Part shown: piece by piece, positions 1-38,034 of the stretch | Position numbering within the stretch: the first letter of the stretch is position 1 | Layout of the letters: each line of letters begins with the position of its first letter | IMG/VR virus record: IMGVR_UViG_2534681658_000022 | Source: a virus | Lineage: Duplodnaviria; Heunggongvirae; Uroviricota; Caudoviricetes | DNA: 38,034 nt | Reading direction: 5' to 3' (one strand) | Program-made: the position numbers and the translations under genes | Notes under the pieces: model-generated | Told to the model about the DNA's origin: nothing | Databases searched by the model: none | What the model saw: only the letters and a program-made list of their open reading frames with translations

Positions 1-483
1 ATGACGAAGAAAAAAGCACATAAACCTGGTTCAGCGACCATCGCGCTTAACAAGCGCGCCCGTCACGAATACTTTATCGAAGAAGAGTTCGAAGCGGGAC
101 TTGCCCTGCAAGGCTGGGAGGTTAAATCCCTGCGCGCAGGAAAAGCCAATATCAGCGACAGCTACGTCCTTCTGCGTGACGGAGAGGCATTTCTGTTTGG
201 CGCTAACATCACGCCAATGGCCGTGGCCTCCACGCATGTGGTGTGCGATCCTACCCGTACCCGCAAGTTACTTCTCAACCAGCGCGAACTGGACTCATTG
301 TACGGTCGCGTCAATCGAGAAGGCTATACCGTAGTGGCGCTCTCCCTGTACTGGAAAAATGCCTGGTGCAAAGTGAAAATCGGCGTCGCCAAAGGTAAAA
401 AACAGCACGATAAACGTTCAGATATCAAAGAACGCGAATGGCAGGTGGATAAAGCACGTATCATGAAAAACGCCCACCGTTAA
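1..483 (+). CDS. smpB: SsrA-binding protein SmpB
   Basis: 160-aa ORF that I recognise as enterobacterial SmpB; sits immediately upstream of the tmRNA gene, the conserved host arrangement. Confidence 0.95.
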
Positions 484-697
484 ACCTGCACTCCAATTAT
501 TGACCAGTTCCTCACCGCGCCTCCCTCTCCGGCGGCGCGAATGAACATCTTATTGGCTATCACATCCGACACAAATGTTGCCATCCCATTGCTTAATCGA
601 ATAAAAATCAGGCTACATGGGTGCTAAATCTTTAACGATAACGCCATTGAGGCTGGTCATGGCGCTCATAAATCTGGTATACTTACCTTTACACATT

Positions 698-1060
698 GGG
701 GCTGATTCTGGATTCGACGGGATTTGCGAAACCCAAGGTGCATGCCGAGGGGCGGTTGGCCTCGTAAAAAGCCGCAAAAAATAGTCGCAAACGACGAAAA
801 CTACGCTTTAGCAGCTTAATAACCTGCTTAGAGCCCTCTCTCCCTAGCCTCCGCTCTTAGGACGGGGATCAAGAGAGGTCAAACCCAAAAGAGATCGCGT
901 GGAAGCCCTGCCTGGGGTTGAAGCGTTAAAACTTAATCAGGCTAGTTTGTTAGTGGCGTGTCCGTCCGCAGCTGGCAAGCGAATGTAAAGACTGACTAAG
1001 CATGTAGTACCGAGGATGTAGGAATTTCGGACGCGGGTTCAACTCCCGCCAGCTCCACCA
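698..1060 (+). ncRNA. ssrA: tmRNA (SsrA, transfer-messenger RNA)
   Basis: 363 nt starting GGGGCTGATTCTGGATTCGACGGG and ending GGTTCAACTCCCGCCAGCTCCACCA (tRNA-like 3' end with CCA). Internal tag frame at 781-813, GCAAACGACGAAAACTACGCTTTAGCAGCTTAA, encodes ANDENYALAA-stop. Confidence 0.93.
1016..1060. repeat. attL core: 45-bp direct repeat (3' end of ssrA), identical copy at 36244-36288
   Basis: ATGTAGGAATTTCGGACGCGGGTTCAACTCCCGCCAGCTCCACCA occurs twice in the window and brackets the phage gene set. Confidence 0.85.
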
Positions 1061-1070
1061 AATAAATCAA

Positions 1071-1103
1071 GGGGTTACGTGAAAGCGTAGCCCCTTTTTC
1101 TTT
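1071..1103 (+). terminator. Rho-independent terminator after ssrA
   Basis: GGGGTTACG / CGTAGCCCC stem (one mismatch) with loop TGAAAG, followed by TTTTTCTTT. Confidence 0.55.
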
Positions 1104-1183
1104 GGTAGTGGCGGCAAAATGGCGACAAACTTTTGCGTCTATCTTGCCTGTCGCCATCTTGAAATCATGCAAAGAGGTTTCAC

Positions 1184-1666
1184 ATGGAAGAACTTCACTT
1201 TGTTTACATCAATGCAAATGGTCGTATCGGTGTTCACTCTATACAGGGCATCAGTTATAGCGAAAATCATATACAGGGCATTTGTAAGAACACCGATCGA
1301 ATAAAAACCTTCCGAAAAGACCGCATTCTTAAACAGTACGATTCACCAGAACAAGCCATTCAGGAATGCGCGTCATTCCTCCCCGAAAACTACTCACATC
1401 TCACTAAGCAGTCTGGTCCGAAAAAAAATACATTCGATGTGTGTTTCACCGGATTTAAGAAAGCAGATAAAGAAAGATTGGTTGATAAGGCGAATGAACA
1501 AGGATTAACGGTAAGAACCTCTGTAACCCAAAGCCTTCAGATGCTCTGTTGCGGTTACAATGCAGGCCCATCAAAAGTATCGGCAGCCAGGATGAAAGGC
1601 ACAATCATCATAGATGAGCCTGGCTTTATACATTTTCTTGAAACGGGTGAGATCCCAGATGAATAA
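1184..1666 (+). CDS. Hypothetical cargo protein with WYL-like N-terminal segment and BRCT-like C-terminal domain
   Basis: 160-aa ORF with AGAGG 7 nt upstream of the ATG. N-terminus has a QGICKNTDRIKTFRKDRI segment resembling the conserved WYL-domain core. C-terminus (FDVCFTGF...KERLVDKANEQGLTV...AGPSKVSAARMKGTIIIDE) resembles the BRCT domain of NAD-dependent DNA ligase. Domain calls are by eye. Confidence 0.6.
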   Translation: MEELHFVYINANGRIGVHSIQGISYSENHIQGICKNTDRIKTFRKDRILKQYDSPEQAIQECASFLPENYSHLTKQSGPKKNTFDVCFTGFKKADKERLVDKANEQGLTVRTSVTQSLQMLCCGYNAGPSKVSAARMKGTIIIDEPGFIHFLETGEIPDE

Positions 1667-1692
1667 AAACCTGCCGTAGCAGGTTCTCTTTC

Positions 1693-1911
1693 TCAAAAAT
1701 TCATATGCCCCTGACCACCTGGCAATGGATGTGGAGGAGCAGTAGCAATCAGTGCGGGTGTCACAATAAACCGGACCACTGTTTCATGGGTAACAAAAGT
1801 GCTCCCGCAGTTAATATTTTGGCACTGGCAGTAACGCTCTTTGGTGCTTTCAGTTACTTGAAAACTGCTCCTTGTGTGTGCCGCATGACCACACTTTGGA
1901 CAATTCATCAT
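1693..1911 (-). CDS. ogr: Late-gene transcriptional activator, Ogr/Delta zinc-finger family
   Basis: 72-aa product MMNCPKCGHAAHTRSSFQVTESTKERYCQCQNINCGSTF... with the C-x2-C...C-x4-C Ogr zinc finger. Start set at the internal ATG; the tracked ORF extends to 1956. Confidence 0.85.
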   Translation of the reverse strand: MMNCPKCGHAAHTRSSFQVTESTKERYCQCQNINCGSTFVTHETVVRFIVTPALIATAPPHPLPGGQGHMNF

Positions 1912-1979
1912 ATCCAGATCCCTACCTTTGCTATCAGAATCATTGTAATGATACACAAAATACCAATATTGAGAACCTT

Positions 1980-3080
1980 TTATTCCATTTCAAGATCATC
2001 AATCTTCACTTCGAGTTCAATACTGGTTGTAAAACCGTTATCCGGGCTGACGGTATGTGTCAGAGTCGTAATGGTCCATTCCGCATCATCTATCGGCTGT
2101 TTAAAACCACTGACTTTCACTGGCATTTCCGTGTAGAGATCTGCCCGACCTTCCGCCAGTTGTAGCGAGAATGACGCAACGCCGCGTTGCAGGCGTTCCC
2201 ACTGCATTTTCGCTGCCCGTTCAGCGTTGCTCCGGTTGGCATAAGTGCGATTAAGTACCAGCACGTTTTCATCCGTACCCACCAGGTAATCGCCCTGCTT
2301 CGCTTCCGGCTCTTTCTTCTGATTCTTAGTCCTGCGCTTACGCTTCACCGTTGTGCTTTCTTTCTTCGCGGGTTCGCGGGTATGCAACCAACTGGCAATT
2401 ACGCCCGTATAGGCTCCGCGATCTGCCAGGGTAAAGCGGTGACTGTCGCCGTCCTTACGTGTGATAGTGATCACCGGTAGTGGTTTACCGCTGGCACTTT
2501 TACCCTGTCCCTGCCGGATGAATAACAGATTGCCATTTTTCACCGACGCAATAGCACCGTACTGGCGCGCCAGCCGCATCAAAAAACTGCCGTCACTCTC
2601 ATTAGTCTGGTCTATATGCTCCACGGGTTTATCCGACAAGTCTTTAGCCAGTGCCATCTTCAGTTTGTGCCGCGCGGCTATTTCCTTCACCACTTCCCCG
2701 ACCGTGGTCTTGTGCCACGACTTTTCACGGCGGGTATTCAGCGTTTCCCGAAAATCAGCACTTCGCGCCCGGATAGTCAGGCGGTCCGGTGCGCCAGTGT
2801 GTTCAATCTCGTCCACCGTGAATGCCCCTTTCGGGAAAAGCGGCTGCCCCTTCCAACCCAGCGCCAGCGTAATGACCGCACCACGGCGCGGCAGCACGAT
2901 TTTTCCGTCAGCGTCGTCCAGCTCCAGATCAAGCTGGTCCGCTTCAAAGCCCCGGTTATCCGTCAGCGTAAGCCCCATCAGGCGGTTGTCCAGCACAGTA
3001 GTGATATCCCTGCCCTCAATACTGATGCTGAATGCGGGAGTTTTGTTGCCCTTATTAAGCAGTTCAGAGCTGAAATTCAC
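1980..3080 (-). CDS. D: Tail protein D (late control gene D family)
   Basis: 366-aa ORF at the P2 gpD position, adjacent to ogr and downstream of U; sequence character matches the gpD family. Confidence 0.88.
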   Translation of the reverse strand: MNFSSELLNKGNKTPAFSISIEGRDITTVLDNRLMGLTLTDNRGFEADQLDLELDDADGKIVLPRRGAVITLALGWKGQPLFPKGAFTVDEIEHTGAPDRLTIRARSADFRETLNTRREKSWHKTTVGEVVKEIAARHKLKMALAKDLSDKPVEHIDQTNESDGSFLMRLARQYGAIASVKNGNLLFIRQGQGKSASGKPLPVITITRKDGDSHRFTLADRGAYTGVIASWLHTREPAKKESTTVKRKRRTKNQKKEPEAKQGDYLVGTDENVLVLNRTYANRSNAERAAKMQWERLQRGVASFSLQLAEGRADLYTEMPVKVSGFKQPIDDAEWTITTLTHTVSPDNGFTTSIELEVKIDDLEME

Positions 3081-3562
3081 GACAGCAGCCCTCCCACCGT
3101 TTTACTGATATCGCTTAAAGCAGATGTTGCCGTTTCCTGCAGATTATTCAGTTGCGCACTGAGATCACCGAACATATCGGACAGGGATTCATCCACTCGT
3201 TTGAGCGACAGGGGGAACTCAATCCGGCGCGGCATACCGTCGCGGAAAAACTCCGTTTTAGTCTGATTCAGTCCCTCAATCACATACATGCCGTAAATCG
3301 TGCCGCTGCCTTCAATCAGGGGCCATGCTTTCCCCTGTTCTGCCATCTGCTCCAGTGCCAGCAACGACAGCCTGCCGCCTGTTATCTCCGGCATAAGAAC
3401 GCCAGAAAGCGTCAGCATGTCGTTATCCGGTCCCAGAAACTGCGTTGACGGGCGTCGGTTAACCCGGCTGTTTGCCGCATGTCGCCAGCTGCGTTGATAC
3501 TGCAGTTCCTGATACGGAACGGTGCGCAGCATAAACACGTACAATCCCAGCACCATCATCAT
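3077..3562 (-). CDS. U: Tail protein U
   Basis: 161-aa ORF between the tape measure gene and D, overlapping both by 4 nt; P2 gene order. Confidence 0.82.
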   Translation of the reverse strand: MMMVLGLYVFMLRTVPYQELQYQRSWRHAANSRVNRRPSTQFLGPDNDMLTLSGVLMPEITGGRLSLLALEQMAEQGKAWPLIEGSGTIYGMYVIEGLNQTKTEFFRDGMPRRIEFPLSLKRVDESLSDMFGDLSAQLNNLQETATSALSDISKTVGGLLS

Positions 3563-6500
3563 GCGTCGTATCCCCCCTGATCGCTGTAGTTACTCCTGGC
3601 TTTTGCCTTCAGCCTGCGTTCACGTTCATCAAGCTGGCGTGCCACCTCCCGCGCAATATCCTGCGCACTTTGTCCTGGCTGCGTCTGAATGATGATCTGC
3701 GTCGGTGCCTCAATCCGTTGAACGAGCGGCACAGTGGCTGCGCGACTCACAATTGCTTCTCCACCTTTCGCGGGAAGTGCCAAAGGGTGCAACGGTGGAA
3801 GCTCTGCTGGCGCGGCAGCAACGCCCATCATTCCGGCAACAACGGCAGCCAGTGCAGCTGTATTTCTCCGGCTGGTCACATTTGCCGGGCCGTTAACAAT
3901 TTCCGGCCCGTTTTCACCGACGATGCCAAACTGCCCGCGCGGGATATACCCGCCGCTGTCATACAACCCCGCAAAGCCATATCCCCATGACGGAAAACCA
4001 CCCGATGTCATCATCACTTTACCGTCTGCATTCACCGTCGCAGGTTGCTGACGCGTCACGCTTTCCGGCAGTTTTGCCTTTGCGGCTTCTTTACTGACAA
4101 TGCCGAGTTTTTCCAGCAACCAGGATACGCCGGATTTGAGGGAGTCCAGCGGATGCATAACCATATTCAGCCCTTCCGCCAGCGCCTCCCCGAATCGTCG
4201 CCCCATTTCCGCTGCGCTCTGCAGTTCGGCAGAAGTCGACTTAACGGGTGTCAGCAGATCAGTAAACCAGCCCCACAACGCCTGCACTTTATCGCCAATC
4301 CACTGGAACACAGGCTTAAGTGGTTCGAACGCGGCACTGACGGGACCTGCCGCTGCTTTGAATCCCTCCACCACACCACCGAGAAACGCGGTGATGGGTT
4401 GCCAGTATTTCCAGACAACCAGCGCCACACCCGCCAGTGCAGTAACCACAAGACCTATCGGACTGAGCAGAGCACCTAACAGACCAGACACGGCATACAG
4501 GGCAACGCGCAGCATCGCCAGTGGACCAGATGCCAGTACTCGCAGCACCGTGCCTGCGGCGGCCAGTCCACCGCGCAGTACCGCCAGAGGATTCATAAAC
4601 ATCACAGCAACAGCACGTAAACCGGATAATCCAGACCGCAAAAGTGCAACCGGCGCACCTGCTACAGTTTTCAGGACATTTCCCGTCAGTGATGCCGTGC
4701 GGCGCAAAGACGACAACGGCGCAGTAAGTAAACCTGCGGCGTTGCCCGATGAAGCAAGCCCGCGTCGCAGCAGTGCCAGTGGTGCGCCAGCCAGCCAGGA
4801 CAACGCGCTGCTGGTTCGAGTTACTGCTGCCGTAACGGAAGATAACGTTTTGATACCCAACACAGAGAATCCCAGACGGATCACTGCCAGCGGCCCCAGC
4901 ACTGCAGCCAGCGCCACCGCTAAGGTGCCGAGGCCGACGGTAACCGCAGCCACAACAGCCGATGCTTTCATCAGTGTGCCTGTCAGTTCCGGGTTAGCTT
5001 CCACCCAGCGACGCAACGCCCCCGTGACGCTTTTCACCGTGTACAGAATATCCATCAGCGGCTGGCGCAGCGTTTCGCCCAGGCTGCTGAAGGTGTTCTG
5101 CGCTCCGGTTTTGGCCAGCAACCACTGCGCAGAAAGTGAATCCTTGTTAATGTCGGATTCTTTCTGCATGGAGCCGAGCGCATCATTGCCCGCTGTCAGT
5201 TTTAACTGACGCTGCAGTTCCGGCAGGTTGTTTGCCAGTTTCGCCGCGTCATCGCCAAACTCTTTACCAAACAACATAGTCATGGCAGACAGGCGCTTGT
5301 CCTGCGGCAGCGCGTTTACCTTCTCCAGCACGCGCTGGATGGTTCCCATCGCATCCTTCGTCATCTGCTTTTCAATCACTTCAGGATTGAGTTTCAGCAG
5401 ATTCATCCCTTCAAAGAAACTCTTGCTTTGCATGGTGGCAATGGACAATTCACGCACCATCGCGTTTGCTGCACTGGCTGCAACCTCTGGCGCAGCGCCC
5501 AGTGTCAGGAAGGTGGAACCCAGCGCCGCCGCTTTACGATAATCCAGACGGTCAGCCACACCGCCCAGACGTTGCATCACATCAATGATGTCTGCCCCTT
5601 TCGACATGGCGTTATCATCCAGATAGTTCAGCGCATCACCGAGCTGTTCAATATTGCGGGTGGGGATTTTGTAGAGCTGGGCGATTTTCCCCAGACTTTC
5701 TGACAGTTCATCCGCTGGCAGCTCAAAGGCTGTTGCCGCCTTTGCTGCCGTACTGGCGAAGGCCAGCAGGTCACGTTTCTGATCTTCCCAGCTGTCGTCA
5801 GGGTTTGCGACGTTCATGCGCGCACCACCTTCAACCAGTGCAGCGAAGTCCACCGCACCGTTTTCCATCGGCAACTGTTCGCTGGCAGCCTTGATGGCAT
5901 CCTGCATTTCATAAAAACGTGCAGTGCGGTTGCCATTATCGTCACGCAGACCATTGACCTGCTTTGCCACACCTTTCATGGCATCTTCCATGCTGGTATA
6001 GCTTTTTACTGCCGCCATCACTGGCGCACCCATTGCCAGCCCTGCAGCCGTGGTGGTGGCTCCGGCACCTGCAATACGATCACGCACCTCCAGCGAACGG
6101 GCATAACTGGCACGCGCTGCATTCATCCTGCGCTGAGCTTCCCCCAGTCGCTTCAGCCGCGCCTCCTGTTTCGAAAGTTCCTGGTTATAACGTGATGTTT
6201 CACGGGCTAAACGGGCAGTTGCTCCCGCATCGTCTTTCGCAGAAATTCCCGCCCGGTACAGTTCAGCACGCACAAGCGCCGTCTGCTGCTGCAGCTTTTT
6301 CTTGCGTTCTTCCAGGCGCTGAACAGCCAGCCGTTGACGGCCCAGAGCAACAACCTGACGTTGCGAAGGCGGCCCCATCGCTCCCAGTTCCTGACTGAGC
6401 AAATTTGCACGCTGGCGGGCATAGTTCAGACTGTCGCCTAATTTCTGATTTTCTGCCTGCAGCTTTCGGAAGCTGTCCAGACTGCTCCCGGCCTGATCAA

Positions 6501-6636
6501 GCTGCTTTATTGCATCGCGGGATTTTTTGACAGCAGCAGCCAGTTCTCTTGAACTGGCCTGCGCAGATCGAAATGGGCGGGGGAGCTTGTCAACCGCATT
6601 AAGAATGACCTGCAGACGCAGGTTGTTATCACTCAT
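3559..6636 (-). CDS. T: Tail tape measure protein
   Basis: 1025-aa ORF with coiled-coil N-terminal region, a long Ala/Gly/Leu-rich hydrophobic repeat region and a C-terminal domain; follows E/E'. Confidence 0.92.
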   Translation of the reverse strand: MSDNNLRLQVILNAVDKLPRPFRSAQASSRELAAAVKKSRDAIKQLDQAGSSLDSFRKLQAENQKLGDSLNYARQRANLLSQELGAMGPPSQRQVVALGRQRLAVQRLEERKKKLQQQTALVRAELYRAGISAKDDAGATARLARETSRYNQELSKQEARLKRLGEAQRRMNAARASYARSLEVRDRIAGAGATTTAAGLAMGAPVMAAVKSYTSMEDAMKGVAKQVNGLRDDNGNRTARFYEMQDAIKAASEQLPMENGAVDFAALVEGGARMNVANPDDSWEDQKRDLLAFASTAAKAATAFELPADELSESLGKIAQLYKIPTRNIEQLGDALNYLDDNAMSKGADIIDVMQRLGGVADRLDYRKAAALGSTFLTLGAAPEVAASAANAMVRELSIATMQSKSFFEGMNLLKLNPEVIEKQMTKDAMGTIQRVLEKVNALPQDKRLSAMTMLFGKEFGDDAAKLANNLPELQRQLKLTAGNDALGSMQKESDINKDSLSAQWLLAKTGAQNTFSSLGETLRQPLMDILYTVKSVTGALRRWVEANPELTGTLMKASAVVAAVTVGLGTLAVALAAVLGPLAVIRLGFSVLGIKTLSSVTAAVTRTSSALSWLAGAPLALLRRGLASSGNAAGLLTAPLSSLRRTASLTGNVLKTVAGAPVALLRSGLSGLRAVAVMFMNPLAVLRGGLAAAGTVLRVLASGPLAMLRVALYAVSGLLGALLSPIGLVVTALAGVALVVWKYWQPITAFLGGVVEGFKAAAGPVSAAFEPLKPVFQWIGDKVQALWGWFTDLLTPVKSTSAELQSAAEMGRRFGEALAEGLNMVMHPLDSLKSGVSWLLEKLGIVSKEAAKAKLPESVTRQQPATVNADGKVMMTSGGFPSWGYGFAGLYDSGGYIPRGQFGIVGENGPEIVNGPANVTSRRNTAALAAVVAGMMGVAAAPAELPPLHPLALPAKGGEAIVSRAATVPLVQRIEAPTQIIIQTQPGQSAQDIAREVARQLDERERRLKAKARSNYSDQGGYDA

Positions 6637-7065
6637 CGTTGGCCCCGCTTCTCTGAATCGCTTTATACCGCCATTCCAGCACTTCGGTCAGCGGCATAAC
6701 GTCAGTAACGGATGGCGGCCAGGGAAAAATGGTGGCGATATCTGCCACCAGATCGTCAACCGTCAGGCTGTCGGTAAACCGGCAAGCACCGACTTCTTCA
6801 ACAAAAAAGTGACAACCTCAACCGACATGGCAGTGAGATCTGCCGGGTCCATCTCTGCAATTTCCTGTGCAGTCAGTGCCGGACTGGAGATGCGGGGGAT
6901 CACGGTCATCATCGCGTTTACATCCATATCCATAATGGCCTGCAGGCGTGTACCGCGCAGCGCACCGGACTGCGGTTTACGCAGCACAATTTCGGTGATT
7001 TCTGTTTTACCGCGCTTGATGGGGGTATCCAGTTGAATGGTCTTTTCAGTCTGCTTATCACTCAT
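6629..7065 (-). CDS. Tail assembly chaperone E+E' (predicted -1 frameshift product)
   Basis: Slippery heptamer T_TTT_TTG on the minus strand (plus coordinates 6808-6802) lies in the E frame. My hand translation of the -1 frame continues about 58 codons to a TGA at 6629-6631, overlapping the T start codon. Confidence 0.55.
6763..7065 (-). CDS. E: Tail assembly chaperone E
   Basis: 100-aa ORF immediately upstream of the tape measure gene and ending ...VVTFLLKKSVLAGLPTA across the slippery site. Confidence 0.8.
   Translation of the reverse strand: MSDKQTEKTIQLDTPIKRGKTEITEIVLRKPQSGALRGTRLQAIMDMDVNAMMTVIPRISSPALTAQEIAEMDPADLTAMSVEVVTFLLKKSVLAGLPTA
6802..6808 (-). promoter_or_regulatory. Programmed -1 ribosomal frameshift slippery site (TTTTTTG)
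   Basis: Heptamer in X_XXY_YYZ phasing relative to the E frame, in the position expected for the E/E' (lambda G/GT-like) chaperone frameshift. Confidence 0.55.
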
Positions 7066-7119
7066 TTTTCTGTCCTGTAAATTGGGTTCTGGCGCGGCAT
7101 TCCGCGCCGTTCAGATACA

Positions 7120-7635
7120 TCAGAGGCCGAGGGCGTTGCGGTGCGCTTCCATCAGGTCCACACCGTCCACAATTTCCACCATGTTGATAAGGTCCACTTC
7201 ATAGAGCACCTCACCATTGATAGTCAGCTTCGCGTAACTGTTGGTACTGGTCACTTTGGTGGTGTTGCTTTCGCCCGTCTTCCACTCGCCGGAGTCCACT
7301 TCTTTGTGACGTCCACGCACCACAAGCTCCACGGCCTGTACTTCCCCGGTATCATCACGCTGGATAGAGCCGGTAAAGCGCAACTGGATGCCATCCACCG
7401 TGGCTTTGCCCATCTGTTTAAACAGCAGCAGTTCAGTACCACCAATGGAAAATTCTGTGTCCAGAGCACTGTCATCAAGCCCCAGATCCACATCCACTGC
7501 ACCCGGCATTCCGCCGCCGCGATACTTCTCATATTTGCGGGTGAATTTCGGCAGCGTCAGCGACTCTACGATCCCCTGCCAGTTGTTCCCGTCGTTAAAC
7601 AGGTTCAGATGTTTTAATTTGCGTGGTAAAGCCAT
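7120..7635 (-). CDS. FII: Tail tube protein FII
   Basis: 171-aa ORF directly downstream of the sheath gene; conserved sheath-tube pairing in contractile tails. Confidence 0.88.
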   Translation of the reverse strand: MALPRKLKHLNLFNDGNNWQGIVESLTLPKFTRKYEKYRGGGMPGAVDVDLGLDDSALDTEFSIGGTELLLFKQMGKATVDGIQLRFTGSIQRDDTGEVQAVELVVRGRHKEVDSGEWKTGESNTTKVTSTNSYAKLTINGEVLYEVDLINMVEIVDGVDLMEAHRNALGL

Positions 7636-7644
7636 GTTGTCCCC

Positions 7645-8817
7645 TTACGCGCTGACCTGGCTGGCAAAATTCACCAGGTACTGATCGGTGATGCGCTGGC
7701 GCAGCATCAGATTTTCAAGTGGCGGCACTGGCGTGTAGTCATAGTCGATGGTGAGTTTTCCGGCTTTCAGCGTGTCTTTGTCGTTCACCGACTCATCCAG
7801 CCAGCAATCACCACCAATGAGATAGCCCTGACTGACCAGGCTGCGCATTTTGGCGCGGATACCTTCGATAATGTCGCGGGCCAGCGACGGGTTAAGCGGT
7901 TTATCCACTGCCCACATGTGCGCTTCTGCCATTGTGTCCGTCAGCACCTGCGCCGTGCGGGTGTAGTTTTCGAAGGCAAAGAGCGGGTCATCACTCAGGC
8001 AGCGGGAACCCCAGAAGCGGAAACCGTCTTTACGCACAAGCGTGGTGACGTCGTTCTGGTTCAGCAGACCTGCATCGGTTGCCGGGTCCTGCAGATCCCA
8101 GAACACATCTGCAGAAATTCCGGTGACACCGTTCACGCCCACGTTGGACAGGCTTTTGTGCCACCCGGTCTGCTCATCAATTTTGGCACGCAGACCAAGC
8201 GCACGGGCGGTGGCATATGCCGTTGCTTCGGCATTCAGCACCGTGTCCCAGCCAGTAAAGTCGGGCCAGATCAGCATTCCTTCGCGCTGGCTGAAGTTTT
8301 CACGGTAAGTGATCGCCTCCTGTACCGTCTTGCAGCCATACGCTGACAGGTAAGCAAACCCACGCAGGCTTTGCGCCACGCTCAGCAACTCAGTCGCAAC
8401 GGCTTTGTTATCGTGACCTGGCACGCCGAGAATGCGCGGTTTAACGCCGAGCTGTGACTGGGCAGATAGCAGGGCTTTCATGCCTGTTTTTTTACCTTCA
8501 GCAGTCACAGCGCCGATGATATTGGTCGTGGTTTCGTCTTCCGTTTCACCCTGCGGCACACGCACAACAACGGTCACGGGTTTTGCCTGGTCAGCGATGG
8601 CATCCAGCGAACGGGCCAGAGTACCGGACTCACCCGCTTTACCGCTGGCAGTCAGCACATCAGTGATCAGCACGGGTTTATTAAGAGGAAACATTTTTGC
8701 ATCGGCATCATCGCCCGTGCAGACCATACCCACGATGGCGGTGCTCACCGTGGTAATGGATCGGGGGCCTTCGTTGACTTCAACAACGCGCACCCCGTGG
8801 TGGTAATCCTGAGCCAT
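7645..8817 (-). CDS. FI: Tail sheath protein FI
   Basis: 390-aa ORF with tail-sheath character, upstream of the tube gene. Confidence 0.9.
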
Positions 8818-8949
8818 AAGGCAGTCTCTCCGGTAGTAGAGGGGGTCTGCCTATGTTCTGGTTGATACGAGCAGGATGCACGTTATGTGGTTTGTATGAA
8901 AAATGGCACAACGGCGGATACAGGAATCCCCGCAGACGCGGGGATGTAT

Positions 8950-9384
8950 TCAGACTTCTGGTGATAAAGGCCAGACTATATCCGGGGCATCACTTACATT
9001 AATATTTTCAAGTAACTCAAGATAATCCAGCATCGCATTAAATCTGGTTGTCTCCATTTCGTTCAGCCTGCCAAGCTGTAATTTTGATGGCCATTGTTTT
9101 TCATTAATCAGGTTGTTAGCCTCATTAATGCGCATCTGTTTCATCATTTCTGCCTGTTCCACCTGTTCCTCATGGGTCAATGGTGGACGTTCTTCCCATG
9201 ATGGCTGGTTATCAGTGCCTGCAACCATTTTGTACCCTTCCCGATAACCAAGATAAAACTCCTGATAGACTGCATCACTTACCTCAATACAGTCATCCGG
9301 CCACGCATCGAGAGCATCGTAATAATCAGATTTCAGTTCACTGTTATAAAATGCATTTCTTGATGGACTGTAAAAATAACTCAT
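8950..9384 (-). CDS. G: Tail fiber assembly protein (chaperone)
   Basis: C-terminus ...NVSDAPDIVWPLSPEV matches the conserved end of Tfa/gpG-type tail fiber assembly proteins. Start codon overlaps the fiber stop (TGATG); the tracked ORF has an upstream extension to 9417. Confidence 0.75.
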   Translation of the reverse strand: MSYFYSPSRNAFYNSELKSDYYDALDAWPDDCIEVSDAVYQEFYLGYREGYKMVAGTDNQPSWEERPPLTHEEQVEQAEMMKQMRINEANNLINEKQWPSKLQLGRLNEMETTRFNAMLDYLELLENINVSDAPDIVWPLSPEV

Positions 9385-11114
9385 CAGACCCCCTCCGCAA
9401 TAAACCCAATATTCCATCCACCGTTATCTCCGGTGATGCTCAGAGTAAAGCCAGTTGCAGTAATAGCTGTAATGGCGACACCCTCAACACTCCCACCGTG
9501 TGACGAACGGAAAACGGGGATCACGTACCAGCACTGACGGGCAAATGGTGTCGGAAAATTCACCTGATACTCTTTATTCACCACACCAGTTGCCCCGGAA
9601 AAATAACTGTTAAAAAACTGCTTCAGCACACCGCCAGTTATTCGGTGATGATTGCTGCCAAATGAAAATTCATCTTCACAAACACCCCGACGCCATAGTG
9701 TTGTATTGTCTTTAACCGTATCAGAGCCGCTGAAACGGTGATACATTTCCCCTGCTCCGGTGATGAAAATCTGCGCGCGTCTGTTCTTGTTATACGCAGC
9801 CTGAAAACCTGCACCATTCGATGGCACTTCATCTGCATTACCTGAATATGCAAGAAACTGTGAAACCTCACCCATTTCGTAGTTATTATTGCTACCGATT
9901 CCGTATGCTCCCTGTTGCAGAGCACTTTCAGCCTTATCAACCGTCGGTTTAAGTCCCAGATTCTGAATAAACAAAGTCGGGTCAGGAATATCAGCACCAT
10001 TGCGGTCCTTTGCCAGTCTCGCGCTGGCGTTGTCCATCGCAATTTTTACCGCTTTCAATGTCGCCGCAACATTTTCTGACACGCTGTTTACCTCGTTCCC
10101 CAGTTGCACCATTCCTTTAACACTCACTGATGCTTCTGGATAATGTGCACTGGTGAACACCTGATTCCACGGTGTTTCATCATCGGCAATTTTCGATAAC
10201 ATGCTGAATCGACAGTACATCTTGCCATCATTAGCGACATAAATTTGTGCACGTCGATTGTCGTTGTAACAGGCCTGGAAACCAGCACCATGTGTTGGCA
10301 CTTCTGGATAGCCGACAGCTGTACCATAAGCAAAAAATTGCGATTTGGTTCCCATGGTTTTCAGATAAGCCAGGCCAATTCCATAATCTCCTGGCTGAAT
10401 CGCTGATGCAGCTTTATCAACAGTCGTTTTCAATCCCAGATTCTGAACAAACAGTGCCGGATTGGGAATATCAGAACCATTGCGGTCTTTTGCCAGTCTG
10501 GCGCTGGCATTATCCATCGCTATTTTCACTGCTTTTGGCGTTGCAGCGACTGTTTCATCATTGCTTTCCACACCGCTATACAGACGTACAAATCCCTTTT
10601 CTGTCAAAGACGCAGAAGGATGGCGGCGCGATTGCTCATGAATTTCTATTTGTTGATCTACATAATGACGGGTTGCCAGCACGACAGCAGGGTCGATTTT
10701 CAGGGGGATATTGTCCGTGCTGCTGGTAATCAGCACCATGCGCACGGTCTGGGTGCGCCCGCTGCCTTCAGCCAGTTGCGGCTTATAGCTTTCCGGGCAG
10801 TTGCCCACGGCAATCAATGCCCCGGACTCATCAAACAAGCCCACTTCACGTATCCACCAACCGCCCTCGTTTTCAGGGATCACCTGTTCGGCAATAATCT
10901 GACTGCTGTTCTGCGGGTCGATATAGAGCATATTCAGCGCAGCCCGGCGTTTCTCATTTACCAGTGCAGTCTGCTTTGAGTCTGGCGTTGGCAATACTCC
11001 GCCGCCATCGCCGACCGCCATATGGGTAATTTTTAGCGGCACACCGAGCGCGGCGGCGCTGGCAAGTTTCGCCGCGCCAATATCCGTCAGCAGGGTATAA
11101 AATTTTGTGCTCAT
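9384..11114 (-). CDS. H: Tail fiber protein
   Basis: 576-aa ORF between baseplate gene I and the fiber assembly gene; contains an internal tandem duplication of about 60 aa. Confidence 0.85.
   Translation of the reverse strand: MSTKFYTLLTDIGAAKLASAAALGVPLKITHMAVGDGGGVLPTPDSKQTALVNEKRRAALNMLYIDPQNSSQIIAEQVIPENEGGWWIREVGLFDESGALIAVGNCPESYKPQLAEGSGRTQTVRMVLITSSTDNIPLKIDPAVVLATRHYVDQQIEIHEQSRRHPSASLTEKGFVRLYSGVESNDETVAATPKAVKIAMDNASARLAKDRNGSDIPNPALFVQNLGLKTTVDKAASAIQPGDYGIGLAYLKTMGTKSQFFAYGTAVGYPEVPTHGAGFQACYNDNRRAQIYVANDGKMYCRFSMLSKIADDETPWNQVFTSAHYPEASVSVKGMVQLGNEVNSVSENVAATLKAVKIAMDNASARLAKDRNGADIPDPTLFIQNLGLKPTVDKAESALQQGAYGIGSNNNYEMGEVSQFLAYSGNADEVPSNGAGFQAAYNKNRRAQIFITGAGEMYHRFSGSDTVKDNTTLWRRGVCEDEFSFGSNHHRITGGVLKQFFNSYFSGATGVVNKEYQVNFPTPFARQCWYVIPVFRSSHGGSVEGVAITAITATGFTLSITGDNGGWNIGFIAEGV
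9941..10080. repeat. Tail-fiber internal repeat, copy 1 (about 85% identical to 10421-10560)
   Basis: Nucleotide blocks TCCCAGATTCTGAA...GAATATCAG.ACCATTGCGGTC.TTTGCCAGTCT.GCGCTGGC repeat 480 bp apart in frame, giving two VAAT.KAVKIAMDNASARLAKDRNG.DIP protein segments. Confidence 0.7.
10421..10560. repeat. Tail-fiber internal repeat, copy 2
   Basis: Second copy of the 140-nt block described for 9941-10080. Confidence 0.7.
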
Positions 11115-11716
11115 GGATTCACTCTCATTGTGTCAATAACATGGACCGCCCCGCCTTCATGCGCGGTGCCGCCAGAAATAATTGTTTCGTTGATATACGG
11201 ATAGATCGTGATTTCTTCGCCAAGATAGCTGGCGGCTCCCACCCAATGCGGGCCGCTGGTCTGCAGGTTGATGGACATGCCGATCATGTGACGGCTGCAT
11301 GGTTTGGCATCGCTTATCAGTCGCTCAAGTTCCAGATAGGTATCTTCAGTGATGCCCTGGTCCTGCACGCCGATATCCAGACGAAACGTGCCCGGTGTCT
11401 CTCCGGTCTGCCACCACTCAATAATGCGGATCAGAAAGCCGAACGGCTCCACCACCCGCCGCACGGCACTGGTGGTCCCTTTATGCTGATGAATATAAAA
11501 AGCATCCTTCACCACCTGGCGCTTGACACTTTCTGTCCAGTCCTCGTCCCAGCGATCCACAGAGAACGCCCAGGCGAGATAAGGCAGGAAACTGACCGGA
11601 CAGGTCGCCGGATTCCACAAGTCACGAAGCGGCACCTGCAGATCAGAAATCCCGCTGCAGGTTTGCGCCAGTCGGCGCTCCAGTGGTGTTGAACCCGGTG
11701 GCAGCAGACTATTCAT
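11111..11716 (-). CDS. I: Baseplate/tail protein I
   Basis: 201-aa ORF with the conserved LWNP.TCP...LP.LAWAFSVDRWDE motif of P2 gpI; overlaps J by 8 nt. Confidence 0.85.
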   Translation of the reverse strand: MNSLLPPGSTPLERRLAQTCSGISDLQVPLRDLWNPATCPVSFLPYLAWAFSVDRWDEDWTESVKRQVVKDAFYIHQHKGTTSAVRRVVEPFGFLIRIIEWWQTGETPGTFRLDIGVQDQGITEDTYLELERLISDAKPCSRHMIGMSINLQTSGPHWVGAASYLGEEITIYPYINETIISGGTAHEGGAVHVIDTMRVNP

Positions 11717-12617
11717 CCGTTCCTCCGTTGGTTACGCTCCACTGCGTACATGATGCCGCCTGTGTTTTGTTCAGGACCACATCCGCCAGAGGAGAAGCCA
11801 GCTCTACACGCTGCACTCCCTCAACATGAAGGGCGGCAAAGATGGCGCTACGGCGAATATCCCGACCAAGACGCGTCTGACTGGCGATGTACTTCTGCAG
11901 GCTGGCTTTTGCCGCTGCCATTACCGGCTCTGCTTCCGGTCCCGGATAGAGAAAAATAGTGGCTTCCACGCGGTACGGGATGATTTCTGCGCTGCGAACC
12001 GTCAGACGGTCAGCCACCGGGCGGACGTTCTCACTGTTCAGGGCTTTCTCCACCACATCCAGCAGGTCTTTTTCTGCAGTTCCATCGCCTTCGCGGCTAA
12101 GGACAGTCAGCACCACCTCTGCAGGTGCCGGGCTGGTTGCACTGGCATCCGCCACCCGACCGTCGGCGCTTCGGGCATGAAATTCATAAGCTGCAGTTGG
12201 CCCCGCAACAGAAAGCCCTTCAAAGGCTGCAGGCACACGCAGGCGTAACGCTTCATCGCTTTCCATCACAGCCGCAACGGGTGGCACTGCGTCATTATCA
12301 GCAGGCGTCACCGTCAGGCGTTTCACGTTGTAGTTGGCAGCGAGCTGGTCAAGATCGCCGCCCATCGCGTAAGCCACCATCACAGCATGCGCGGCTTCGT
12401 TAATGCGCTGGCGCAGAAGCAACTCACGGTAAGCGTTCTCCTGAAGCAATTTGGTGACGGGTTCAGATTCCAGTTCCAGCGTGCGGATCACTGCTTCCTG
12501 CTCATCTTTCGGATGAAGCGCAACAAATTCGGCCTTGCGTTCGGCAAGCAGCGTCTCAAAGTCCGGCACATCCACAATCTGCGGCGCAGGCAACTGCGAA
12601 AGGTCAATCACTGCCAT
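11709..12617 (-). CDS. J: Baseplate assembly protein J
   Basis: Start set at the internal Met (MAVIDLSQLPAPQIVD...), which matches the gpJ N-terminus; the tracked ORF extends to 12656. Confidence 0.85.
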   Translation of the reverse strand: MAVIDLSQLPAPQIVDVPDFETLLAERKAEFVALHPKDEQEAVIRTLELESEPVTKLLQENAYRELLLRQRINEAAHAVMVAYAMGGDLDQLAANYNVKRLTVTPADNDAVPPVAAVMESDEALRLRVPAAFEGLSVAGPTAAYEFHARSADGRVADASATSPAPAEVVLTVLSREGDGTAEKDLLDVVEKALNSENVRPVADRLTVRSAEIIPYRVEATIFLYPGPEAEPVMAAAKASLQKYIASQTRLGRDIRRSAIFAALHVEGVQRVELASPLADVVLNKTQAASCTQWSVTNGGTDE

Positions 12618-12963
12618 TCTCTGCTCCTGTTGATACGGAAAGGGAAACAGGTACACCGTTATTCCGCCGCCCGGTCAGCTCCACCACCATAGAACCGTCA
12701 AAGTTGCTGTTGATGGTGATGGAATCCAGCGTCAGCCGTGGCTCCCAGCGACTCAGCGCCACATACACTGCCGACATGACCTGCAGGCGTAATGCCGGAT
12801 TTTGTGGCTGATCTATTAAAACCGACAGGAGGGAACCATATTCCCGGCGGGCAATGCGGCTACCCTGCGGTGTCAGCAGAATGTCCCGCACCGACTGGCG
12901 CAGATGATCAATATCAGTAATGACTTTGCCGCTGGTATTGTTCATCCCGCTATAAAGCGTCAT
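12604..12963 (-). CDS. W: Baseplate wedge protein W
   Basis: 119-aa ORF with the gpW/gp25-like segment REYGSLLSVLIDQPQNPALRLQ; position between V and J. Confidence 0.85.
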   Translation of the reverse strand: MTLYSGMNNTSGKVITDIDHLRQSVRDILLTPQGSRIARREYGSLLSVLIDQPQNPALRLQVMSAVYVALSRWEPRLTLDSITINSNFDGSMVVELTGRRNNGVPVSLSVSTGAENGSD

Positions 12964-13538
12964 ACCGGGCCTCCGGTTGTATCGCCGCCTTTCAGGACAC
13001 CAGTATGCTGATGCGCATCAACCACAATCCCGTTAGAACTCATCGCACCGCCGCCCTGGGTAACGCCACCATTGATCACTACTTCGCTGTTAATTCGCGT
13101 GCGGTCAGCCTCCAGCACAAACTCACTGGTTTTCATGGTGATATTGTCAGCGGCCTCAATGACCATTGATTTGATGCCCCTGACATACCAGCGCCCGGTG
13201 GCGGGTTCGTATTCAAACCAGCTACCGTCAGGATGTTCTGTCACGCAGGCGTCCGCCGACGTCGACGGTGGTGCGAACTGATTCGAATAGACAGCGGGCA
13301 GCGCAAAGGCAGTCTCCAGATTACCGCCCAGACTCAGCAGCACCACCTGCTCACCTTCCGATGGTCGCCACCATGTGCGGGCATTACCGGCACGCAGCGT
13401 CAGCCAACTGATCCAGTTAGTTTCAAGGTCGCCCGTTTTCACCCGGCAAAGCCAGTTCTCCCGGTCCACTTCGGTGACTACACCAGTGCGGATCAGATTG
13501 GTGATAAGGCGCATGATTTCGGTTAATTGTGCGTTCAT
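12960..13538 (-). CDS. V: Baseplate spike/assembly protein V
   Basis: Start set at the internal Met (MNAQLTEIMRLITNLIRTG...). Contains the TWWRPSEGEQVV...AVYSNQ motif and a C-terminal HTG...GG.TTGGPV end typical of gpV. Confidence 0.8.
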   Translation of the reverse strand: MNAQLTEIMRLITNLIRTGVVTEVDRENWLCRVKTGDLETNWISWLTLRAGNARTWWRPSEGEQVVLLSLGGNLETAFALPAVYSNQFAPPSTSADACVTEHPDGSWFEYEPATGRWYVRGIKSMVIEAADNITMKTSEFVLEADRTRINSEVVINGGVTQGGGAMSSNGIVVDAHQHTGVLKGGDTTGGPV

Positions 13539-13626
13539 GCTGACAATATTGTTTCTTAAACTGAGTGATTGCATCGAAGTGGTTTTGTATGATTGCAGGC
13601 ACAAGTTGTAACTAAGGAGGCGATTG

Positions 13627-14064
13627 ATGAAATCTTGGAAAAACCGAGGATTTAAAAAAAGGGTTCTTGAATATGTTTACTGTTTCTCCGCTGCTCCATT
13701 TTTAGCCATGTTCTACACGTTGTCAGAAAACCAGCTGACAATGTTTATAATTTTCTTCACTGTGAGTTTTTATCTCACTCTGATGGCATCCGTTTTTTTA
13801 ACAAAACGAGGATTTAACAAAGTATTCAAAGAATTCTTTAATTTATTATGGAACTATGAAACGGCCTTCGTTTTTTGCTATGGCCTTTATACTTATCTTT
13901 ATAGAATTGATGGGCAGAAAACTTTATCAAACCTCCTTACCATTATGTTTTCAGCTCACCCATGGACACTTATTTTCGGCATCGGACTCTTGGTTTTCAC
14001 AGTAATTTTCAGGTTTGCTCTGAGTGTTGCTGACTTGCTAGTTGAAGTTAAGTCAGATATATAA
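13627..14064 (+). CDS. Hypothetical multi-pass membrane protein (moron, opposite strand within the late tail operon)
   Basis: AAGGAGG 6 nt upstream of the ATG at 13627. Markedly AT-rich. About four hydrophobic helices (e.g. LTMFIIFFTVSFYLTLMASVFL, WTLIFGIGLLVFTVIFRFALSV). Lies between S and V on the opposite strand. Confidence 0.6.
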   Translation: MKSWKNRGFKKRVLEYVYCFSAAPFLAMFYTLSENQLTMFIIFFTVSFYLTLMASVFLTKRGFNKVFKEFFNLLWNYETAFVFCYGLYTYLYRIDGQKTLSNLLTIMFSAHPWTLIFGIGLLVFTVIFRFALSVADLLVEVKSDI

Positions 14065-14088
14065 TGAAACAATACAACCATAGAATTT

Positions 14089-14538
14089 TTAGCTATTTAC
14101 CAGCCAATCACATAATATATCCTTGGTGAAATCTAAAACATCTTTGTTGCTTCCTAACAATTTCCGCTCTGCATAACGGACCTCAGGTCCTTTGCGACTG
14201 ACGCGATCACGCAAGCCGTAATGGTGAACGCGTGCAATGCGCTGCACCTTACCTTCAAACTGTACGCTGGCAGAATCAGCGCTGGCGGCAGTTTTCAGGT
14301 ATTTTGTGGTACGAAGCTTTGTAAACATCTGGCGTTTGATGCGCCCCTTTTTACTGCGTGCTGTTACCCGTCGCGGTTCATAGCTGCTGCCGTCAGGGTT
14401 GCGCTGCATCCTGATATTCTGCTGCTGTGTCCGGCGCAGTTCCTGCGCCAGCTGACGCATCATGCGAATTCTTGCGGCTGGCTCCAGATTCGCCAGCAAG
14501 GCACTCAGCCAGTCGTCCACTTTCTGCAGTTCAGCCAC
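14089..14538 (-). CDS. S: Tail completion protein S
   Basis: 149-aa basic protein at the P2 gpS position downstream of R. Confidence 0.8.
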   Translation of the reverse strand: MAELQKVDDWLSALLANLEPAARIRMMRQLAQELRRTQQQNIRMQRNPDGSSYEPRRVTARSKKGRIKRQMFTKLRTTKYLKTAASADSASVQFEGKVQRIARVHHYGLRDRVSRKGPEVRYAERKLLGSNKDVLDFTKDILCDWLVNS

Positions 14539-14983
14539 GTTTCACCGTCCACATTTCTTCAGGTTCATCGGGTTCCGTTATCGCTTCAACGCTCGACACA
14601 CTTCCGTCAGTGCTGACCAGCACACGTTCCGTCAGTTGCAGGTTCAAGCTGATATCACAGACATCGTTGCGCAGAATATCCACCTCAAAGGTGAATAGTT
14701 TTTCCCGTAACGCCGGGTTATTGATGGCATCGGGCTGGTTATCCCTCAGCCACAGCAAAACCGGGGCCATCAACAGATTCTGGTCGCCGCTGAAATCCTC
14801 AATCACCGCGTTCAGGGTGTAACGGTACTCCCACGACATGGAGCTGGCCCCCGTGGCAACCAGCGAACCGTTATCCACAAACAGATGCAGTTTGTCCGGG
14901 TTATTGCGGACATAAGGCACCGCTTTATTGAGGGCGTGGCGCAGGGATTGTGGTTTGTTCACTGTTTCGCTCCTGACAGGCAA
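14531..14983 (-). CDS. R: Tail completion protein R
   Basis: 150-aa ORF following the lysis cassette; overlaps S by 8 nt. Confidence 0.8.
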   Translation of the reverse strand: MPVRSETVNKPQSLRHALNKAVPYVRNNPDKLHLFVDNGSLVATGASSMSWEYRYTLNAVIEDFSGDQNLLMAPVLLWLRDNQPDAINNPALREKLFTFEVDILRNDVCDISLNLQLTERVLVSTDGSVSSVEAITEPDEPEEMWTVKRG

Positions 14984-15215
14984 TAATCATGTCCACTTTG
15001 TCTGCACAGACCGCCCAGGCGGCCTCCGTTTCATCCAGCAACGCGTTCAGATCACCGTTAGTGCGCAGCGCTGTCTGATCCAGCCGACACGGCGTCACTC
15101 GCGGACAACCACTGACGGTAAGCTGCACCTCCGGTGAGTGCCGGACGTTCCCGCAGCCGGATAATGTCAGCAGGCAAAGGAATATCAGCCCAGCGGCGTA
15201 AATCCTCGTTCTCAC
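14925..15215 (-). CDS. lysC: Outer-membrane spanin lipoprotein (Rz1/LysC-like)
   Basis: N-terminal lipoprotein signal with lipobox LTLSGC; out-of-frame overlap with the 3' end of the i-spanin gene and the start of R. Confidence 0.6.
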   Translation of the reverse strand: MRTRIYAAGLIFLCLLTLSGCGNVRHSPEVQLTVSGCPRVTPCRLDQTALRTNGDLNALLDETEAAWAVCADKVDMIIACQERNSEQTTIPAPRPQ

Positions 15216-15486
15216 GTTTCAGTTCCTCGATCCGGTGTTGTCGTTGTCTCAGCAGCGCGCTGGTCTGTTCTGATTCGGCATAGAGCCGCGCCTGCTCCCG
15301 GTTATTGGTTTCAGTCAGAATGGACAGGCTGATAAGCTGGCTGTTGCTCTTTGCCAGTGCCTGGCTTTTGCTCTGCAGCTCGTCTGCCTGCGTGCTAATG
15401 GTCTGGCTGGCATCAGCCAGCCGCCACGCCTGCCAGCCCAGCGCCGCCAGTAATAACGCCAGCACAACCAGCAGCAACCGGTTCAT
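15058..15486 (-). CDS. lysB: Inner-membrane spanin (Rz/LysB-like)
   Basis: N-terminal transmembrane helix (LLLVVLALLLAALGW) followed by a coiled-coil periplasmic domain; downstream of lysA and the endolysin. Confidence 0.7.
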   Translation of the reverse strand: MNRLLLVVLALLLAALGWQAWRLADASQTISTQADELQSKSQALAKSNSQLISLSILTETNNREQARLYAESEQTSALLRQRQHRIEELKRENEDLRRWADIPLPADIIRLRERPALTGGAAYRQWLSASDAVSAGSDSAAH

Positions 15487-15860
15487 GCTGCTACCTGTTG
15501 CGCCATCTGATTACGGGTGATCCAGAAGGCAATAACGGTCAGTAGATAAAAGACCAGGGTAATAGCCCACCCCGTCCAGGCGAGACTTACGACAATCAGC
15601 AATCGCATCACCCAGCTGATAAATACGTTTTCTTTTCGGGTTATTGTCTTCAGCAAAGATGCCCTCAACTCCTGCCAGAGCGGGCCATTCTTAATTAACG
15701 CAGCCAGTGCTACCGGAATTACCGCCCATGTCAGCAGACAGGCTACCCAGACACCGGACGCTGCCAGTACCGGAAAAATCCCCTGCGGATACACCATTGC
15801 TTCGATTAACAGCCCCATCCATAACATCAGAAACAGCCCGCTGATTACTTTCTTTTTCAT
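15483..15860 (-). CDS. lysA: Lysis timing membrane protein LysA-like
   Basis: Start set at the internal ATG (MKKKVISGLF...), whose codon overlaps the K stop codon by one base (15860-15862); GGGAG lies about 10 nt upstream. Multi-pass membrane protein. Confidence 0.65.
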   Translation of the reverse strand: MKKKVISGLFLMLWMGLLIEAMVYPQGIFPVLAASGVWVACLLTWAVIPVALAALIKNGPLWQELRASLLKTITRKENVFISWVMRLLIVVSLAWTGWAITLVFYLLTVIAFWITRNQMAQQVAA

Positions 15861-15861
15861 T

Positions 15862-16374
15862 TCAGTTTGCTCCCTGTAAACACCAGGCCATCTCCCGCGC
15901 ACGGCGGTTATCCAGCCCCTGATTAAACACACCTTTCACATAAACCCAGCGCGGCAACTGTCGGCACGCATCCGCCCAGCGCCGCTGATTGAGCAATTTC
16001 ACCAGCGTGGAGCTGCAGGCATTGCCTGTCCCCACGTTGAAGGCAAACGACACCACCGAGTCATACACCTTTTGTGGCGGCTGTTGCTTCACACATCTTT
16101 CCAGCGCCCGCTCCACACGCAGCACGTTGGAGATCAGCCCTTCCGCTGCCTGTCGTTCCGTAATGGTTTTGCCTGGAATGACGCCAGATGTATTACCAAT
16201 GCCGTCGGTCCAGACACCCGCGCTGCACTGATACGGCTGCAGACGACAGCCTTCGTAATCGGCAATCAGTTTCAGCCCCTCCACGGAGGTGTGAAGCTGC
16301 TGAAAACCCGGCAGCGTGGCAGCAATAGCCAGCACGGCCCCGACAAGGCAGCGTTTAACGATTGATGGATTCAT
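15862..16374 (-). CDS. K: Endolysin (lysozyme-like, signal-arrest-release type)
   Basis: 170 aa with an N-terminal hydrophobic SAR-like segment and an EG...D...GIG.T lysozyme-type catalytic region; follows the holin. Confidence 0.85.
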   Translation of the reverse strand: MNPSIVKRCLVGAVLAIAATLPGFQQLHTSVEGLKLIADYEGCRLQPYQCSAGVWTDGIGNTSGVIPGKTITERQAAEGLISNVLRVERALERCVKQQPPQKVYDSVVSFAFNVGTGNACSSTLVKLLNQRRWADACRQLPRWVYVKGVFNQGLDNRRAREMAWCLQGAN

Positions 16375-16570
16375 AGTCCTCCCGCGAGATCTGCCCGTCG
16401 CGCAGAAGCTGGTAGGCTTTGTGTTTGTAGTACCAGTTGATAGCCAGCATCAGCACACCAATCATCAGGCCGCCCAGCGTTGAGGCATCCTTGATGGACA
16501 AATCGCCCAGCCAGGCCAGCACGACGGCGATGCAATACGTGATAAAGGCGCTGATTCGCTCAAGCGTCAT
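16355..16570 (-). CDS. Y: Holin
   Basis: 71-aa protein with two hydrophobic helices and a charged C-terminus, directly upstream of the endolysin. Confidence 0.7.
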   Translation of the reverse strand: MTLERISAFITYCIAVVLAWLGDLSIKDASTLGGLMIGVLMLAINWYYKHKAYQLLRDGQISREDYESINR

Positions 16571-16573
16571 AAT

Positions 16574-16777
16574 TCAGTCCCATAGCTGGACGGTCTGCAC
16601 GGTGGTGGTGGTCGGAATGTCCGGCAGCTCCACCTGCAGCCCGTGAGGTAAAAAGGGGCCGTATTCGGCAAGCCCCGGATTTGCCTTCAGTACCTGCTCC
16701 GTGACACCCTGCGTGCGCCCGTAATGACGCCAGCAAAGTGCGTCCACCGTGTCATACTGATGCGCACGCACTTTCAT
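16574..16777 (-). CDS. X: Tail protein X
   Basis: 67-aa ORF between L and the holin, the P2 gpX position. Confidence 0.75.
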   Translation of the reverse strand: MKVRAHQYDTVDALCWRHYGRTQGVTEQVLKANPGLAEYGPFLPHGLQVELPDIPTTTTVQTVQLWD

Positions 16778-17241
16778 CAGATAAGCTCCACTGTGCAGTG
16801 CGGCGCATCCTGCACCCGGCTGATGGCCCTGCGGGCGTCACGCCATAAATCACCGCTTGCTTCCGCCAGTTCCTCGCCCCGCTTCGCACCGGATGCCGTG
16901 GCGTCATAGTCCTGGTAACGTTCGTTGAGCATGGCGCGTGCCCAGCAGTAAACCGCGTTGAAATAGTGCTGAACGCGCTCACTTTTGCCGTCCAGCTGTT
17001 CCGCCGGAACCTCTGCCAGCGAGGCATACCCCAGCATCTGCTGGCATCTGCGAAACTCATACAGCTCTGCGTTGACCTCCGAAATTGCCGACAGCGCAAC
17101 CTGCTTTAAACGCGGCTGCGTCACCGTACCGTCAGTGCGCATCACACTGCGGAACTCCGACAGATCCACATCAGGCCAGAACGGCGTATTCCTGATGATT
17201 TCCGCCTGTTCCGGAGCCTGTTCTGGCGCAACAAACTTCAT
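16777..17241 (-). CDS. L: Head completion/stabilisation protein L
   Basis: Start set at the internal ATG (MKFVAPEQ...) with AGGAGA upstream; the tracked ORF extends to 17304. Position after M. Confidence 0.8.
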   Translation of the reverse strand: MKFVAPEQAPEQAEIIRNTPFWPDVDLSEFRSVMRTDGTVTQPRLKQVALSAISEVNAELYEFRRCQQMLGYASLAEVPAEQLDGKSERVQHYFNAVYCWARAMLNERYQDYDATASGAKRGEELAEASGDLWRDARRAISRVQDAPHCTVELI

Positions 17242-17336
17242 GCTGCTTTCTCCTGAGATAGAGGGCGGTGGACGGGGGTTTGATGTGGCAGTGCCTTTCG
17301 CCACCCCGTGCCGCCCGTGCGCGGGGGCACGTTCTG

Positions 17337-17987
17337 TCAGCGGCTGTCATTGCGCAGTCTGCGCTCCAGCTGCTGTTTGTCTTTTTTCACGCCACAGCGG
17401 GGATCGAGCTGTAACGCATGGTTGAGATGATTAAGGGCGGAAGCCGGATTACTTTCACTCAGGACAGCGCCAATCGCTTTATGCAGACGCGCCCGTGACT
17501 GGTCCGGCATGTCCAGACCGTCTGTTAGCTCCAGCGTCTGCAGCAACAGATCGACATCAAAGCCGGTAGTGGCAAGCATTGCGCTCTGTGCCGCGTCTGC
17601 CATTTCCTCTGCCAGCACGGTTTGCACATTGCGGTTACCCAGCGGCATCACCCAGCCATGACGCAGGGCATGACGCCCGATCTCCAGCGCCCCGGCATAA
17701 TCTCCGGCATCAATGCGCCACAGCATCACGTACATCAGCACGTCATCCTGTTGAGCGCCTCCGGCAGCCAGAACACCCTCTGCCCAGGCGGCGTATTTCG
17801 GCAGCAGCTCCACCTTGATTTCCGCTTTTTTGACCGTGGACTGAACGCCCTTGAGACGGCGGCGATCTTCCGCCAGTTGCAGCAGCATCAGGTCATAGCC
17901 CGACGCGTGGCGAACGCTGCCGCCCTCACGGGCGGCCTGTTCAGCCTGAACGCGCAGGCGATGCTGCCGTGCGGGACTCAGGCTCAT
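17337..17987 (-). CDS. M: Terminase endonuclease (small) subunit M
   Basis: 216-aa ORF between the major capsid gene and L, the P2 gpM position. Confidence 0.85.
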   Translation of the reverse strand: MSLSPARQHRLRVQAEQAAREGGSVRHASGYDLMLLQLAEDRRRLKGVQSTVKKAEIKVELLPKYAAWAEGVLAAGGAQQDDVLMYVMLWRIDAGDYAGALEIGRHALRHGWVMPLGNRNVQTVLAEEMADAAQSAMLATTGFDVDLLLQTLELTDGLDMPDQSRARLHKAIGAVLSESNPASALNHLNHALQLDPRCGVKKDKQQLERRLRNDSR

Positions 17988-17990
17988 GAA

Positions 17991-19049
17991 TTACGCTCCG
18001 GTTTCTGCTGCGGCGGCGCTAAAATCGCCAATCTGGATGTTTTCCACCAGTGCAGCGCAGCGGTAGTCCTCAACCACATAGGCTTCGTTAACGGATTCAA
18101 AGTTTTCAATCCGGTCACGTTTCGGGTTGTCGATAACTGAACGGCGGCGGGGGTCTTCCTGCCAGTAGATGGACAGGTTATCCAGACGGGTGATCAGCAG
18201 TGCATTCGGCGGGAAGAACGGCGCACGCACGGCCTGCAGGCCACCCATGCGTTTCTGACTGATGATCATATCGGCAGCCAGTTTTTCACTGTTTTCCTGC
18301 TCTTTGTTGACCAGCGGGAAATACTTGTCAGACAGCAGTTCACGACCGCAAATCACCACCAGATCGTCATCGTCCTGGTAGACCACGTCGATAAGCTCAT
18401 TGACGGCATCCATCACCACAGCGTCCAGGTTGGCATATTCGCCACCTTTACCGACTTTCACCGCGCCCGGTGTGGTTTCACCGCCCGTGGTGGTGCTGCC
18501 CATGACGTGATCCGGTGCATCCTCACGGATTTTCTGCAGCCAGCCTTTGTTCACATCCTGCAGCAGCGGGTTTTCGCTACGGTTGGAGGTTTTCGCACGC
18601 TTCACGCCGTTAAAGCCGATCATGATGCGGTCCAGTGCCTGACGTTTCACGATGGCGTTACGGATACGCACCTGGAAATCCTGAAACTTCGCCCACAGGT
18701 CCAGCTTCGCGTAGGTCAGCACCGTGTCAAAGTTGGTCTGTTCGCATTTGTATTCCACATCGACCATCAGCGTCGGATCGACAGGTTCTCGCTCTTTCGC
18801 GGTGGTATCAGTGGTTCCGGCAATGGTGCTGCCAACACCCAGCCCCAGCAACTGACCAGACTGCTCAGTCACTGGCGTGACGTTAATCAGCGTCAGGAAA
18901 GAGGCGGACTGCTGGATCTGGTCTTCCAGCGTCTGCTGCACGGACGGCTCTACGGTGAACTTGCTGGACAGTTCTTCAACTGCCACACCGTTCAGACGCG
19001 CCAGCTGCTGCAGGTAAGCGTTAAAAGCAAAGCGGGTATTCTTCTTCAT
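17991..19049 (-). CDS. N: Major capsid protein N
   Basis: 352-aa ORF; N-terminus (RFAFNAYLQQLARLNG...KFTVEPSV...) matches my recollection of P2 gpN. Confidence 0.92.
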   Translation of the reverse strand: MKKNTRFAFNAYLQQLARLNGVAVEELSSKFTVEPSVQQTLEDQIQQSASFLTLINVTPVTEQSGQLLGLGVGSTIAGTTDTTAKEREPVDPTLMVDVEYKCEQTNFDTVLTYAKLDLWAKFQDFQVRIRNAIVKRQALDRIMIGFNGVKRAKTSNRSENPLLQDVNKGWLQKIREDAPDHVMGSTTTGGETTPGAVKVGKGGEYANLDAVVMDAVNELIDVVYQDDDDLVVICGRELLSDKYFPLVNKEQENSEKLAADMIISQKRMGGLQAVRAPFFPPNALLITRLDNLSIYWQEDPRRRSVIDNPKRDRIENFESVNEAYVVEDYRCAALVENIQIGDFSAAAAETGA

Positions 19050-19065
19050 CGGGTTTTGTGCTCCG

Positions 19066-19899
19066 TCAGCAATTGGTCAGAATGTCAGCGGGGGCGTTAC
19101 CGCCTGTTGCACGCTGGCGGTAGTCCTGGCGGCTGTCTTCATGACTCAGCTTATTCACCAGTTCGTTAAAGGCGGTCTGCTGTGCCTGCAGGGCAGTCTC
19201 CAGCTCAGACAGGCGTTCTTCCTGCTCAGACAGGGATTTTTCGGTGCGCGCACTCAGGTTCTGCTGCTCAGTGGCGACCAGTTCCACGGCCTTATGCACA
19301 TCAGAGAACCGGGCGTCATCGGACTGCTCTTTTTTGGTGAACAGCGCCGTGACACGGGCAAACAGGGACGGTTTGTCATCCTGGATTTCTTCCAGTTCGA
19401 TCACCGTTTCCTCTGCAGCGGTAAAAAGATTGGCGGGATTCTGCTTGCGGTTTGCCAGCGGGTTATGGGCTGCACTGGCGCTGAATGTCAGCATTTCAGT
19501 GCCCAGACTGGCAGGGTCATCAGTGGCAGCCAGGCCGACCAGGGAGGCTTTGCCCGTATCAGCAAACTTCGGGCTGACTTCCATAGAGGTGAATAATTTC
19601 TGGCCTTTTTTCACCAGTTCCACCAGGGACTCCGTTGGCTCAACGTCGGCATACAGCGCCATCTTGCCTGCCAGCGGGCCTTCCGTGATTTCTTCAGCAA
19701 ACAGCGCCGTCACCTTGCCGTAACGGTTAAAGGTGCTGTCCGGGAGATAAGACTTGATGTGCTCAAGGTTAATCAGCGCGGTATACACCGCCGGGTTGTA
19801 GCTGGCTGCCATCTGTTCCAGCCATTCACGCTGGATTTCGCGTCCGTCGGTGGTGGCACCTTCCACCCCGATGCGAAAACGCTTTGCTTTCACTGTCAT
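19066..19899 (-). CDS. O: Capsid scaffolding protein O
   Basis: 277 aa with FRIGVEG.T.DGR...INLEH near the N-terminus and ATGG...NC at the C-terminus, as in P2 gpO. Confidence 0.88.
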   Translation of the reverse strand: MTVKAKRFRIGVEGATTDGREIQREWLEQMAASYNPAVYTALINLEHIKSYLPDSTFNRYGKVTALFAEEITEGPLAGKMALYADVEPTESLVELVKKGQKLFTSMEVSPKFADTGKASLVGLAATDDPASLGTEMLTFSASAAHNPLANRKQNPANLFTAAEETVIELEEIQDDKPSLFARVTALFTKKEQSDDARFSDVHKAVELVATEQQNLSARTEKSLSEQEERLSELETALQAQQTAFNELVNKLSHEDSRQDYRQRATGGNAPADILTNC

Positions 19900-19977
19900 G
19901 AGCCGTGCTCCGTTAGAAATAACTTACTGGAGCCTTATGGTTGCGGTGATGGGGGTAGTGAAACAATGCGCGGTATT

Positions 19978-19995
19978 TGTACCGACAACCACACA
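19978..19995. promoter_or_regulatory. Candidate Ogr-type late-promoter activator site (TGT-N12-ACA)
   Basis: TGTACCGACAACCACACA in the divergent O/P intergenic region, about 45 bp upstream of the P start codon. Confidence 0.35.
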
Positions 19996-20041
19996 AACCG
20001 CAGGCGGGGAAAGCCTTCATTCAAGGCTGTAGGTTTGTGCC

Positions 20042-21808
20042 ATGAACACCACACTGACACCCGCAGATCTCGATCCCCGTCGGCAGGCCATGCTGCTGTA
20101 CTTTCAGGGATACCGCGTAGCCCGCATTGCTGAAATGCTGGGCGAGAAAGTTGCAACCGTTCACAGCTGGAAAAAACGCGACAAGTGGGGTGACTATGGG
20201 CCGCTGGATCAGATGCAGCTCACCACCGCCGCACGCTACTGCCAGCTCATTATGAAGGAGCACAAAGAAGGGAAAGATTTCAAAGAGATTGACCTGCTGG
20301 CGCGCCAGTCGGAACGCCACGCGCGGATCGGCAAGTTTAACAATGGCGGTAACGAAGCCGACTTAAACCCTAACGTCGCCAACCGCAACAAAGGCCCACG
20401 CCGTCAGCCGGAAAAGAACGTTTTCACCGATGAACAAATTGAGAAGCTGGAAGAAATTTTCCATTCCTCCATGTTCAACTACCAGCGCCACTGGTGGGAA
20501 GCCGGAAAAACCAACCGCATCCGCAACCTGCTGAAGTCTCGCCAGATCGGCGCGACCTTCTATTTTGCCCGTGAAGCCCTGATTGACGCCCTGCTGACCG
20601 GACGTAACCAGATTTTCCTTTCCGCCAGCAAGGCACAGGCCCACGTCTTTAAGCAGTACATCATCGACTTCGCCAAAGAAGTGGAGGTGGAGCTGAAAGG
20701 CGATCCGATGGTGCTTCCTAACGGGGCCACGCTTTACTTCCTCGGCACCAATGCCCGCACGGCCCAGAGTTATCACGGCAACCTGTATCTGGATGAATAT
20801 TTCTGGATCCCAAAATTCCAGGAGTTGCGCAAAGTGGCTTCCGGTATGGCTATTCACAAGAAATGGCGGCAGACCTATTTTTCCACACCATCCAGTCTGA
20901 CCCACAGTGCTTATCCGTTCTGGTCCGGTGCGCTGTTCAACCGTGGGCGCAACAAAGCTGACAAGGTGGACATCGACCTGTCCCACAGCAATCTGGCCCC
21001 CGGCCTGCTGTGCGCAGACGGGCAATACCGCCAGATAGTCACCGTGGAAGATGCGGTGCGCGGCGGCTGTAACCTGTTCGACCTTGACCAGTTGCGCATG
21101 GAGTACAGCCCGGACGAATACCAGAACCTGCTGATGTGCGAGTTTGTTGACGATCTCGCGTCCGTGTTCCCGCTCAGCGAGCTGCAGGCGTGCATGGTGG
21201 ACAGCTGGGAAGTCTGGACCGACTTTCATGCACTGGCTCTGCGCCCGTTTGGCTGGCGCGAAGTGTGGATCGGTTATGACCCGGCAAAAGGTACGCAGAA
21301 CGGCGACAGCGCCGGGTGCGTGGTGGTGGCACCGCCAGCCGTGCCTGGTGGTAAGTTCCGCATTCTTGAGCGTCACCAGTGGCGCGGGATGGACTTCCGC
21401 GCCCAGGCTGACGCCATCAAAAAACTGACCGAGCAGTACAACGTGACCTACATCGGCATCGACTCGACCGGCGTCGGCCACGGGGTTTACGAGAACGTGA
21501 AAGCGTTTTTTCCAGCCGTCCGGGAGTTTGTCTACAACCCCAACGTTAAAAACGCTCTGGTACTCAAGGCCTACGACATTATCAGCCACCGCCGTCTGGA
21601 GTTTGACGCCGGGCACACCGACATTGCGCAGTCATTCATGGCAATCCGTCGCGCCACCACCGCCAGTGGCAACCGCCCAACCTATGAAGCCAGCCGCAGC
21701 GAAGAAGCCAGCCACGCCGATCTGGCCTGGGCAACAATGCACGCACTGTTTAACGAACCGCTGCAGGGCGAGTCCGCCAATACCAGCAATATTGTGGAGA
21801 TTTTTTGA
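20042..21808 (+). CDS. P: Terminase ATPase (large) subunit P
   Basis: 588-aa ORF divergent from O, upstream of the portal gene. Confidence 0.92.
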   Translation: MNTTLTPADLDPRRQAMLLYFQGYRVARIAEMLGEKVATVHSWKKRDKWGDYGPLDQMQLTTAARYCQLIMKEHKEGKDFKEIDLLARQSERHARIGKFNNGGNEADLNPNVANRNKGPRRQPEKNVFTDEQIEKLEEIFHSSMFNYQRHWWEAGKTNRIRNLLKSRQIGATFYFAREALIDALLTGRNQIFLSASKAQAHVFKQYIIDFAKEVEVELKGDPMVLPNGATLYFLGTNARTAQSYHGNLYLDEYFWIPKFQELRKVASGMAIHKKWRQTYFSTPSSLTHSAYPFWSGALFNRGRNKADKVDIDLSHSNLAPGLLCADGQYRQIVTVEDAVRGGCNLFDLDQLRMEYSPDEYQNLLMCEFVDDLASVFPLSELQACMVDSWEVWTDFHALALRPFGWREVWIGYDPAKGTQNGDSAGCVVVAPPAVPGGKFRILERHQWRGMDFRAQADAIKKLTEQYNVTYIGIDSTGVGHGVYENVKAFFPAVREFVYNPNVKNALVLKAYDIISHRRLEFDAGHTDIAQSFMAIRRATTASGNRPTYEASRSEEASHADLAWATMHALFNEPLQGESANTSNIVEIF

Positions 21809-22836
21809 TGGGAAAGAGTAAGAAGAACCGCGCTGCGTCGACGAAACAGATTCAGCATAAAAGCCAGACTTCAGCCGAAGCATTCAGCTTCGGTGATCCC
21901 GTTCCTGTTCTGGACCGCCGCGAATTGCTGGACTATGTGGAATGCGTACAGATGGATCGCTGGTATGAGCCGCCCGTCAGCTTTGACGGACTGGCACGAA
22001 CCTTCCGCGCCGCCGTGCATCACAGCTCACCGATTGCGGTGAAATGCAACATTCTGACCAGCACCTACATCCCTCACCCGCTGCTCAGCCAGCAGGCTTT
22101 TTCACGTTTTGTGCAGGACTATCTGGTATTCGGTAACGCCTACCTGGAGAAACGCACGAATCGATTCGGTGAAGTTATCGCCCTTGAGCCTGCGCTGGCA
22201 AAATACACCCGACGCGGATTAGATCTGGATACCTACTGGTTTGTGCAATACGGCATGACTACGCAGCCGTATCAGTTCACGAAAGGCAGCATCTTTCATC
22301 TGATGGAACCGGATATCAACCAGGAGATCTACGGCCTGCCCGGTTATCTTTCTGCCATTCCGTCAGCCCTGCTCAACGAGTCCGCCACGCTGTTCCGCCG
22401 CAAGTATTACATTAACGGCAGTCATGCAGGCTTCATCATGTACATGACCGATGCAGCGCAGAACCAGGAGGATGTGAACAACCTCCGCAATGCGATGAAA
22501 AGCGCCAAAGGTCCAGGCAACTTCCGCAACCTGTTTATGTACTCACCTAACGGCAAAAAGGATGGTCTTCAGATTATCCCGTTGTCAGAAGTCGCGGCGA
22601 AGGATGAATTTCTGAATATCAAAAATGTCAGCCGCGACGACATGATGGCTGCGCACCGCGTGCCGCCGCAAATGATGGGGATTATGCCTAATAATGTTGG
22701 AGGGTTTGGGGATGTAGAGAAAGCTAGTAAGGTTTTTGTTATAAATGAACTGATACCTTTACAAAAACGGTTACAAGAACTAAATTATTGGATAGATGAA
22801 GATATAATCCAATTTGAAGATTATAGTTTAACTTAA
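21805..22836 (+). CDS. Q: Portal protein Q
   Basis: 343-aa ORF overlapping the P stop by 4 nt; the P2 gpQ position. Confidence 0.9.
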   Translation: MMGKSKKNRAASTKQIQHKSQTSAEAFSFGDPVPVLDRRELLDYVECVQMDRWYEPPVSFDGLARTFRAAVHHSSPIAVKCNILTSTYIPHPLLSQQAFSRFVQDYLVFGNAYLEKRTNRFGEVIALEPALAKYTRRGLDLDTYWFVQYGMTTQPYQFTKGSIFHLMEPDINQEIYGLPGYLSAIPSALLNESATLFRRKYYINGSHAGFIMYMTDAAQNQEDVNNLRNAMKSAKGPGNFRNLFMYSPNGKKDGLQIIPLSEVAAKDEFLNIKNVSRDDMMAAHRVPPQMMGIMPNNVGGFGDVEKASKVFVINELIPLQKRLQELNYWIDEDIIQFEDYSLT

Positions 22837-22873
22837 ATAATGATAACACAGGGCCTAGAATCGGCCCTAAAAA

Positions 22874-23545
22874 TTAAAAACCAAGCTCATCTCTGATTCT
22901 TGGGAATTTTTTCATTACTCGAATATCAGTTAATAAATGCCAACGCCAAAAAACAGAAAATGGATATGATACATTACACATTGGCTTTAGCTTATTCTTG
23001 GCCTCTTGGATTTCTTGTTCTGTGCTTCGATCACTGACAAGTTTCATTCTCCAACCAGTAAAGTAAAACAATTCATCTTGTAACTTCTCTGAGAGATTTG
23101 CTCTTGTAATGCCCCTCAACCCCGTACTCGAAGAGTTAAAACACTTATCTAATAATTTGACTGTATTTAAAACCTTTCTACTTGGTCTTTTTCTTCTTGG
23201 GTATACTTGAACACCACTCGTTATAGCGTTCCCTGCGAGATGAACAATCTCACTGAAAACATCAACATCACTCTTTGTGCAATCAAGTAAGTTTTCAAAA
23301 GAATCACTTTTAATACTATTGCATCGACTGCAAGCTAAAAATAGATTGTTCCAATCATATTTGAGCTCATCAAGATCACGATGTGGAATAAAATGTTCTA
23401 TCTCTGGATCCATAAGATTACCTTGCTCACAGAGATAACATTTTCCATGAAATATTTCGTCTAAAGCATTTACAACTGTTTTATGGTTATATACTTTTCT
23501 CGACAAGCATTGAGGTGCAGGAATATTTCTAGTAACATTAAACAT
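22874..23545 (-). CDS. HNH endonuclease, Septu PtuB-like
   Basis: 223 aa with an N-terminal HNH motif (HGKCYLCE...EIEHFIPH...NLFLACSRCNSIK). AT-rich. Overlaps the upstream ATPase gene by 8 nt. Confidence 0.75.
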   Translation of the reverse strand: MFNVTRNIPAPQCLSRKVYNHKTVVNALDEIFHGKCYLCEQGNLMDPEIEHFIPHRDLDELKYDWNNLFLACSRCNSIKSDSFENLLDCTKSDVDVFSEIVHLAGNAITSGVQVYPRRKRPSRKVLNTVKLLDKCFNSSSTGLRGITRANLSEKLQDELFYFTGWRMKLVSDRSTEQEIQEAKNKLKPMCNVSYPFSVFWRWHLLTDIRVMKKFPRIRDELGF

Positions 23546-24776
23546 CGTCTTCCCTTTCGCTATAATCTAAATATTTACTCTTAGCGATCATAAAAGCTGC
23601 TTTTGAACTTTTATCAAGAAAATCAATACTCTTCTGTAACGTTTTCATTATAGAATGAAATCTATCGTCGAAGACATTATTTTCTACTAAAGTCATTAAT
23701 TCTTTAACTAATGCATTTAGCTTATCCGAAGATACATCCTCACCCAACAATCCCTTTATAATTGCTGTGTAAGAATACAATGATAAATCACCCATCTGAT
23801 CCAATGTTGAGAGATTAAATATAATCGCATCAGATACTGATTGGATTACGAAAGGTGAATGCGTAGAAACAATAAATTGTATTTGCGGAAAAGATGATGA
23901 AAAAAAACTAAATACTTTCTTTTGCAATGTTACATGAAGATGAGCATCAATTTCATCAATAAGTACTATCCCTGTCATATCATGTTTTCTGATTTTATCA
24001 AGCTCTGCTTTTATCAATAAATCAGTATAAATAGAAAGAATTGATGAAAAACCAGATGACAACTTATCAAGTCCAAATGGTTCCTTATTATTTTGTAAAA
24101 GATAGATTTTCAACTTGTCGAGATCAAAATCCATTCTAATACTTTCATCTTCAAAAAGTTCTTTTAAGTCATCATTAATACTCTCAATAATATCAAAGGC
24201 TCTTTTATAGTCATCATCCTTGCCCACTCCCTTACTGACTAAAGCATAATTCCACAATGTAACTATGTATCTTTCAAAATACATACCAGCATCAATCTTA
24301 GAATTATTTCTCTGTGCGTTCCCATACTCAGTTAACAACAAATCGAGGCTGCTAATCTTACCATCATTTTTTATTTTCGCTTCTCGAATAGCAGGAAATA
24401 ATCTTATAATTGATTTTTTCTTTTTTGCAGCAACCCTGAAATCAACCACATCATTAAAAGTAATATCAAAGCTCTCAAATTCTTTTAATTTTTCTTTCAG
24501 TCTCTCAATTTCTTCGTTTAAATAGCTATAATTACCATCCCCTCTATTTGAATACTTTAAGTTTTCTTGACTGGAATTCAATTCCTTTTGTAGCTGCTCC
24601 TTAGTATAAGGATCATGTGAATTAATCGATTTTTCTATAAACTCATAAATATTCTCGATCAACCTAGTTTTACCAGAGCCATTATCTCCTGATATTATTA
24701 GATTCTTACCATCAAGATTTAATGTGTAAGGCTCATCGTTCCTTTTAAAGAAGATAGTTTCGATGAAATGTCGCAT
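23538..24776 (-). CDS. ABC/AAA-type ATPase, Septu PtuA-like
   Basis: Walker A GDNGSGKT, Walker B/D-loop VLIDEIDAHLH, and STHSP motif. Start set at the ATG preceded by GGGAGG; the tracked ORF starts at 24791. Confidence 0.75.
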   Translation of the reverse strand: MRHFIETIFFKRNDEPYTLNLDGKNLIISGDNGSGKTRLIENIYEFIEKSINSHDPYTKEQLQKELNSSQENLKYSNRGDGNYSYLNEEIERLKEKLKEFESFDITFNDVVDFRVAAKKKKSIIRLFPAIREAKIKNDGKISSLDLLLTEYGNAQRNNSKIDAGMYFERYIVTLWNYALVSKGVGKDDDYKRAFDIIESINDDLKELFEDESIRMDFDLDKLKIYLLQNNKEPFGLDKLSSGFSSILSIYTDLLIKAELDKIRKHDMTGIVLIDEIDAHLHVTLQKKVFSFFSSSFPQIQFIVSTHSPFVIQSVSDAIIFNLSTLDQMGDLSLYSYTAIIKGLLGEDVSSDKLNALVKELMTLVENNVFDDRFHSIMKTLQKSIDFLDKSSKAAFMIAKSKYLDYSEREDDV

Positions 24777-24866
24777 TATTCCTCCCGTCATACTTAATAG
24801 CTTTTAGATAATATGACATTACATGTTAGATTTCATCCGTTTTGTGAACATATCCACTGCCGCGCG

Positions 24867-24885
24867 CTCGTATCCCCGCCACGCC
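24867..24885. other. Putative cos site (cohesive end)
   Basis: Minus-strand GGCGTGGCGGGGATACGAG; the first 13 nt match the 186/P2-type 19-nt cohesive end as I recall it (GGCGTGGCGGGGAAAGCAT). Sits in a GC-rich patch inside the AT-rich hotspot. Confidence 0.45.
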
Positions 24886-25228
24886 TGCCCGCTTTATGTA
24901 GTGGTTTTCATGCGCCTGCATGACATAAGAAAAAGCCCGCCACTCCTGGCAGGCCTCAGCAAAAACGATCCTCTAACGATCATGCGATCTCATTCGTCAT
25001 AGTCATGCACAGCCAAGGGAAGCGTAAATCCGTATCTGAATGACCGCTGAAAAGCTAATCATACGGGTTTACAAAGATGAAAGTCCGCTGTGAGCGAAAA
25101 GCGGATATTTCCATTGTTTTATCTTGATCTAGTAAAAACAATACCCTCTTTACAAACAAAAATAATGAGTTACTATTTGCAGCACCTTTTAACCCAAAGG
25201 TTTATAATTAAAAAGGAATGGCATACCG

Positions 25229-25882
25229 ATGAATAAATACAAACTTTTCGCACAGCTATCAAGATATTCATTTGAAGCGCAGATTGATGATTTCGAAAAA
25301 TATATCCTAGGAGCAGGCGGCCAAAACAGAGTTGACTTATCGGAATTAAAAAAAGCATATGAAGATGAAAAAAAGAATGCTCCTGACGATTATATTAATT
25401 ACTTAGAAGACTATTATTCAGAGCAATATGATTTCTTAGTTAACATACAACCAAATATTTTTAATAAATCTGCTTTGGTATCTTTATACTCATGCTTAGA
25501 GCACAACCTAAACGACTATTGCAATATATGTCAAAGGATTGTAAACACCAATATATCAGTAACCGATTTTAATGGTGATGGCATCCACAAAGCAAAAAGA
25601 TATTTAACAAAATTAATGGATATAAACTTTGGCCTGTCACAAGAGTGGCGATTCATGACAGAGTTTAACAAAGTAAGGAATTGCATAGTTCATGCTAATG
25701 GAGACATTAAAAAAATGAGCACAGCTGTAGCCTTAAAAGATATCATTGATAAAACACCTACTCTTTCATTAAACAATGAAAATAATATAATAATCTCCTT
25801 AAATTATTTAAAAGATACTATCACAAAAATTAGAAAACTCTTTCAATGGTTATATACACATCTGGATCAATCATCGAAATGA
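25229..25882 (+). CDS. Hypothetical protein with HEPN-type RNxxxH motif (candidate abortive-infection effector)
   Basis: 217-aa AT-rich ORF with TATAAT at 25203-25208 upstream. Motif RNCIVH at residues about 151-156. No recognisable phage function. Confidence 0.55.
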   Translation: MNKYKLFAQLSRYSFEAQIDDFEKYILGAGGQNRVDLSELKKAYEDEKKNAPDDYINYLEDYYSEQYDFLVNIQPNIFNKSALVSLYSCLEHNLNDYCNICQRIVNTNISVTDFNGDGIHKAKRYLTKLMDINFGLSQEWRFMTEFNKVRNCIVHANGDIKKMSTAVALKDIIDKTPTLSLNNENNIIISLNYLKDTITKIRKLFQWLYTHLDQSSK

Positions 25883-25982
25883 ATACGATAACATCTCAGT
25901 TTGTTATTGGTCTATTTTTGAAAACAGCTATCGATGATATTAGTCTGTTCTTCGTCAATTAATATGCAATCCGTTCATGACA

Positions 25983-26004
25983 CAGGGCTGCTGTTACAGC
26001 CCTG
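25983..26004. terminator. Hairpin between convergent hotspot genes (possible bidirectional terminator)
   Basis: CAGGGCTG-CTGTTA-CAGCCCTG perfect 8-bp stem; no strong T-tract. Confidence 0.3.
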
Positions 26005-26134
26005 ACAACCTTAGACTTCAATCGATTCAGAGATCTCTAACGCATCATCACCCGTTGAACTCACAGCGATAAGTAGACGCTGGCGGCAATAACACAGAAG
26101 TGTAGCGGGAATTTGAACCACATAATTTGGTTTG

Positions 26135-27001
26135 TTAGATGGCTTTGCTTCGATATTCAATTTCTAAAATCGCCTTTGTCATTGCCGCAATAGTTATAGC
26201 TTCTACCATAGTCAATTCAGGCTTGTTCAAGCTTCCGTGTCCAGCAGTAGGTAATTTGTTACGTAAATCATAAATATCTTTAACAGCATCAATAAGATTC
26301 TTAGGTAATTTTGACATTTTTTCGAACTGTTTAAAAAAACCACCCAATGACTCATTTGCCACATTCGGGTTTTGAGTGATTTCCTTAGCCATAGTTTCTA
26401 AAACATTAGAGGCTGCGTGCAGTGCACCTGCCGGATCATTATTATCCAAGCAATTATTCATTCTATCTATTTGCTGAACGATATTTGGGTGCAATCTCTT
26501 TAAGTAATCACTAGCCAATTCTTCATTGAAATTTTTGACACTTTCAAAAACATCGCAATCTAAATAAAATTTAGGATTGACTGACATCCATGTATATTTC
26601 CAATCATTTTCTAAATTATCTTTTTCCGCAATACGCCTGCCAGTGTCCTGATCTATCTCATCAACATATTTACACATATAATCGGCGTAGTAGTGTAAAT
26701 ATCTAAATGATATTTCTGGGCAAAAATTACTAACTGATGCAAGGCCGCCATATTCTTTTGTAGTAACTGTAGGGACTTCTTCATCACATAAAGATGAGAA
26801 AGTGGTTCTTTCCCAAAATTCGCCCAACTCTTTTTCTTTCCTAGTTGCCATACCAGCTATCATATTGATGCTTGAGAGCAAAACTACACTCTGATAGTAT
26901 CGAGGACATCTGTATGAACTAGCATATGGGCATATTGATGATGCTTTACGATTAATACGCTCTTTTTCCCACCAATTTTTATCAGGAATAATTCTTTGCA
27001 T
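26135..27001 (-). CDS. Hypothetical protein, Cys-rich N-terminus (uncharacterised hotspot cargo)
   Basis: 288-aa AT-rich ORF, convergent with the 217-aa gene. N-terminal cysteines (CPY...C.RYY...CPE...CKY); C-terminal region with LRNKLPTAGHG. No recognised family; the true start may be a downstream Met. Confidence 0.55.
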   Translation of the reverse strand: MQRIIPDKNWWEKERINRKASSICPYASSYRCPRYYQSVVLLSSINMIAGMATRKEKELGEFWERTTFSSLCDEEVPTVTTKEYGGLASVSNFCPEISFRYLHYYADYMCKYVDEIDQDTGRRIAEKDNLENDWKYTWMSVNPKFYLDCDVFESVKNFNEELASDYLKRLHPNIVQQIDRMNNCLDNNDPAGALHAASNVLETMAKEITQNPNVANESLGGFFKQFEKMSKLPKNLIDAVKDIYDLRNKLPTAGHGSLNKPELTMVEAITIAAMTKAILEIEYRSKAI

Positions 27002-27489
27002 AATTTAGCTACTATCTCACGAGTGAATGAATGTTTAGCCTTCTGCACAGTTTATCAGTTCCGGCATGCCTACTGCTACCCCACTGATTCAACTTCAAGT
27101 TATGAGTTAAAGCGATTCGGTTTCGCTAGATGACACACTAGTGTTAATTTATGGATAAAAATTTATCACTTAAAATTAACTAATGCCTGTTGCGACCAAA
27201 AGTGTGCTGGAATATTATTTTCGTCTGGCCTATTATCAAGCTAATTATCCAAATTAGAGTTACTCTCATTCATCAGCAACAAATAAATACACCTGTTCAC
27301 TTTCTCAAAGTGTTCCTGTTTTATTTTTAAAGCAAACAACGCCGCCTATTCGTCCGAATGTACAACAAACATCAGGTTCTGACACAAAGTGGACGATCAC
27401 TTATCAAAATGACCGCCCACCTTACACCTCATTTCACTCGTTGCCCAAACTCCCCCCAACAGGATAAATCCTCTTGGGGGCAACGTTTC

Positions 27490-27723
27490 TTAATGCAGCC
27501 AGCTGTCGTCTTCCCACACCTTCTGCATAATTTTCAGCACTTGTTTTCTTTCTTCGTCCAGTTGCAGTCCGGTCAGTTCCACACCGTTAGAGCTACCTTT
27601 GCGGATACGAATTACCGTTTTGGGATACAGGGGGCGCAGATTGCGGTAAAGCTCGGATTCAAGGGCATCCAGGGTAGACTGGCTAATCTTCTGCTCTTTA
27701 TCGATCATTATTTCAATGCGCAT
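27490..27723 (-). CDS. DinI-family protein (Tum C-terminal-like)
   Basis: 77-aa product MRIEIMIDKEQKISQSTLDALESELYRNL...VWEDDSWLH matches the DinI fold signature. GAGGTGA RBS. Hairpin terminator just downstream, about 27455-27485. Confidence 0.75.
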   Translation of the reverse strand: MRIEIMIDKEQKISQSTLDALESELYRNLRPLYPKTVIRIRKGSSNGVELTGLQLDEERKQVLKIMQKVWEDDSWLH

Positions 27724-27733
27724 AAAAGTCACC

Positions 27734-27922
27734 TCAGCTGATGACATCCATTGAGCGGTTGTATTCGTGGGTTCTGATTTTTGCCATGAGTTCATCAGTC
27801 AATTCAGAAACCCACTGCAGAGCCAGCCCCTTCTCTTCATCACTACACTCACTAGCCGCTACAAGCTTAAGAAAAAAATCAATGCGCTGGAGCTTCAAAG
27901 ACTCCAAAAAATAGTCCTGCAT
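27734..27922 (-). CDS. Small SOS-regulated protein (possible Tum N-terminal-like antirepressor segment)
   Basis: 62-aa ORF starting MQDYFLESL with GGAGGAAAG RBS, directly downstream of a LexA box; its end overlaps the dinI-like start in another frame. Confidence 0.45.
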   Translation of the reverse strand: MQDYFLESLKLQRIDFFLKLVAASECSDEEKGLALQWVSELTDELMAKIRTHEYNRSMDVIS

Positions 27923-27965
27923 CTTTCCTCCTATAACACCACGAGCAATACTGTATACATGACCA

Positions 27966-27981
27966 CTGTTTATATTTACAG
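27966..27981. promoter_or_regulatory. LexA (SOS) box
   Basis: CTGTTTATATTTACAG fits the CTGT-N8-ACAG consensus and overlaps a TATA-rich -10-like region for the minus-strand small ORF/dinI-like operon. Confidence 0.6.
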
Positions 27982-28075
27982 TATATAATAATCTTACTGA
28001 TGTAAAACGTTTTTTTACGTTCATCAGCCTGATATGCCTGGTATTATTAAGAGCACGAATTGTTAATCCGCGTAA

Positions 28076-30490
28076 TTAATACAGGTTCCGCCACTTATCA
28101 TCTTCCTGTAAACGCTGATTCCGATAGAAGATACGCAGGCCAGCCCCTGACGGAATACTGCCTCCGCGAAGGAGTAAATCGACCTCTTTCTCGCTGCCAT
28201 CAAATCCTCTGGACTTCAGTTCATAGACGAGCTGCTGTCGCTGATGGTCTGTAATTCGCTGTTTGTAGTCTTTGCGCCGTTTCGGTTTCACCTGGCGTAA
28301 CCTTGCAGCCAGTTCCCGACGCTCTTTTTTGCTCATACTGTGCAGATAATCGTGCAACTCCTTGTCATCCTGGCGGGTAATGTCAGTTCTGGTGTCCCCA
28401 TCAGCTGATTTATCTTTCTCCTGTTGGTTCAAATTTTCAGCAAGGGGACAGTTATTGCCACGAGTCCAAGGGGCGCAAGCGCCCTTGTCGGCTGCCGCCT
28501 CCTGAACGTCAACGGCCTTACGAACCATTTTCCACTTCACTGCATGAGTGCAGATCTTGCCCTCTGCAATGGGTGACCAGATGCCATAAATACGAATACC
28601 GTGATCGCCATAGGCGGTCGGCTCTTCGTTGATTTCATAAGCAGTTCTGATGAGGTGATATTTGCGGGGAACCAGTACGCCGCCCTGCTTCATGATGTAG
28701 GTGGCAAAACAACCAGCATCAGCAGCAGCCAGGATTGCATCAAGGCGCGGGTTATCCAGTACCGGCGCACCTGCTTTTTTGTCCCCCTGCTGCCTTGCCG
28801 CCTGACCAGCCAGCAATCGCAGTTCACGGTAAGCCTGACGCCCCGGAATGCCAAAGAAGCGGAATTGCTGAACACGATGCAGAGACGCCCAAGCATTAAC
28901 GTATTCAGCGTTATCACGCAGGGATTTACCCGTTTCCTTGCTGATCTCGCCAGCCAGACCACGCCCGTCAATGTTCTTACTGATGTATTTCGCGATGTAG
29001 CTTGTTGGCGTACCTTTGCGCGGGTTTATCAGCTCGGACTTAAAGCGTGGTCCCGTGTTATTACCCAGCTCCTCGCGGTCTTCACGAATGGCAAACTTAC
29101 GCAACAAAGCAGTAATGGCGCGGCGATCTTTTTTGCGCATAAAACACAACAGGTGCCAGTGAACTGTACCGTCGTGATGCGGCTCAGCCACCCGCACGCC
29201 ATACCAGCGCAACCCGGCTTTGTGCATCGCCTTACGAAATGCAGCAAACATACCGACCAGATAATCACTGCTTTGTCTTACCGTCGCATTTGTCCAGGTT
29301 GGGTTGGGCCTGCCGTTATTTAGCGTGGAATGGAAACGTGACGGACAGGTGATGGTGTAGAAAACGGCGCAGTCACCGCGCATTTCCGCGATAAGCTCCA
29401 GACCTTTAACACAGGCCATCATCTCATTGCGGCGATGCGCAGGGTTGCTGCTGCTGGCGTTTACCACATCCTCCATGTCCAGCGTGTCGCCGTCTTCGTT
29501 CACCAGTTCATGAGAACGGAAAAACTCCAGCGACTTACGGCGCTGCTCACGTTTATGCATCACGGCTTCATAGCTGACATAAGGAGATGCTTTTTTGCTA
29601 ACCAGGCAGACAGCGCGCAACTGCTCTTCCCGCCATTCGCAACGCATCTTCCATAATTTCCGATACCACCAGTCGGCGCACAACATACGCGCCAGCGAAC
29701 CCGGAATGAGTTCATAGGGCACGGGTTTACGGCGGTTTCTTTTCCGACGGAGTTGCTCAAACGCAGGCGGGATAACATCCAGACGCAGGGTTTCCGCTGC
29801 CACCTTTTCCCACGTCTTGCGGATTTCTTCTGGCTTAACGTCATCGGTGGCATACAAATCACCACAAGCGGCATCAAGGCACATGCTCATATGCGCAGCA
29901 ACAAGGGTAGACAGACGCTTCACCTGATCCTGACTCATTTCAGGCAGGATCAGCAGGCCGTCCAGCCCTTCATGGCTTGCCATAAAGCGAAAAGAAGTGG
30001 ATAGCTGACAGTCGCGTACATGCTCCAGTCGTTCCAGACATGGCTTAATCGTCTCACGCAAATAGCGGGAATAAGCCTTTGGCCTGCCCAGGCTGCTGAA
30101 GTATTCAATACGTTGCATCAGCGGCTTGCTGATATGGGAAGGCTGGGCATTGACGTCCGCCAGAATGACCATATCTGGATTAAAACGCTGCTGCTCATGC
30201 GCCAGCTTTGCCCGGCTAATGAGTTTATCCTGCTCCATTTCGCGTTGGACAGGATCACGGGATTCATTAAAGAAATAACGCTCCCAGACCTGATCACTCA
30301 GTGCCTCGCGGCGCAGTTGTTCCAGCTCGTTATCGACAGCGTACAGAGTGATCAGGTTTGAAAGCGCAGAAACCGGCGCAACTTCCGCCGGGTCCAGATA
30401 AGGGTTAATGGCCTTTTTCGGGCTGTTCCATGAGAATGCTGCGGCGACCTCGTTAAAGCCGCTGCAGTTGTTCATATCAGCATGGCTCAT
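28076..30490 (-). CDS. A: Replication initiation endonuclease, P2 gpA family
   Basis: 804-aa ORF at the end of the early operon, the position and size class of the P2/186 A protein. Confidence 0.88.
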
Positions 30491-31233
30491 GCACGCACTC
30501 CGTACACGGCAGAACTATCCACTCCACGCGAAGGATCAAATCCCACCCAGCAGCGCGGCCCGGAAACAGCGATGATTTCTGTTGCAGATTTACTCTCACC
30601 AGCTGCTACGCCGATGCTGCGTTTTGCCTTGATGTAGTGGTGAGTAAAATTGCGATACAGCGAACGGATCAGGGATGTGTCACTGTTAGAAACAATGACC
30701 GGATGTCCTTCTGATGACCGATGTTCAAGAACGGATGCCAGGTGATACTGGTCATCTTCAGTGAAACCATCAGTGTGATAGCCGGAAAACGTACCGTCAT
30801 ACGGCGGATCGCAATACACCACATCCCCCACCTGCAGCATCGCCAGCGTTTCATCAAAGCTCGCGCAGATAAACGTTGCCCGCTTGGCTTTCTCTGCAAA
30901 TGCGCGAATTTCTTTTTCAGGGAAATACGGATTTTTATAATTACCGTAGGGAATATTGAAATGCCCGCTCTTGTTATAGCGACATAAACCACGGTAACCG
31001 TGACGATTGAGATACAGGAAATATACCGCTTTCATGAAATCAGTAATTTCAGTTGAGTAATTAAACTCCTGCCTTATGTTGTAATAAGCCACCTCCCTGT
31101 TTGCGATCTCAAATAAAACTCTGGCGCGAGATATAAACGATTCACAATCAGCGGCAACCTTTTTATAGAGGTTGATTAAATCAGGATTAATATCCGCAAC
31201 CAGATAACTGGGATAATCCGTCTCCATCATCAC
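30487..31233 (-). CDS. dam: DNA adenine methyltransferase (Dam-like), C-terminal frame of a frameshifted gene
   Basis: Contains the DPPY catalytic motif and [16 protein letters not shown]. The Dam-like N-terminus (MSTILKWAGNKTAIMSELKK...) is encoded from ATG 31345 in another frame and stops at about 31256 after a run of 7 A (plus-strand T7 at 31285-31291). Confidence 0.7.
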
Positions 31234-31341
31234 AGCACAGGAACCCGCGAAAGGTTCAACCAGTCGCGGGCCAGCAGGAAGATGTTTTTTTCAGTTCTGA
31301 CATTATGGCAGTTTTATTTCCCGCCCATTTCAGGATGGTGC

Positions 31342-31569
31342 TCATACAGCACCTCCGTTGTAATGTTTGCCTTTCAGCTCTGCGATTTCCTGACAGGTAA
31401 TGCAAAGCTGCACACCCGGAATGGCACGGCGGCGTGCTGGCGGAATTGGCGCTTCACACTCAATGCAAAGCACGCGGGACACGCCCGGCGTTTTGGCACG
31501 GGCAGCATGGATATGACGCTGGCGTTCTTCTTCAACGCGCTGCTGTACGAGATCCATTGCATCAGCCAT
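31342..31569 (-). CDS. TraR/DksA-family C4 zinc-finger protein
   Basis: 75 aa with CIECEAPIP...CITCQ; its stop overlaps the dam start (ATGA). Confidence 0.75.
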   Translation of the reverse strand: MADAMDLVQQRVEEERQRHIHAARAKTPGVSRVLCIECEAPIPPARRRAIPGVQLCITCQEIAELKGKHYNGGAV

Positions 31570-31808
31570 TAGTGGATCTCCTGCGCTTCGTTCTGGATTG
31601 CTTCAGCAGTCACACGAAGCAGTTCTGCCGCTTCGACGTGGTTTAGCTGGCGGGATGTGATATGACACGCCAGGCTATCAAGGCGAGCTGCCATTGCTTC
31701 AGCCCTTGCCCGGCGTTCTTCCAGACGAGCCTCTGTCAGTAAAATATTAAGCCCTGCGTCATCCGGTCCGGTTTTGGTCGTGAGGGTTTCAATATTACGC
31801 ATAATCAA
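31569..31808 (-). CDS. Hypothetical early protein
   Basis: 79-aa ORF in the early operon, contiguous with the zinc-finger gene. Confidence 0.55.
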   Translation of the reverse strand: MIMRNIETLTTKTGPDDAGLNILLTEARLEERRARAEAMAARLDSLACHITSRQLNHVEAAELLRVTAEAIQNEAQEIH

Positions 31809-31869
31809 TTCTCCTGAATTTAGATAAAGGGATACCCGGCGGGTTTACGCCATTAATTTCATTAGTTGG

Positions 31870-32211
31870 TTAATTCGGCATGGTTAGCCGTCTGGGAAAT
31901 AAGCTCACCACTGCACGAAAATGATTCATTGCTTTAATCAACTCCCGCTTTTCGTCAGTGGTCAGCTCATTAATGCTGATGCTATGACGTTCAGCTGGAA
32001 TTTTTGCCATAAAGAATATAGCAGCCAGTGCCCGTTTATTTTGTTCGTTATTGATATCCCGTGGATCACGCATATCTTTAATAAACCGCTCAAGCTCTGA
32101 CTCAATATTCAGGCCAAATACTTTCGCCCTTAACTCCGCAATGTGATTAAGTCCATTCAGGCGTTCACCGGGGCTTAATGGAACAGTCGCCGCAGCGCTT
32201 TCAATAGCCAT
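31870..32211 (-). CDS. Hypothetical early protein
   Basis: 113-aa ORF in the early operon. Confidence 0.55.
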   Translation of the reverse strand: MAIESAAATVPLSPGERLNGLNHIAELRAKVFGLNIESELERFIKDMRDPRDINNEQNKRALAAIFFMAKIPAERHSISINELTTDEKRELIKAMNHFRAVVSLFPRRLTMPN

Positions 32212-32293
32212 TTATGCATCCCCACAACACATCTACTAAAAAATTTTTGATATGATCCATTACCAACATATTGATAGCTAGAAGGAATCATCA

Positions 32294-32542
32294 ATGTTGA
32301 ACCCGGTTGAAAGAGAGCGTATAGAGCAACTTGAAAACGAGATCTCCAGTCTTCGCGATGAGGTTGCTGTTCAACGAATTCTTGTTTCAGGTCTGATCCA
32401 CTCCTTATTTCGAACTGACTCAGCAAATCAATCAGCATTTTTTGAGCTCCTCCGCGAAGAATTAAACAAACTTCCTTTAGGTTCGGTTAAACAACAAGAA
32501 TTCACTCATCTGATACAGACACTGATAGATCGTTACCGATAA
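32294..32542 (+). CDS. Hypothetical coiled-coil protein (opposite strand within the early region)
   Basis: 82-aa ORF with AAGGAA 7 nt upstream of the ATG and an AT-rich promoter-like region at about 32225-32290. Preferred over the low-complexity minus-strand ORF 32175-32438. Confidence 0.45.
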   Translation: MLNPVERERIEQLENEISSLRDEVAVQRILVSGLIHSLFRTDSANQSAFFELLREELNKLPLGSVKQQEFTHLIQTLIDRYR

Positions 32543-32757
32543 ATATTTCGCCGATAACGTTCAAGAGGTGATGTCTTTATACGCATCACTTCTTGTACTT
32601 TTTCACCACGTATAAAGGTTCCATCCTTTAGCGTGAAAAAGTAGCTACCATCGCCCGACAACGACGGATAGCAACAGAGCAAATCATCTTCAGGTACTGA
32701 ATAATTCTCCCCTCTGTAACGAAAGTGATAAACCACTTCATTTTCTGCCGCATACAT
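32533..32757 (-). CDS. Hypothetical early protein
   Basis: 74-aa ORF with GGAG about 9 nt upstream; overlaps the upstream ORF in a different frame. Confidence 0.5.
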   Translation of the reverse strand: MYAAENEVVYHFRYRGENYSVPEDDLLCCYPSLSGDGSYFFTLKDGTFIRGEKVQEVMRIKTSPLERYRRNIYR

Positions 32758-32924
32758 TTGGACTTTCTCCGTTTCCTCGTGATCAATTCAGACAGCAATT
32801 CATCTTGTGAACGGCACGGATGCCAGCGTTTACCATCCTCCCCCATGATCCAGCCGTGACCGTAGTGCATTGCCGGGCTTTGTTTTACCAGCAGCGATGC
32901 AAATGATGGTTCTTTCGTCAGCAT
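32628..32924 (-). CDS. Hypothetical early protein (downstream of cII; 3' portion possibly out of frame)
   Basis: Start set at the ATG (MLTKEPSF...) preceded by GAGGTG. The frame runs 130 nt into the next gene and its C-terminal 40 residues look non-protein-like. Confidence 0.35.
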   Translation of the reverse strand: MLTKEPSFASLLVKQSPAMHYGHGWIMGEDGKRWHPCRSQDELLSELITRKRRKSKCMRQKMKWFITFVTEGRIIQYLKMICSVAIRRCRAMVATFSR

Positions 32925-32931
32925 AAGCACC

Positions 32932-33441
32932 TCACAGCAAACCGAATGAAGCACCGAGGCCAGTCACGGTATCAACTGCACTCGCCATCGCAGGATTAGC
33001 CTGTAAACGGGCCTGCAATGAAACAGCCGCCAGCGCCATCAGTCGTGTTACAGAGTTAATGCTGCTGATAGCATCACGACGACCGGCACAGGTTTTTACA
33101 TCGCCAGATACCGCACCTGCAGCAACACGCCCGATCTCTGCGGTTGCACTCATGACGTAATGTGGCAGTTTCTCTTTTGCCACCTCATTAATCGGTACAC
33201 ATGGCAGACAATGAATCTGTGCCAGAAAACCATCTACCAGCGTTGAATCTTCAGTCAGATCGGTAAGCAGCCAGATTTCTGGTGCGGTTAATAAATGAGG
33301 CTGAGCTGGGTTCAGCTTGTTCCGCAGAATCTGCACATTCATGCCTGCACGTTCTGCCAGTTGCACCAGGTTGTGACGCAGTGCAAAAGCCCTACAGGCT
33401 TCATCGAAATGCGGATGTTTGGAAATCTTGTAATCAAACAT
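32932..33441 (-). CDS. cII: Transcriptional activator CII (186-type)
   Basis: 169 aa; sequence ([16 protein letters not shown]...[24 protein letters not shown]...[14 protein letters not shown]) closely resembles coliphage 186 CII as I recall it (not searched). Confidence 0.85.
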
Positions 33442-33473
33442 GGTGCCCCCTTAGAAAGTTCCCATAATTGAAC

Positions 33474-33716
33474 TTACTTACCAACAATGACGCGGAAGTT
33501 GGAATGACCGAGGGATTCACGGACCTGATCAGTTTTGTACATCAGATAACGAAGGCTTACGCGGCCTTTATTTTTTTCTTTCTTGACCATGTACTTAGCA
33601 AGTTGACCATGGTGAATTTTTTGGTAAACAGAGCCACGGGAAATGCCCTCCCACTCTGCGAACTCTGCAGGCGTAGCCATCTCTTTTGGTACACGAATTG
33701 AAATATCAGTACTCAT
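33474..33716 (-). CDS. Apl/Cox-like excisionase and transcriptional regulator
   Basis: 80-aa ORF transcribed divergently from cI, first gene of the lytic operon; HTH-like segment ATPAEFAEWEGISRGSVYQKIHHGQL. Confidence 0.65.
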   Translation of the reverse strand: MSTDISIRVPKEMATPAEFAEWEGISRGSVYQKIHHGQLAKYMVKKEKNKGRVSLRYLMYKTDQVRESLGHSNFRVIVGK

Positions 33717-33803
33717 AGTGCAGTATCTCTTACTTTGTGTGCGTGTTAGTTCGTTTTAGCTCGTCTCTTTAACTCTCATATCAAGAGACATGAAGACATT
33801 ACG

Positions 33804-33818
33804 ATCTTGATTCAAGAT
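33804..33818. promoter_or_regulatory. Candidate operator palindrome in the cI/apl switch region
   Basis: Perfect 7-1-7 palindrome ATCTTGA-T-TCAAGAT, plus a third half-site ATCAAGA at 33780-33786. Confidence 0.4.
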
Positions 33819-33837
33819 TGTCAAATGGAGATTACCA

Positions 33838-34470
33838 ATGTTAAACATCAGAATGGGTTCCGATACGGGAGGTAAGGCAGCTATTGAGAGGCTGCTTGAG
33901 GCTTATGGATTCACAACTAAGCAGGCATTAAGCGAGCACCTGAATGTCTCAAAAAGTACTATGGCAAACAGAGTGTTACGTGACAGTTTTCCTGCTGACT
34001 GGATAATTCAGTGTGCACTAGAAACCGGTGTTTCGTTACTTTGGTTAGCCACAGGACAGGGAAGCATGAAAGAAGGATACGAGCCTGAGAAAAGATCTCA
34101 TAACGAGAACAAACAAGCAATTAAACCGTTATCCAAACTCATAACTCCATCTATTCCTAAAGGAACCTTGGAAAATGGACAACTCAGTATTGATGAAGAG
34201 ATTTTCCTAGACCACAGCATATTACCTGCAGATTATGAAGAATCGATGTTCTTAGAAACCCCTACTGATTGTTATCTCATCGATAAATCAGTTAAACAAG
34301 TCAGCAATGGATTCTGGCTTATCAATATTGATGGAATGATTATTATTGCAAAAATCATGCGGATTCCCGGCAATAAGATTGTAGTAAATCAAGATGAAGC
34401 ATCTTTCGAGTGCTCTGCTGATGATGTGGAAGTTATTGGGCGTGCAGTCAAAGTAATAAAGAGTATCTAA
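33838..34470 (+). CDS. cI: CI-type immunity repressor
   Basis: 210 aa with N-terminal HTH region and C-terminal domain; GGAG RBS; divergent from apl and immediately upstream of int, as for 186 cI. Confidence 0.8.
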   Translation: MLNIRMGSDTGGKAAIERLLEAYGFTTKQALSEHLNVSKSTMANRVLRDSFPADWIIQCALETGVSLLWLATGQGSMKEGYEPEKRSHNENKQAIKPLSKLITPSIPKGTLENGQLSIDEEIFLDHSILPADYEESMFLETPTDCYLIDKSVKQVSNGFWLINIDGMIIIAKIMRIPGNKIVVNQDEASFECSADDVEVIGRAVKVIKSI

Positions 34471-34472
34471 AC

Positions 34473-35489
34473 ATGACTGTCAGAAAACAGCCAAACGGTA
34501 AATGGTTGTGCGAGTGCTATCCCAATGGACGCAATGGCAAGCGCGTGCGTAAGCAATTTGCTACGAAAGGCGAAGCCATTGCTTTTGAAAGCTTCACAAT
34601 GGAAGAAGTGAACAAAAAACCATGGCTGGGGGAAAAGGAAGATCGGCGACACCTATCAGAATTAATTGAGCAGTGGTATTCCCTGTATGGTCAAACACTC
34701 GCAGACCCCAAGCGCCTCATGGCGAAACTTAGAATTATCTGTAATGGTCTAGGCGATCCCATCGCTTCAGAACTGACAGCCGGTGACTTTACGAAATACC
34801 GCGAAGCACGGTTAAAAGGTGAAGTACGAAATGAAGATGGCACGTTTATGTCGCCCGTTAAGCCCCGCACGGTAAACCTTGAACAGCGCAATCTATCATC
34901 TGTTTTTGGTACACTGAAAAAGTTGGGCCACTGGTCAGCCTCCAACCCGCTTGCTGGGCTGCCAACATTTAAAATTGCTGAGAGTGAATTGGCGTTCCTG
35001 ACCCCGGAAGAAATTAAACGTCTGCTGGATGCCTGCGCCGATTCTCAAAGCTCCAGCCTGCTTTTGATTGCAAAAATATGCCTGGCCACCGGCGCACGCT
35101 GGAGCGAAGCCGAAAACCTGCAGAGTCATCAGGTATCAAAATACCGTATCACTTATACCAAGACCAAAGGCAAGAAAAACCGAACTGTGCCTATTTCTAA
35201 GGATTTATATGAAGAACTGCCTAAGAATAGGGGGAAGTTATTCACCCCATGCAGAAAAGCCTTTGAGCGTGCAGTAAAGCGGGCTGGTATCGATCTGCCA
35301 GAGGGTCAATGTACTCACGTTCTGCGTCATACATTCGCTAGCCATTTTATGATGAATGGTGGAAACATATTGGTTTTGCGGGATATCCTAGGACATTCAG
35401 ATATAAAAATGACCATGGTCTATGCACACTTCGCCCCAGACCATTTAGAAGATGCCGTAACTAAAAATCCTTTATTTAATTTGAGGTAA
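34473..35489 (+). CDS. int: Tyrosine integrase (P2/186 type)
   Basis: 338 aa with the conserved R...HxLRH...Y catalytic region (VLRHTFASH...MTMVYAH); follows cI. Confidence 0.92.
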   Translation: MTVRKQPNGKWLCECYPNGRNGKRVRKQFATKGEAIAFESFTMEEVNKKPWLGEKEDRRHLSELIEQWYSLYGQTLADPKRLMAKLRIICNGLGDPIASELTAGDFTKYREARLKGEVRNEDGTFMSPVKPRTVNLEQRNLSSVFGTLKKLGHWSASNPLAGLPTFKIAESELAFLTPEEIKRLLDACADSQSSSLLLIAKICLATGARWSEAENLQSHQVSKYRITYTKTKGKKNRTVPISKDLYEELPKNRGKLFTPCRKAFERAVKRAGIDLPEGQCTHVLRHTFASHFMMNGGNILVLRDILGHSDIKMTMVYAHFAPDHLEDAVTKNPLFNLR

Positions 35490-35499
35490 GTAGTAATTT

Positions 35500-36168
35500 A
35501 TGAATAGCGAACTAGAGTTACTTATAAAAATATTATTCCCTTCCCTATCTGCCATTATATCCTTATTAGGGCTTAAAACAGGGTGGACTTATAAAAAAGA
35601 CAAACTATTCACATCACGTAAAAACATTAGCGAATTTTCATATCAGATGTATAAAAGCAGTGAAGATCCGACCTTCAAAAAACTGGCGGAAGATTACGGC
35701 ATTGCTGCATTAACCAAAGATAACACATTGACAAAAAAACAAAGATTAATATTACTCAACACAACAAACCCCGTTAGCGATATAGATAATTATTCCAAAT
35801 GTCAAAGTCTAATTTCCATTACCACCCATAAAGAAATATTCGCATGGAATAAAAAAAGATATAAATACAGCATATATAGAAAATTAATAAAAATCATAAC
35901 AACTCTAATTTACTTCATGAGCAGTCTCATCGTAGCACTTCCTTTCAGTTATTCTGTTGTAGTAAGTGCTAAGATGATGGAGAAGATAAACCATCTAACT
36001 ACTTGGCAATACTTTGGTTTAAGCAGCTATTTTGTGGTATCGGGAGTAGCAATATGCTTTATCTGCCTAGATAAGCTCTCCAAGATTAAGATCGCCGAGA
36101 GATTAATCGTTTCGAATAGGCGTTTAGGCGACAAATGCAGTGGCGGCACTTTGGCGGCAGAAAGTTAA
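35500..36168 (+). CDS. Hypothetical membrane protein between int and attR (candidate lysogenic-conversion cargo)
   Basis: 222-aa very AT-rich ORF starting 11 nt after the int stop on the same strand. N-terminal TM helix, Lys-rich cytoplasmic region, then two C-terminal TM helices. Confidence 0.55.
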   Translation: MNSELELLIKILFPSLSAIISLLGLKTGWTYKKDKLFTSRKNISEFSYQMYKSSEDPTFKKLAEDYGIAALTKDNTLTKKQRLILLNTTNPVSDIDNYSKCQSLISITTHKEIFAWNKKRYKYSIYRKLIKIITTLIYFMSSLIVALPFSYSVVVSAKMMEKINHLTTWQYFGLSSYFVVSGVAICFICLDKLSKIKIAERLIVSNRRLGDKCSGGTLAAES

Positions 36169-36243
36169 AAACCCATAAAACGGACAGACACCGTATAAAT
36201 CTAACCAACTGAAAATCAAAGCAAATCATTGTTTTTACAGACA

Positions 36244-36288
36244 TTGAAATGCTATGTAGGAATTTCGGACGCGGGTTCAACTCCCGCC
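36244..36288. repeat. attR core: second copy of the 45-bp ssrA 3'-end repeat
   Basis: Identical to 1016-1060. Confidence 0.85.
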
Positions 36289-36322
36289 AGCTCCACCACT
36301 TTTTAGTTGTTTGAAGTTCAAT

Positions 36323-36356
36323 GAAGTCTACTAAGCCCACACAGCACAAGCTCTGC
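36323..36356 (+). terminator. Rho-independent terminator downstream of the displaced ssrA 3' end
   Basis: Imperfect hairpin AAGCCCACACAGC / GCTCTGCGGGCTT followed by TTTTTT. Confidence 0.4.
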
Positions 36357-36463
36357 GGGCTTTTTTACGTCTATTGTCGTCCAGTGAGAATTGCTGAGAA
36401 CTACGAGTTATGGCACCCTGAATGGGACCCACTAAGAAGGGTCCAAAAACCGAGGGTCCCAAA

Positions 36464-37249
36464 ATGGCAAAAATCGCTAAGAAGCTCACTGACACTGAAA
36501 TCAAAAGCACCAAGCCAGCCGATAAAGAAATCAACTTGTTTGACGGTGATGGTCTGATTCTACGAATCGCTCCTTTGGCGAAAGGAGGCAAGAAAAATTG
36601 GTATTTCAGGTATGCAGTACCAGTGAGCAAGAAAAGAACCAAAATGAGCCTTGGGACATATCCTCACCTTACCCTTGCAAGAGCCAGAGCCTTACGTGAT
36701 GAATATCTCTCCTTTCTGGCAAATGGTGTTGATCCCCAAATCCATAACAACGATAAGGCGAAGGCATTAAAGAGTGCTACTGAGCACACTCTCCAAGCCG
36801 TAGCGCGGAAATGGTTAGATGAGAAGGTAAAGACATCAGGTATCTCACAAGACCATGCAGCAGACATCTGGCGCAGCTTAGAGAGAAATGTCTTTCCCGG
36901 TCTGGGTAATGTCCCTATCAATGAGATCCGACCTAAGCTCTTAAAACAACACCTTGATCCTATTGAGCAACGAGGCGTATTGGAAACTCTACGCCGTATC
37001 ATTTCACGTCTGAATGAAATCTTCCGGTGGGCAGCTACTGAAGAACTTATTGAGTTCAACCCGGCTGACAACCTTGGTCAAAGATTCAGTAAACCAAAAA
37101 AGCAAAATATGCCTGCCCTTCCCCCAAGCGAATTGCCAAGGTTTATGGAATCTTTGACGAATGCGTCAATCCGGTTGGAAACACGTATGCTAATTGAATG
37201 GCAATTGTTGACATGGGTTCGTCCGGGTGAAGCCGTTCGCGCAAGGTGA
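36464..37249 (+). pseudogene. intA: P4-type (IntA-like) integrase, 3'-truncated by IS insertion
   Basis: N-terminus (TDTEIKSTKPADKEINLFDGDGLILRIAP...) and internal segment (ESLTNASIRLETRMLIEWQLLTWVRPGEAVRAR) track the CP4-57 IntA family. The frame ends in a TGA created at the IS629 left end. Confidence 0.8.
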
Positions 37250-37300
37250 ACCGCCCCGGGAATCCTGGAGACTAAACTTCCTGAGAAAGAGGTAAACAGG

Positions 37301-37627
37301 ATGACTAAAAATACTCGTTTTTCCCCCGAAGTCCGTCAACGGGCAGTCCGTATGGTTCTGGAAAGTCAGAGCGAATATGACTCACAATGGGCGACAATTT
37401 GTTCCATTGCTCCAAAGATTGGCTGTACGCCGGAGACTCTGCGTGTCTGGGTTCGCCAGCATGAGCGGGATACCGGGGGCGGTGATGGAGGGCTCACCAC
37501 CGCTGAACGTCAGCGTCTGAAAGAGCTGGAACGTGAAAATCGTGAACTGCGCCGCAGTAACGATATCCTTCGCCAGGCTTCCGCTTATTTTGCGAAGGCG
37601 GAGTTCGACCGCCTCTGGAAAAAATGA
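37301..37627 (+). CDS. IS3-family transposase OrfA (IS629-type)
   Basis: 108-aa product [41 protein letters not shown]... recognised as IS629/IS1203 OrfA. Confidence 0.9.
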
Positions 37628-38034
37628 TGCCACTGCTGGATAAGCTGCGTGAGCAGTACGGGGTCGGACCGCTATGCAGCGAACTGCATATTGCCCCGTC
37701 AACGTATTACCACTGTCAGCAACAGCGACATCATCCGGATAAACGCAGTGCCCGTGCGCAGCGCGATGACTGGCTGAAGAAAGAGATACAGCGCGTATAC
37801 GATGAAAATCACAAGGTATACGGTGTGCGTAAAGTCTGGCGTCAGTTGTTACGGGAAGGTATCAGAGTGGCCAGATGCACTGTGGCACGTCTCATGGCGG
37901 TTATGGGACTTGCCGGTGTTCTCCGGGGTAAAAAGGTCCGTACGACCATCAGCCGGAAAGCCGTTGCCGCAGGCGACCGCGTAAACCGTCAGTTCGTGGC
38001 AGAACGACCTGACCAGCTGTGGGTGGCTGATTTT
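37624..38034 (+). CDS. IS3-family transposase OrfB (IS629-type), 5' partial
   Basis: Open frame from ATG 37624 to the window end ([30 protein letters not shown]...), overlapping the orfA stop. Confidence 0.85.

Follow-up and report, generated by a model that had tools for sequence, protein, structure and literature searches.

The window, that is, the whole 38,034-nt stretch analysed, contains a complete ssrA gene and, downstream of it, a 35,238-bp unit delimited by two copies of the ssrA 3′ end:

698–1060, + strand: ssrA (tmRNA), complete
1016–1060: attL core, 45 bp, the last 45 nt of ssrA; perfect direct repeat
1069–1096, + strand: phage-supplied hairpin (12-pair stem, then TTTCTTT) directly after the rebuilt ssrA 3′ end
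36254–36298: attR core, 45 bp, the original ssrA 3′ end, displaced on integration; perfect direct repeat, followed by native ssrA downstream sequence as in K-12

ARAGORN and Rfam (RF00023, 295.8 bits, model positions 1–374 of 374) agreed on a complete tmRNA gene, with the tag ANDENYALAA. A repeat search of the window found ATGTAGGAATTTCGGACGCGGGTTCAACTCCCGCCAGCTCCACCA without mismatch at both core positions and, since the flanking bases differ at both copies, the identity is exactly 45 bp; by our own arithmetic (7e8 position pairs × 4^-45), about 6e-19 such repeats would be expected by chance in 38 kb. The first-pass annotation had recognized these perfect repeats but placed the end of the element at 36288; attR in fact ends 10 nt further on, at 36298. 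Deleting 1061–36298 in silico yielded a 1,603-nt empty site that matched many E. coli genomes at 100% in one piece, corresponds to the ssrA–intA junction of E. coli K-12 (including DH5alpha) and was at least 80% covered in 958 genomes. Moreover, the predicted circular junction (attP) was contiguous, at 91% identity, in the cos-ended genome of Escherichia phage Cartapus, and the 47-bp attP annotated in Fels-2 consists of the 45-bp core followed by AA. These results bear out the earlier proposal of a complete P2/186-family prophage in the tmRNA 3′ end, and ssrA is a known integration site of SopE-phi and Fels-2 (PMC3448106). The hairpin at 1069–1096 likely acts as a replacement terminator for ssrA, judging from its structure and position.

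Between the repeats, the late genes and their control sites are arranged as follows:

1693–1911, − strand: ogr/B late-gene activator (PGAP name), zinc finger, 67% to 186 B and 56% to P2 Ogr
1980–8817, − strand: F operon, with D 1980–3080, U 3077–3562, T (tape measure) 3559–6636, E′ 6629–6748, E 6763–7065, FII (tube) 7120–7635 and FI (sheath) 7645–8817
6802–6808: E/E′ slippery site TTTTTTG, within E
8893–8910: TGT-N12-ACA activator site upstream of FI, pF-like, at the position of the P2 pF activator site
8950–13538, − strand: V operon, with G (tail-fibre assembly) 8950–9384, H (tail fibre) 9384–11114, I 11111–11716, J 11709–12617, W 12604–12963 and V 12960–13538
13586–13603: TGT-N12-ACA site upstream of V, pV-like
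14089–19899, − strand: O operon, with S, R, lysC, lysB, lysA-like 15483–15860, K (lysozyme), Y (holin), X, L, M (small terminase), N (major capsid) 17991–19049 and O (scaffold) 19066–19899
19978–19995: TGT-N12-ACA site in the interval from which the O and P operons diverge, where P2 has one shared pO/pP activator site
20042–22836, + strand: P (large terminase) 20042–21808 and Q (portal) 21808–22836, 100% and 95% to Cartapus and ~62% to P2
24867–24885, − strand: cos, 19-nt cohesive-end sequence GGCGTGGCGGGGATACGAG

The PGAP gene list of a 99.97%-identical segment in an ETEC chromosome comprises ogr, D, U, T, E/E′, FII, FI, G, H, I, J, W, V, S, R, lysC/B/A, K, Y, X, L, M, N, O, P, Q, A, dam, cII, apl-like, cI and int, and all the genes it lists are open and full length in the window except dam and fil. 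Every P2 late gene is present in P2 order, collinear with P2 and 186, and the ORFs of the F operon, all open, match those of P2, 186 and Cartapus over their full length. The full gene set claimed at first pass was thus recovered and, missense changes aside, its statement that no structural gene is disrupted holds, all structural ORFs being uninterrupted. A pattern scan placed a TGT-N12-ACA activator site in all three late intergenic regions. G and the H C-terminus, a host-range module, diverge from the reference phages. The cos site aligns to the cos junctions of P2, 186 and Cartapus and is of the P2/186 type (GGCGTGGCGGGGAAAGCAT in 186).

Replication, switch and SOS genes occupy the right part of the unit:

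27490–27983, − strand: SOS module, with a putative LexA box 27964–27983, orf62 27734–27922 and a DinI-like ORF 27490–27723
28076–30490, − strand: gpA replication endonuclease, 98% to Cartapus and RE2010, 31–35% to P2 and 186 A
30487–31345, − strand: dam methylase, frameshifted, the run at 31285–31291 having one T too many (T7; A7 on the coding strand)
31342–32211, − strand: early accessory genes, TraR/DksA-like 31342–31569, DUF2732 31569–31802 and DUF5347 31870–32211
32769–32924, − strand: fil remnant of 52 Fil-like codons (PGAP pseudogene call), 80% to 186 Fil residues 1–50
32932–33716, − strand: cII 32932–33441 and apl/cox-like 33474–33716, 68% and 30% to 186 CII and Apl
33838–35489, + strand: cI repressor 33838–34470 and tyrosine integrase 34473–35489

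CI and Int are 32% and 55% identical to their 186 counterparts, and Int, which keeps the HxxR and C-terminal Tyr motifs, is 95% identical to those of RE2010 and Cartapus. In a pattern scan, CTGT-N8-ACAG occurred once in the window, 40 nt upstream of orf62 and the DinI-like ORF, and 17 of the 20 positions of this putative box fit what we take to be the LexA-box consensus; a consensus promoter scan called no promoter there. The module lies directly downstream of gene A, the position of p95-tum in 186, and has the same two-ORF layout in Cartapus, RE2010 and Fels-2. Its DinI-like ORF (Pfam DinI, E 6e-22) is 41% identical to the C-terminus of 186 Tum, whereas no similarity was detected between orf62 and the Tum N-terminus, so that it is position alone that suggests an antirepressor role. 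The SOS-linked, Tum-like module proposed at first pass therefore stands for its single LexA-type box and DinI-like half, but not for its first ORF.

Further genes, AT-rich cargo, occupy the usual P2 variable sites:

1184–1666, + strand: orf160, small BRCT-domain protein, LigA C-terminus-like (phrog_2561, E 1e-76); 41.6% GC
13627–14064, + strand: orf145, multi-pass membrane protein in the S/V (P2 orf30) site; 34.7% GC
22874–24776, − strand: Septu defence system between cos and Q, PtuA ATPase 23538–24776 and PtuB HNH nuclease 22874–23545
25229–25882, + strand: orf217, stand-alone HEPN-like protein (RiboL-PSP-HEPN by the name given in one source); 30% GC
26135–27001, − strand: orf288, Cys-rich N-terminal alpha/beta domain and C-terminal HEPN (Abi_C-like); 35% GC
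32294–32542, + strand: orf82 (phrog_26925, function unknown)
35500–36168, + strand: orf222, membrane protein with hydrophobic windows, between int and attR (phrog_21256, function unknown); 34.5% GC

PADLOC assigned ptuA and ptuB, which overlap by 8 nt at 32% GC, to Septu over their full length (E 7e-122 and 2e-82). Pfam matches (AAA_21/AAA_15 and HNH), PDB relatives of PtuA and intact Walker A/B and CxxC/HNH motifs were also found and, by these homologies, 22874–24776 is a complete Septu (PtuA/PtuB) anti-phage system. The two single genes between the SOS module and cos, orf217 and orf288, are both HEPN-like. For orf288, with a weak Pfam Abi_C match and homologues in ~40 clusters all named 'hypothetical', the AF2 model (pLDDT 86) retrieved HEPN proteins as all of its top seven Foldseek PDB hits, with probability ~1 but E only 0.016–0.2. 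A weak Pfam BRCT match and homologues named 'BRCT domain-containing protein' characterize orf160, which is 98% identical in Cartapus. The hydrophobic windows of orf145 span residues 36–141, and it had no match in the four profile libraries searched; P2, Cartapus and RE2010 carry other genes at this site. The segment containing orf82 (~32214–32754 against Cartapus) is not covered in Cartapus, RE2010 or Fels-2 and has replaced the fil C-terminus.

Beyond attR lies sequence outside the prophage:

36463–38034, + strand: CP4-57-type intA, cut by an IS3-family (IS1203/IS629-like) element (IS annotation)

Here, intA is cut after ~262 codons (reference integrase 410 aa) by the IS from ~37235, homology to the ETEC reference ends at 37248, and Rfam identified an ALIL pseudoknot at 37582–37698. 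A CP4-57-type island thus adjoins the prophage in tandem; it, Septu and the other cargo were absent from the first-pass annotation.

Taken together, the 35,238-bp unit is very probably an ssrA-inserted temperate myovirus prophage of the P2 family (Peduoviridae) with a 186-type switch and Septu cargo, and none of the analyses run contradicted this identification. The tyrosine integrase recombined chromosomal ssrA with an attP that duplicates the last 45 nt of the gene and continues with the hairpin and its T-run, an integration step legible in the sequence itself; because attP supplies these 45 nt, attL has an intact, rebuilt tmRNA gene, and the displaced 3′ end is found at attR. By analogy with established 186 biology, CI against Apl, plus CII, would maintain lysogeny, and DNA damage would remove LexA from the box before the orf62 and DinI-like operon, whose products may then counter CI as a Tum-type antirepressor. 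Apl and Int would excise the prophage, gpA start rolling-circle replication, Ogr/B turn on the late operons via the TGT-N12-ACA sites and terminase cut at cos (24867–24885).

That the locus is instead a phage-derived island or tailocin locus, its repeats being relics of an old integration that no longer recombine, we consider highly improbable. Nothing specific favours it, beyond the fact that many ssrA-linked islands are degraded, including the neighbouring CP4-57-type one with its IS-cut intA, whereas here head, portal, terminase, cos, replication, lysis, switch and integrase genes or sites are all present with the genes open, the repeats are perfect, the integrase retains its catalytic motifs, and a phage genome with an annotated cos end is ~71% similar overall. 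An unlikely reading, though less remote, is a recently inactivated prophage whose capsid, sheath, tape-measure, tail and scaffold proteins carry genuine point mutations that stop virion assembly, and which probably still excises and expresses its cargo. It draws on the frameshift in dam and on seven missense changes found only in the window: U T117P, T T19P, E′ H9P, FI T18P, H T137P, N T300P and O Y119S. All but the last introduce a proline, and each falls in an essential virion gene, at a residue that most or all of P2, 186, Cartapus, RE2010 and Fels-2 have in common. None of these alleles turned up in other E. coli genomes, and that of N T300P was absent from the full-length matches in 926 E. 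coli genomes carrying the segment. All nine dominant-type substitutions (positions 3214, 6582, 6723, 8766, 10706, 17278, 18152, 19544 and 32841) are A:T→C:G, a pattern that a mutT-type mutator spectrum also resembles.

Nonetheless, six of the nine convert GGGTG to GGGGG, with just 66 such sites in 37 kb when both strands are counted, eight of the nine fall on one strand, no T→G change is synonymous, and the dam indel lies within a homopolymer that is A6 in 18 of 18 E. coli genomes with the segment. Such extreme context specificity is as expected from systematic base-calling or polishing error rather than from mutation filtered by selection, and most of the missense changes, from their GGGTG→GGGGG context, look like systematic sequencing error. 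The 2 kb of host flank had no differences but is too short to be informative. Both dam and fil are accessory genes, and dam is unlikely to be required, since P2 and 186 lack any dam homologue. Thus, whether this copy of the prophage could yield viable phage depends on whether the seven virion-gene changes are real, in which case the phage would probably be defective; given their conserved positions, the prophage can be said only to be possibly inducible.

The element is an ordinary, complete-looking Fels-2-group prophage of the P2/186 family, with near-identical copies, like that in the ETEC chromosome, already in public genomes; its ssrA-orf160-ogr-D junction occurs in 165 of 5,426 complete E. 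coli genomes (~3%). Genome comparison places it in the Fels-2/SopE-phi lineage, closest to Escherichia phage Cartapus (Peduoviridae, Elveevirus cartapus; NC_070909), to which 74% of the prophage aligns at 95.5% (~71% intergenomic similarity). The two share full-length core proteins (95–100% identical), the attP region, the orf160 BRCT gene, the CI/Apl/CII switch, Int and the orf62 and DinI-like module, but differ at all variable sites. Cartapus has a different tail-fibre C-terminus and assembly protein (the window has no invertase), a 176-aa gene in place of orf145, a DUF4145 protein in place of Septu between cos and Q, and two other hypothetical genes in place of orf217 and orf288; next to int, where the window has orf222, it has a 401-aa 'RES' protein, and RE2010 likewise carries an unrelated 401-aa gene there. 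Unlike Cartapus, the window has an extra lysA-like gene and a fil truncated by the orf82 insertion.

Salmonella phages Fels-2, SopE-phi and RE2010 (Felsduovirus), the classical ssrA-integrating P2-like phages, share with the window the integration site, the orientation (ogr adjoining ssrA, int distal), the gene order and the split orf and DinI ('TumB-like') module. However, their intergenomic similarity to the window is only 59–62%, below the 70% genus threshold, their hosts are Salmonella rather than E. coli, and cargo and tail fibre differ. Coliphages 186 (Eganvirus) and P2 (Peduovirus) are more distant, with only ~15% nucleotide-level similarity, but have collinear late operons and the same cos, Ogr/B activator sites, E/E′ frameshift and gpA. 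Like the window, 186 has a CI/Apl/CII switch and, downstream of A, a LexA-controlled operon with a DinI-like domain, but its Tum is one 146-aa protein, in contrast to two ORFs here, and it integrates in tRNA-Ile. P2 integrates outside tRNA genes, uses C/Cox without an SOS module, and carries old and tin where the window has orf288 and orf217. This interval belongs to the cos-proximal defence hotspot of P2 phages between gpA and gpQ, with its variable, AT-rich anti-phage cargo (Rousset et al., 2022; PMC9122126), and its content is already catalogued: an entry in the supplementary locus table of that study has the arrangement WP_001404037, WP_001404038, DinI, WP_001154434, AAA_21/AAA_15 ATPase and WP_024169310, the same proteins as in the window except for a different accession at the orf288 position, and that entry names the two HEPN-like genes 'hypothetical' only (PMC9122126).

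The prophage is a textbook case of a P2/186-family phage that integrates at the tmRNA gene and restores it in the process. ARAGORN and Rfam both identified, with full model coverage, one complete tmRNA gene (ssrA, 698-1060, + strand; tag peptide ANDENYALAA), and a repeat search of the window found a perfect 45-nt direct repeat at 1016-1060 (attL core) and 36254-36298 (attR core). Since the bases flanking the two copies differ, the identity spans exactly 45 bp; by our own arithmetic, ~6e-19 perfect repeats of this length would be expected by chance in 38 kb. These searches bear out the first-pass annotation, which had the prophage bracketed by perfect 45-bp repeats of the ssrA 3' end, with one correction: it ended the element at 36288, 10 nt short of the true repeat end at 36298.

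With 1061-36298 removed in silico, an empty site of 1,603 nt remained, which we used as the query in a search of 5,426 complete E. coli genomes. Many strains matched it at 100% in a single piece, including K-12 DH5alpha, where an integrase gene directly follows ssrA at this site, and at least 80% of it was covered in 958 of the genomes. Fusing the sequence left of attR to that right of attL gave a predicted attP, which Escherichia phage Cartapus carries as one contiguous stretch (91% identical across the core), and the annotated attP of Fels-2 (47 bp) is the window's 45-bp core plus AA. As is characteristic of the ssrA group, then, the attP core is identical to the ssrA 3' end, the tmRNA is complete, and both the empty site and attP can be rebuilt. 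Integration of SopE-phi and Fels-2 in ssrA is established in the literature (PMC3448106, citing Pelludat 2003). Arm sites of the 186 Int type (CGCCAYT) occur at 1107 and 1118, to the right of attL, and at 36139, to the left of attR; given 20 matches across the window, their location near att is only suggestive.

Attachment-site flanks and cis elements
1069-1096, 12-pair hairpin and T-run, phage-supplied, directly after the rebuilt ssrA 3' end
6802-6808, slippery site TTTTTTG (T6G) in E, codon 86, followed by the E' frame (tail chaperone pair E/E', -1 frameshift)
8893, 13586 and 19978, putative activator sites TGT-N12-ACA
24867-24885, cos (19 nt), on the portal-gene side; GGCGTGGCGGGGATACGAG, against GGCGTGGCGGGGAAAGCAT in 186
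36463-38034, flank directly after attR, with CP4-57-type intA (N-terminal ~262 codons; 410 aa in the ETEC reference) and the IS element that cuts it

The hairpin would serve as a replacement terminator for ssrA. Beyond attR, an element of the IS3 family (IS1203/IS629-like), with its ALIL frameshift pseudoknot at 37582-37698, interrupts intA. The position of this truncated integrase directly after attR implies tandem integration of the P2-like phage, in front of an ssrA island that is older and has lost its own integrase.

Window positions 1-37248 are 99.97% identical to a chromosome segment of the ETEC isolate L5_E1779 (NZ_LR883006.1), where the PGAP annotation contains the whole P2 gene set. 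When these CDS were mapped onto the window, all were open, with start and stop codons present, except dam and fil. Comparison by tblastn of every window protein with P2, 186, Cartapus and RE2010 showed a collinear late set (Q P / O N M L X Y K (lys) R S / V W J I H G / FI FII E E' T U D, plus ogr), with late operons 35-69% identical to those of P2 and 186, analogues in place of the P2/186 versions of holin, lysozyme and G, and full-length matches to Cartapus, mostly at 95-100% identity. Both the full gene set in P2 order and the absence of any interrupted structural gene, as originally proposed, are thus upheld, the former by the tblastn order and the open ORFs, the latter by essential genes that contain neither stop codon nor frameshift. 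The cis elements fit this picture: the cos flanks align to the cos regions of P2, 186 and Cartapus (whose record annotates a putative cos end), and a pattern scan showed the three late intergenic regions to contain one putative activator site apiece. Ogr shares 56-67% identity with the zinc-finger activators P2 Ogr and 186 B. The ORF of gpA, the predicted rolling-circle replication endonuclease (804 aa), is 31-35% identical to A of P2 and 186 and 98% to that of Cartapus, and the integrase retains its HxxR and Tyr motifs.

Within the tail-fibre gene H we observed a 239-nt direct repeat (9895-10133 and 10375-10613; 70% identity, 480 nt apart), which points to the duplication of a fibre module. 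At the C-terminus of H and in the assembly protein G the prophage differs from every reference phage compared, and no invertase was found at its tail-fibre module. An extra gene at the lysA position (15483-15860, - strand; DNZ54_00345 family, phrog_162), between the lysozyme gene and lysB, is lacking in Cartapus and RE2010.

The early region is of the 186 type, not the P2 type, with CI, Apl-like, CII and Int proteins 32%, 30%, 68% and 55% identical to those of 186, respectively, and with CI divergent from Apl-CII as in that phage. Directly downstream of gene A, the place occupied in 186 by p95, the LexA site and tum, lie a LexA box, a 62-codon ORF (orf62) and a DinI-family gene. The only CTGT-N8-ACAG site in the window (27966-27981; ~0.6 expected by chance across it) is part of a 20-mer, TACTGTAAATATAAACAGTG, that matches the LexA consensus at 17 of 20 positions and lies 40 nt upstream of orf62. 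The DinI-family gene (77 aa; Pfam E 6e-22) starts 10 nt after orf62, and tblastn gave its product 41% identity to the last 77 residues of 186 Tum. A consensus promoter scan detected no sigma-70-type promoter over the LexA box; by eye, there is a TTTACA accompanied by a weak -10 that overlaps it. This two-ORF layout is kept in Cartapus, RE2010 and Fels-2, where the annotation names the DinI gene PsP3 TumB-like. The SOS-linked Tum-like module of the first-pass annotation is therefore supported by its position and its DinI-like half, but not by orf62, in which we found no similarity to the N-terminal half of Tum. We infer a Tum-type antirepressor activity for the orf62-DinI-like operon.

Against the ETEC reference the window carries 10 substitutions and one indel (at 3214, 6582, 6723, 8766, 10706, 17278, 18152, 19544 and 32841, together with 24930 and 31291), and these need checking before the prophage is called either intact or defective. 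Nine of the ten substitutions are A:T->C:G, and eight of these read T->G on the + strand. In six, GGGTG has become GGGGG; the two strands together contain only 66 GGGTG sites. Seven are missense, each in a different essential virion gene (U T117P, T T19P, E' H9P, FI T18P, H T137P, N T300P and O Y119S), all but one of them to proline; the ancestral residue is common to Cartapus, RE2010 and Fels-2 at all seven sites and invariant in P2 and 186 too at four. None of the T->G changes is synonymous. The N allele of the window was found in none of the full-length matches from 926 E. coli genomes carrying the segment. The indel is an extra A in an A6 run at codon 20 of dam; none of the 18 genomes carrying that segment has it.

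The extreme context and strand specificity, the lack of synonymous T->G changes and the homopolymer location of the indel argue for a systematic sequencing or polishing error, which we consider quite likely to account for these differences. The A:T->C:G spectrum would also be that of real, mutT-like mutations, an alternative that we consider distinctly less likely. Were the changes real, capsid, sheath, tape-measure and tail proteins would between them gain six prolines, and the prophage would probably be defective as a result. Both dam and fil are expected to be dispensable, since P2 and 186 have no dam homologue (tblastn) and fil of 186 acts on host cell division. The change in fil is a replacement of its C-terminal codons by the orf82 segment, so that 52 Fil-like codons at the N-terminus run on into unrelated sequence.

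Where the prophage fails to align to Cartapus, it carries AT-rich genes (30-42% GC, versus 49.5% overall) in known variable sites of P2.

Cargo genes and segments
1184-1666, + strand, orf160, 160 aa with a LigA-like C-terminal BRCT domain, between attL and ogr
13627-14064, + strand, orf145, AT-rich multi-pass membrane protein at the S/V (P2 orf30) site
22874-24776, - strand, Septu (PtuA ATPase and PtuB HNH nuclease), between cos and portal gene Q, 32% GC
25229-25882, + strand, orf217, stand-alone HEPN-like protein with an invariant R-N-x3-H motif
26135-27001, - strand, orf288, conserved Cys-rich N-terminal alpha/beta domain and C-terminal HEPN (Abi_C-like) domain
32214-32924 region, orf82 segment (~540 bp, orf82 on the + strand), absent from Cartapus, RE2010 and Fels-2
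35500-36168, + strand, orf222, AT-rich multi-pass membrane protein at the int-attR site

PtuA and PtuB, whose genes overlap by 8 nt, gave full-length PADLOC matches (E 7e-122 and 2e-82, respectively) and Pfam matches to AAA_21, AAA_15 and HNH, with the Walker A/B (GDNGSGKT, IVLIDE) and CxxC/HNH motifs present; by gene content, the pair is a full predicted Septu system. Septu does not appear in the first-pass annotation. The gpA-gpQ interval in which it lies was defined as a defence hotspot by Rousset et al. 2022 (PMC9122126), and the supplementary locus table of that study gives the same arrangement, with accessions that agree except at the orf288 position. The prophage thus shows the known pattern of P2-like prophages with anti-phage systems in fixed variable sites and, judging from its genes, probably confers phage resistance on its ETEC-lineage strain.

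Between the SOS module and cos, at the old/tin position of P2, orf217 and orf288 are two convergent single genes. In a P2-like prophage of Morganella (L011 5001-5651), a homologue of orf217 (63% identical) stands on its own at a different variable site, G/FI (Z/fun), which suggests that the gene is a single-gene cassette mobile among P2 variable sites. For orf288 the Pfam Abi_C match was weak, and the AF2 model (pLDDT 86) had HEPN proteins as its top seven Foldseek matches, with E values of only 0.016-0.2. Its family is small (~40 clusters across Gammaproteobacteria, all 'hypothetical') and is found elsewhere in integrase-bearing islands. A two-gene system made up of orf217 and orf288 was considered and rejected: in islands of Pectobacterium and Shewanella the genes next to orf288 homologues are unrelated, and the Morganella homologue of orf217 has no such partner. 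Neither protein had a confident match to any PADLOC model, and PDB sequence searches with both and with orf222 returned nothing significant. That orf217 or orf288 might be a new single-gene abortive-infection RNase, directed against competing phages alongside Septu, is a tentative and rather doubtful proposal.

Related phages have unrelated genes at both the orf145 and orf222 sites, and these two membrane proteins are candidate superinfection-exclusion or conversion genes. Together with the HEPN-like singletons, this membrane-protein cargo provides the sole mildly novel leads. Cartapus and ~3% of E. coli genomes retain orf160, a member of a widespread family of BRCT-domain proteins with the same 160-aa length.

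The placement of the element as a P2/186-family prophage in ssrA is confirmed as an observation and supported as an interpretation. For membership of a genus, the ICTV criterion is a genome-wide nucleotide similarity of at least ~70% to one of its phages. Taking similarity as coverage times identity, a rough BLAST-based estimate rather than a VIRIDIC value, Cartapus (Elveevirus), at ~70.8%, sits right at this ~70% threshold, RE2010 (~62%) and Fels-2 (~59%) fall below it, which places the prophage outside Felsduovirus, and P2 and 186 reach ~15% each. The best-covering named phage record, Escherichia phage 500465-1, was rejected as a viable-phage reference, being a prophage prediction that includes the host genes smpB and recN. 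Among the 5,426 complete E. coli genomes, 165 share the ssrA-orf160-ogr-D junction. The right-hand 15 kb, with every cargo gene in it, is found in five genomes. Near-identical copies are already public and the content of the A-Q hotspot is already catalogued; as a member of a well-known kind of phage, the element would be a new species at most.

What the first reader, a model, noticed from the sequence alone, without database searches (positions are those of the whole stretch)
1184..1666. Small WYL-like/BRCT-like protein between attL and ogr
The 160-aa product combines an N-terminal segment resembling the WYL ligand-sensing domain (QGICKNTDRIKTFRKDRI) with a C-terminal region that aligns by eye with the LigA BRCT domain. 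WYL domains commonly regulate defence and DNA-damage loci, and BRCT domains bind nicked DNA or phosphoproteins, so a compact fusion would be an unusual sensor at the prophage edge. It is convergent with ogr and may be read through from ssrA.
Basis: inference. Interest (0 to 1): 0.55.

Follow-up and report, generated by a model that had tools for sequence, protein, structure and literature searches.

The report
Small WYL–BRCT prophage accessory protein
A real, well-conserved 160-residue gene at the edge of a P2-like prophage in E. coli encodes two ligand-binding domains (WYL-like and BRCT) and no enzyme; in relatives it sits beside the phage repressor and integrase genes, but its function has never been tested.

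Summary

The gene is optional cargo of P2-like (Peduoviridae) phages. It is present in 171 of 5426 complete E. coli genomes and absent from Fels-2 and SopEPhi. In other genera it lies directly downstream of the immunity repressor, often before int. In this phage's circular form the order is CI->int->orf222->attP->this gene.

No paper describing its function was found; the WYL+BRCT fusion was listed in 2014. My best guess, at low confidence, is a non-enzymatic binder of DNA ends or gaps, made in lysogens, that serves superinfection exclusion. The finding is moderately interesting.

The parts
1184..1666 (+). CDS of the 160-aa WYL-BRCT protein (stop codon included)
   Evidence: ORF list. PHROG 2561 matches over the full length at 1e-76. 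122 homologues. dN/dS 0.05-0.11.
1184..1405 (+). N-terminal WYL-like domain, residues 1-74: a five-stranded Sm-like barrel (residues 3-52) followed by two short helices. It carries invariant Y8 and T42 and the conserved T42-F-R-K-D-R47 motif.
1433..1663 (+). C-terminal BRCT domain, residues 84-160, of the LigA/RFC1 type. T89-G90 and K131 are invariant; K92, K93 and K96 are nearly invariant.
1173..1177 (+). Shine-Dalgarno sequence AGAGG, 6 nt upstream of the ATG
   Evidence: Read directly from the sequence.
1069..1096 (+). Phage-borne terminator hairpin that replaces the ssrA terminator after integration. It lies upstream of the ORF in both the prophage and the circular form.
   Evidence: Terminator scan. 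Conserved in related loci. The flanking sequence matches the Fels-2 attP region.
1668..1685 (.). Hairpin between the convergent WYL-BRCT and ogr genes, probably a bidirectional terminator
   Evidence: Terminator scan. Inverted repeat I3.
1016..1060 (+). att core at attL, which is the 3' end of ssrA
   Evidence: Exact repeat at 36254-36298.
1115..1161 (.). 13-nt inverted repeat (CAAAATGGCGACA / TGTCGCCATCTTG, 21-nt spacer) just upstream of the RBS. Its role is unknown; it could be an Int/IHF arm site or an operator.
   Evidence: Repeat search. Only the left arm is conserved in related loci.
1693..1956 (-). ogr late-gene activator, the convergent neighbour (context only)
   Evidence: Pfam Ogr_Delta 1.5e-20.
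33838..35489 (+). CI repressor (33838-34470) and integrase (34473-35489). These form the lysogeny unit that reads towards attP and the WYL-BRCT gene in the circular phage.
   Evidence: Pfam Phage_CI_repr plus Phage_CI_C, and Int_N plus Phage_integrase. The circular gene order is confirmed in phage Cartapus.
35500..36168 (+). orf222, a 3-TM membrane protein of unknown function that occupies the int-attP cargo slot. It is independent cargo, not an obligate partner.
   Evidence: PHROG 21256, no Pfam match. It is present in 29 E. coli genomes against 171 for the WYL-BRCT gene.
36254..36298 (+). att core at attR

Best explanation
The gene is a lysogeny-module accessory gene (a 'moron') of P2-like phages. 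It encodes a small non-enzymatic protein made of two phosphate/nucleic-acid-binding modules.

Shown here: the fold and family of both domains, the conserved pockets, the lack of any catalytic domain, its status as optional cargo, and its recurrent placement directly downstream of the immunity repressor and/or next to int/attP.

Inferred: it is made in the lysogen at low level. The LigA/RFC1-type BRCT pocket (T89-G90, K92/K93/K96, K131) holds a 5'-phosphate at a duplex end or nick, while the WYL barrel (Y8, Q31, T42, R44, D46, R47) holds adjacent single-stranded DNA or a nucleotide. Together they would recognise ss/ds junctions such as cohesive ends, gaps or resected ends.

Most likely consequence, also inferred: it caps or marks such structures on incoming or replicating foreign phage DNA, giving superinfection exclusion or defence. 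This would be analogous in position to lambda rexAB behind cI.
For: - Domains.
- No enzyme: only residues 43-146 align to the last ~100 positions of LigA (19.5 bits against a cut-off of 444). Only residues 76-153 align to the BRCT tail of a DEDDh exonuclease model (26 bits against 389).
- Invariant pocket residues.
- The isolated RFC1 BRCT domain binds recessed 5'-phosphate DNA with a Kd of about 10 nM (PMC9293004 citing Kobayashi 2006 and 2010).
- WYL domains of CapW and DriD bind ssDNA (PMC11662680).
- Optional cargo: 171 of 5426 E. coli genomes carry the gene, against 822 that carry the att flank. It is absent from Fels-2 and SopEPhi, where attP abuts ogr. GC is 41.6% against 49.5% for the prophage.
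- Lysogeny-unit placement: a repressor gene lies immediately upstream on the same strand in 21 of 61 loci, and two genes upstream in 4 more. Two unrelated repressor types are involved, 186-CI-like and HTH+S24.
- Annotated phages agree. Mannheimia PHL101 has a 3-nt gap after cI with the RBS inside cI. Vibrio PV94, Yersinia MLG42, Burkholderia phages and Cartapus show related arrangements.
- The int-att and int-primase intervals of P2-like phages are reported minor defence hotspots (PMC13586616).
- Neighbouring or fused genes include PDC-S48-like TerB+BRCT defence candidates, a RES-like protein and membrane proteins.
Against: - There is no experiment of any kind and no effector domain.
- The protein is not basic (pI 6.95; BRCT part 5.3), which is unusual for a DNA-backbone binder.
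- The two arginines that flank the WYL motif and contact ssDNA in CapW correspond here to E27 and Q31 (using the PafBC alignment). The tryptophan of the motif is also absent. The WYL ligand may therefore not be ssDNA.
- No sigma-70-like promoter was found between the upstream terminator and the ORF, so expression in this lysogen is unproven.
- PADLOC matches cover only the BRCT part.
- About half of the 63 loci could not be placed in a phage context.
Confidence: 0.3

Rival explanations
1. The protein is a switch or induction modulator for the phage itself. The WYL domain would sense ssDNA or a damage- or infection-derived nucleotide, as it does in DriD, PafBC and CapW. The BRCT domain would dock onto a phage or host protein (CI, Apl/Cox, Int, LigA or RNA polymerase) or onto DNA. 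The effect would be to tune the lysogeny/lysis decision or excision. This resembles the reported second role of lambda RexA (that comparison is from my own knowledge and was not checked here).
For: In many relatives the gene is tightly coupled to the repressor gene, with a 3-nt gap and the RBS inside cI in PHL101, or is adjacent to int/attP. Characterised WYL proteins are DNA-damage or ssDNA sensors (and the abstracts).
Against: The gene is optional. It is absent from close relatives with the same CI, int and att (Fels-2, SopEPhi) and present in only about a fifth of E. coli prophages at this site. It is associated with two unrelated repressor families and is also found outside recognisable P2 contexts. 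This pattern fits portable cargo better than a co-evolved regulator. The protein has no HTH or WCX domain.
Confidence: 0.2
2. The protein is a decoy or competitor of host NAD-dependent ligase. A free LigA-like BRCT domain would occupy nicks or LigA's partners and so modulate nick sealing. Examples would be delaying ligation of cohesive ends or of replication intermediates, for the phage's benefit or to the detriment of rival phages.
For: The closest sequence relatives of the C-terminal domain are LigA and RFC1 BRCT domains. The LigA-type G-x-N-A-G-P-x-K loop is conserved. Deleting the BRCT domain reduces LigA nick joining (PMC10386641).
Against: Similarity to LigA BRCT is modest (E about 1e-4). 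Constitutive interference with an essential ligase should be toxic in a lysogen. This idea does not explain the conserved WYL domain.
Confidence: 0.1
3. The protein is a nucleotide or second-messenger sponge (anti-defence). Two ligand pockets and no effector would sequester a signalling nucleotide, an NAD-derived molecule or an ADP-ribose-like molecule used by a host defence system.
For: The protein is small, has no effector, and has two conserved polar/basic pockets. Its overall charge is neutral to acidic, which fits a small-molecule binder better than a DNA binder. Some BRCT domains bind NAD+ or poly(ADP-ribose) (PMC10386641; PMC6334254 abstract).
Against: The gene lies in the lysogeny unit rather than among early lytic genes. 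It has no similarity to known sponges, and no PADLOC, Pfam or PHROG hint points that way.
Confidence: 0.1
4. The database annotations are correct: the gene encodes a DNA ligase or an exonuclease.
For: PHROG 2561 is labelled 'DNA ligase'. RefSeq phage records call it 'DNA ligase', and the Cartapus record calls it 'putative exonuclease protein'.
Against: The protein is 160 aa. Only the BRCT tail of LigA aligns (positions 550-650 of 652; 19.5 bits against a cut-off of 444), and only the BRCT tail of the DEDDh exonuclease model aligns (229-307 of 331; 26 bits against 389). No nucleotidyltransferase, OB, Zn-finger, HhH or DEDD domain appears in Pfam or in the predicted fold.
Confidence: 0.01

Closest known systems
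WYL-domain ligand sensors (Pfam PF13280): PafBC, DriD, CapW, BrxR
   Different: There is no wHTH DNA-binding domain and no WCX extension, so it cannot be a transcription factor of that type. The W of the W-Y-L motif is missing (x-[H/Y]-[I/L/F]). The arginines that flank the motif in CapW are E and Q here. The window sequence itself does not reach any Pfam WYL score.
BRCT domains of bacterial NAD-dependent DNA ligase (LigA) and of clamp-loader subunit RFC1
   Same: These are the best sequence and Foldseek matches. They share the single-BRCT alpha/beta fold, the conserved T-G at the start of helix 1 and the G-x-x-A-G-x-x-K loop. The isolated RFC1 BRCT binds recessed 5'-phosphate DNA (PMC9293004).
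   Different: Here the domain stands free with a WYL domain instead of being an appendage of an enzyme. It is acidic overall (pI 5.3). DNA binding has not been shown.
WYL+BRCT domain architecture catalogued by Makarova, Anantharaman, Grishin, Koonin and Aravind 2014 (PMC4012209); PHROG 2561; NCBI 'BRCT domain-containing protein'
   Same: It is the same two-domain combination. The window protein matches PHROG 2561 end to end (1e-76), and RefSeq names some E. coli copies 'BRCT domain-containing protein'.
   Different: These sources give only a listing or a name, and the name 'DNA ligase' is misleading. None describes the conserved position behind the repressor or next to attP in Peduoviridae, and none gives a function.
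Lysogeny-operon exclusion genes such as lambda rexA-rexB downstream of cI (own knowledge), and the minor P2 defence hotspots int-att and int-primase (PMC13586616)
   Same: The gene is co-directional with, and often directly downstream of, the immunity repressor. It is optional and has lower GC than the phage. The neighbouring slots hold variable cargo, namely a RES-like protein or the membrane protein orf222.
   Different: There is no sequence or fold relation to RexA or RexB. No membrane or toxic effector is obligately linked: orf222 co-occurs in only a minority of genomes. An exclusion phenotype has not been tested.
PADLOC candidate PDC-S48
   Same: They share a BRCT C-terminus (1.7e-7 over residues 83-153 against model positions 335-406 of 411). 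TerB-like+BRCT proteins that match PDC-S48 lie next to the WYL-BRCT gene in L043 and L060.
   Different: Only about 70 of 411 model positions match. The N-terminal parts are unrelated, so it is not a member.

Membership tests
WYL domain (Pfam PF13280) | Sm/SH3-like five-stranded beta-barrel fold | tested here: met
WYL domain (Pfam PF13280) | Profile match at or above Pfam's gathering score (21.8 bits) | tested here: inconclusive
   The window protein has no hit even at E<=10. Among family members, 17/40 N-domains match (best 2.4e-6). One homologue scores 27.5 bits, above the gathering score. Among remote relatives found with the N-domain profile, 24/52 match (best 2.8e-10).
WYL domain (Pfam PF13280) | Eponymous W-Y-L motif on the third strand | tested here: not met
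   The window protein has N28-H29-I30. In the family, position 28 is variable (E/N/D), position 29 is H in 33 and Y in 27 of 62 sequences, and position 30 is I, L or F. No tryptophan is present (register taken from the PafBC alignment).
WYL domain (Pfam PF13280) | Conserved basic strand motif R-x-F-R-x-D-R-I near the end of the domain | tested here: met
   The motif is K41-T42-F43-R44-K45-D46-R47-I48. Counts out of 62: T42 62, F43 59, R44 57, D46 56, R47 55. It aligns with VRNFRLDRV of PafBC.
WYL domain (Pfam PF13280) | Binds a negatively charged ligand (ssDNA, RNA or nucleotide) | not testable with these tools
   This needs binding assays. Only some of the ssDNA-contact positions of CapW are conserved.
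wHTH-WYL-WCX transcription regulators (PafBC, DriD, CapW, BrxR) | N-terminal winged HTH and C-terminal WCX domain flanking the WYL domain | tested here: not met
   No HTH or WCX appears in Pfam for the window protein, 62 family members or 52 remote relatives. The WYL barrel starts at residue 3 and is followed by a BRCT domain.
BRCT domain (Pfam PF00533) | Beta-alpha-beta-beta-alpha-beta-alpha BRCT fold | tested here: met
BRCT domain (Pfam PF00533) | Profile match at or above the gathering score (21.3 bits) | tested here: inconclusive
   The window protein scores 19.5 bits at E=1.2e-3, just below the cut-off. 54/62 family members match (best 2.1e-6), and several homologues score 26-35 bits. A family profile against the PDB hits RFC1 and LigA BRCT at 6e-5.
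BRCT domain (Pfam PF00533) | Phosphate-binding pocket: S/T-G at the beta1-alpha1 turn plus a Lys in alpha2 | tested here: met
   T89, G90 and K131 are invariant in 62/62 sequences. K92, K93 and K96 are present in 57-59 of 62. The alignment with RFC1 places K131 on the S-K of GQSK. That these positions bind the phosphate in RFC1 and BRCA1 is from my own knowledge.
NAD-dependent DNA ligase LigA (the annotation in PHROG 2561 and RefSeq phage records) | Adenylation (nucleotidyltransferase) domain, OB fold, Zn finger and HhH domains | tested here: not met
   TIGR00575 aligns only at positions 550-650 of 652, with 19.5 bits against a cut-off of 444. No such domains appear in Pfam or in the model.
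DEDDh exonuclease (the annotation in phage Cartapus) | DEDD exonuclease catalytic domain | tested here: not met
   NF004719 aligns only at positions 229-307 of 331, which is its BRCT tail, with 26 bits against a cut-off of 389.
PADLOC PDC-S48 defence candidate | Full-length match to the 411-position model | tested here: not met
   Only positions 335-406 match residues 83-153.
Prophage lysogeny-unit cargo (moron) of Peduoviridae | Optional gene, co-directional with and downstream of the repressor/int, with presence/absence polymorphism among close relatives | tested here: met
   Supported. GC is lower than the phage average.
Prophage lysogeny-unit cargo (moron) of Peduoviridae | Expressed in the lysogen and gives a phenotype (exclusion, defence or fitness) | not testable with these tools
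   No promoter was identified. No transcriptome or phenotype data were found.

The most novel reading that the evidence does not exclude
A minimal sensor with no effector domain, consisting only of a WYL barrel and a LigA/RFC1-type BRCT domain, is co-transcribed with the immunity repressor of P2-like phages. It recognises ssDNA next to a 5'-phosphate duplex end. Through this it would either exclude superinfecting phages by capping their cohesive ends or replication intermediates, or act as a RecA-independent damage/infection sensor feeding into the lysis-lysogeny switch. Either outcome would be a new mode of action for both a WYL and a bacterial BRCT domain.
Probability: 0.25. Interest if true: 0.65.

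Novelty: new variant of a known kind. Interest (0 to 1): 0.4.

Why it matters
All characterised WYL proteins couple the sensor barrel to a DNA-binding HTH or to an enzyme. Bacterial BRCT domains are known mainly as appendages of LigA and of a few polymerase-associated exonucleases. A free-standing WYL-BRCT protein under strong purifying selection could reveal how two binding modules act without an effector. It is spread across P2-like phages of Enterobacterales, Pasteurellaceae, Vibrio, Aeromonas, Pseudomonas and Burkholderia, and it sits in the transcription unit that is active in lysogens. It could also add a small, single-gene entry to the list of prophage-encoded exclusion or switch-modulating functions. 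On the practical side, the finding corrects a propagating mis-annotation ('DNA ligase', 'exonuclease'). It also points to the att-flanking and repressor-downstream slots of Peduoviridae as places to look for cargo genes.

Tried and rejected
- Direct Pfam, NCBIfam and PADLOC scans of the window protein gave only sub-threshold BRCT hits and no WYL hit. Family-level scans and structure prediction were needed.
- A phmmer/hmmsearch of the N-domain against PDB sequences gave only a non-significant PafBC hit (E=1.3).
- I considered that orf222, the membrane protein across attP, forms a two-gene Rex-like system with the WYL-BRCT gene, because homologues are adjacent in L008 and L010. I rejected it as an obligate partner: it is in 29 E. 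coli genomes against 171, and Cartapus has a different gene in that slot.
- The 'X domain' that is fused or adjacent in some relatives has no Pfam, PADLOC or PDB match, so it gave no functional lead.
- No conserved sigma-70 promoter could be identified upstream of the ORF.
- An Rfam scan of 1-2500 found only tmRNA.
- Literature searches for WYL+BRCT, BRCT+anti-phage+prophage, PDC-S48, TerB+BRCT+WYL and PHL101 found no functional study. Kobayashi 2010 (PMC2843171) is not held, so the RFC1 pocket residue numbers rest on my own knowledge.
- The truncated-fragment hypothesis is rejected.
- The ligase and exonuclease annotations are rejected.

Full report
**Setting**

The window begins with smpB (1-483) and the tmRNA gene ssrA (698-1060). 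A 45-bp stretch at the 3' end of ssrA (1016-1060) is repeated exactly at 36254-36298. These repeats are the attL and attR cores of a roughly 35-kb P2/Fels-2-like prophage.

- The left end reads ogr (1693-1956, -), gpD, gpU and the tape-measure gene, all on the minus strand.
- The right end reads a 186-type CI repressor (33838-34470, +), integrase (34473-35489, +), a 222-aa membrane protein (35500-36168, +) and then attR.
- The DNA from 1061 to 1700 is 100% identical to several ETEC chromosomes. It is 98-99% identical to the Peduoviridae phages 500465-1 and Cartapus.

Yes. An ATG ORF of 160 codons lies at exactly 1184-1666 on the + strand. AGAGG sits 6 nt upstream of the ATG, and a hairpin at 1668-1685 is shared with the convergent ogr gene.

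- 122 homologues were retrieved, most of them 157-175 aa long.
- One scan of species-representative genomes gave 63 loci.
- Orthologues in Klebsiella, Citrobacter, Tatumella, 'Erwinia' and Plesiomonas are about 70% identical in protein. Their synonymous sites are saturated, and dN/dS is 0.05-0.11 where it can be computed.
- Seven alignment columns are invariant in 62 sequences: Y8, T42, T89, G90, F91, L99 and K131.
- PHROG 2561 matches from end to end (1e-76), so the ORF is a complete gene and not a fragment.

**The BRCT call**

The window protein alone scores just below Pfam's BRCT threshold, at 19.5 bits against 21.3. The family evidence is much stronger.

- 54 of 62 family members match BRCT, and several relatives score 26-35 bits.
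- A family profile finds the BRCT domains of RFC1 and of LigA in the PDB at about 6e-5.
- The T-G dipeptide at the start of helix 1 and the Lys of the G-x-N-A-G-P-x-K loop are invariant. K92, K93 and K96 are nearly so.
- From my own knowledge, these are the positions that hold a phosphate in phosphopeptide-binding BRCTs and in RFC1.
- The isolated RFC1 BRCT binds recessed 5'-phosphate DNA ends tightly (PMC9293004).

**The WYL call**

The window sequence gives no Pfam WYL hit at all. The call is nevertheless supported at family and fold level.

- WYL is the only family that recurs among the N-terminal domains of relatives: 17 of 40, best E 2.4e-6.
- One Pasteurellaceae homologue passes the WYL gathering score, at 27.5 bits against 21.8.
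- The N-domain profile was searched against 1.84 billion representative proteins and found 790 proteins at E<=1e-3. Of 52 hits with other lengths or architectures, 24 are Pfam WYL (best 2.8e-10) and 23 carry BRCT; none has an HTH.
- The T-F-R-K-D-R-I strand aligns with N-F-R-L-D-R-V of PafBC.

The domain is therefore a divergent WYL subfamily that almost always travels with BRCT. It differs from the textbook domain in three ways:

- The tryptophan of the W-Y-L motif is absent; the family has x-[H/Y]-[I/L/F] instead.
- The two arginines that flank the motif and touch ssDNA in CapW (PMC11662680) correspond here to E27 and Q31.
- There is no HTH and no WCX domain.

**What it is not**

RefSeq and PHROG call it 'DNA ligase', and one phage record calls it 'putative exonuclease'. 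Only the BRCT tails of those families align, with 19.5 bits against a LigA cut-off of 444 and 26 bits against 389 for the DEDDh model. No catalytic domain is present in the sequence or the model. The PADLOC hit to candidate PDC-S48 also covers only the BRCT part.

**Context: the most informative result**

1. The gene is optional.
   - Fels-2 and SopEPhi use the same att site but have ogr about 50 bp from attP, with nothing in between.
   - 822 complete E. coli genomes carry the att flank, but only 171 carry the gene.
   - Its GC content is 41.6% against 49.5% for the prophage.
2. Integration splits the circular phage at attP.
   - In the packaged genome of phage Cartapus the order is Cox<- | CI-> int-> cargo-> attP-> WYL-BRCT-> | <-ogr. 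The gene is therefore co-directional with, and at the far end of, the CI-int unit.
   - The same holds for this window once attR is joined to attL.
3. In other genera the gene lies inside that unit.
   - A repressor gene lies immediately upstream on the same strand in 21 of 61 loci, and two genes upstream in 4 more. int often follows.
   - The repressors belong to two unrelated types: 186-CI-like, and HTH plus S24 peptidase.
   - Annotated phages agree. In Mannheimia PHL101 the gene starts 3 nt after cI, with its RBS inside cI. Vibrio PV94 has HTH->gene->hyp->int. Yersinia MLG42 has cI->int->gene. Burkholderia phages have XRE->hyp->gene|<-D.
4. At least 33 of the 63 loci are in P2-like or repressor contexts. 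The rest, mostly MAG fragments, could not be classified.
5. A 2026 survey reports the int-att and int-primase intervals of P2-like phages as minor defence hotspots (PMC13586616).

**Linked genes**

The membrane protein orf222 lies across attP here, and homologues lie directly after the gene in Acerihabitans and Rahnella. However, it is in only 29 E. coli genomes, and Cartapus has a RES-like protein in that slot. It is therefore independent cargo.

Some distant relatives carry an extra domain of about 150-200 aa with no match in Pfam, PADLOC or the PDB. It can be fused at either end or encoded next door. Some relatives sit beside TerB-like+BRCT proteins that match PDC-S48. Two Pasteurellaceae versions may have N-terminal membrane helices, but their start codons were not verified.

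**Mechanism**

Shown:
- The protein has two ligand-binding modules with conserved pockets and no enzyme.
- It is optional cargo placed in or next to the lysogeny transcription unit.
- It is under strong purifying selection.

Inferred:
- The protein is made in lysogens.
- The BRCT pocket takes a 5'-phosphate at a duplex end or nick, and the WYL barrel takes adjacent ssDNA or a nucleotide. The pair would then recognise ss/ds junctions such as cohesive ends, gaps or resected ends.
- The reading I favour is non-enzymatic capping or marking of such structures on foreign phage DNA, which would give exclusion. From my own knowledge, P2-type phages excise and replicate as circles, so the resident phage would be little affected. 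I give this 0.3.

Caveats:
- The protein is not basic (pI 6.95; BRCT part 5.3).
- The WYL pocket lacks two of CapW's DNA-contact arginines.
- No promoter was found between the upstream terminator (1069-1096) and the ORF.

Rivals:
Its patchy distribution and its association with two unrelated repressor families argue against this.
- A LigA BRCT decoy (0.1).
- A nucleotide sponge (0.1).
- A true ligase or exonuclease (about 0.01, refuted at sequence level).

**Novelty**

The WYL+BRCT combination was listed in 2014 (PMC4012209), and the family exists as PHROG 2561 and as 'BRCT domain-containing protein' in RefSeq. I found no paper that tests it.

It is best described as an uncharacterised variant of known sensor families. 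It is a WYL protein without an HTH or an enzyme, and a bacterial BRCT domain outside a ligase. As far as I could find, its conserved position behind the repressor or next to attP in Peduoviridae has not been pointed out.

Interest is moderate at 0.4. The object is well defined, small and easy to test, but its function is currently only guessed.

Noticed in passing
window 35500-36168 (+): orf222 is a 222-aa protein with about 3 hydrophobic segments. It matches PHROG 21256 (unknown function) and has no Pfam hit. Its GC is 34.5%. It fills the int-attR cargo slot. Homologues at 37% identity sit directly after the WYL-BRCT gene in L008 and L010. In phage Cartapus the same slot holds a 401-aa RES-like protein.
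   Followed up: partly
L024 5989-7116, L030 5974-7164, L011 5443-6489, L013 5242-6456, L015 6502-7098, L039 2174-3163, L060 4587-5036: An unknown domain of about 150-200 aa (motif GW.F.VP..F..ALDI ... WTQG) is fused to the C-terminus or the N-terminus of WYL-BRCT homologues, or is encoded next to them. It has no Pfam, PADLOC or PDB sequence match.
   Followed up: partly
L043 6544-7440; L060 5056-6222: TerB-like+BRCT proteins lie next to the WYL-BRCT gene or contain its BRCT match. The L043 protein matches the PADLOC defence candidate PDC-S48 over model positions 234-378 of 411.
   Followed up: partly
L047 5536-6492; L052 5719-6519: The Pasteurellaceae homologues may carry N-terminal transmembrane helices ahead of the WYL-BRCT part. 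This rests on longest-ORF start codons that were not verified.
   Followed up: no
L015 4521-5507 (-) and one other unclassified locus: Judged by eye, the neighbouring tyrosine recombinase looks like an integron integrase (IntI-type N-terminus). The WYL-BRCT gene may be an integron cassette there.
   Followed up: no
window 1115-1161: A 13-nt inverted repeat (CAAAATGGCGACA / TGTCGCCATCTTG) with a 21-nt spacer lies immediately upstream of the RBS. Only the left arm is conserved in related Enterobacterales loci. It may be an Int/IHF arm site or an operator.
   Followed up: partly
window 1240-1251 and 1270-1281: An exact 12-nt direct repeat, TATACAGGGCAT, occurs 30 nt apart inside the WYL coding region and encodes IQGI twice. 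It is specific to this lineage.
   Followed up: no
window 36422-37249 (+): A CP4-57-type integrase ORF of 275 aa (Arm-DNA-bind_3 plus Phage_int_M, apparently lacking the catalytic domain) lies just beyond attR. This indicates tandem occupation of the ssrA site by a second, probably decayed, element.
   Followed up: partly
window 1069-1096: After integration the ssrA terminator is supplied by the phage. The hairpin is part of the attP flank shared with Fels-2, SopEPhi and Klebsiella P2-like phages.
   Followed up: partly

Follow-up and report, generated by a model that had tools for sequence, protein, structure and literature searches.

Gene content of the interval between gpV and gpS

The locus analyzed here lies in a 38,034-nt stretch of viral DNA (hereafter, the window) and comprises a plus-strand ORF flanked by phage tail genes on the minus strand (Table 1). 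The ORF starts with the ATG at 13627 and stops with the TAA at 14062–14064, giving a 438-bp gene that encodes 145 amino acids; the original prediction had called the frame correctly but not its length (146 amino acids), the additional residue corresponding to the in-frame TTG at 13624 or to the stop codon. Pfam searches assigned the minus-strand neighbors to gpV (Phage_base_V, 6e-18, together with Apex), gpS (Phage_tail_S, 2e-39), and gpR (5e-46), confirming that the ORF lies on the opposite strand between S and V. For gpV, both the alignment to phage 500465-1 and the PGAP annotation place the start at the ATG at 13538, not at the TTG at 13604 where the longest ORF begins. The ORF and gpS are convergent, with their stop codons 24 nt apart. 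An identical region occurs in a prophage that lies next to ssrA in ETEC-2265 and in five other E. coli genomes. According to PGAP, the ETEC-2265 prophage is a complete 186/P2-like prophage with the gene list ogr, D, U, T, E, FII, FI, G, H, I, J, W, V, S, R, the lysis genes, X, L, M, N, O, P, Q, A, CII, and CI, and the CDS at the position of the ORF is WP_024169309.1, named "hypothetical protein."

The near-consensus ribosome-binding site proposed for the ORF was found as TAAGGAGG and is kept in both the E. coli and Citrobacter alleles. The strong AT-richness ascribed to the gene was also borne out, with a GC content of 0.35 in the ORF and of 0.34–0.37 in 300-nt windows over positions 13600–14199, compared with 0.52–0.61 in the flanks. 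When the AT-rich 612-nt segment was shuffled 5,000 times, an open frame of 146 codons or more was obtained in four cases. As for an RNA element as an alternative, Rfam gave no match and local folds were no better than those of shuffled sequences. The ORF is a real gene that is selectively maintained, and its coding status is independently supported by the conserved protein family and the purifying selection described below.

Table 1. Features of the gpV–gpS interval of the window
Feature	Position	Strand	Basis
gpV baseplate spike, first gene of the V late operon	12960..13538	-	Pfam Phage_base_V and Apex
AT-rich replaceable cassette (P_V region, ORF, and last ~25 gpS codons)	13539..14165		Homology breaks and composition
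Best sigma-70 candidate promoter for the ORF, weak	13565..13593	+	-35 GTGATT, 17-nt spacer, -10 TATGAT; 8/12 matches
TGT-N12-ACA dyad, predicted Ogr/Delta-type activator site of P_V	13586..13603		Pattern and alignment
Shine–Dalgarno motif TAAGGAGG	13613..13620	+	Read directly; 6 nt upstream of ATG 13627
ORF, 145-aa predicted N-in/C-in four-TM inner-membrane protein	13627..14064	+	ORF and translation, PGAP, family
gpS tail completion protein, last gene of the O late operon	14089..14538	-	Pfam Phage_tail_S

Operon boundary and expression signals

In P2, there are four late promoters, which have TGT-N12-ACA in common, and the late operons are PQ, ONMLKRS, VWJIHG, and FI–D (PMC3931495). The annotated order in the P2 record is the S stop codon, the O-operon terminator, orf30, the activator-binding site of P_V, and the V transcription start; orf30 is recorded there as a nonessential gene on the opposite strand, encoding 261 amino acids. 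The earlier statement that P2 has a small ORF in this slot was thus only partly correct: an ORF is present, but it is neither small nor related to the one in the window. In the window, the TGT-N12-ACA dyad lies between V and the ORF, and the predicted P_V would fire leftwards into gpV. The TGT and ACA of the dyad are invariant in seven aligned P2-like phages, their distance from the V ATG is constant, and the dyad is aligned with the annotated site of P2. Because the pattern occurs in the window at chance frequency (10 observed vs 9.4 expected), its assignment to P_V is argued from position and alignment. By the P2 annotation and the kept dyad, the ORF is flanked by the end of the O operon on one side and by P_V on the other; it stands back to back with P_V and is convergent with S. 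In this comparison with P2, the S–V gap separates the O operon, which ends there, from the V operon, which starts there, and is not an operon interior, so that the description of the ORF as lying inside the late tail operon does not hold.

The ORF is on the strand opposite to all the late operons, and P_V is directed away from it; late expression is thus ruled out, and a promoter of its own is required. The sigma-70 candidate was the best in positions 13400–13640 of a dedicated scan and fell below the threshold of the standard scan; both of its hexamers are the same in the Citrobacter allele and are not kept in distant alleles. It overlaps the late-activator dyad and, if it is real, activator binding during late infection would occlude the promoter. 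Activation of the ORF itself by Ogr was considered and rejected, in that a promoter with the site at 13586–13603 at −55 would start at around 13650, inside the ORF. We infer independent expression of the ORF from the prophage. A terminator scan gave no convincing candidate on either strand, which is a weak negative given that the same scan misses the annotated terminator of P2 (12-bp stem, 11-nt loop); P2 has this strong hairpin between S and orf30, whereas none is evident at the ORF by the weak scan. Because no P2-like terminator is visible between S and the ORF, antisense read-through from S across the ORF is possible. The proposal that late transcription runs antisense through the gene is tenable for S in this sense, but not for P_V, which points away.

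A conserved family of predicted membrane proteins

A word-indexed search with the ORF protein returned two clusters only, from E. coli and Citrobacter. An exhaustive phmmer search recovered nine representatives with 26–48% identity, all 141–162 amino acids in length, and a profile search recovered at least 59 clusters (E ≤ 1e-3), all of which were annotated as "hypothetical" or unnamed and none of which had a Pfam domain. The named clusters all belonged to Enterobacterales (Escherichia, Citrobacter, Salmonella, Enterobacter, Pantoea, Leclercia, Kosakonia, Cedecea, Lelliottia, Scandinavium, and Pectobacterium). Residues K68, W75, N76, and F83 are invariant across all the family alignments; R129 is invariant in a 38-sequence set and, like N72, T79, A80, and Y85, is kept at ≥90% in a 69-sequence alignment. 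The family motifs can be written as (Y/F)K(N/E)xxNA(I/L)WNxETAxxFxYG and RAxxSxAE(I/L). Family divergence reaches ~20% identity under purifying selection, with pairwise dN/dS values of 0.06–0.24 for pairs with a dS of 0.1–1.4. Between the window and the Citrobacter allele, dN/dS was 0.53 overall, with zero nonsynonymous changes in codons 67–92. The alleles are all AT-rich (GC 0.31–0.38), and an SD-like motif lies upstream of most of them.

In Pfam, the best match was Jagunal (E = 0.7) and no family was common to more than two of the 19 members searched; no transporter, immunity, or other signature, the holin, GtrA, and colicin immunity families included, was found in Pfam for these members or in NCBIfam, which gave no match for the ORF protein. 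PHROGs matches of the ORF protein were at E 0.039 or worse, with no holin or antiholin among them, PADLOC-DB 2.0 gave no family at E ≤ 1, and a sequence-profile search of solved structures returned only HIG1 (E = 0.16). Three family members searched by tblastn against 50,697 GenBank phage records, and the ORF protein against 72,556 PLSDB plasmids, gave no true homolog, in searches whose low-complexity filter may lower the sensitivity for TM proteins, and a scan of species-representative genomes yielded no family loci.

The original prediction of a four-helix membrane protein agrees with the hydropathy profile, the AlphaFold2 model, and the charge pattern, all of which point to a four-TM protein. 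Hydropathy showed strong peaks at residues ~39–58 and ~113–135 and weaker peaks at ~15–32 and ~72–92, and AlphaFold2 predicted four long helices and one short helix (5–32, 38–60, 64–94, 100–110, and 112–138). The mean pLDDT fell from 73 (19 sequences) to 62 (69 sequences), and both models gave the same secondary structure; because confidence was lower with the deeper alignment, the packing is considered unreliable and no tertiary-structure argument is made. When mean K+R content and column entropy were calculated per segment for 38 family sequences (Table 2), the positive-inside pattern of charges placed both termini and loop 2 in the cytoplasm. The conserved polar residues K68, N72, W75, N76, T79, and R129 are predicted at the ends of TM3 and TM4 that face the cytoplasm, and the periplasmic loops and TM1–2 are hypervariable, with the periplasm-facing parts varying most.

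Table 2. Charge and conservation of the predicted segments in 38 family sequences
Segment	Mean K+R	Column entropy
N-tail	3.1	1.92
TM1	0.7	2.47
Loop 1 (periplasmic)	0.3	2.81
TM2	1.1	2.54
Loop 2	3.4	1.80
TM3	0.1	1.34
Loop 3 region (periplasmic)	1.7	2.73
TM4	1.2	1.89
C-tail	4.2	2.26

Exchange of the AT-rich cassette

Breakpoints were mapped by blastn of the window against 17 related loci, which delimited a cassette of ~630 bp. Homology broke in 16 of these comparisons, ending at 13525–13660 on the left and resuming at 14112–14201 on the right, and only locus L003 aligned throughout. The left break coincided with the V ATG (13538), or lay within 3 nt of it, in 12 of the 16 comparisons with a break. 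On the right, the cassette DNA encodes the C-terminal ~25 residues of gpS (14089–14165), and this C terminus varies by cassette type, with the pattern LLG..N....L..WL kept in each.

In Escherichia phage 500465-1 and Klebsiella phage 4LV2017, which are the closest phages, V and S are 94–95% identical to those of the window and adjacent to each other, and the V–S span is 1,214 bp, compared with 1,699 bp in the window. In phage Cartapus, the same place is taken by an unrelated ORF, also on the same strand, for a soluble protein of 176 amino acids. In the comparison of the window with a Citrobacter prophage, dS was 0.14 in the ORF and cassette, 0.81 in V, and 0.56 in S; the value for the cassette is far below those of its flanks, indicating a recent cassette transfer between diverged phages. 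Among 5,426 complete E. coli genomes, 1,047 had the V/S type of the window and six had the ORF allele and its cassette, the carriers being mainly ETEC clinical isolates. Judged from these alignments, the ORF is accessory cargo swapped by recombination in the S|V slot, with the features of a moron or horizontally transferred cassette: location between gpS and gpV, variable presence among close relatives, and a deviant base composition. The view that it is acquired cargo is thus upheld by its absence from the closest phages, its occurrence in so few genomes, and the low dS of the cassette. The contrary possibility, that the protein is a conserved virion or assembly component of related phages, was checked and rejected, given its absence from viable relatives and, by tblastn, from the GenBank phage records, as well as its strand.

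Location of family members and other occupants of the slot

The slot was mapped on 22 IMG/VR viral loci by tblastn of the W, V, S, and R proteins of the window, and in 19 of them the V|S slot contained an opposite-strand family member. Contigs of E. coli, Citrobacter, Enterobacter, Salmonella (24 contigs), Pantoea, and a metagenome showed this placement as well. The ORF is not an isolated oddity, being one allele of a family that holds the slot across many enterobacterial P2-like prophages. Across the mapped IMG/VR loci, identity was 26–100% for the family protein and 38–100% for V. Co-evolution of the protein with gpV was considered as well and rejected, since allele identity was not tracked by V or S identity (V was 84% identical where the protein was 26–51% identical). 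A minority of members were located elsewhere: in a Pectobacterium AlpA/H-NS island, beside a portal remnant and a DUF4062 gene, in a chromosomal islet adjoining symE (the SymE type-I toxin locus), and in a Kosakonia islet. No conserved partner gene was found in any of the family contexts examined, and in the slot contexts examined the cassette contained a single gene.

A census of a spread sample of E. coli prophages with the V/S type of the window showed that the S|V slot was empty in most and was otherwise occupied by single AT-rich genes. These occupants included DUF6216 (with a copy in BL21(DE3)), an FRG-domain protein (PADLOC candidate PDC-S15, E = 8.5e-32), a TIR-domain protein (PDC-S66/ThsB-like) that is co-oriented with the late genes, DUF5677, and several hypothetical proteins. 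At one locus (L034), a family member was followed by an Old homolog (PADLOC Old, E = 5.6e-71, with an OLD-like TOPRIM domain). P2 Orf30, DUF6216, and the KO11 cargo are themselves multi-TM proteins, and profile comparisons showed the ORF family to be unrelated to DUF6216 and the KO11 cargo.

Three sites of horizontal transfer are listed for P2-like phages in earlier work, and the orf30 region is among them (PMC3091744, citing Nilsson & Haggard-Ljungquist 2007; PMC6823313). The searched parts of PMC9122126, PMC13586616, and 10.1101/2024.10.15.618418 do not name the S|V slot as a hotspot; a passage in one of the three mentions hotspots "within the tail genes," with S|V unnamed. The type of locus (the orf30 swap site) is known already and the class of gene (a hypothetical membrane-protein moron) is common; what is new is a conserved, unannotated family tied to the S|V slot and the defense-like cargo of that slot.

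Comparison with known systems

The best functional analog of the ORF family is SieA of phage P22, with which it shares anatomy but no detectable homology. P22 SieA has 162–164 amino acids and the ORF protein 145, and both are inner-membrane proteins (predicted for the ORF) with three or four TM helices. Both come from single genes that run counter to the late genes and converge with the one before them, the gap between stop codons being 22 nt in P22 (sieA vs late gene 16) and 24 nt between the ORF and S. Each occupies one fixed slot in the virion-gene region across a whole phage group, and in each the alleles diverge down to ~25% identity while a short motif on the cytoplasmic side is kept. 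The sieA gene of P22 has its own promoter and a constant slot in P22-like prophages, with types that are ~25% identical (PMC10883804). The comparison is one of design, in that hhalign against P22 SieA gave a probability of 0.1% and the FxRYPxEAxxFNK motif is absent from the family alignment. The phage groups also differ, the ORF being found in Peduoviridae myoviruses and SieA in P22-like podoviruses, and so does the slot.

P2 orf30 shares with the ORF the S–V locus, an AT-rich composition, a nonessential character, and the opposite strand. Its product is multi-TM, like the ORF protein, but far longer (261 amino acids), and hhalign gave a probability of 0.3%, so that the two are not homologous by sequence. 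Lambda RexB and the ORF protein are both prophage-encoded proteins of ~144–145 amino acids with four inner-membrane TM helices; hhalign gave a probability of 0.15%, with no match to the Pfam RexB family, and RexB works with the adjacent RexA, whereas the ORF has no conserved partner. Another small membrane-protein moron among the tail genes of a temperate phage is HK97 gp15, which is smaller than the ORF protein, has fewer TM helices, belongs to another phage group, and is likened to it here by description. HK97 gp15 is reported to be a superinfection exclusion protein (cited in PMC11436027, ref. 8). At the level of the locus, the S|V slot resembles the defense hotspots of P2-like phages (old/tin near gpQ, and Z/fun) in carrying AT-rich, rapidly swapped cargo between core genes, but differs from them in usually holding one gene and in being empty in most of the sampled E. 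coli prophages.

Proposed function and alternative explanations

We tentatively regard the ORF as a functional moron of a 186/P2-like prophage that most likely serves the anti-phage protection of the lysogen, a reading to which we give somewhat less than an even chance. It is supported by the SieA analogy and by the defense-type company in the slot (TIR, FRG, and Old). In the lysogen, a weak sigma-70 promoter belonging to the ORF itself would drive its transcription while the Ogr-dependent late operons are silent, and the protein would act alone in the inner membrane, protecting the lysogen from incoming phages by blocking genome delivery there in a SieA-like manner. Such a block to entry is favored over the less plausible alternative that the protein is a membrane-acting abortive-infection effector. 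In a more specific form, which is possible but rather doubtful, the family would be the Peduoviridae counterpart of P22 SieA, rapidly diversifying yet faithful to its slot and used by P2/186-like lysogens to exclude related contractile-tail phages, and S|V would be a third, overlooked, single-gene defense hotspot. The protein might then block passage of the spike, the tape-measure protein, or DNA across the inner membrane, with the hypervariable periplasmic face setting specificity and the invariant K-N-W-N...R cluster on the cytoplasmic face anchoring it to a conserved host partner.

That the protein is a factor for lysogenic conversion with no bearing on phage, acting for example in immunity to a pore-forming bacteriocin or a tailocin, envelope stress tolerance, or the handling of small solutes or ions, is unlikely, although several observations would fit it: members stand alone in non-phage chromosomal islets (Kosakonia, Pectobacterium, and others), the ORF allele is carried mainly by ETEC clinical isolates, and the immunity genes of pore-forming colicins have a similar size, a three- or four-TM topology, and an opposite-strand placement. 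However, neither Pfam nor NCBIfam showed a transporter, immunity, or other signature in any of the 19 members, no bacteriocin or toxin gene is linked, and fidelity to a prophage slot shared with defense-type genes better fits conflict between phages. We consider it improbable that the protein works in the lytic cycle, as an antiholin- or holin-like lysis timer, a regulator of membrane state, or an aid to tail or baseplate assembly. Its location in the morphogenesis and lysis region, with lysB/lysC ~1.4 kb and the holin gene ~2.3 kb away, its small, multi-TM, holin-like character, and its long retention in one slot would suit such a function, but it is encoded on the strand opposite to every late and lysis gene, with P_V pointing away, it is absent from most close relatives, among them such viable phages as 500465-1 and 4LV2017, neither a holin nor an antiholin nor any PHROG matches it, and unrelated soluble proteins fill the slot in other phages.

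The small hydrophobic protein, AT-rich DNA, and strong SD are also what would be expected of a selfish or addictive membrane toxin, or of a silent toxic effector, whose cassette persists by recombination and not by benefit, and one subfamily does adjoin the SymE type-I toxin locus. Yet no conserved antitoxin or antisense partner was found and Rfam gave no match, a protein of 145 amino acids with four TMs is larger than typical type-I toxins, and the deep purifying selection and the conserved cytoplasmic-face motif suggest a specific interaction rather than generic membrane damage; we rate this explanation as very improbable. As for a chance or decaying ORF in the AT-rich leftover of a cassette exchange, devoid of function, the dN/dS of 0.53 between the window and the Citrobacter allele, taken alone, and the great rarity of the allele could be read in its favor, but frames this long were exceptional among the shuffled sequences, at least 59 homologous clusters are intact and share invariant residues, dN/dS is far lower in the other pairs, and the SD motifs are conserved. 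Family conservation, as seen in the alignments, effectively refutes this explanation.

P2-like prophages are present in about one-fifth of complete E. coli genomes and are now a main hunting ground for new anti-phage systems, and the work on them has so far centered on the gpQ-side and Z/fun hotspots. The S|V junction behaves as another swap site, holding TIR, FRG/PDC-S15, and Old-type genes and unrelated membrane proteins, and one four-TM family keeps its position there across Escherichia, Salmonella, Citrobacter, Enterobacter, Pantoea, and others. A non-exhaustive literature search found no inner-membrane superinfection-exclusion protein of P2-like phages, and the ORF family is a concrete candidate for exclusion that can be tested cheaply with a single 438-bp gene. 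If its function is otherwise, the result is a routine annotation, that of a hypothetical membrane-protein moron at a known variable site. The ETEC prophage itself carries Septu at the gpQ-side hotspot.

Cargo of the S–V slot in P2-like prophages

In E. coli P2-like prophages (loci L040–L045, L002, and L034, and the P2 record, L012), the slot between gpS and gpV (S–V slot) behaves as a hotspot at which single genes are swapped. In most of the prophages sampled, it was empty. Occupied slots carried a DUF6216, FRG/PDC-S15, TIR, or DUF5677 protein, an unrelated hypothetical protein, or a member of the family of predicted four-TM inner-membrane proteins together with an Old homologue. The cargo usually lay on the strand opposite to the late genes, was AT-rich in all cases, and was frequently a multi-TM protein. 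In the parts of the P2-like hotspot literature that were searched, we found no name for this slot. In one viral contig (L028, 4475–5923), a family member in the slot preceded a group of small ORFs, including one for a 193-aa protein with a sub-threshold match to an Apea-like HEPN domain (E = 3.4e-4).

The left cassette breakpoint was sharp (13538/13539); in most comparisons it fell at the start codon of gpV or a few nucleotides from it. The right breakpoint lay at approximately 14150–14200, within the last ~25 gpS codons. As a result, each type of cassette carries a P_V promoter region of its own together with a distinct, diverged C-terminal tail of gpS. The annotated O-operon terminator of P2 (L012 898–934; P2 record 9397–9433), located where S and orf30 converge, consists of a perfect 12-bp palindrome whose loop is 11 nt long. 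It was missed by the consensus terminator scan, so negative terminator scans in the S–V region carry little weight.

Outside the prophages, a Kosakonia-type chromosomal islet (L050) contained a tandem pair of 162-aa genes (2–490 and 1003–1491), of which one or both belong to the family. The pair may have arisen by local duplication of the family at a non-prophage site.

Candidate late promoters and defense genes elsewhere in the window

Further TGT-N12-ACA dyads lie between G and FI and between O and P, as would fit a full complement of Ogr-type late promoters. A third, at 20036–20053, extends over the start codon of P and may be a chance occurrence. Directly downstream of the portal gene, at the site known in P2-like phages as the classical old/tin hotspot, the window encodes a complete Septu defense pair, PtuA and PtuB. 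The hypothetical ORF at the prophage end had a weak match to the PADLOC candidate PDC-S48 (E = 1.7e-7), confined to its C-terminal 70 residues.

Candidate late-promoter dyads, defense genes, and additional ORFs in the window
Feature	Position	Strand	Remarks
160-aa hypothetical ORF	1184–1666	+	Between ssrA and ogr, prophage end
TGT-N12-ACA dyad	8893–8910		Between G and FI; expected place of P_F
TGT-N12-ACA dyad	19978–19995		Between O and P; expected place of the divergent P_O/P_P pair
PtuB	22874–23545	-	HNH; PADLOC E = 1.8e-82
PtuA	23538–24776	-	AAA ATPase; PADLOC E = 7.1e-122
Further unassigned ORF past the Septu pair	25229–25882	+	
Further unassigned ORF past the Septu pair	26135–27001	-

What the first reader, a model, noticed from the sequence alone, without database searches (positions are those of the whole stretch)
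22837..28075. AT-rich accessory island spanning the putative cos site
Between Q (GC-rich backbone) and gene A the composition drops sharply. The island holds the Septu-like pair, a GC-rich patch with a 186-like cohesive-end motif (24867-24885), the 217-aa and 288-aa orphans, and the Tum/DinI module. The Septu-like genes lie between cos and the 3' end of Q, on the opposite side of cos from the tin/old position used in P2. Cargo is therefore carried on both sides of the packaging site.
Basis: partly seen in the sequence, partly recalled or inferred. Interest (0 to 1): 0.55.

Follow-up and report, generated by a model that had tools for sequence, protein, structure and literature searches.

The report
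Known P2-phage defence hotspot flanking cos
This AT-rich stretch is the already described cargo hotspot next to the DNA-packaging (cos) site of a P2/186-like E. coli prophage; it carries a Septu anti-phage system on one side of cos and two predicted HEPN-nuclease genes on the other, which is typical of this phage lineage and not new.

Summary
GC falls from about 0.55 to 0.25-0.40 between the portal gene Q and the replication gene A. The motif at 24867-24885 is a genuine homologue of the P2/186 cohesive end. A full-length Septu pair (PtuA/PtuB) lies between cos and Q, on the opposite side of cos from P2's tin/old.

It is not one island. It is two cargo slots, left 22837-24860 and right about 25011-27479, that swap independently. 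They are separated by a 150-bp conserved cos module (24861-25010). The DinI-like gene, the small upstream ORF and their LexA box (27490-27981) are conserved backbone, not cargo.

In relatives the Q-cos slot is usually filled: 64 of 74 viral contigs and 51 of 64 genome loci have at least 700 bp there, mostly defence-type genes.

The two "orphans" are predicted HEPN proteins.

None of this is new. The gpA-gpQ hotspot was described by Rousset et al. 2022, whose Table S5A lists this exact gene arrangement. The cos-to-Q position was proposed as a pick-up site in 1996-1999. The modest added value is the measured two-slot structure and the sharply one-sided conservation around cos. Interest is low.

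The parts
21805..22836 (+). Portal gene Q (P2 gpQ / 186 W homologue), the left anchor of the hotspot. Its last ~50 codons are AT-rich, and DNA homology with relatives fades gradually over 22682-22843.
   Evidence: Pfam Phage_portal; PGAP 'phage portal protein'; homology end points
22837..24860 (.). Left cargo slot (Q stop to 7 bp before the cohesive end). Here it holds the Septu operon. None of the 160 related loci share this DNA.
   Evidence: identical DNA in only 5 of 5426 complete E. coli genomes
22849..22869 (-). Terminator-like hairpin between the convergent Q and ptuB genes.
   Evidence: consensus scan only
22874..23545 (-). PtuB, the HNH nuclease of Septu. It has CxxC...CxxC and H/N catalytic residues.
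   Evidence: PADLOC PDLC00331 E=1.8e-82, full length; Pfam HNH; sequence
23538..24791 (-). PtuA, the ABC/SMC-type ATPase of Septu (PGAP start at 24776). Walker A GDNGSGKT, signature-like LSSGF, Walker B VLIDEID and H-loop STHSP are all present.
   Evidence: PADLOC PDLC00268 E=7.3e-122, full length; Pfam AAA_21/AAA_15/SMC_N; sequence
24808..24836 (-). Promoter-like site for the Septu operon, lying between cos and the ptuA start.
   Evidence: 9/12 consensus match; promoter-like sites are no more frequent in the region than in shuffles, so this is weak
24861..25010 (-). Conserved cos module: 6-7 bp (GCGCGC) on the Q side, the 19-nt cohesive end, and about 125 bp on the A side.
   Evidence: Column information of 1.5-2 bits from -7 to +143 and about 0.1 bit outside, over 129 distinct sequences; break points at 24861 in 110 alignments and at 25008-25014 in about 100; matches in 78 phage records
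24867..24885 (-). Predicted 19-nt cohesive end, GGCGTGGCGGGGATACGAG (read toward Q).
   Evidence: Alignment with the annotated cos of P2 (GGCGAGGCGGGGAAAGCAC) and 186 (GGCGTGGCGGGGAAAGCAT) including flanks; the same 19-mer in 103 of 134 loci
24932..24957 (-). Strong terminator-like hairpin (11 pairs plus a T run) inside the cos module. It reads from the A side and is positioned like 186 t95b.
   Evidence: 186 annotation
25011..27479 (.). Right cargo slot (end of the cos module to 10 bp past the DinI stop). Only 1 of the 160 loci (L144) shares it, as do 9 of 5426 E. coli genomes.
25229..25882 (+). 217-aa predicted HEPN protein with invariant R150-N151-x3-H155.
25970..26049 (.). 80-bp segment shared (about 93%) with the 3' end and downstream flank of a 200-aa integrase gene in lambdoid prophages of about 640 E. 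coli genomes. It flanks the 288-aa cassette.
26135..27001 (-). 288-aa two-domain protein: an N-terminal domain with four invariant Cys (C24, C32, C94, C149) and a C-terminal HEPN/Abi_C-like domain (R247...H255).
27490..27723 (-). DinI-like gene (backbone), homologous to the C-terminal 75 aa of 186 Tum.
   Evidence: Pfam DinI E=1.1e-21; 41% identity to Tum residues 71-145; present in 67 of 80 viral loci
27734..27922 (-). Conserved 62-aa ORF (phrog_698), the first gene of the SOS operon (backbone).
27966..27981 (.). LexA box CTGTTTATATTTACAG, the only perfect match in the window, about 44 bp upstream of the 62-aa ORF, placed like 186 p95.
   Evidence: 186 annotation
28076..30490 (-). Replication gene A, the right anchor of the hotspot.
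   Evidence: Pfam Phage_GPA E=1.4e-127

Best explanation
The region is the cos-proximal cargo hotspot of a P2/186-like (Peduoviridae) prophage integrated at ssrA in an ETEC-type E. coli.

It consists of two separate cargo slots flanking a 150-bp conserved cos module. The left slot (between the Q stop and cos) holds a type I Septu system, a PtuA ATPase and a PtuB HNH nuclease, transcribed from just inside cos toward Q. The right slot (between cos and the DinI-like gene) holds two separately transcribed, predicted HEPN-nuclease genes of the single-gene abortive-infection type.

The LexA-controlled small ORF and DinI-like gene next to A belong to the 186-type backbone.

Cargo is exchanged by recombination in the conserved flanks: Q, the cos module, and the DinI-A region. 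Because the cos module acts as a shared middle arm, each slot is replaced independently. The cargo probably protects the lysogen, and so the prophage, against other phages.

Shown here: gene identities, cos homology, slot boundaries, independent assortment. Inferred: actual cos cleavage, expression, defence activity, recombination mechanism.
For: Backbone and context: P, Q, A, DinI and ssrA.

cos: alignment to the annotated cos ends of P2 and 186, identity to the Cartapus cos, and one 150-bp patch conserved in 78 phage records and 74 of 80 viral loci.

Septu: full-length PADLOC PtuA and PtuB matches with intact motifs.

Two slots: 0 of 160 loci share the left cargo and 1 of 160 the right, while the patch between them is conserved. 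Break points are sharp at 24861, about 25010 and 27480.

Independent assortment: E. coli O25b:H4 has the same right cargo with a P-loop NTPase in the left slot. A genome in Rousset Table S5A has the same Septu with other partner genes. 15 of 16 recurrent left alleles occur with at least 2 right-slot states, and 13 of 14 recurrent right alleles with at least 2 left-slot states.

Slot occupancy: at least 700 bp between Q and cos in 64 of 74 viral and 51 of 64 genome loci; both slots filled in 38 of 67 viral loci.

Left-slot cargo in relatives is rich in defence domains.

Literature: the gpA-gpQ hotspot, this exact arrangement listed, and the cosL-to-Q position proposed as a pick-up site.
Against: No experiment here shows that terminase cuts at 24867-24885, or that this prophage is inducible.

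Promoter-like sites are no more frequent in the region than in shuffled sequence, so the expression signals are only suggestive.

The 288-aa protein's R...H spacing (R-x7-H) is wider than the canonical HEPN Rx4-6H.

Defence activity of this Septu allele and of the two HEPN genes is untested.

The loci surveyed were chosen by similarity to this Q protein, so the occupancy figures describe this lineage only, not all P2-like phages.
Confidence: 0.88

Rival explanations
1. The whole 22.8-28.1 kb stretch is one foreign island acquired in a single event that happens to enclose cos.
For: Uniformly low GC on both sides of cos. In the five ETEC genomes that carry this Septu, the left and right cargo co-occur.
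Against: The 150-bp patch between the two halves is backbone sequence shared with nearly all relatives. The same right cargo occurs with a different left cargo in O25b:H4 and L144. The same Septu occurs with other partner genes. Recurrent alleles of each slot pair with several alleles of the other. The DinI-like gene and 62-aa ORF are conserved.
Confidence: 0.04
2. The functional cos lies elsewhere (for example right next to Q as in P2 and 186), or the prophage is defective and 24867-24885 is a relic. In that case the Septu genes are not really between cos and Q.
For: Cleavage was not tested. The last six bases of the 19-mer differ from P2 and 186. The 12-nt core by itself is not significant.
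Against: Only 37 bp separate the Q stop from ptuB, and there is no second cos-core match in the window. The same 19-mer with the same flanks is present in 103 of 134 loci under obvious purifying selection. It is the annotated cos at the start of the Cartapus phage genome record, which also has a gene between cos and portal. The prophage has a complete P2-type gene set.
Confidence: 0.05
3. The right-slot genes are not defence genes. They could be toxin-type addiction or regulatory genes, or counter-defence or virulence cargo. The 288-aa gene, which occupies the position of 186 orf97, might act in prophage induction as part of the SOS operon.
For: No terminator-like site was found between the DinI-like gene and the 288-aa gene on the - strand, so SOS read-through is possible. 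PADLOC gives only weak hits for both proteins. P2 hotspots also carry non-defence cargo such as partition systems and toxins.
Against: Both have HEPN folds and motifs typical of abortive-infection RNases, including similarity to the prophage Abi protein HepS. The 288-aa cassette also moves on its own into a lambdoid prophage cargo site. It has no similarity to 186 orf97.
Confidence: 0.25

Closest known systems
P2-like phage defence hotspot between gpA and gpQ (Rousset et al. 2022, PMC9122126; Moura de Sousa group, NAR 2026, PMC13586616)
   Same: Same locus, same anchors (portal Q and replication protein A), next to cos, extremely variable, and rich in defence systems. The very arrangement in this window (WP_001404037 ... 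WP_001404036 + WP_024169310) is listed in Table S5A.
   Different: Those papers treat the A-Q interval as one locus. In the text I could search, they do not separate cargo left of cos from cargo right of cos.
P2 tin/old region and 186 tum/orf97 region (between A and cosR)
   Same: This corresponds to the right slot here. As in 186, there is a LexA-controlled operon with a DinI/Tum-type gene followed by a non-essential gene and a terminator before cos.
   Different: The cargo genes are unrelated (HEPN proteins instead of Tin, Old or Orf97). The DinI-like gene lacks the N-terminal 70 residues of Tum.
Insertion position between cosL and the Q/W terminator: retrons Ec67 and Ec86 in 186-related prophages (Dodd & Egan 1996), ctx in phiCTX (Nakayama 1999), ORF1-4 of Ralstonia phiRSY1 (PMC5694545), DUF4145 gene of phage Cartapus
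   Same: Foreign genes sit between the left cohesive end and the 3' end of the portal gene, where P2 and 186 have only about 170 bp with a terminator.
   Different: Here the cargo is a Septu system. I could not read the 1996 and 1999 papers themselves; they are cited through PMC5694545.
Septu type I (PtuA/PtuB; Doron et al. 2018) and the PtuAB effectors of retron Ec78
   Same: A two-gene operon of an ABC-type ATPase and an HNH nuclease, with full-length matches to PADLOC Septu models.
   Different: It does not reach NCBIfam's retron-Ec78 PtuA/PtuB cut-offs (86 vs 500 bits and 24 vs 150 bits). No reverse transcriptase or ncRNA is adjacent, so it is stand-alone Septu and not a retron effector.
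Single-gene HEPN abortive-infection proteins of prophages (e.g. HepS of Gifsy-1, AbiV, RnlA/LsoA)
   Same: HEPN fold in both right-slot proteins, prophage cargo location, and a sensor-like extra domain in the 288-aa protein.
   Different: No detectable sequence similarity to these proteins. The Cys4 N-terminal domain of the 288-aa protein has no named family. Activity is untested.

Membership tests
P2-like cos-proximal (gpA-gpQ) defence hotspot | Lies between the portal gene Q and the replication gene A of a P2-like phage | tested here: met
   Q at 21805-22836 and A at 28076-30490
P2-like cos-proximal (gpA-gpQ) defence hotspot | Gene content differs between otherwise near-identical phages | tested here: met
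   Relatives with 94-96% identical Q share none of the left cargo, and 1 of 160 shares the right cargo. There are 99 left and 36 right alleles.
P2-like cos-proximal (gpA-gpQ) defence hotspot | Carries known or candidate anti-phage systems | tested here: met
   Septu here. Defence domains in relatives' left slots. This arrangement is listed in Table S5A of PMC9122126.
P2/186-type cos site | 19-nt cohesive-end sequence homologous to P2/186, with the conserved flanking core | tested here: met
   GGCGTGGCGGGGATACGAG: the first 13 nt are identical to 186, and the flanks align (GCAT.AAAACC...TAAAG.GGGC | cos | .GCGCGC). It is conserved from -7 to +143 in 129 distinct sequences.
P2/186-type cos site | Located between the 3' end of Q and the A-side accessory genes, reading toward Q | tested here: met
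   The orientation and order are the same as in P2 and 186.
P2/186-type cos site | Cut by terminase to give 19-nt 5' overhangs | not testable with these tools
   Needs sequencing of virion DNA ends.
Septu type I (PtuA/PtuB) | Adjacent co-oriented genes for an ABC/SMC-type ATPase and an HNH nuclease, matching Septu profiles over their full length | tested here: met
   PDLC00268 at 7.3e-122 (residues 6-413 of 417) and PDLC00331 at 1.8e-82 (residues 1-219 of 223). The genes overlap by 8 nt.
Septu type I (PtuA/PtuB) | Intact catalytic motifs (Walker A/B; HNH with zinc-binding Cys pairs) | tested here: met
   GDNGSGKT, VLIDEID and STHSP in PtuA; CYLC...EIEHFIPH...CSRCN in PtuB
Septu type I (PtuA/PtuB) | Protects against phage infection | not testable with these tools
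   Needs a plaque assay.
Retron Ec78-type PtuAB effector | Reaches the NCBIfam equivalog cut-offs and is linked to a reverse transcriptase and msr/msd | tested here: not met
   86 bits against a cut-off of 500, and 24 against 150. There is no RT gene in the slot and no Rfam hit in the island.
HEPN superfamily (217-aa protein) | Conserved Rx4-6H motif | tested here: met
   R150-N-C-I-V-H155 is invariant in 16 sequences, including a Bacillus homologue with 25% identity.
HEPN superfamily (217-aa protein) | HEPN four-helix fold | tested here: inconclusive
HEPN superfamily (288-aa protein, C-terminal domain) | HEPN four-helix fold | tested here: met
HEPN superfamily (288-aa protein, C-terminal domain) | Conserved Rx4-6H motif | tested here: inconclusive
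   R247 and H255 are nearly invariant, but the spacing is R-x7-H, and the loop 253-260 is modelled with low confidence.
186 Tum antirepressor / SOS operon | LexA box in the promoter upstream of the operon | tested here: met
   Perfect CTGT-N8-ACAG at 27966-27981, the only one in the window.
186 Tum antirepressor / SOS operon | Full-length Tum (146 aa) including the N-terminal half | tested here: not met
   Only Tum residues 71-145 align (41% identity), and the gene is annotated as a 77-aa DinI-like protein. It is DinI-like, not a demonstrated Tum.

The most novel reading that the evidence does not exclude
The published 'single' P2 hotspot is really two independently recombining cargo slots separated by a minimal cos of about 150 bp. 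The conservation of that cos is sharply one-sided: 7 bp toward Q and about 125 bp toward A. In the 186/Fels-2-like lineage the cos-to-Q slot, not the classical tin/old slot, is the main defence slot, and its genes almost always read from cos toward Q. If nobody has stated this explicitly, it gives a natural-variation map of what the P2-type terminase needs, and a rule for placing cargo in P2-based vectors. In addition, the two right-slot HEPN proteins could be new single-gene abortive-infection systems.
Probability: 0.3. Interest if true: 0.3.

Novelty: already known. Interest (0 to 1): 0.15.

Why it matters
It matters little as a discovery. The locus, its role as a defence hotspot, and even this exact gene arrangement are already published.

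Its use is practical. The sharp conservation limits (24861-25010) mark how little sequence the packaging site appears to need on the Q side, which helps the design of P2/P4 cosmids and the annotation of prophages. Splitting the hotspot at cos would sharpen comparative studies of how defence cargo is swapped. The two HEPN genes, especially the 288-aa Cys4 + HEPN protein that also moves into lambdoid prophages, are reasonable candidates for phage-challenge testing.

Tried and rejected

2. Pfam, PADLOC, PHROGs and NCBIfam on the two orphans gave only weak or no hits.

3. I first suspected that the 80-bp match to 'integrase' genes was a scar of a P4-type integrase, which would have been evidence for P4-P2 exchange. 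The context shows instead a short integrase in lambdoid prophages, so I rejected that idea.

4. The ORF at 24823-25002(+) overlapping cos has no family hit. Its conservation is explained by cos itself, so I rejected it as a gene.

5. The ORF at 27358-27741(+) is the antisense shadow of the DinI-like gene: its tblastn hits coincide with DinI. Rejected as a gene.

6. The 288-aa protein is not a homologue of 186 orf97, although it has the same position.

7. No Rfam family falls inside the island; the only hits are tmRNA and an IS3-type frameshift element elsewhere in the window.

8. The 12-nt cos core alone is not significant (44 of 100 shuffles give a match at up to 1 mismatch), so the cos call rests on the extended homology.

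9. None of the 160 related loci carries this Septu in the left slot. Only distant Septu homologues appear elsewhere in three loci.

Full report
**What the window is.** The window is a P2/186-like (Peduoviridae) prophage inserted next to smpB-ssrA. It is 99.9% identical over positions 1-37248 to a prophage of E. coli ETEC-2265. The terminase gene P (20042-21808) and portal gene Q (21805-22836) read rightward. The replication gene A (28076-30490) reads leftward. The finding covers the interval between Q and A.

**Check of the observation.** The composition drop is real. GC is 0.30-0.39 in 500-nt windows from 22501 to 27500, against 0.53-0.62 in P/Q and about 0.53 in A. At 100-nt resolution the AT-rich tract starts at about 22700, inside the last codons of Q, and ends at about 28050. 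Two GC-richer patches interrupt it, at 24800-25100 and 27350-27900.

**The cos site.** The reverse complement of 24867-24885 is GGCGTGGCGGGGATACGAG. I rebuilt the circular junctions of P2 and 186 from the two ends of their reference records, where the cohesive ends are annotated. The window aligns with both, not only in the 19-mer but in the flanks...GCAT.AAAACC....TAAAG.GGGC | 19-mer | .GCGCGC... It is identical to the region annotated as cos at the start of the phage Cartapus genome. This is the only cos-core match in the window. The short core is not significant by itself; the evidence is the extended homology. A 150-bp patch (24861-25010) is found in 78 phage records and in 74 of 80 viral contigs fetched through the Q protein. 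Across 129 distinct sequences anchored on the core, column information is 1.5-2 bits from 7 bp on the Q side of the 19-mer to about 125 bp on the A side, and about 0.1 bit beyond those limits. BLAST break points pile up at 24861 (110 alignments) and at 25008-25014 (about 100). So the cos assignment is well supported, and conservation around it is strikingly one-sided. Actual cleavage was not tested.

**The cargo genes.** The 417-aa and 223-aa proteins on the minus strand match PADLOC Septu models over their full length (PtuA 7.3e-122, PtuB 1.8e-82). They keep the Walker A/B, signature and H-loop motifs and the HNH/zinc-finger motifs. They do not reach NCBIfam's cut-offs for the retron-Ec78 PtuAB effectors, and no reverse transcriptase is nearby. 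This is therefore stand-alone Septu.

**What is cargo and what is backbone.** I fetched 160 loci anchored on the Q protein: 80 viral contigs with 94-96% identical Q, and 80 genomes of different species. Mapped back onto the window, they show that 22850-24850 is shared with none of them and 24861-25010 with almost all. The stretch 25100-27350 is shared with one (L144), and everything from about 27480 onward with 66-71 of the 80 viral contigs.

The DinI-like gene (27490-27723), the 62-aa ORF upstream of it (27734-27922) and the only perfect LexA box in the window (27966-27981) are therefore lineage backbone. They are laid out like the SOS operon of phage 186. The DinI-like gene matches only residues 71-145 of 186 Tum, so I call it DinI-like, not Tum. 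The variable DNA thus ends at about 27480, not 28075.

**One island or two slots.** It is two slots. The same right-slot cargo (99% identity) occurs in E. coli O25b:H4 with a different left-slot gene, a P-loop NTPase, and in L144 with another left cargo. The same Septu occurs with other partner genes in a genome listed by Rousset et al.. I clustered the slot sequences of all loci:
- There are 99 left alleles in 127 occupied loci and 36 right alleles in 63.
- There are 83 combinations in the 91 loci where both boundaries could be located.
- 15 of 16 recurrent left alleles occur with at least two right-slot states.
- 13 of 14 recurrent right alleles occur with at least two left-slot states.

The simplest mechanism is homologous recombination in the conserved flanks, with the cos module serving as the shared middle arm. 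This is inferred from the sharp, recurrent break points. On the Q side the break is diffuse, spread over the last ~150 nt of Q.

**How usual is cargo between cos and Q?** In P2 and 186 only about 170 bp, holding a terminator, separates cos from the portal stop. In this lineage the opposite holds. At least 700 bp lies between the Q stop and cos in 64 of 74 viral contigs and 51 of 64 genome loci; only 2 and 10 respectively have the short P2/186 spacing. Among the 67 viral contigs where DinI could also be located, both slots are filled in 38, only the left in 21, only the right in 1, and neither in 0.

Left-slot genes are on the strand reading from cos toward Q in 103 of 112 protein-cluster representatives. 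They are rich in defence domains: TIR, AriA/PtuA/OLD-type ATPases, PIN, SEFIR, GmrSD, AIPR, reverse transcriptase, KAP NTPase, DprA, SieB, AbiC and Schlafen. These figures describe relatives of this Q protein, not all P2-like phages.

**Comparison with what is known.** Rousset et al. [quoted passage not shown] Their Table S5A lists the very arrangement found here, protein accession by protein accession. A 2026 NAR paper analyses the rapid swapping of these loci and exchange with other mobile elements. The specific position between cosL and the portal gene was already proposed as a place where P2-like phages pick up foreign genes; PMC5694545 cites Dodd & Egan 1996 (retrons Ec67 and Ec86 replace the DNA between cos and a terminator of a 186-related prophage) and Nakayama 1999 (phiCTX) for this.

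In the text I could search, the recent hotspot papers do not separate the two sides of cos. The measured two-slot structure and the one-sided cos conservation may therefore be a small addition. I could not read the 1996 and 1999 papers to check how much they already say.

**Verdict.** Two points needed correction: the DinI/LexA module is backbone, and the "island" is two independent slots. The feature is an instance of a known and already catalogued hotspot, so novelty is "already known" and interest is low (0.15).

The most novel reading still open has two parts. One is an explicit two-slot model with a minimal, one-sided cos. The other is that the two HEPN proteins are new single-gene defence systems. 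I give this about 0.3 probability, and it would be of modest interest if true.

Noticed in passing
window 25899-27387 (core 25970-26049); loci L169, L170: The 288-aa cassette with its flanks (96% identity) also sits in a lambdoid prophage of E. coli ARS-C301, where the ORF is split in two. An 80-bp piece of its downstream flank matches the 3' end of a 200-aa integrase gene in lambdoid prophages of about 640 E. coli genomes. This suggests cassette exchange between P2-like and lambdoid prophages through short shared flanks.
   Followed up: partly
window 1-1060: The prophage is integrated next to smpB and ssrA (tmRNA, Rfam 295.8 bits). From memory, Fels-2 and SopEPhi use the same attachment region.
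   Followed up: no
window 13627-14064 (+): An AT-rich (GC 0.36) 145-aa ORF lies between baseplate gene V and morphogenesis gene S, on the opposite strand to its neighbours. From memory this is the position of orf30 in P2. It has no Pfam or PADLOC hit and may be another small cargo slot.
   Followed up: partly
window 35500-36168 (+) and 1184-1666 (+): Two more AT-rich ORFs lie at the prophage edges. A 222-aa ORF sits just after the integrase (GC about 0.32) with no family hit. A 160-aa ORF sits between ssrA and ogr with only weak BRCT (E=0.0012) and PADLOC PDC-S48 (E=1.7e-7, C-terminal part) matches. The NAR 2026 paper mentions minor P2 hotspots near the integrase and att site.
   Followed up: partly
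window 36422-38034: A second integrase-like gene (Arm-DNA-bind_3 + Phage_int_M) ends abruptly at 37249, where identity to ETEC-2265 stops. An ALIL pseudoknot (IS3-family frameshift element) lies at 37582-37698. An IS element has probably inserted into the neighbouring island's integrase in this strain.
   Followed up: no
loci L008-L167, left slots: PADLOC Old models match three left-slot protein clusters in relatives (and Pfam OLD-like TOPRIM two), so Old-type genes can sit on the Q side of cos, opposite to where P2 carries old. Left-slot genes are on the cos-to-Q strand in 103 of 112 cluster representatives.
   Followed up: partly
L011, L027, L034, positions ~700-2560: Distant Septu homologues (32-38% identity to PtuA and PtuB) lie about 8-9 kb upstream of Q in three genome loci, outside the cos-proximal hotspot. 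Their context was not examined.
   Followed up: no
window 27358-27741 (+) and 24823-25002 (+): Two ORFs in the mechanical ORF list are probably not genes. One is the antisense shadow of the DinI-like gene. The other overlaps the conserved cos module and is annotated as a hypothetical protein in some phage records.
   Followed up: yes

What the first reader, a model, noticed from the sequence alone, without database searches (positions are those of the whole stretch)
25229..25882. Uncharacterised 217-aa protein with RNxxxH HEPN-type motif in the A-to-Q hotspot
An AT-rich, stand-alone gene with its own TATAAT element (25203-25208) in the accessory hotspot between replication gene A and portal Q. 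This is the position where P2-family phages are reported to carry anti-phage cargo (tin/old in P2). The product has an exact R-N-x-x-x-H motif (RNCIVH), the catalytic signature of HEPN RNases used by several abortive-infection effectors. I could not match the rest of the sequence to any named Abi family. This is my leading candidate for an undescribed single-gene defence function.
Basis: partly seen in the sequence, partly recalled or inferred. Interest (0 to 1): 0.75.

Follow-up and report, generated by a model that had tools for sequence, protein, structure and literature searches.

The report
Solo HEPN RNase gene in P2 prophage
A small stand-alone gene in the defence hotspot of a P2-like E. 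coli prophage encodes a one-domain HEPN-type ribonuclease that probably acts as an abortive-infection anti-phage protein, but this exact protein was already listed as an untested "likely RNase" candidate in 2022.

Summary
ORF 25229-25882 (+), 217 aa, is real, AT-rich (GC about 0.32 against about 0.55), carries RNCIVH (R150-H155), and lies between replication gene A and portal Q. I located cos at 24867-24885, so the gene occupies the slot and orientation of P2 old.

The HEPN reading is supported.
- R150 and H155 are invariant across 67 homologues of about 25% identity.
- 61 of 67 match PADLOC's RT-associated HEPN model.

No conserved neighbour exists in about 47 loci. Close relatives sit as opposite-strand morons in several prophage slots, a Tn3 transposon and an ICE-like region, so it is a single-gene module. 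It is not detectably related to HepS or Tha, and it fails Pfam's RiboL-PSP-HEPN cut-off.

It is not undescribed. Rousset et al. 2022 list this exact sequence as P2 hotspot system 108, "HEPN_RiboL-PSP", "Likely a RNAse", among systems they did not test. Defence remains inferred.

Verdict: a new, untested member of a known kind, the prophage solo-HEPN Abi proteins. Interest is moderate to low.

The parts
25229..25882 (+). Coding sequence of the 217-aa solo HEPN protein (RefSeq WP_001404037)
   Evidence: ORF list. It is 100% identical to proteins on 100 contigs (P0001) and has homologues down to 20-25% identity: 3994 clusters at E<=1e-3. AlphaFold2 gives pLDDT 89.7 and pTM 0.83.
25676..25693 (+). 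Codons for R150-N-C-I-V-H155, the Rx4H HEPN catalytic motif, at the C-terminal end of predicted helix 138-156
   Evidence: R150 and H155 are invariant and N151 is at least 90% conserved in 67 homologues of mean 16% column identity. R, N, C and H are invariant in the 28-sequence alignment. In HEPN domains the motif lies at the end of helix-3 (PMC3710099), which matches the DSSP of the model.
25499..25501 (+). Codon for E91, a near-invariant acidic residue in the long helix 53-105 (HEPN helix-2)
   Evidence: At least 90% conserved in both alignments. Anantharaman et al. 2013 place a conserved acidic residue in helix-2 next to the motif. That E91 is that residue is an inference; I could not inspect the model's coordinates.
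25646..25648 (+). Codon for W140, invariant, at the start of helix-3; role unknown
   Evidence: Invariant column in the 67-sequence alignment.
25213..25217 (+). AAGGA Shine-Dalgarno-like element, 11 nt before the ATG
   Evidence: Read from the sequence.
25149..25208 (+). Neither is above chance.
   Evidence: Scan: 13 sites found against 10.6 +/- 3.3 expected; sequence. A promoter must lie between cos (24885) and the ATG because of the gene's orientation. P2 old likewise starts transcription 44-46 nt before its ATG, just inside cosR.
25886..25919 (+). Weak A+T hairpin (25886-25893 pairs with 25902-25909) followed by TTTTT (25915-25919), just after the stop codon. A possible weak terminator.
   Evidence: -7.6 kcal/mol, z -1.6, 15 of 200 shuffles fold as well, so it is not significant.
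24867..24885 (-). cos, the cohesive-end sequence GGCGTGGCGGGGATACGAG. It marks the left boundary of the slot that holds the gene.
   Evidence: BLAST of the P2 cosR/cosL junction against the window gives 24873-24917, 80% identity, E 1e-5. Sequence read. The surrounding block 24861-25011 is conserved in 75 P2/Fels-2-like phage records.

Best explanation
The gene encodes a one-domain HEPN ribonuclease and is an independently mobile, self-promoted moron.

**Domain layout (predicted)**
- Helix-1 is about residues 3-31.
- Helix-2 is 53-105 and carries E91.
- An insert spans 106-137.
- Helix-3 is 138-156 and ends in R150-x4-H155.
- A second insert, with a small beta-hairpin, spans 157-190.
- Helix-4 is 191-215.

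**Location**
In this prophage the gene occupies the slot next to cos where phage P2 carries old.

**Most likely function (inferred, not shown)**
By analogy with other solo HEPN proteins of prophages, it is made constitutively in the lysogen as an inactive homo-oligomer. A product of an infecting phage switches it on. It then cleaves RNA (tRNA or mRNA/rRNA) through a composite site formed by two Rx4H motifs, stopping translation and aborting the infection.

**What is shown:** gene, fold class, motif conservation, solitary genomic behaviour, hotspot position.

**What is inferred:** RNase activity, oligomerisation, trigger, defence phenotype.
For: **HEPN identity**
- The Rx4H motif is the only strongly conserved feature. 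W140, R150 and H155 are invariant; E91, N151 and G158 are at least 90% conserved in 67 sequences.
- PADLOC's RTasHEPN model hits the window protein (E 5e-5, residues 122-164) and 61 of 67 family members (best 7.4e-10).
- Pfam HEPN_RiboL-PSP gives sub-threshold hits over the motif region in 12 of 67 members (best 3e-7).
- The model is confident (pLDDT 89.7).
- Topology matches the published HEPN description: motif at the end of helix-3, acidic residue in helix-2, insert between helices 2 and 3.

**Single-gene module**
- No neighbour family recurs in about 47 loci apart from integrases in 6.
- The flanking cassettes are swapped independently in E. coli.

**Association with mobile elements and defence regions**
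- P2 old slot beside a complete Septu system.
- P2 sheath/tail-fibre-assembly slot in Morganella.
- Ends of lambdoid prophages in Salmonella and Enterobacter.
- A site between baseplate and tail-completion genes, and a site next to an O-acetyltransferase moron, in viral contigs.
- Upstream of terS in a Bacillus phage.
- Tn3 cargo.

**Precedent**
- HepS and Tha are solo HEPN prophage Abi proteins (PMC13043305; PMC11087260).
- Six of eight randomly chosen unknown cargo loci from the analogous hotspot of P4 satellites defended when tested (PMC13586616).
- Rousset et al. reached the same reading for this exact sequence.
Against: - There are no experimental data for this family; defence and RNase activity are inferred.
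- The protein fails Pfam's own cut-off for every HEPN family.
- Foldseek against the PDB found nothing significant.
- Many distant family members in MAGs sit among housekeeping-type genes rather than obvious defence islands.
- I could not inspect model coordinates or model a dimer, so active-site geometry is untested.
Confidence: 0.55

Rival explanations
1. It is the toxin, or one half, of a two-part system whose partner went unrecognised. Candidates are the convergent 288-aa Abi_C-like protein, a small upstream ORF (25090-25236), or an antisense RNA that keeps the RNase silent.
For: In all 9 complete E. coli genomes that carry the gene, the 288-aa gene is adjacent. In Bacillus a homologue lies 44 nt downstream of, and co-directional with, a true Abi_C protein (E 4e-20). 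Many HEPN toxins have antitoxins (PMC3710099).
Against: Abi_C-like neighbours occur in only 2 of about 47 loci, and no neighbour family recurs. The 288-aa gene and its 3' flank (25899-26134) occur without the 217-aa gene in 9 of 18 E. coli genomes, including in a lambdoid prophage. The Morganella, Salmonella and Enterobacter homologues stand alone. The small upstream ORF starts in P2 backbone sequence that is also present in prophages lacking the gene. No Rfam family matches the region.
Confidence: 0.12
2. It is an active HEPN RNase serving the prophage in another way than abortive defence. Examples are tuning host or phage transcripts during lysogeny or induction, or acting against a host or satellite system.
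For: Its position in a moron slot says only that it is accessory cargo. Distant homologues are often not in recognisable defence islands. PADLOC recognises no complete system.
Against: The P2 A-to-Q locus and the other slots where relatives sit are documented reservoirs of anti-phage systems (PMC9122126; PMC13586616). Every characterised solo HEPN protein of prophages so far is an Abi effector. A Septu system is its neighbour.
Confidence: 0.2
3. The HEPN resemblance is superficial. The protein would be a non-catalytic helical bundle, for example a binding or scaffold protein, and the conserved R and H are structural.
Confidence: 0.08

Closest known systems
HepS (STM14_3211) of Salmonella prophage Gifsy-1: solo HEPN abortive-infection protein (Sargen et al., Nature 2026, PMC13043305; PDB 9oik)
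Tha-1/Tha-2 of Staphylococcus aureus prophages (Rostol et al. 2024, PMC11087260)
   Different: It is 301 aa, with a non-HEPN N-terminal half and a cognate inhibitor, Ith. hhalign of the family profile against Tha-1 gives probability 0.3%. Tha-1 leans towards the DUF4145/HepT-like Pfam families.
Pfam PF18735 HEPN_RiboL-PSP (Anantharaman et al. 2013), including the RiboL-PSP-HEPN protein PD-T4-2B
   Same: The nearest sequence family. There are sub-threshold matches over the helix-3 motif region, with the motif at a similar distance from the N-terminus (profile positions about 125-165 of 191). Rousset et al. and UniRef use this label for the protein.
   Different: The window protein gives no hit at E<=1, and relatives score 16-19 bits against a cut-off of 28.4. 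There is no L-PSP fusion, no ParB operon and no GNAT partner. No PADLOC PD-T4-2 model hits.
UG22 reverse-transcriptase-associated HEPN (PADLOC RTasHEPN; Mestre et al. 2022, PMC9226505)
   Same: The best-scoring profile for the family: 61 of 67 members, best E 7.4e-10.
   Different: The match covers only about 43 of 148 profile positions. No reverse transcriptase is adjacent in the window or among recurrent neighbours.
P2 old (and tin): the classical cargo of this P2 slot
   Same: Same slot and orientation, just inside cosR and transcribed away from cos towards A. Same logic of a constitutively expressed lysogenic-conversion Abi gene. A 2026 preprint abstract describes OLD as an abortive tRNase (10.64898/2026.07.10.737580).
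   Different: Unrelated protein: Old is an ABC ATPase plus TOPRIM nuclease of 586 aa.

Membership tests
HEPN superfamily | Conserved Rx4-6H motif | tested here: met
   R150-x4-H155. R and H are invariant in 67 homologues and in 28.
HEPN superfamily | [quoted passage not shown] | tested here: met
HEPN superfamily | Conserved acidic residue in helix-2 near the motif | tested here: inconclusive
   E91 is at least 90% conserved and lies in helix 53-105.
HEPN superfamily | Metal-independent RNase activity from a dimeric composite site | not testable with these tools
   Needs biochemistry or multimer modelling.
Pfam PF18735 HEPN_RiboL-PSP | Score above Pfam's gathering cut-off (28.4 bits) | tested here: not met
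   The window protein gives no hit at E<=1. Close relatives score 16.5-19 bits. 12 of 67 members hit at E<=0.01, best 3e-7.
Pfam PF18735 HEPN_RiboL-PSP | Contextual signature: fusion to endoRNase L-PSP or an operon with ParB | tested here: not met
   No such domain appears in the protein, in longer family members or among neighbours.
HepS family (solo HEPN of Gifsy-1) | Sequence homology to HepS (PDB 9oik) | tested here: not met
HepS family (solo HEPN of Gifsy-1) | Single HEPN protein on a prophage with no conserved partner | tested here: met
   This shows a resemblance in how it works, not membership.
Tha (tail-activated HEPN, S. aureus phages) | Homology to Tha-1 | tested here: not met
   hhalign of the family profile against the 80alpha gp03 protein gives probability 0.3%.
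HEPN-MNT toxin-antitoxin | Adjacent minimal nucleotidyltransferase antitoxin | tested here: not met
   The neighbours are PtuA and a 288-aa Abi_C-like protein. No nucleotidyltransferase is among recurrent neighbours.
UG22 DRT (RT plus RT-associated HEPN) | Adjacent UG22 reverse transcriptase | tested here: not met
   No RT ORF is near the gene and none is among the top neighbour families. The profile match is partial.
PD-T4-2 (GNAT plus RiboL-PSP-HEPN) | Match to PD-T4-2 models and an adjacent partner gene | tested here: not met
   PADLOC at E<=1 returns only RTasHEPN.
AbiD/AbiF (Abi_2) and AbiJ/AbiU2 (Abi_C) HEPN Abi proteins | Pfam or PADLOC profile match | tested here: not met
   The 217-aa protein has no Abi_2 or Abi_C hit. 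The neighbouring 288-aa protein has the weak Abi_C hit.
P2-like prophage defence-hotspot cargo (Rousset et al. 2022) | Variable gene between replication gene A and portal gene Q / cos | tested here: met
   Positions. Listed as P2 system 108, with WP_001404037 in the locus lists.
Anti-phage defence system (functional class) | Protection against phage infection on expression | not testable with these tools
   It is not among the systems cloned by Rousset et al.. Neither WP accession appears in paper full texts or in the DefensePredictor supplements.

The most novel reading that the evidence does not exclude
This family is large: about 4000 clusters at 50% identity, spread across bacterial phyla and reaching a few archaeal MAGs. 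It would be a previously unrecognised self-contained sensor-effector Abi family, distinct from HepS and Tha. The two lineage-specific inserts in the HEPN bundle (residues 106-137 and 157-190, the latter with a beta-hairpin) would sense a phage product different from the tail proteins sensed by HepS and Tha. That would show that solo HEPN immunity evolved repeatedly with different triggers.
Probability: 0.3. Interest if true: 0.55.

Novelty: new member of a known kind. Interest (0 to 1): 0.33.

Why it matters
If confirmed, it would add a third, sequence-unrelated family of one-protein HEPN abortive-infection systems carried by prophages. It would give a small (217 aa), easily cloned model for how a bare HEPN domain both senses infection and kills.

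It would also put a function on a widespread group of "hypothetical proteins" (thousands of clusters) that current defence finders do not call as a system.

It does not open a new category. The domain, the hotspot logic and the solo-HEPN concept are all published, and the candidate itself has been listed since 2022.

Tried and rejected
- **NCBIfam** on the protein: no hit.
- **Pfam** on the protein: only noise, Med15_fungi and FG-GAP, below cut-off.
- **Foldseek against the PDB:** nothing significant, as is typical for helical bundles.
- **Foldseek against BFVD:** one uncharacterised Myoviridae protein (E 3e-4), which is uninformative.
- **AFDB50 library:** not available.
- **PDB sequence searches** with the protein and two profiles: no relatives.
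- **HepS sequence:** I looked for it in LT2 Gifsy-1 for a direct comparison, but no candidate ORF is there, and the paper's supplements are not held.
- **Conserved-partner hypothesis:** rejected. All-against-all BLASTP of neighbours found none, phmmer with the two Abi_C-like neighbours found none, a Pfam census of 124 neighbours found none, and the upstream genes in Tn3, viral and Bacillus loci are unrelated.
- **Informative domain fusions** in longer family members: none.
- **Rfam** on 24700-27400: nothing.
- **P2 cos literal search** with up to 3 mismatches: failed; BLAST with the P2 cos junction found the variant site.
- **"Putative HEPN" (pFR103)** tested by Rousset et al.: an unrelated, longer protein, not this one.
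- **Block 25899-26134:** I first took it for P2 backbone. It travels with the 288-aa gene instead.

Full report
**1. The observation**

The ORF at 25229-25882 (+) exists. It starts with ATG and encodes 217 aa. It contains a single Rx4-6H motif, R150-N-C-I-V-H155 (codons 25676-25693).

The region is AT-rich. GC is 0.32-0.33 over 25001-26000 and 0.30-0.39 over the whole 22501-27500 stretch, against about 0.55 in the structural genes.

TATAAT is present at 25203-25208. It has no credible -35, and it would start the transcript inside the AAGGA ribosome-binding site (25213-25217). The promoter scan proposes TTTACA-16-TACTAT at 25149-25176 instead. It finds no more sites than shuffled sequence does: 13 against 10.6 +/- 3.3.

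The motif alone is modest evidence. RNxxxH arises in 1.1% of shuffles of this protein, and the general Rx4-6H in 31.5%.

**2. Where the gene sits**

The window is a P2-like prophage. Identified genes are smpB at 1-483, tail fibre genes, CI repressor and integrase near 33.8-35.5 kb, terminase and portal Q (to 22836), and replication gene A (28076-30490).

A BLAST of the P2 cosR/cosL junction places cos at about 24873-24917. The sequence reads GGCGTGGCGGGGATACGAG at 24867-24885 on the minus strand. It lies inside a 150-nt block conserved in 75 P2/Fels-2-type phage records.

Read in P2 map orientation, the order is: A, two small genes including DinI, the 288-aa ORF, the 217-aa gene, cos, PtuA-PtuB, Q. 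The 217-aa gene therefore lies just inside cosR and is transcribed away from cos. That is exactly where P2 carries old, and in the same orientation.

A complete Septu system fills the space between cos and Q. PtuA hits at E 7e-122 and PtuB at E 2e-82.

The gene is divergent from PtuA across cos and convergent with the 288-aa ORF. It must therefore have its own promoter within the 344 nt between cos and its ATG. This follows from the layout, not from the hexamer matches.

**3. What the protein is**

Close homologues (63-100% identity) occur in E. coli, E. marmotae, Klebsiella, Enterobacter, Dickeya, Salmonella, Citrobacter, Pantoea and Morganella.

A profile search of 1.84 billion representatives finds 3994 clusters at E<=1e-3 and 1718 at E<=1e-10. 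Nearly all are 200-250 aa and match over their full length. A genome scan finds relatives in Gammaproteobacteria, Cyanobacteria, Planctomycetes, Bacteroidota, Chloroflexota, Firmicutes, Nitrospirota and one Pacearchaeota MAG.

In a 67-sequence alignment with 16% mean column identity, the only invariant residues are W140, R150 and H155. E91, N151 and G158 are at least 90% conserved. In the 28-sequence alignment C98, R150, N151, C152 and H155 are invariant.

Profile evidence:
- PADLOC's RT-associated HEPN model hits the window protein (E 5e-5) and 61 of 67 members.
- Pfam HEPN_RiboL-PSP gives sub-threshold hits in relatives over the motif region.
- It gives no reportable hit on the window protein itself.

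Structural evidence:
- AlphaFold2 with the 28-sequence alignment gives a confident all-helical model: pLDDT 89.7, pTM 0.83, and five models that agree.
- Unrelated helical bundles score almost as well, and Foldseek finds nothing significant. The fold evidence is therefore supportive rather than decisive on its own.

The predicted secondary structure fits the published HEPN description (PMC3710099). The motif is at the end of helix 138-156 (helix-3). A conserved acidic residue, E91, lies in the long helix 53-105 (helix-2). An insert (106-137) lies between helices 2 and 3, and a last helix spans 191-215. A second insert (157-190) includes a short beta-hairpin.

The whole protein is thus one elaborated HEPN domain with no separate sensor domain.

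**4. Is it a single-gene module?**

I took 43 loci from species-representative genomes, plus the Salmonella, Morganella, Bacillus and window loci.
- All-against-all BLASTP of neighbours within 4 kb finds no recurrent partner. The family itself is in 45 loci, and the next cluster (integrases/recombinases) is in 6.
- A Pfam census of 124 immediate neighbours shows no family in more than 3 loci.

In Bacillus, a homologue lies 44 nt downstream of a true Abi_C protein. These two are the only such cases.

In complete E. coli genomes:
- The 217-aa gene is in 9 of 5426 genomes, always next to the 288-aa gene.
- The 288-aa gene is in 18 genomes.
- Together with its 3' flank (25899-26134), the 288-aa gene occurs without the 217-aa gene in the other 9, for instance in the nin-like region of a lambdoid prophage of strain EC261.
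- In strain O25b:H4, Septu is replaced by a P-loop NTPase while the other two genes stay.

The three cassettes are therefore exchanged independently.

Relatives of the 217-aa gene sit, usually on the strand opposite to the flanking operons, in these places:
- between sheath and tail-fibre-assembly genes of a Morganella P2-like prophage, a second variable slot there;
- next to the tail-tip and tail-fibre end of lambdoid prophages in Salmonella and Enterobacter;
- between baseplate and tail-completion genes, and beside an O-acetyltransferase moron, in viral contigs;
- upstream of terS in Bacillus phage vB_BteM-A9Y;
- as cargo of a Tn3-type transposon;
- beside a DUF4400 protein in Pantoea, which I read as ICE-like from my own knowledge of that domain.

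This is the behaviour of a self-sufficient moron.

**5. Mechanism**

The gene, the HEPN fold class, active-site conservation, solitary organisation and hotspot residence are shown. The rest is inferred.

By analogy with HepS, I consider the following most likely. HepS is a 218-aa solo HEPN protein of Gifsy-1. It rests as an inactive tetramer, is activated by the siphovirus tail-tip protein J, and cleaves tRNA anticodon loops (PMC13043305). Tha is an RNase activated by minor tail proteins (PMC11087260).

The likely sequence here is: constitutive expression in the lysogen as an inactive oligomer, activation by a product of an infecting phage, RNA cleavage through a composite site built from two Rx4H motifs, translation arrest, and abortive infection.

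Trigger and substrate are unknown. The two inserts are the natural candidates for a sensing surface.

I give about 0.85 to "HEPN-fold RNase" and about 0.55 to the full statement including anti-phage function.

**6. Comparison with what is known**

The protein is not a member of the HepS family by the tests available.
- Three searches of all PDB sequences find no HepS hit.
- The motif is 50 residues further from the N-terminus.

It is not related to Tha-1 (hhalign probability 0.3%). It lacks the partners that define HEPN-MNT, PD-T4-2 and UG22 DRT systems. It fails the Pfam cut-off of its nearest family, RiboL-PSP-HEPN. It is best described as a divergent sister of that family.

**7. Prior description**

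Rousset et al. 2022 catalogued the cargo of P2 hotspots (PMC9122126). Their supplementary file 6 lists WP_001404037 and WP_000049685 in the locus tables as "hypothetical".

In the table of P2 systems, entry 108 is "HEPN_RiboL-PSP", 29 occurrences, one protein, with a sequence identical to the window's ORF and the comment "Likely a RNAse".

It is not among the systems they cloned. Those include a P4 "HEPN-TPR" and an unrelated P2 "Putative HEPN" from strain S88.

Neither accession appears in the full text of any paper in the library or in the DefensePredictor supplements. [quoted passage not shown]

What remains open is the experiment.

**8. Verdict**

Novelty: a new, untested member of a known kind. 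Interest 0.33.

A specialist would not be surprised. The family is large, unnamed by defence finders and easy to test, and it could reveal a new trigger for solo HEPN immunity.

Noticed in passing
window 22874-24791 (-): A complete Septu system lies between the portal gene Q stop (22836) and cos (24867-24885). PtuA is at 23538-24791 (E 7e-122) and PtuB at 22874-23545 (E 2e-82). It is on the other side of cos from the old/tin slot. In E. coli O25b:H4 the same position holds a P-loop NTPase instead.
   Followed up: partly
window 26135-27001 (-), with 25899-26134: A 288-aa ORF has a weak Abi_C (HEPN) match (E 0.0017) and the motif RNKLPTAGH (R-x7-H). It is a second candidate solo HEPN gene. It travels with its 235-nt 3' flank and also occurs, split in two, in a lambdoid prophage of E. 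coli EC261 beside a zeta-toxin gene. Its own family is found in Serratia, Salmonella, Vibrio, Shewanella and Pseudomonas.
   Followed up: partly
window 25983-26004: A perfect 8-bp G+C hairpin (CAGGGCTG-6 nt-CAGCCCTG) lies between the two convergent genes. It folds at -15.2 kcal/mol on the plus strand and -16.5 on the minus strand, with z -3.3 and -2.9. There is no T run on either strand. It belongs to the block that moves with the 288-aa gene and may be a factor-dependent or bidirectional terminator.
   Followed up: partly
window 24867-24885 (-): The cos variant GGCGTGGCGGGGATACGAG differs at 5 of 19 positions from P2 (GGCGAGGCGGGGAAAGCAC). It sits in a 150-nt block conserved in Klebsiella, Yersinia, Salmonella and E. 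coli P2/Fels-2-like phages.
   Followed up: partly
window 25229-25882 versus L001 6230-6883: All five nucleotide differences between the two E. coli alleles are nonsynonymous (N2S, F15L, S38A, R141Q, D171N). The number is too small to test (p about 0.24 under neutrality), but the pattern is the one expected of a sensor under diversifying selection.
   Followed up: no
window 13624-14064 (+): An AT-rich (GC 0.36) 146-aa ORF lies on the opposite strand inside the late gene cluster and has no Pfam hit. It looks like another moron slot. A 69%-identical relative of the target gene sits in a comparable slot, between baseplate and tail-completion genes, in viral contig L065.
   Followed up: no
window 35500-36168 (+); 1184-1666 and 1705-2136 (+): More AT-rich ORFs with no Pfam hit: 222 aa directly after the integrase (GC 0.32), and two ORFs of 160 and 143 aa between smpB and the prophage tail end. 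A second integrase-like ORF lies at 36422-37249.
   Followed up: no
L008 6136-7738 (Bacillus, integrase-bearing island): A 245-aa family member lies 44 nt downstream of, and co-directional with, a 273-aa true Abi_C protein (E 4e-20). It is the only operon-like pairing seen for the family and is a possible two-HEPN variant.
   Followed up: partly
L073 976-5678; L016 4908-6651: Family members are carried as cargo of a Tn3-type transposon (resolvase, DDE_Tnp_Tn3, a 237-aa unknown, then the HEPN gene) and next to a DUF4400 protein in Pantoea (ICE-like on my own reading of that domain).
   Followed up: no
NZ_CP015088.1 (L066): A 29.5-kb record, filed as its own replicon of E. coli O25b:H4, is a P2-like phage genome. 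It carries a 655-nt copy of the gene with a one-base insertion, which shifts the reading frame near codon 79.
   Followed up: no

What the first reader, a model, noticed from the sequence alone, without database searches (positions are those of the whole stretch)
26135..27001. Uncharacterised 288-aa Cys-rich protein adjacent to the Tum/A genes
Second AT-rich orphan in the same hotspot, convergent with the 217-aa gene. It has N-terminal cysteine clusters (CPY...C.RYY, CPE, CKY) that could be a metal-binding module, and a C-terminal helical region (DPAGALHAASNVLETMAKEI...LRNKLPTAGHG) without a canonical Rx4-6H. It occupies the slot where P2 carries tin/old, so it could be a tin-like exclusion protein or a new effector. 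I cannot place it in a family from sequence alone.
Basis: partly seen in the sequence, partly recalled or inferred. Interest (0 to 1): 0.7.

Follow-up and report, generated by a model that had tools for sequence, protein, structure and literature searches.

The report
Prophage HEPN RNase with new sensor domain
This 288-residue gene in the defence hotspot of a P2-like E. coli prophage is most likely a one-gene anti-phage "suicide" RNase of the AbiJ/Abi_C kind, and its four-cysteine front half has no match in any database searched here although it is joined to many other immune effector domains across bacteria.

Summary
The ORF is real: 26135-27001 on the minus strand, 288 aa, under purifying selection (dN/dS 0.16-0.36). 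It has two domains.

The N-terminal ~160 residues form a confidently predicted alpha+beta domain (pLDDT 93.5). It has four near-invariant cysteines (C24, C32, C94, C149). It has no Pfam, NCBIfam, PADLOC or PHROG model and no match to solved or viral predicted structures.

The same domain heads at least 480 protein clusters. Their tails are TIR, REase, PLD, kinase or SEFIR domains, a single TM helix, or a short conserved peptide. This suggests a sensor or regulatory module.

No neighbouring gene is conserved across 17 loci, and the 217-aa neighbour is an independent HEPN gene.

The protein shows no similarity to P2 Tin.

Verdict: a new variant of a known kind, an AbiJ-like single-gene abortive-infection protein with an N-terminal domain I could not match to anything described. 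No function was tested. Interest is moderate.

The parts
26135..27001 (-). Complete CDS, 288 aa plus stop codon: candidate single-gene abortive-infection protein
   Evidence: ORF listing. RefSeq CDS WP_016569949.1 'hypothetical protein' in a 100%-identical prophage. Full-length homologues at 42-97% identity. dN/dS 0.16-0.36.
26492..27001 (-). N-terminal Cys4 alpha+beta domain (residues 1 to about 170): inferred sensor or regulatory module with an inferred metal or Fe-S site
26930..26932 (-). Codon of C24 (Cys-Pro), first of four near-invariant cysteines
   Evidence: Cys in 318 of 322 family sequences; the other 4 are gaps.
26906..26908 (-). Codon of C32 (Cys-Pro-Arg)
   Evidence: Cys in 318 of 322 family sequences; the other 4 are gaps. 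R34 is present in 309 of 322.
26720..26722 (-). Codon of C94 (Phe-Cys-Pro-Glu)
   Evidence: Cys in 321 of 322; P95 in 320; E96 in 319.
26555..26557 (-). Codon of C149
   Evidence: Cys in 320 of 322.
26138..26491 (-). C-terminal HEPN domain of the Abi_C/AbiJ type (residues about 171-288): inferred RNase effector
26237..26263 (-). Putative catalytic motif R247-N-K-L-P-T-A-G-H255 (R-phi-X6-H)
   Evidence: Conserved with identical spacing in 13 of 13 genome and viral loci and in 27 of the 33 closest database homologues. R247, H255 and G256 are present in at least 90% of alignment A1, which also includes relatives that lack the HEPN domain. It lies between the third and fourth HEPN helices of the model.
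25983..26004 (.). GC-rich hairpin (8-bp stem, 6-nt loop) between the two convergent genes; possible bidirectional terminator
   Evidence: Inverted repeat CAGGGCTG/CAGCCCTG. It has no T-run and was not called by the terminator scan, so its role is only a suggestion.

Best explanation
The gene encodes a stand-alone, prophage-borne abortive-infection (defence) protein built from two modules.

The C-terminal module is a HEPN domain of the Abi_C/AbiJ type. By analogy with characterised HEPN and Abi_C proteins, it is a metal-independent endoribonuclease that uses R247, N248 and H255, probably in a dimer or higher oligomer.

The N-terminal module is an alpha+beta domain that I could not match to any described family. 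It probably holds a Zn or Fe-S centre through C24, C32, C94 and C149. I infer that it keeps the RNase off in uninfected lysogens and releases or activates it when it perceives an infection cue, such as a phage protein, a nucleic acid or a change in cell state.

The resulting cleavage of cellular and/or phage RNA would stop translation, abort the infection, and protect the lysogen population and the P2-like prophage.

What is shown here: the gene is real and under selection; the C-terminus has a HEPN fold; the R-phi-X6-H motif is conserved; the four cysteines are near-invariant; the N-domain is swapped among many effector tails; no partner gene is conserved; the gene sits in a defence hotspot.

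What is inferred: RNase activity, metal binding, sensing and autoinhibition by the N-domain, and the anti-phage phenotype.

For: 2. Family. Abi_C is the only Pfam family hit in the C-terminal domain. The scores are E 1.7e-3 for the whole protein, E 2.8e-4 for the domain alone, and weak hits in 7 of 23 homologues. The 97%-identical cluster representative carries a precomputed PF14355 label.

3. Motif. RN-x6-HG is kept with fixed spacing down to 42% identity. In the Abi_C protein SadR, alanine substitutions of R, N and H in 'RNEYGDAH' abolish both RNase activity and defence. Abi_C proteins have X = 2-6 residues between the polar residue and the histidine (PMC13590631).

4. Modularity of the N-domain. 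A profile of the domain finds 480 cluster representatives at E <= 1e-3. Their tails include TIR_2 (19 members), TIR (11), CAP12/Pycsar TIR (5), DpnII/MboI REase (3), PLD (2), protein kinase, GGDEF, Schlafen and SEFIR. Local clustering gives 55 distinct groups of extensions, nearly all C-terminal tails. Many short members end in a TM helix or a conserved short peptide. This is the sensor-plus-swappable-effector pattern that Anantharaman et al. 2013 described for AbiJ-NTD1-5 (PMC3710099).

5. Single gene. Across 17 loci from different genera, no ORF family within 3.5 kb on either side recurs, apart from one integrase pair. Inspected neighbours do not match each other.

6. Context. The gene lies in the P2 tin/old hotspot next to Septu PtuAB. 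In E. coli NCTC9064 it lies between an ATP-dependent nuclease + helicase pair and a DUF4297 + AAA ATPase pair, which I read as Gabija-like and DUF4297-HerA-like. In Pseudomonas it lies beside NACHT and KAP NTPase genes. In Salmonella it lies in a prophage moron locus. In Vibrio it lies next to ParDE.

7. Precedent. HepS is a single HEPN protein on a Salmonella prophage that senses a phage tail-tip protein and cleaves tRNA anticodon loops (PMC13043305).
Against: No phenotype, RNase activity or expression was tested here.

The Abi_C score is below Pfam's gathering threshold (18.9-21.4 bits against 24).

The R-to-H spacing (x7) is one residue longer than the classical Rx4-6H, and the motif loop is the least confident part of the model (pLDDT below 50 at residues 254-256).

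PADLOC gives only a weak PDC-S32 hit (E 0.008).

I could not verify that the four cysteines lie close together in the model, because the tools do not return coordinates.

The gene is rare: 18 of 5,426 complete E. coli genomes carry it, and 8 of those copies have a premature stop.

The promoter-like sites upstream are no more frequent than chance.
Confidence: 0.62

Rival explanations
1. The 288-aa protein works as a two-gene system with the convergent 217-aa RiboL-PSP-HEPN-like protein. The pair could be toxin and antitoxin, or sensor and effector.
For: In complete E. coli genomes the 217-aa gene is found only next to the 288-aa gene, in 9 of 9 genomes. The pair stays together when the adjacent Septu is replaced by a KAP NTPase gene.
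Against: All nine E. coli pairs are at least 99% identical, so they represent one cassette lineage and are not independent observations.

The 288-aa gene occurs without any 217-aa homologue in lambdoid prophages, in NCTC9064, and in Salmonella, Pectobacterium, Vibrio, Shewanella and Pseudomonas.

The 217-aa family occurs alone in Salmonella lambdoid and Morganella P2-like prophages.

The genes are convergent and separated by 252 bp containing a hairpin, so they are not co-transcribed.
Confidence: 0.08
2. It is a prophage-stabilising or addiction element, or a stress-responsive toxin. The N-domain would act as a cis-antitoxin to the HEPN RNase, and the benefit would go to the mobile element rather than to defence against other phages.
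Against: No separate antitoxin gene is conserved. The sister architectures (TIR, REase, PLD, TM tails) and the hotspot and defence-island contexts are typical of immune proteins. The two roles are not mutually exclusive.
Confidence: 0.12
3. The HEPN domain is non-catalytic and acts as an RNA- or ligand-binding regulatory module, as in MtlR. The protein would then regulate prophage or host genes rather than kill the cell.
Against: R, the polar residue (N or S), H and G are conserved across all full-length homologues. Strict conservation of these residues would be expected of a catalytic motif; Anantharaman et al. list MtlR as keeping the motif in only about 60% of members. The spacing also fits the Abi_C motif range (PMC13590631). 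The N-domain's other partners are enzymatic effectors.
Confidence: 0.08
4. It is a Tin-like exclusion protein. It would block T-even phages by binding a phage replication protein stoichiometrically, with no enzymatic role.
For: It occupies the same hotspot as tin in P2. It is of similar size (288 aa against 253 aa).
Against: It shows no sequence similarity to Tin (E = 16). tblastn finds no match in any phage record. Tin matches no Pfam family, whereas this protein has a HEPN fold with a conserved catalytic-type motif.
Confidence: 0.04

Closest known systems
AbiJ / Abi_C-domain proteins (Lactococcus AbiJ = Abi-859; S. aureus SadR; Pfam PF14355)
   Same: Both are single polypeptides of about 280-290 aa. 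Both have a variable N-terminal domain followed by a C-terminal HEPN domain with an R-phi-X(2-6)-H motif. Here the motif is RNKLPTAGH with X = 6; in SadR it is RNEYGDAH. Abi_C is the only Pfam family hit in the C-terminal domain. Both are carried on mobile elements.
   Different: The Abi_C score is below the gathering threshold. The N-terminal domain matched nothing in the Pfam scan and so none of any AbiJ_NTD models Pfam holds (I believe NTD3, 4 and 5; I did not check this). CDD-based typing in PMC13590631 recognises only NTD3, 4, 5 and Sdh5, so this protein would fall in its 'no NTD' class. The phage trigger and the RNA substrate are unknown.
AbiJ-NTD1-5 architectures (Anantharaman, Makarova, Burroughs, Koonin, Aravind 2013, PMC3710099)
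   Same: The logic is the same: an N-terminal domain of about 100-165 aa is fused either to AbiJ-HEPN or to REase, HKD/PLD, TIR or kinase domains. Those authors proposed that such domains sense phage components and restrain the toxin in cis.
   Different: The domain here has four near-invariant Cys-Pro motifs and a mixed alpha+beta fold. None of the five published descriptions mentions conserved cysteines in the NTD itself. I could not obtain the NTD1 and NTD2 reference sequences, so identity with NTD1 ('mostly alpha-helical, ~140 aa; fused to HKD, kinase, REase') is not formally excluded.
HepS (Gifsy-1 prophage, Salmonella; PDB 9oik; PMC13043305)
   Different: There is no detectable sequence homology. 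HepS is about 218 aa and has no Cys4 N-terminal domain. Its trigger, the siphovirus tail tip J, cannot be assumed here.
P2 Tin and Old (the cargo at this hotspot in phage P2)
   Same: All occupy the same hotspot between gpA and cos/portal, and all are lysogenic-conversion cargo that excludes other phages.
   Different: There is no sequence similarity to Tin and no match to any phage record. Tin matches no Pfam family.

Membership tests
HEPN superfamily | Four-to-five-helix up-down bundle of the HEPN fold | tested here: met
HEPN superfamily | Conserved Rx4-6H motif, often R-(N/H/T/Q)-x-H, at the junction before the last long helix | tested here: inconclusive
   R247-N-x6-H255-G is conserved and correctly placed. 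However, the R-to-H spacing is x7, one residue longer than the classical definition.
Abi_C / AbiJ family (PF14355) | Match to the Pfam Abi_C model at or above the gathering score of 24 bits | tested here: not met
   The scores are 18.9 bits for the whole protein and 21.4 bits for the domain alone. Seven of 23 homologues give weak hits with a best E of 0.0017. A precomputed PF14355 label exists for the 97%-identical cluster representative. This counts as sub-threshold but consistent.
Abi_C / AbiJ family (PF14355) | R-phi-X(2-6)-H RNase motif as defined for Abi_C proteins (PMC13590631) | tested here: met
   The motif is R-N-[KLPTAG]-H with X = 6. It is kept in 13 of 13 loci and in 27 of the 33 closest database homologues.
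Abi_C / AbiJ family (PF14355) | RNase activity and an abortive-infection phenotype | not testable with these tools
   This needs wet-lab assays.
AbiJ-NTD3/4/5 (the AbiJ N-terminal domains I believe Pfam models) | Match of the N-terminal region to any Pfam AbiJ_NTD model | tested here: not met
   No Pfam family at E <= 1 covers residues 1-113; the only other hit is a weak DUF5600 match at residues 114-188. None of 150 family members hits any AbiJ_NTD family at E <= 1e-3. I did not confirm which AbiJ_NTD models Pfam actually holds.
AbiJ-NTD1/2 (for which I know of no public model) | Homology to the reference sequences Bcep1808_2091 (NTD1) and BF1118 (NTD2) | not testable with these tools
   The reference sequences and alignments are not in the held supplement. 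The published descriptions ('mostly alpha helical', with no cysteines mentioned) do not fit well.
P2 Tin | Sequence homology to Tin (AAD03308.1) | tested here: not met
   BLASTP gives a best E of 16. tblastn against all phage records finds no match.
Septu (adjacent PtuA/PtuB) | The gene is a conserved accessory component of the neighbouring Septu system | tested here: not met
   Septu is replaced by a KAP NTPase gene in O25b:H4 while the gene is retained. No PtuA or PtuB is found next to homologues elsewhere.

The most novel reading that the evidence does not exclude
The N-terminal ~160-residue Cys4 domain would be a previously unrecognised, widespread immune sensor module. It would possibly be built around an Fe-S or zinc centre, as suggested by its four near-invariant cysteines, most of them followed by proline. 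It would define a large family of one-gene defence proteins in which the same sensor drives HEPN, TIR, REase, PLD, kinase or membrane-active tails. If the metal centre is the sensing element, responding for example to redox state, metal availability or a phage protein that binds it, this would be a new principle of infection sensing.
Probability: 0.35. Interest if true: 0.75.

Novelty: new variant of a known kind. Interest (0 to 1): 0.55.

Why it matters
The work adds a concrete, testable one-gene candidate to the P2 hotspot repertoire.

More usefully, it exposes an unannotated domain family. A profile of the domain finds 480 representatives of 50%-identity clusters, and a second, word-indexed search finds 766 clusters at 90% identity. 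The family spans Proteobacteria, Desulfobacterota, Acidobacteriota, Nitrospirota, Verrucomicrobiota and Bacteroidota. The domain has no Pfam, NCBIfam, PADLOC or PHROG model and no match to solved structures or to predicted viral structures. It is nevertheless attached to many of the classical immune effector domains.

Finding out what this domain recognises would assign a trigger to hundreds of TIR, HEPN, REase and TM proteins at once. It would also improve defence-system annotation tools.

The E. coli version is short, sits in a well-studied prophage, and can be tested directly against standard coliphage panels.

Tried and rejected
1. Tin-like protein: rejected. There is no similarity to P2 Tin and no hit in the phage collection.

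2. Two-gene system with the 217-aa neighbour: rejected. The two families are distributed independently.

3. Accessory gene of the adjacent Septu: rejected.

5. N-domain already covered by PADLOC candidate systems PDC-S66 or PDC-S35, or by bSEFIR: rejected. In the members I inspected, those models match only the C-terminal TIR, SEFIR or REase parts. The window protein hits none of them even at E <= 1.

6. Identity with the Vibrio integron systems Taranis (Abi_C with an AbiJ_NTD5-like N-terminus) or Esos (HEPN-like): could not be tested. The sequences are not in the held text. The described NTD5-like N-terminus does not fit this protein.

7. Structured RNA in the intergenic regions: none found in Rfam at E <= 0.1.

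8. Promoter and terminator scans were uninformative, with counts no higher than in shuffled sequence.

10. Sequence searches of the PDB with profiles of both the whole protein and the N-domain found nothing relevant.

Full report
**1. Observation**

The window carries an ATG-to-stop ORF at 26135-27001 on the minus strand, encoding 288 aa. It lies in an AT-rich block (GC 0.30-0.39 from about 22.6 to 27.2 kb) flanked by sequence of about 0.53-0.56 GC.

The window is a P2-like prophage of E. coli. The 2.6-kb stretch around the gene is 100% identical to ETEC chromosomes such as NZ_CP025916. In that record RefSeq annotates this order: capsid, scaffold, terminase, portal, HNH endonuclease, AAA ATPase, hypothetical (217 aa), hypothetical (288 aa, WP_016569949.1), DinI-like, hypothetical, replication endonuclease. 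In phage P2 the corresponding interval between gpA/orf91 and cos holds tin and old.

The HNH and ATPase pair is Septu: PtuB at E 1.8e-82 and PtuA at E 7.3e-122 in PADLOC.

The 288-aa ORF is a real gene. Its homologues start at the same methionine and are collinear end to end. Pairwise dN/dS against E. coli, Salmonella and Pectobacterium homologues is 0.16-0.36.

**2. C-terminal domain**

All align 105-117 residues, which corresponds to residues of about 172-288.

In this region the only Pfam hit is Abi_C (PF14355), the C-terminal domain of the lactococcal AbiJ. It scores 18.9 bits on the whole protein and 21.4 bits (E 2.8e-4) on the domain alone, against a gathering score of 24. Seven of 23 homologues give the same weak hit. 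The 97%-identical cluster representative carries a precomputed PF14355 label.

The motif R247-N-K-L-P-T-A-G-H255-G sits between the third and fourth HEPN helices. It is kept with identical spacing as R-(N/S/G)-x6-H-G in 13 of 13 genome and viral loci, down to 42% identity. It is also kept in 27 of the 33 closest database homologues; the six without it include the shorter, partial entries.

However, it fits the definition used for Abi_C proteins, R-phi-X(2-6)-H. In the Abi_C RNase SadR ('RNEYGDAH'), alanine substitutions of R, N and H abolish both RNase activity and defence (PMC13590631).

**3. N-terminal domain**

Residues 1 to about 170 match no Pfam, NCBIfam, PADLOC or PHROG model.

The Pseudomonas relatives P0034-38 share this part and then diverge into an unrelated C-terminus. 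P0039 and P0040 are short forms.

I built a profile of the N-domain alone (alignment A2) and scored it against 1.84 billion cluster representatives. It found 480 proteins at E <= 1e-3 and 186 at E <= 1e-30. The domain is usually at the N-terminus, and the proteins are 154-819 aa long. A second, word-indexed search found 766 clusters at 90% identity. Every one of the 120 best that were listed is unnamed or called 'hypothetical protein', and none has a precomputed Pfam domain.

Across 322 family sequences, C24, C32, C94 and C149 are present in 318-321; nearly all the remaining rows have a gap. Three of the four are followed by Pro in more than 300 sequences, and the fourth in 188. W10, R34, S38, W63, E74, E96, D114, D117 and W138 are also near-invariant.

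**4. What the N-domain is attached to**

Among 150 representatives, Pfam finds these tails: TIR_2 (19), TIR (11), CAP12/Pycsar-type TIR (5), DpnII/MboI REase (3), PLD (2), HTH_17 (2), and single cases of protein kinase, GGDEF, Schlafen AlbA_2, SEFIR and TPR.

PADLOC models (PDC-S66, PDC-S35, bSEFIR, ThsB, Aga helical-REase) match only these C-terminal parts in the members inspected. NCBIfam behaves the same way.

Local clustering of the extensions gives 55 groups, nearly all of them C-terminal tails. In 61 of 190 proteins the tail is 60 residues or shorter. Of the 63 short tails examined, 17 are a single hydrophobic helix. About 25 share a conserved motif of about 30 residues of the type E-x-K-P-x-x-(F/W)-G-(I/V)-x-(L/V)-(N/D)-(L/V)-K...WW-x-R-R.

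A constant N-terminal module joined to interchangeable toxic tails is the pattern Anantharaman et al. (PMC3710099) described for AbiJ-NTD1-5. They interpreted those domains as sensors of phage components that also restrain the toxin in cis. I take the same interpretation here, as an inference.

**5. One gene, not an operon**

I examined the neighbourhoods of full-length homologues from Shewanella, Pseudomonas, Salmonella, Vibrio, Pectobacterium and E. coli NCTC9064, plus ten further species genomes. An all-against-all comparison of ORFs within 3.5 kb on either side in 17 loci found no recurrent neighbour except one pair of integrases.

The contexts are mobile or defence-rich:
- NACHT and KAP NTPase genes in Pseudomonas
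- a prophage tail-fibre moron locus with a DUF4145 HEPN gene in Salmonella
- ParDE and DUF2971 in Vibrio
- an integrase-flanked island in Pectobacterium
- in E. coli NCTC9064, a position between an ATP-dependent nuclease + helicase pair and a DUF4297 + AAA ATPase pair, which I read as Gabija-like and DUF4297-HerA-like

The convergent 217-aa gene is a separate matter. UniRef names it a RiboL-PSP-HEPN domain protein. It has its own RNCIVH motif and a weak RTasHEPN hit. It is always next to the 288-aa gene in E. coli, in 9 of 9 genomes, but those copies are at least 99% identical. Its diverged homologues sit alone in Salmonella lambdoid and Morganella P2-like prophages. It shows no similarity to the neighbours of 288-aa homologues elsewhere.

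In the O25b:H4 prophage, Septu is replaced by a KAP NTPase gene while both small genes stay. The hotspot therefore stacks independent cassettes.

**6. Distribution**

The gene is rare in E. coli, occurring in 18 of 5,426 complete genomes (19 records). Ten records carry intact copies in P2-like prophages. Eight carry copies in lambdoid prophages; the one I translated (ARS-C301) has an in-frame stop at codon 115 plus R34Q, and the other seven are likewise annotated as two CDSs. One copy, at 82% identity, lies in the NCTC9064 island.

It is absent from 50,697 GenBank phage records. IMG/VR holds 9 loci, 8 of them E. coli-like.

Among species-representative genomes, the full-length architecture appears in 12 species: Rahnella, Shewanella, Methylophaga, Nitrosomonas, Pseudomonas, Electrothrix, Burkholderiales, Desulfobacterota, Moraxellaceae, Desulfobulbaceae, Deferribacteres and Kangiella. 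The N-domain alone appears in Acidobacteriota, Nitrospirota, Verrucomicrobiota and others. The patchy spread fits horizontal transfer.

**7. Mechanism proposed**

This section is inferred. In the lysogen, the N-domain holds the HEPN RNase inactive. An infection cue is perceived by the N-domain, possibly through a Cys4 metal or Fe-S centre. The HEPN domains then assemble or are released, and they cleave RNA through R247, N248 and H255. Translation stops and the infection aborts.

HepS, a single HEPN protein on a Salmonella prophage, is activated by a phage tail-tip protein and cleaves tRNA anticodon loops. It shows that such a one-protein scheme exists (PMC13043305).

For lactococcal AbiJ, escape mutations map to a phage ssDNA-annealing protein (PMC13064643). 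Nothing of that kind can be assumed here, because the N-domain is different.

**8. Comparison and novelty**

In mode of action and architecture, this is an AbiJ/Abi_C-type protein. For formal membership, the HEPN fold and the Abi_C-style motif are met, but the Pfam threshold is narrowly missed.

The N-domain matched none of any AbiJ_NTD models in Pfam (I believe NTD3, 4 and 5; I did not check which are held). Identity with NTD1 or NTD2 could not be tested, because the reference alignments are not in the held supplement. The published descriptions do not mention cysteines and call NTD1 'mostly alpha-helical'.

Similarity to Tin is excluded.

I rate the finding a new variant of a known kind. The effector is familiar. 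The front domain appears to be undescribed, is widespread, and has no match to any solved structure.

**9. Limits**

- No experiment was done.
- I could not check how the cysteines are arranged in space, because the tools do not return model coordinates.
- No AFDB-wide fold search was possible.
- No HHpred-type profile comparison with all of Pfam or CDD was possible.
- Promoter evidence is at chance level.
- No Rfam family lies in the region.

Noticed in passing
window 25229-25882 (+): The convergent 217-aa ORF is a second, independent HEPN candidate. UniRef calls close homologues 'RiboL-PSP-HEPN domain-containing protein'. It has an RNCIVH motif and a weak PADLOC RTasHEPN hit (E 5e-5). Diverged homologues sit alone as morons in Salmonella lambdoid and Morganella P2-like prophages.
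   Followed up: partly
window 22874-24791 (-); locus L003 4287-5939: A Septu system (PtuB 22874-23545, PtuA 23538-24791) occupies the portal side of the hotspot. In the E. coli O25b:H4 prophage the same slot holds a 551-aa KAP-family P-loop NTPase instead, while the two small HEPN genes are unchanged. This indicates cassette-wise swapping within one hotspot.
   Followed up: partly
L002 6239-7105 (E. coli ARS-C301 lambdoid prophage; seven further E. coli genomes carry similar copies): A copy of the 288-aa gene with 97% nucleotide identity carries an in-frame stop at codon 115 and an R34Q change at a near-invariant residue. It lies beside a zeta-toxin family gene. This is a decayed copy and may reflect a cost of the gene. 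I translated only this one locus; the other seven copies are annotated as two CDSs in the same way.
   Followed up: partly
Proteins P0044, P0045, P0053, P0068, P0080, P0090, P0094, P0101, P0104, P0116, P0118, P0133, P0142, P0145, P0147, P0148 and others: Many family members of about 200 aa consist of the Cys4 domain plus a conserved C-terminal peptide of about 30 residues (E-x-K-P-x-x-F/W-G-I/V-x-L/V-N/D-L/V-K...WW-x-R-R). Others end in a single transmembrane helix. The short peptide may be a minimal effector or an interaction motif; its function is unknown.
   Followed up: no
L019 (E. coli NCTC9064) 7001-7867: A homologue at 82% nucleotide identity lies in a CP4-like integrative island. It sits between an ATP-dependent nuclease + helicase pair, which I read as Gabija-like, and a DUF4297 + AAA ATPase pair, so the setting looks like a defence island.
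   Followed up: no
L014-L016 (Vibrio) and L020-L024 (metagenomic): A DUF2971 protein lies immediately upstream of the Cys4-domain gene in the Vibrio loci. One also lies one gene away from a 197-aa family member in an unrelated mobile element. This is seen in two lineages only, so it may be coincidence or a lineage-specific partnership.
   Followed up: no
window 25983-26004: A GC-rich hairpin (CAGGGCTG, 6-nt loop, CAGCCCTG) lies in the 252-bp spacer between the convergent 217-aa and 288-aa genes. It may be a bidirectional terminator, but it has no T-run.
   Followed up: no
window 27490-28024 (-): A DinI-like ORF (Pfam DinI, E 1.1e-21) and a small ORF lie between the hotspot and gpA. RefSeq annotates shorter versions of both (234 and 189 nt) than the maximal ORFs, which overlap each other.
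   Followed up: no

What the first reader, a model, noticed from the sequence alone, without database searches (positions are those of the whole stretch)
27490..28024. SOS-controlled Tum-like antirepressor module, apparently split into two ORFs
A good LexA box (CTGTTTATATTTACAG, 27966-27981) overlaps the promoter of a 62-aa ORF, followed by a 77-aa DinI-family ORF that starts 12 nt before the first one ends, in another frame. The 186 antirepressor Tum is about 146 aa with a DinI-like C-terminal part as I recall, so 62 + 77 aa is close to a Tum split by a frameshift, or a natural two-gene variant. Either way this places prophage induction under LexA control.
Basis: partly seen in the sequence, partly recalled or inferred. 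Interest (0 to 1): 0.45.

Follow-up and report, generated by a model that had tools for sequence, protein, structure and literature searches.

The report
LexA-controlled tumA–tumB prophage induction module
This is the already-described two-gene (tumA antirepressor plus DinI-like tumB) version of the phage 186 Tum switch that lets a P2/Fels-2-like E. coli prophage wake up when the host SOS response removes LexA; it is intact, common and ordinary.

Summary
The features are real. On the minus strand, just after the gpA-like replicase gene, lies a LexA box (27981-27966). It overlaps the -10 of a 186-p95-like promoter (TTTACA-17-TACTGT). A 62-aa gene (27922-27734) and a 77-aa DinI-family gene (27723-27490) follow.

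One detail is wrong: the genes do not overlap. A 10-nt spacer carrying the second gene's ribosome-binding site separates them.

The 62-aa protein is a remote but clear homologue of the 186 Tum N-terminal half (hhalign E 7e-10, residues 1-45 vs 1-45; reciprocal PHROG hits). The 77-aa protein is 41% identical to Tum 71-145.

This is not a frameshifted tum:
- In 40 loci from many Enterobacterales genera both genes are under strong purifying selection.
- The spacer is 9-13 nt, in all three frames.
- About half the loci carry tumA without any dinI-like gene.
- The LexA box arms are invariant in 38 of 40.

The arrangement is annotated as tumA/tumB in PSP3 and described for Fels-2. In E. coli HS prophage DuoHS, deleting a 61/62-identical gene abolished mitomycin induction, as did lexA(Ind-).

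The module occurs in about 20% of complete E. coli genomes. Verdict: already known; low interest. The only gap is annotation, since tumA is still called a hypothetical protein.

The parts
28001..28006 (-). -35 hexamer TTTACA of the p95-like SOS promoter
   Evidence: Read from the sequence. TTTACA, or TTCACA/TTTCAC, is conserved at the same distance in 38 related loci. 186 p95 has TTCACA. The generic promoter scan did not flag it because the -10 is weak.
27978..27983 (-). -10 hexamer TACTGT, 17 nt from the -35, forming the left arm of the LexA box
   Evidence: Same hexamer and arrangement as the annotated p95 -10 of phage 186. TA immediately 5' of CTGT is kept in 37 of 38 relatives.
27966..27981 (.). 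LexA (SOS) box CTGTAAATATAAACAG, palindromic arms
   Evidence: Only CTGT-N8-ACAG in the window. CTG/CAG arms are invariant while the A/T-rich spacer varies in 38 of 40 related loci. Identical in Fels-2 and DuoHS.
27949..27968 (-). Candidate second, degenerate LexA-like box CAGTGGTCATGTATACAGTA (good right arm only)
   Evidence: About 14 of 20 matches to the consensus as I recall it, TACTGTATATATATACAGTA, counted by eye (not computed with a tool). The ATACAGT arm recurs in most Enterobacteriaceae relatives. Function not tested.
27734..27922 (-). tumA: 62-aa antirepressor gene (AGGAGG at 27932-27927)
   Evidence: ORF and SD. phrog_698 3.6e-38, phrog_8554 2.4e-8, phrog_1993 2.2e-3. hhalign against the 186-type Tum N-domain: prob 96.5%, E 7.2e-10. 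dN/dS 0.04-0.24 against 38 relatives, mostly at or below 0.13. 61/62 identical to ECHS_RS04495, the gene deleted as 'tum' in DuoHS. AF2 model is a helical hairpin, pLDDT 87.
27490..27723 (-). tumB: 77-aa DinI-family gene (SD GAGG at 27735-27732, overlapping the tumA stop codon)
   Evidence: Pfam DinI 5.6e-22. 41% identical to 186 Tum 71-145. 77% identical to PSP3 TumB by tblastn. E. coli DinI 1GHH E 3.8e-6 end to end. dN/dS 0.07-0.20. Met1 aligns with the internal GTG start of truncated 186 Tum.
27439..27485 (-). Stem-loop just after tumB; possible weak terminator (analogue of 186 t95a) at the edge of the variable region
   Evidence: MFE -26.2 kcal/mol for the 76 nt folded, z -2.68. No U-run, so not called by the terminator scan. 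Homology to Fels-2 and DuoHS ends at the tumB stop.
33838..34470 (+). 186-type CI immunity repressor, the presumed target of TumA
   Evidence: Pfam Phage_CI_repr 1.7e-30 plus Phage_CI_C 7.2e-31. Flanked by Apl/Cox-like (33716-33474) and CII (33441-32932) genes.
28076..30490 (-). gpA-like rolling-circle replicase gene, immediately upstream; fixes the module at the same genome position as tum in 186, PSP3 and Fels-2
   Evidence: 804-aa ORF. 89-99% identical to Fels-2, DuoHS and L007 gpA. Same order A-tum in 186, PSP3 and Fels-2.

Best explanation
This is the SOS induction operon of a Fels-2/186-like (Peduoviridae) E. coli prophage, in its natural two-gene form tumA-tumB.

Proposed mechanism:
1. 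In the lysogen, LexA sits on the box that overlaps the -10 of the p95-like promoter and keeps the operon off.
2. DNA damage activates RecA, LexA cleaves itself, and the promoter fires.
3. TumA, a 62-aa helical hairpin homologous to the N-terminal half of 186 Tum, binds the 186-type CI repressor and stops it from holding the lytic promoter, so the prophage enters lytic growth.
4. TumB, the DinI-like protein, is an accessory modulator of the RecA filament and SOS signal. It corresponds to the truncated Tum products that 186 makes from an internal start.

Shown here: the sequence anatomy, the homologies, conservation and purifying selection.
Shown in the literature for a 61/62-identical gene with an identical promoter: requirement for SOS induction.
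Inferred: direct LexA binding at this site, TumA-CI contact, and the TumB role.
For: Anatomy
- gpA, then TTTACA-17-TACTGT with the LexA box, then SD-tumA, a 10-nt spacer, tumB and a hairpin.
- Same order and promoter design as annotated 186 p95/tum and PSP3 tumA/tumB.

Homology
- Reciprocal PHROG hits link ORF62, PSP3 TumA and the 186 Tum N-half.
- hhalign E 7.2e-10, columns 1-45 against 1-45, without gaps.
- tumB is 41% identical to Tum 71-145, matches Pfam DinI and solved DinI.

A real, separate pair of genes
- dN/dS is about 0.04-0.2 for both.
- The spacer is 9-13 nt in all three frames.
- All tumA-family matches but one spurious 1218-aa entry are small proteins, and none is a TumA-DinI fusion, among 66 representatives at 50% identity.
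- 19 of 40 loci have tumA and no dinI-like gene.

LexA box
- Arms invariant in 38 of 40 loci while spacer and flanks vary.

Target
- The window encodes a 186-type CI, Apl and CII.
- TumA type tracks CI type. ORF62-type tumA goes with the window-type CI N-domain (57-83% identical) in 34 of 35 genome loci plus Fels-2. 186-type Tum goes with a CI N-domain closer to 186 than to the window in 67 of 68 loci with a CI hit.

Experiment in the literature
- DuoHS delta-tum (ECHS_RS04495, a 62-aa gene, 61/62 identical) and lexA(Ind-) both fail to lyse after mitomycin C (PMC12055606). The promoter and box are identical.
- In PSP3 the upstream gene carries the antirepressor activity (Christie, personal communication cited in PMC3121763).
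Against: - No direct evidence here that LexA binds this box or that TumA touches CI.
- BLASTP finds no similarity between ORF62 and Tum, and a narrow profile gave only E 1.2e-3. The homology rests on profiles.
- Near-identical TumA proteins sit with CI repressors only 40-43% identical overall.
- One locus (L028, Pantoea stewartii) pairs ORF62-type TumA with a 186-type CI, so specificity is not simple.
- The PSP3 activity assignment is a personal communication.
- I did not look in the paper for complementation of the DuoHS deletion.
- The generic promoter scan did not call this promoter.
Confidence: 0.9

Rival explanations
1. A 186-type fused tum gene was broken by a recent frameshift or indel (or a sequencing error) near 27723-27736, so the module is a pseudogene or an assembly artefact.
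For: 62 + 77 aa is close to the 146 aa of Tum. The two ORFs are in different frames.
Against: - The same sequence is 100% identical in 5 complete E. coli genomes and 95-99% identical in about 1000 more.
- Functional phages Fels-2, RE2010 and DuoHS have the same junction.
- Each ORF has its own SD.
- Both ORFs show dN/dS of about 0.04-0.24.
- The spacer is 9-13 nt in all three frames across genera.
- No ORF62-type protein is fused to DinI among 66 representative clusters or 40 loci.
- There is no remnant of the 25-aa Tum linker.
Confidence: 0.02
2. Only the dinI-like gene matters: an SOS-regulated DinI moron. The 62-aa ORF would be an unrelated leader or small ORF with no antirepressor role, and induction would work some other way, for example CI autocleavage.
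For: - BLASTP shows no ORF62-Tum similarity.
- ORF62 has no Pfam or NCBIfam family.
- Annotation pipelines call it hypothetical.
- A weak UmuD-like PHROG hit lies on the CI C-domain (E 0.003).
Against: - Profile homology to the Tum N-half and to PSP3 TumA.
- Strong purifying selection on ORF62.
- tumA with its LexA box persists in 19 of 40 loci that have lost or never had dinI.
- Deleting the 62-aa gene alone abolished induction of DuoHS.
Confidence: 0.04
3. A fused TumA-TumB protein is made from the split genes by programmed +1 frameshifting or stop-codon bypass, reproducing the 146-aa 186 Tum.
For: The tumB frame is open for 24 codons upstream of its ATG (the 101-aa ORF 27795-27490). In PSP3 tumA and tumB are in the same frame, separated only by TAG ATT.
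Against: - An open run of 24 codons is expected by chance about one time in three.
- No slippery or prfB-like +1 site at the junction (read from the sequence).
- The frame relation differs among relatives (0, +1, +2).
- The junction hairpin is not conserved.
- Half of the relatives have no tumB at all.
Confidence: 0.02
4. The LexA-box match is a chance palindrome in A/T-rich intergenic DNA, and the operon is not SOS-regulated.
For: One CTGT-N8-ACAG per 38 kb is about what shuffles give (mean 0.56; 46 of 100 shuffles have at least one).
Against: - It sits exactly where 186 and PSP3 have their LexA site, overlapping the -10.
- Arms are invariant and the spacer is variable in 38 of 40 diverged relatives.
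- lexA(Ind-) blocks induction of DuoHS, which has the identical promoter.
Confidence: 0.02

Closest known systems
Phage PSP3 tumA/tumB and the Fels-2 (STM2728 / STM2726.1) and E. coli HS DuoHS (ECHS_RS04495 / ECHS_RS04500) SOS operons
   Same: - Two separate small genes, antirepressor then DinI-like, directly after gene A and behind a LexA box overlapping the -10.
- The Fels-2 and DuoHS proteins are 98-99% identical to the window's, and the promoter is identical.
- PSP3 is annotated tumA ('UV induction of prophage') and tumB.
- DuoHS delta-tum and lexA(Ind-) are non-inducible.
   Different: - PSP3 TumA is a different sequence subtype. It belongs to phrog_1993, which ORF62 matches only at E 2.2e-3, and is about 20% identical to ORF62 in a global alignment.
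- In PSP3 the two genes are in the same frame, separated by TAG ATT. Here there is a 10-nt spacer and a +1 frame.
- The window's CI is only 40% identical overall to the DuoHS CI; against Fels-2, N-domain identity is 72% and C-domain identity 58%.
Coliphage 186 Tum (146 aa), p95 SOS operon
   Same: - LexA-repressed promoter with TACTGT as the -10.
- An N-terminal antirepressor part homologous to TumA (E 7e-10) and a C-terminal DinI-like part 41% identical to TumB.
- Located after gene A and acts on a 186-type CI.
- 186 also makes the DinI-like part alone, from an internal GTG with its own SD at exactly the position of TumB Met1.
   Different: - 186 has one fused polypeptide with a roughly 25-aa linker. 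Here there are two genes.
- The N-domains are only about 20% identical.
- 186 has orf97 downstream in the same operon. Here a hairpin and an unrelated variable region follow.
E. coli DinI (81 aa, PDB 1GHH), RecA-filament-binding SOS modulator
   Same: TumB aligns end to end with DinI (E 3.8e-6) and passes the Pfam DinI threshold.
   Different: It scores far below the NCBIfam equivalog cut-off (42 against 111 bits). It is a phage DinI-like paralogue, not the chromosomal dinI orthologue. RecA binding is untested.
Gifsy-1/-2/Fels-1 LexA-controlled antirepressors (GfoA, GftA, FsoA) and N15 AntC
   Same: Same logic: LexA represses a small antirepressor that inactivates a non-cleavable repressor. 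A dinI homologue sits in the same operon in the Gifsy phages (PMC3121763).
   Different: I did not compare these protein families with TumA. According to the paper the gene order is reversed (dinI first) and the phages are lambdoid, with different repressors.

Membership tests
186 Tum-type SOS antirepressor module | LexA operator overlapping the -10 of the promoter that drives the antirepressor gene | tested here: met
   TTTACA-17-TACTGT with CTGT-N8-ACAG at 27981-27966. Same layout as annotated 186 p95. Conserved in 38 of 40 relatives. Actual LexA binding was not tested.
186 Tum-type SOS antirepressor module | Protein segment homologous to the N-terminal (non-DinI) half of Tum | tested here: met
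   hhalign A3 against A2: prob 96.5%, E 7.2e-10, 1-45 against 1-45. 186 Tum hits phrog_698 at 2.4e-5 and ORF62 hits phrog_1993 at 2.2e-3; both hit phrog_8554. BLASTP alone is negative.
186 Tum-type SOS antirepressor module | DinI-like segment homologous to Tum residues 71-146 | tested here: met
   41% identity over 75 aa, E 3e-24. Pfam DinI 5.6e-22.
186 Tum-type SOS antirepressor module | Both segments in one 146-aa polypeptide | tested here: not met
   Two ORFs separated by a stop codon and a 10-nt spacer, in different frames. It is therefore the split tumA/tumB variant, not a 186-type fused Tum.
186 Tum-type SOS antirepressor module | Position after replication gene A in a P2/186-like genome that carries a 186-type CI / Apl / CII switch | tested here: met
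   gpA at 30490-28076. CI has Pfam Phage_CI_repr plus Phage_CI_C, CII has Phage_CP76, and there is an Apl/Cox PHROG hit.
186 Tum-type SOS antirepressor module | Protein binds CI and blocks its DNA binding | not testable with these tools
   Indirect support only: TumA type co-varies with CI N-domain type, and there is genetic evidence in DuoHS.
PSP3/Fels-2-type split tumA-tumB operon | Two adjacent small genes, each with its own ribosome-binding site, kept intact in relatives | tested here: met
   AGGAGG and GAGG Shine-Dalgarno sequences. 19 of 40 loci have both genes intact, with a 9-13 nt spacer. dN/dS is about 0.04-0.24.
PSP3/Fels-2-type split tumA-tumB operon | The upstream gene is required for SOS (UV or mitomycin) induction | not testable with these tools
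   Reported for ECHS_RS04495, which is 61/62 identical, and for PSP3 tumA (GenBank note; personal communication cited in PMC3121763).
DinI family | Matches the Pfam DinI model (PF06183) above its gathering score | tested here: met
   78.3 bits against a cut-off of 24.2.
DinI family | Orthologue of chromosomal E. coli DinI (NCBIfam equivalog NF007893) | tested here: not met
   42 bits against a cut-off of 111. It is a DinI-like paralogue.
DinI family | Binds RecA filaments and modulates coprotease activity | not testable with these tools
   Inferred from homology to 1GHH and from the 186 record's note 'modulates SOS induction'.

The most novel reading that the evidence does not exclude
One TumA sequence type serves prophages whose CI repressors are only about 40% identical overall but share a conserved N-terminal DNA-binding domain (57-83% identical).

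The reading is that TumA, a helical hairpin with no curated family and no structural relative, recognises the CI N-domain rather than the oligomerisation domain. It would then act as a broad-specificity antirepressor that could cross-induce co-resident Fels-2-like prophages carrying divergent CIs, a P2-family counterpart of the Gifsy 'crosstalk'. Whether those CIs actually confer different immunities was not tested.

The L028 locus (ORF62-type TumA with a 186-type CI) would then be either a broader-range case or a non-inducible prophage.
Probability: 0.3. Interest if true: 0.4.

Novelty: already known. Interest (0 to 1): 0.12.

Why it matters
It confirms that this prophage is wired for SOS induction through a LexA-controlled antirepressor rather than repressor cleavage. 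That is textbook for 186-like phages and has been demonstrated for a virtually identical E. coli HS prophage.

The practical value is annotation. The tumA gene has no Pfam or NCBIfam model and is labelled 'hypothetical protein' in about 1100 of 5426 complete E. coli genomes, including BL21. Inducibility of these common prophages, and of the defence cargo they carry (Septu in this window), is therefore easy to overlook.

Tried and rejected
- BLASTP of ORF62 against 186 Tum found nothing. A narrow profile gave only a marginal E of 1.2e-3. A broader profile was needed.
- Pfam and NCBIfam have no family for ORF62.
- A profile search of PDB sequences found nothing.
- Foldseek of the AF2 helical-hairpin model against PDB gave only generic helical hits with E above 1.
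- The generic promoter/terminator scan did not call the p95-like promoter. It flagged a junction hairpin at 27745-27728. I tested whether that hairpin could couple tumB translation to tumA, but it is not conserved in relatives, so I rejected it.
- Rfam found nothing in 26900-28200.
- The search for related loci with the diverse alignment A3 failed because it had no conserved stretch.
- A literature search for 'tumA'/'tumB' returned only noise.
- Bunny et al. 2002 (PMC151935) is not held, so its content is cited only through PMC3121763.
- The frameshift-pseudogene, programmed-frameshift and chance-LexA-box readings were considered and rejected (see rival explanations).

Full report
**What is there**

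All features below are on the minus strand.
- The 804-aa gpA-like replicase gene ends at 28076.
- In the 153-nt gap that follows lies TTTACA (28006-28001), then 17 nt, then TACTGT (27983-27978).
- TACTGT is the left end of the palindromic LexA box CTGTAAATATAAACAG (27981-27966). This is the only CTGT-N8-ACAG in the window.
- AGGAGG (27932-27927) precedes a 62-aa ORF at 27922-27734.
- That ORF's TGA overlaps a GAGG Shine-Dalgarno sequence. After a 10-nt spacer, a 77-aa ORF runs from 27723 to 27490.
- A stable stem-loop without a U-run follows (27485-27439; z -2.7).
- The 96-aa and 101-aa ORFs in the mechanical ORF list are upstream extensions. The 96-aa version would start upstream of the promoter.

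The claim that the second ORF starts 12 nt before the first ends is not: the genes are separated, not overlapping. They are in different frames (+1).

**Identity of the two proteins**

*The 77-aa protein*
- It passes the Pfam DinI threshold (E 5.6e-22).
- It aligns end to end with solved E. coli DinI (1GHH, E 3.8e-6).
- It is 41% identical to residues 71-145 of 186 Tum (E 3e-24) and 77% identical to PSP3 TumB.
- Its Met1 corresponds exactly to the internal GTG from which 186 makes a truncated, DinI-like Tum. That GTG has its own AAGGAGG.

*The 62-aa protein*
- It has no Pfam or NCBIfam family, and BLASTP finds no similarity to Tum.
- Profile methods show it is homologous to the Tum N-terminal half.
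  - It hits phrog_698 (3.6e-38), phrog_8554 (2.4e-8) and phrog_1993 (2.2e-3).
  - 186 Tum hits phrog_1993 (1e-22), phrog_8554 (1.4e-11) and phrog_698 (2.4e-5) over the same residues.
  - PSP3 TumA belongs to phrog_1993 (2.7e-32).
- A profile of diverse relatives (alignment A3, built) aligned to a profile of 186-type N-domains (A2) with probability 96.5% and E 7.2e-10. Columns 1-45 matched 1-45 without gaps.
- The shared core is QRI(E/D)hhh+Lhh..xC...(D/E)+xhAhxWh(S/A)EL. Cys26, Ala34 and Glu40 are at identical positions in both proteins.
- AlphaFold2 predicts a helical hairpin (H2-23, H28-61, pLDDT 87). It has no informative structural neighbour.

**Not a broken gene**

- The region is 100% identical in five complete E. 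coli genomes and present in about 1100 of 5426. It is annotated 'DinI-like family protein | hypothetical protein | replication endonuclease'.
- The phages Fels-2, RE2010, vB_EcoM-813R9 and many Klebsiella phages carry it at about 97% identity. The Fels-2 and DuoHS junctions are the same as here.
- I examined 40 loci from Escherichia, Citrobacter, Enterobacter, Kluyvera, Raoultella, Serratia, Pantoea, Erwinia, Tatumella, Izhakiella and others. In these loci:
  - tumA is 56-78 codons, and 62 in 33 of the 40;
  - where a dinI-like gene follows, the spacer is 9, 10, 11, 12 or 13 nt, in all three relative frames;
  - dN/dS against the window is 0.04-0.24 for tumA (mostly at or below 0.13) and 0.07-0.20 for tumB;
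  - 19 of the 40 have no dinI-like gene within 9 kb, and two have a truncated one.
- So tumA stands alone and tumB is accessory.
- A full HMMER scan of 1.84 billion representatives found 66 clusters. All but one spurious 1218-aa entry are small proteins, and none is a TumA-DinI fusion.
- By contrast, 186-type Tum is mostly fused. 77 of the 80 best IMG/VR loci encode the 146-aa protein. Stand-alone 63-aa 186-type 'Tum protein' genes also exist.
- A junction hairpin flagged by the terminator scan is not conserved. No frameshift signal is evident.

**The LexA box**

- One match per 38 kb is what chance gives, so the argument rests on position and conservation.
- The -10 TACTGT lies inside the box, exactly as annotated for 186 p95 (TTCACA-18-TACTGT with LexA site TACTGTATGTTTATACAGTA) and as seen in PSP3.
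- In 38 of 40 related loci a CTG-N10-CAG box lies 38-95 nt upstream of tumA.
- The CTG and CAG arms and the flanking TA and T are invariant or nearly so. The A/T-rich spacer and the surrounding DNA vary.
- Of the two remaining loci, one is truncated and one has a single mismatch.
- Many relatives, and the window, also carry a second, degenerate box with a good right arm (27968-27949). I did not evaluate it further.

**Mechanism and its support**

- The window encodes a 186-type switch: CI (33838-34470; Phage_CI_repr plus Phage_CI_C), an Apl/Cox-like gene and CII.
- Established knowledge for 186, as summarised in PMC3121763 and PMC7708051: LexA represses p95. After SOS induction, Tum binds CI and prevents operator binding.
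- PMC3121763 states that Fels-2 and PSP3 have tum split in two by a stop codon. [quoted passage not shown]
- The PSP3 GenBank record names the genes tumA ('UV induction of prophage') and tumB.
- Most directly, the Phollow study (PMC12055606) deleted 'tum', locus tag ECHS_RS04495, in the E. coli HS prophage DuoHS. That mutant and a lexA(Ind-) mutant both failed to lyse after mitomycin C.
- ECHS_RS04495 is the 62-aa gene immediately upstream of the DinI-like gene. It differs from the window's TumA at one residue (T51S). The -35, -10 and LexA box are identical.
- Function is therefore experimentally established for an essentially identical module. For this window it remains an inference by near-identity.

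**A side observation on specificity**

- Near-identical TumA proteins (98-100%) occur with CI repressors only 40-43% identical overall (DuoHS and L007).
- Split by domain, the CI N-terminal HTH domain stays 57-83% identical to the window's in 34 of 35 genome loci with ORF62-type tumA, and in Fels-2. The C-terminal domain ranges from 26% to 58%.
- This holds even where the neighbouring gpA is of the distant 186-like type.
- 186 and PSP3, which have other TumA types, have N-domains 39% and 48% identical to the window's.
- Of the 80 loci with 186-type Tum, 68 have a CI hit. In 67 of these the CI N-domain is closer to 186's (55-100%) than to the window's.
- One exception, L028 from Pantoea stewartii, pairs ORF62-type TumA with a 186-type CI.
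- This co-variation supports CI as the target and hints that the N-domain is the contact. It is confounded by lineage and by the generally higher conservation of HTH domains.

**Comparison and verdict**

- The module works like 186 Tum and is a member of the PSP3/Fels-2 split tumA-tumB variant.
- It fails only the 'single 146-aa polypeptide' feature of 186 Tum itself.
- TumB is a DinI-family paralogue, not the dinI orthologue (42 against 111 bits on the NCBIfam equivalog).
- Nothing about the module is new. The only gap is that the TumA family lacks a curated model and is annotated as hypothetical.
- Interest is low.

Noticed in passing
window 22874-24791 (-): A Septu anti-phage defence pair. 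PtuA is an ATPase at 24791-23538 (PADLOC PDLC00268, E 7e-122). PtuB is an HNH nuclease at 23545-22874 (PDLC00331, E 2e-82). It sits in the variable slot between tumB and the portal gene. From memory, this slot is a known P2-family defence hotspot.
   Followed up: partly
window 26135-27001 (-): A 288-aa ORF, the first gene after the tumB hairpin on the same strand. It has only a weak Abi_C match (Pfam E 1.7e-3) and no NCBIfam family or significant PADLOC match (best PADLOC hit PDC-S32, E 0.008). It is a candidate abortive-infection or defence gene. If the hairpin leaks, it could be read from the SOS promoter, as orf97 is in 186.
   Followed up: partly
window 25229-25882 (+): A 217-aa ORF with a weak PADLOC RTasHEPN hit (E 5e-5), lying between the 288-aa ORF and Septu.
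   Followed up: no
window 27949-27968 (-): A second, degenerate LexA-like box, CAGTGGTCATGTATACAGTA, that shares CAG with the main box. Its right arm ATACAGT recurs in most Enterobacteriaceae relatives. It could be a second LexA dimer site.
   Followed up: partly
window 33838-34470 (+) versus L006, L007 and other loci: Prophages with 98-100% identical TumA carry CI repressors only 40-43% identical overall. Only the N-terminal HTH domain is conserved (57-83%). L028 (Pantoea stewartii) pairs this TumA type with a 186-type CI.
   Followed up: partly
L048 1219-2079 (PSP3 cI): PSP3 CI is 286 aa and contains two tandem copies of the CI N-terminal HTH domain. The window and 186 CIs have one.
   Followed up: no
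window 27734-27922 (-) and about 1100 E. coli genomes: An annotation gap. The tumA family has no Pfam or NCBIfam model. It is called 'hypothetical protein' by PGAP, including in BL21 strains, and 'levan regulatory protein' in some records. Gene callers often extend it to 84-96 aa across its own promoter.
   Followed up: yes
window 30487-31233 (-): A Dam-like N6-adenine methyltransferase gene (Pfam MethyltransfD12, E 1.6e-59) directly upstream of gpA, as in Fels-2 and DuoHS.
   Followed up: no
window 35500-38034: Beyond the prophage integrase there is a second integrase-domain gene. The last ~800 bases fall outside the best matches, and some part of the stretch matches every E. coli genome many times (30,746 places), which suggests a repeated or IS-like element at the window edge.
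   Followed up: no
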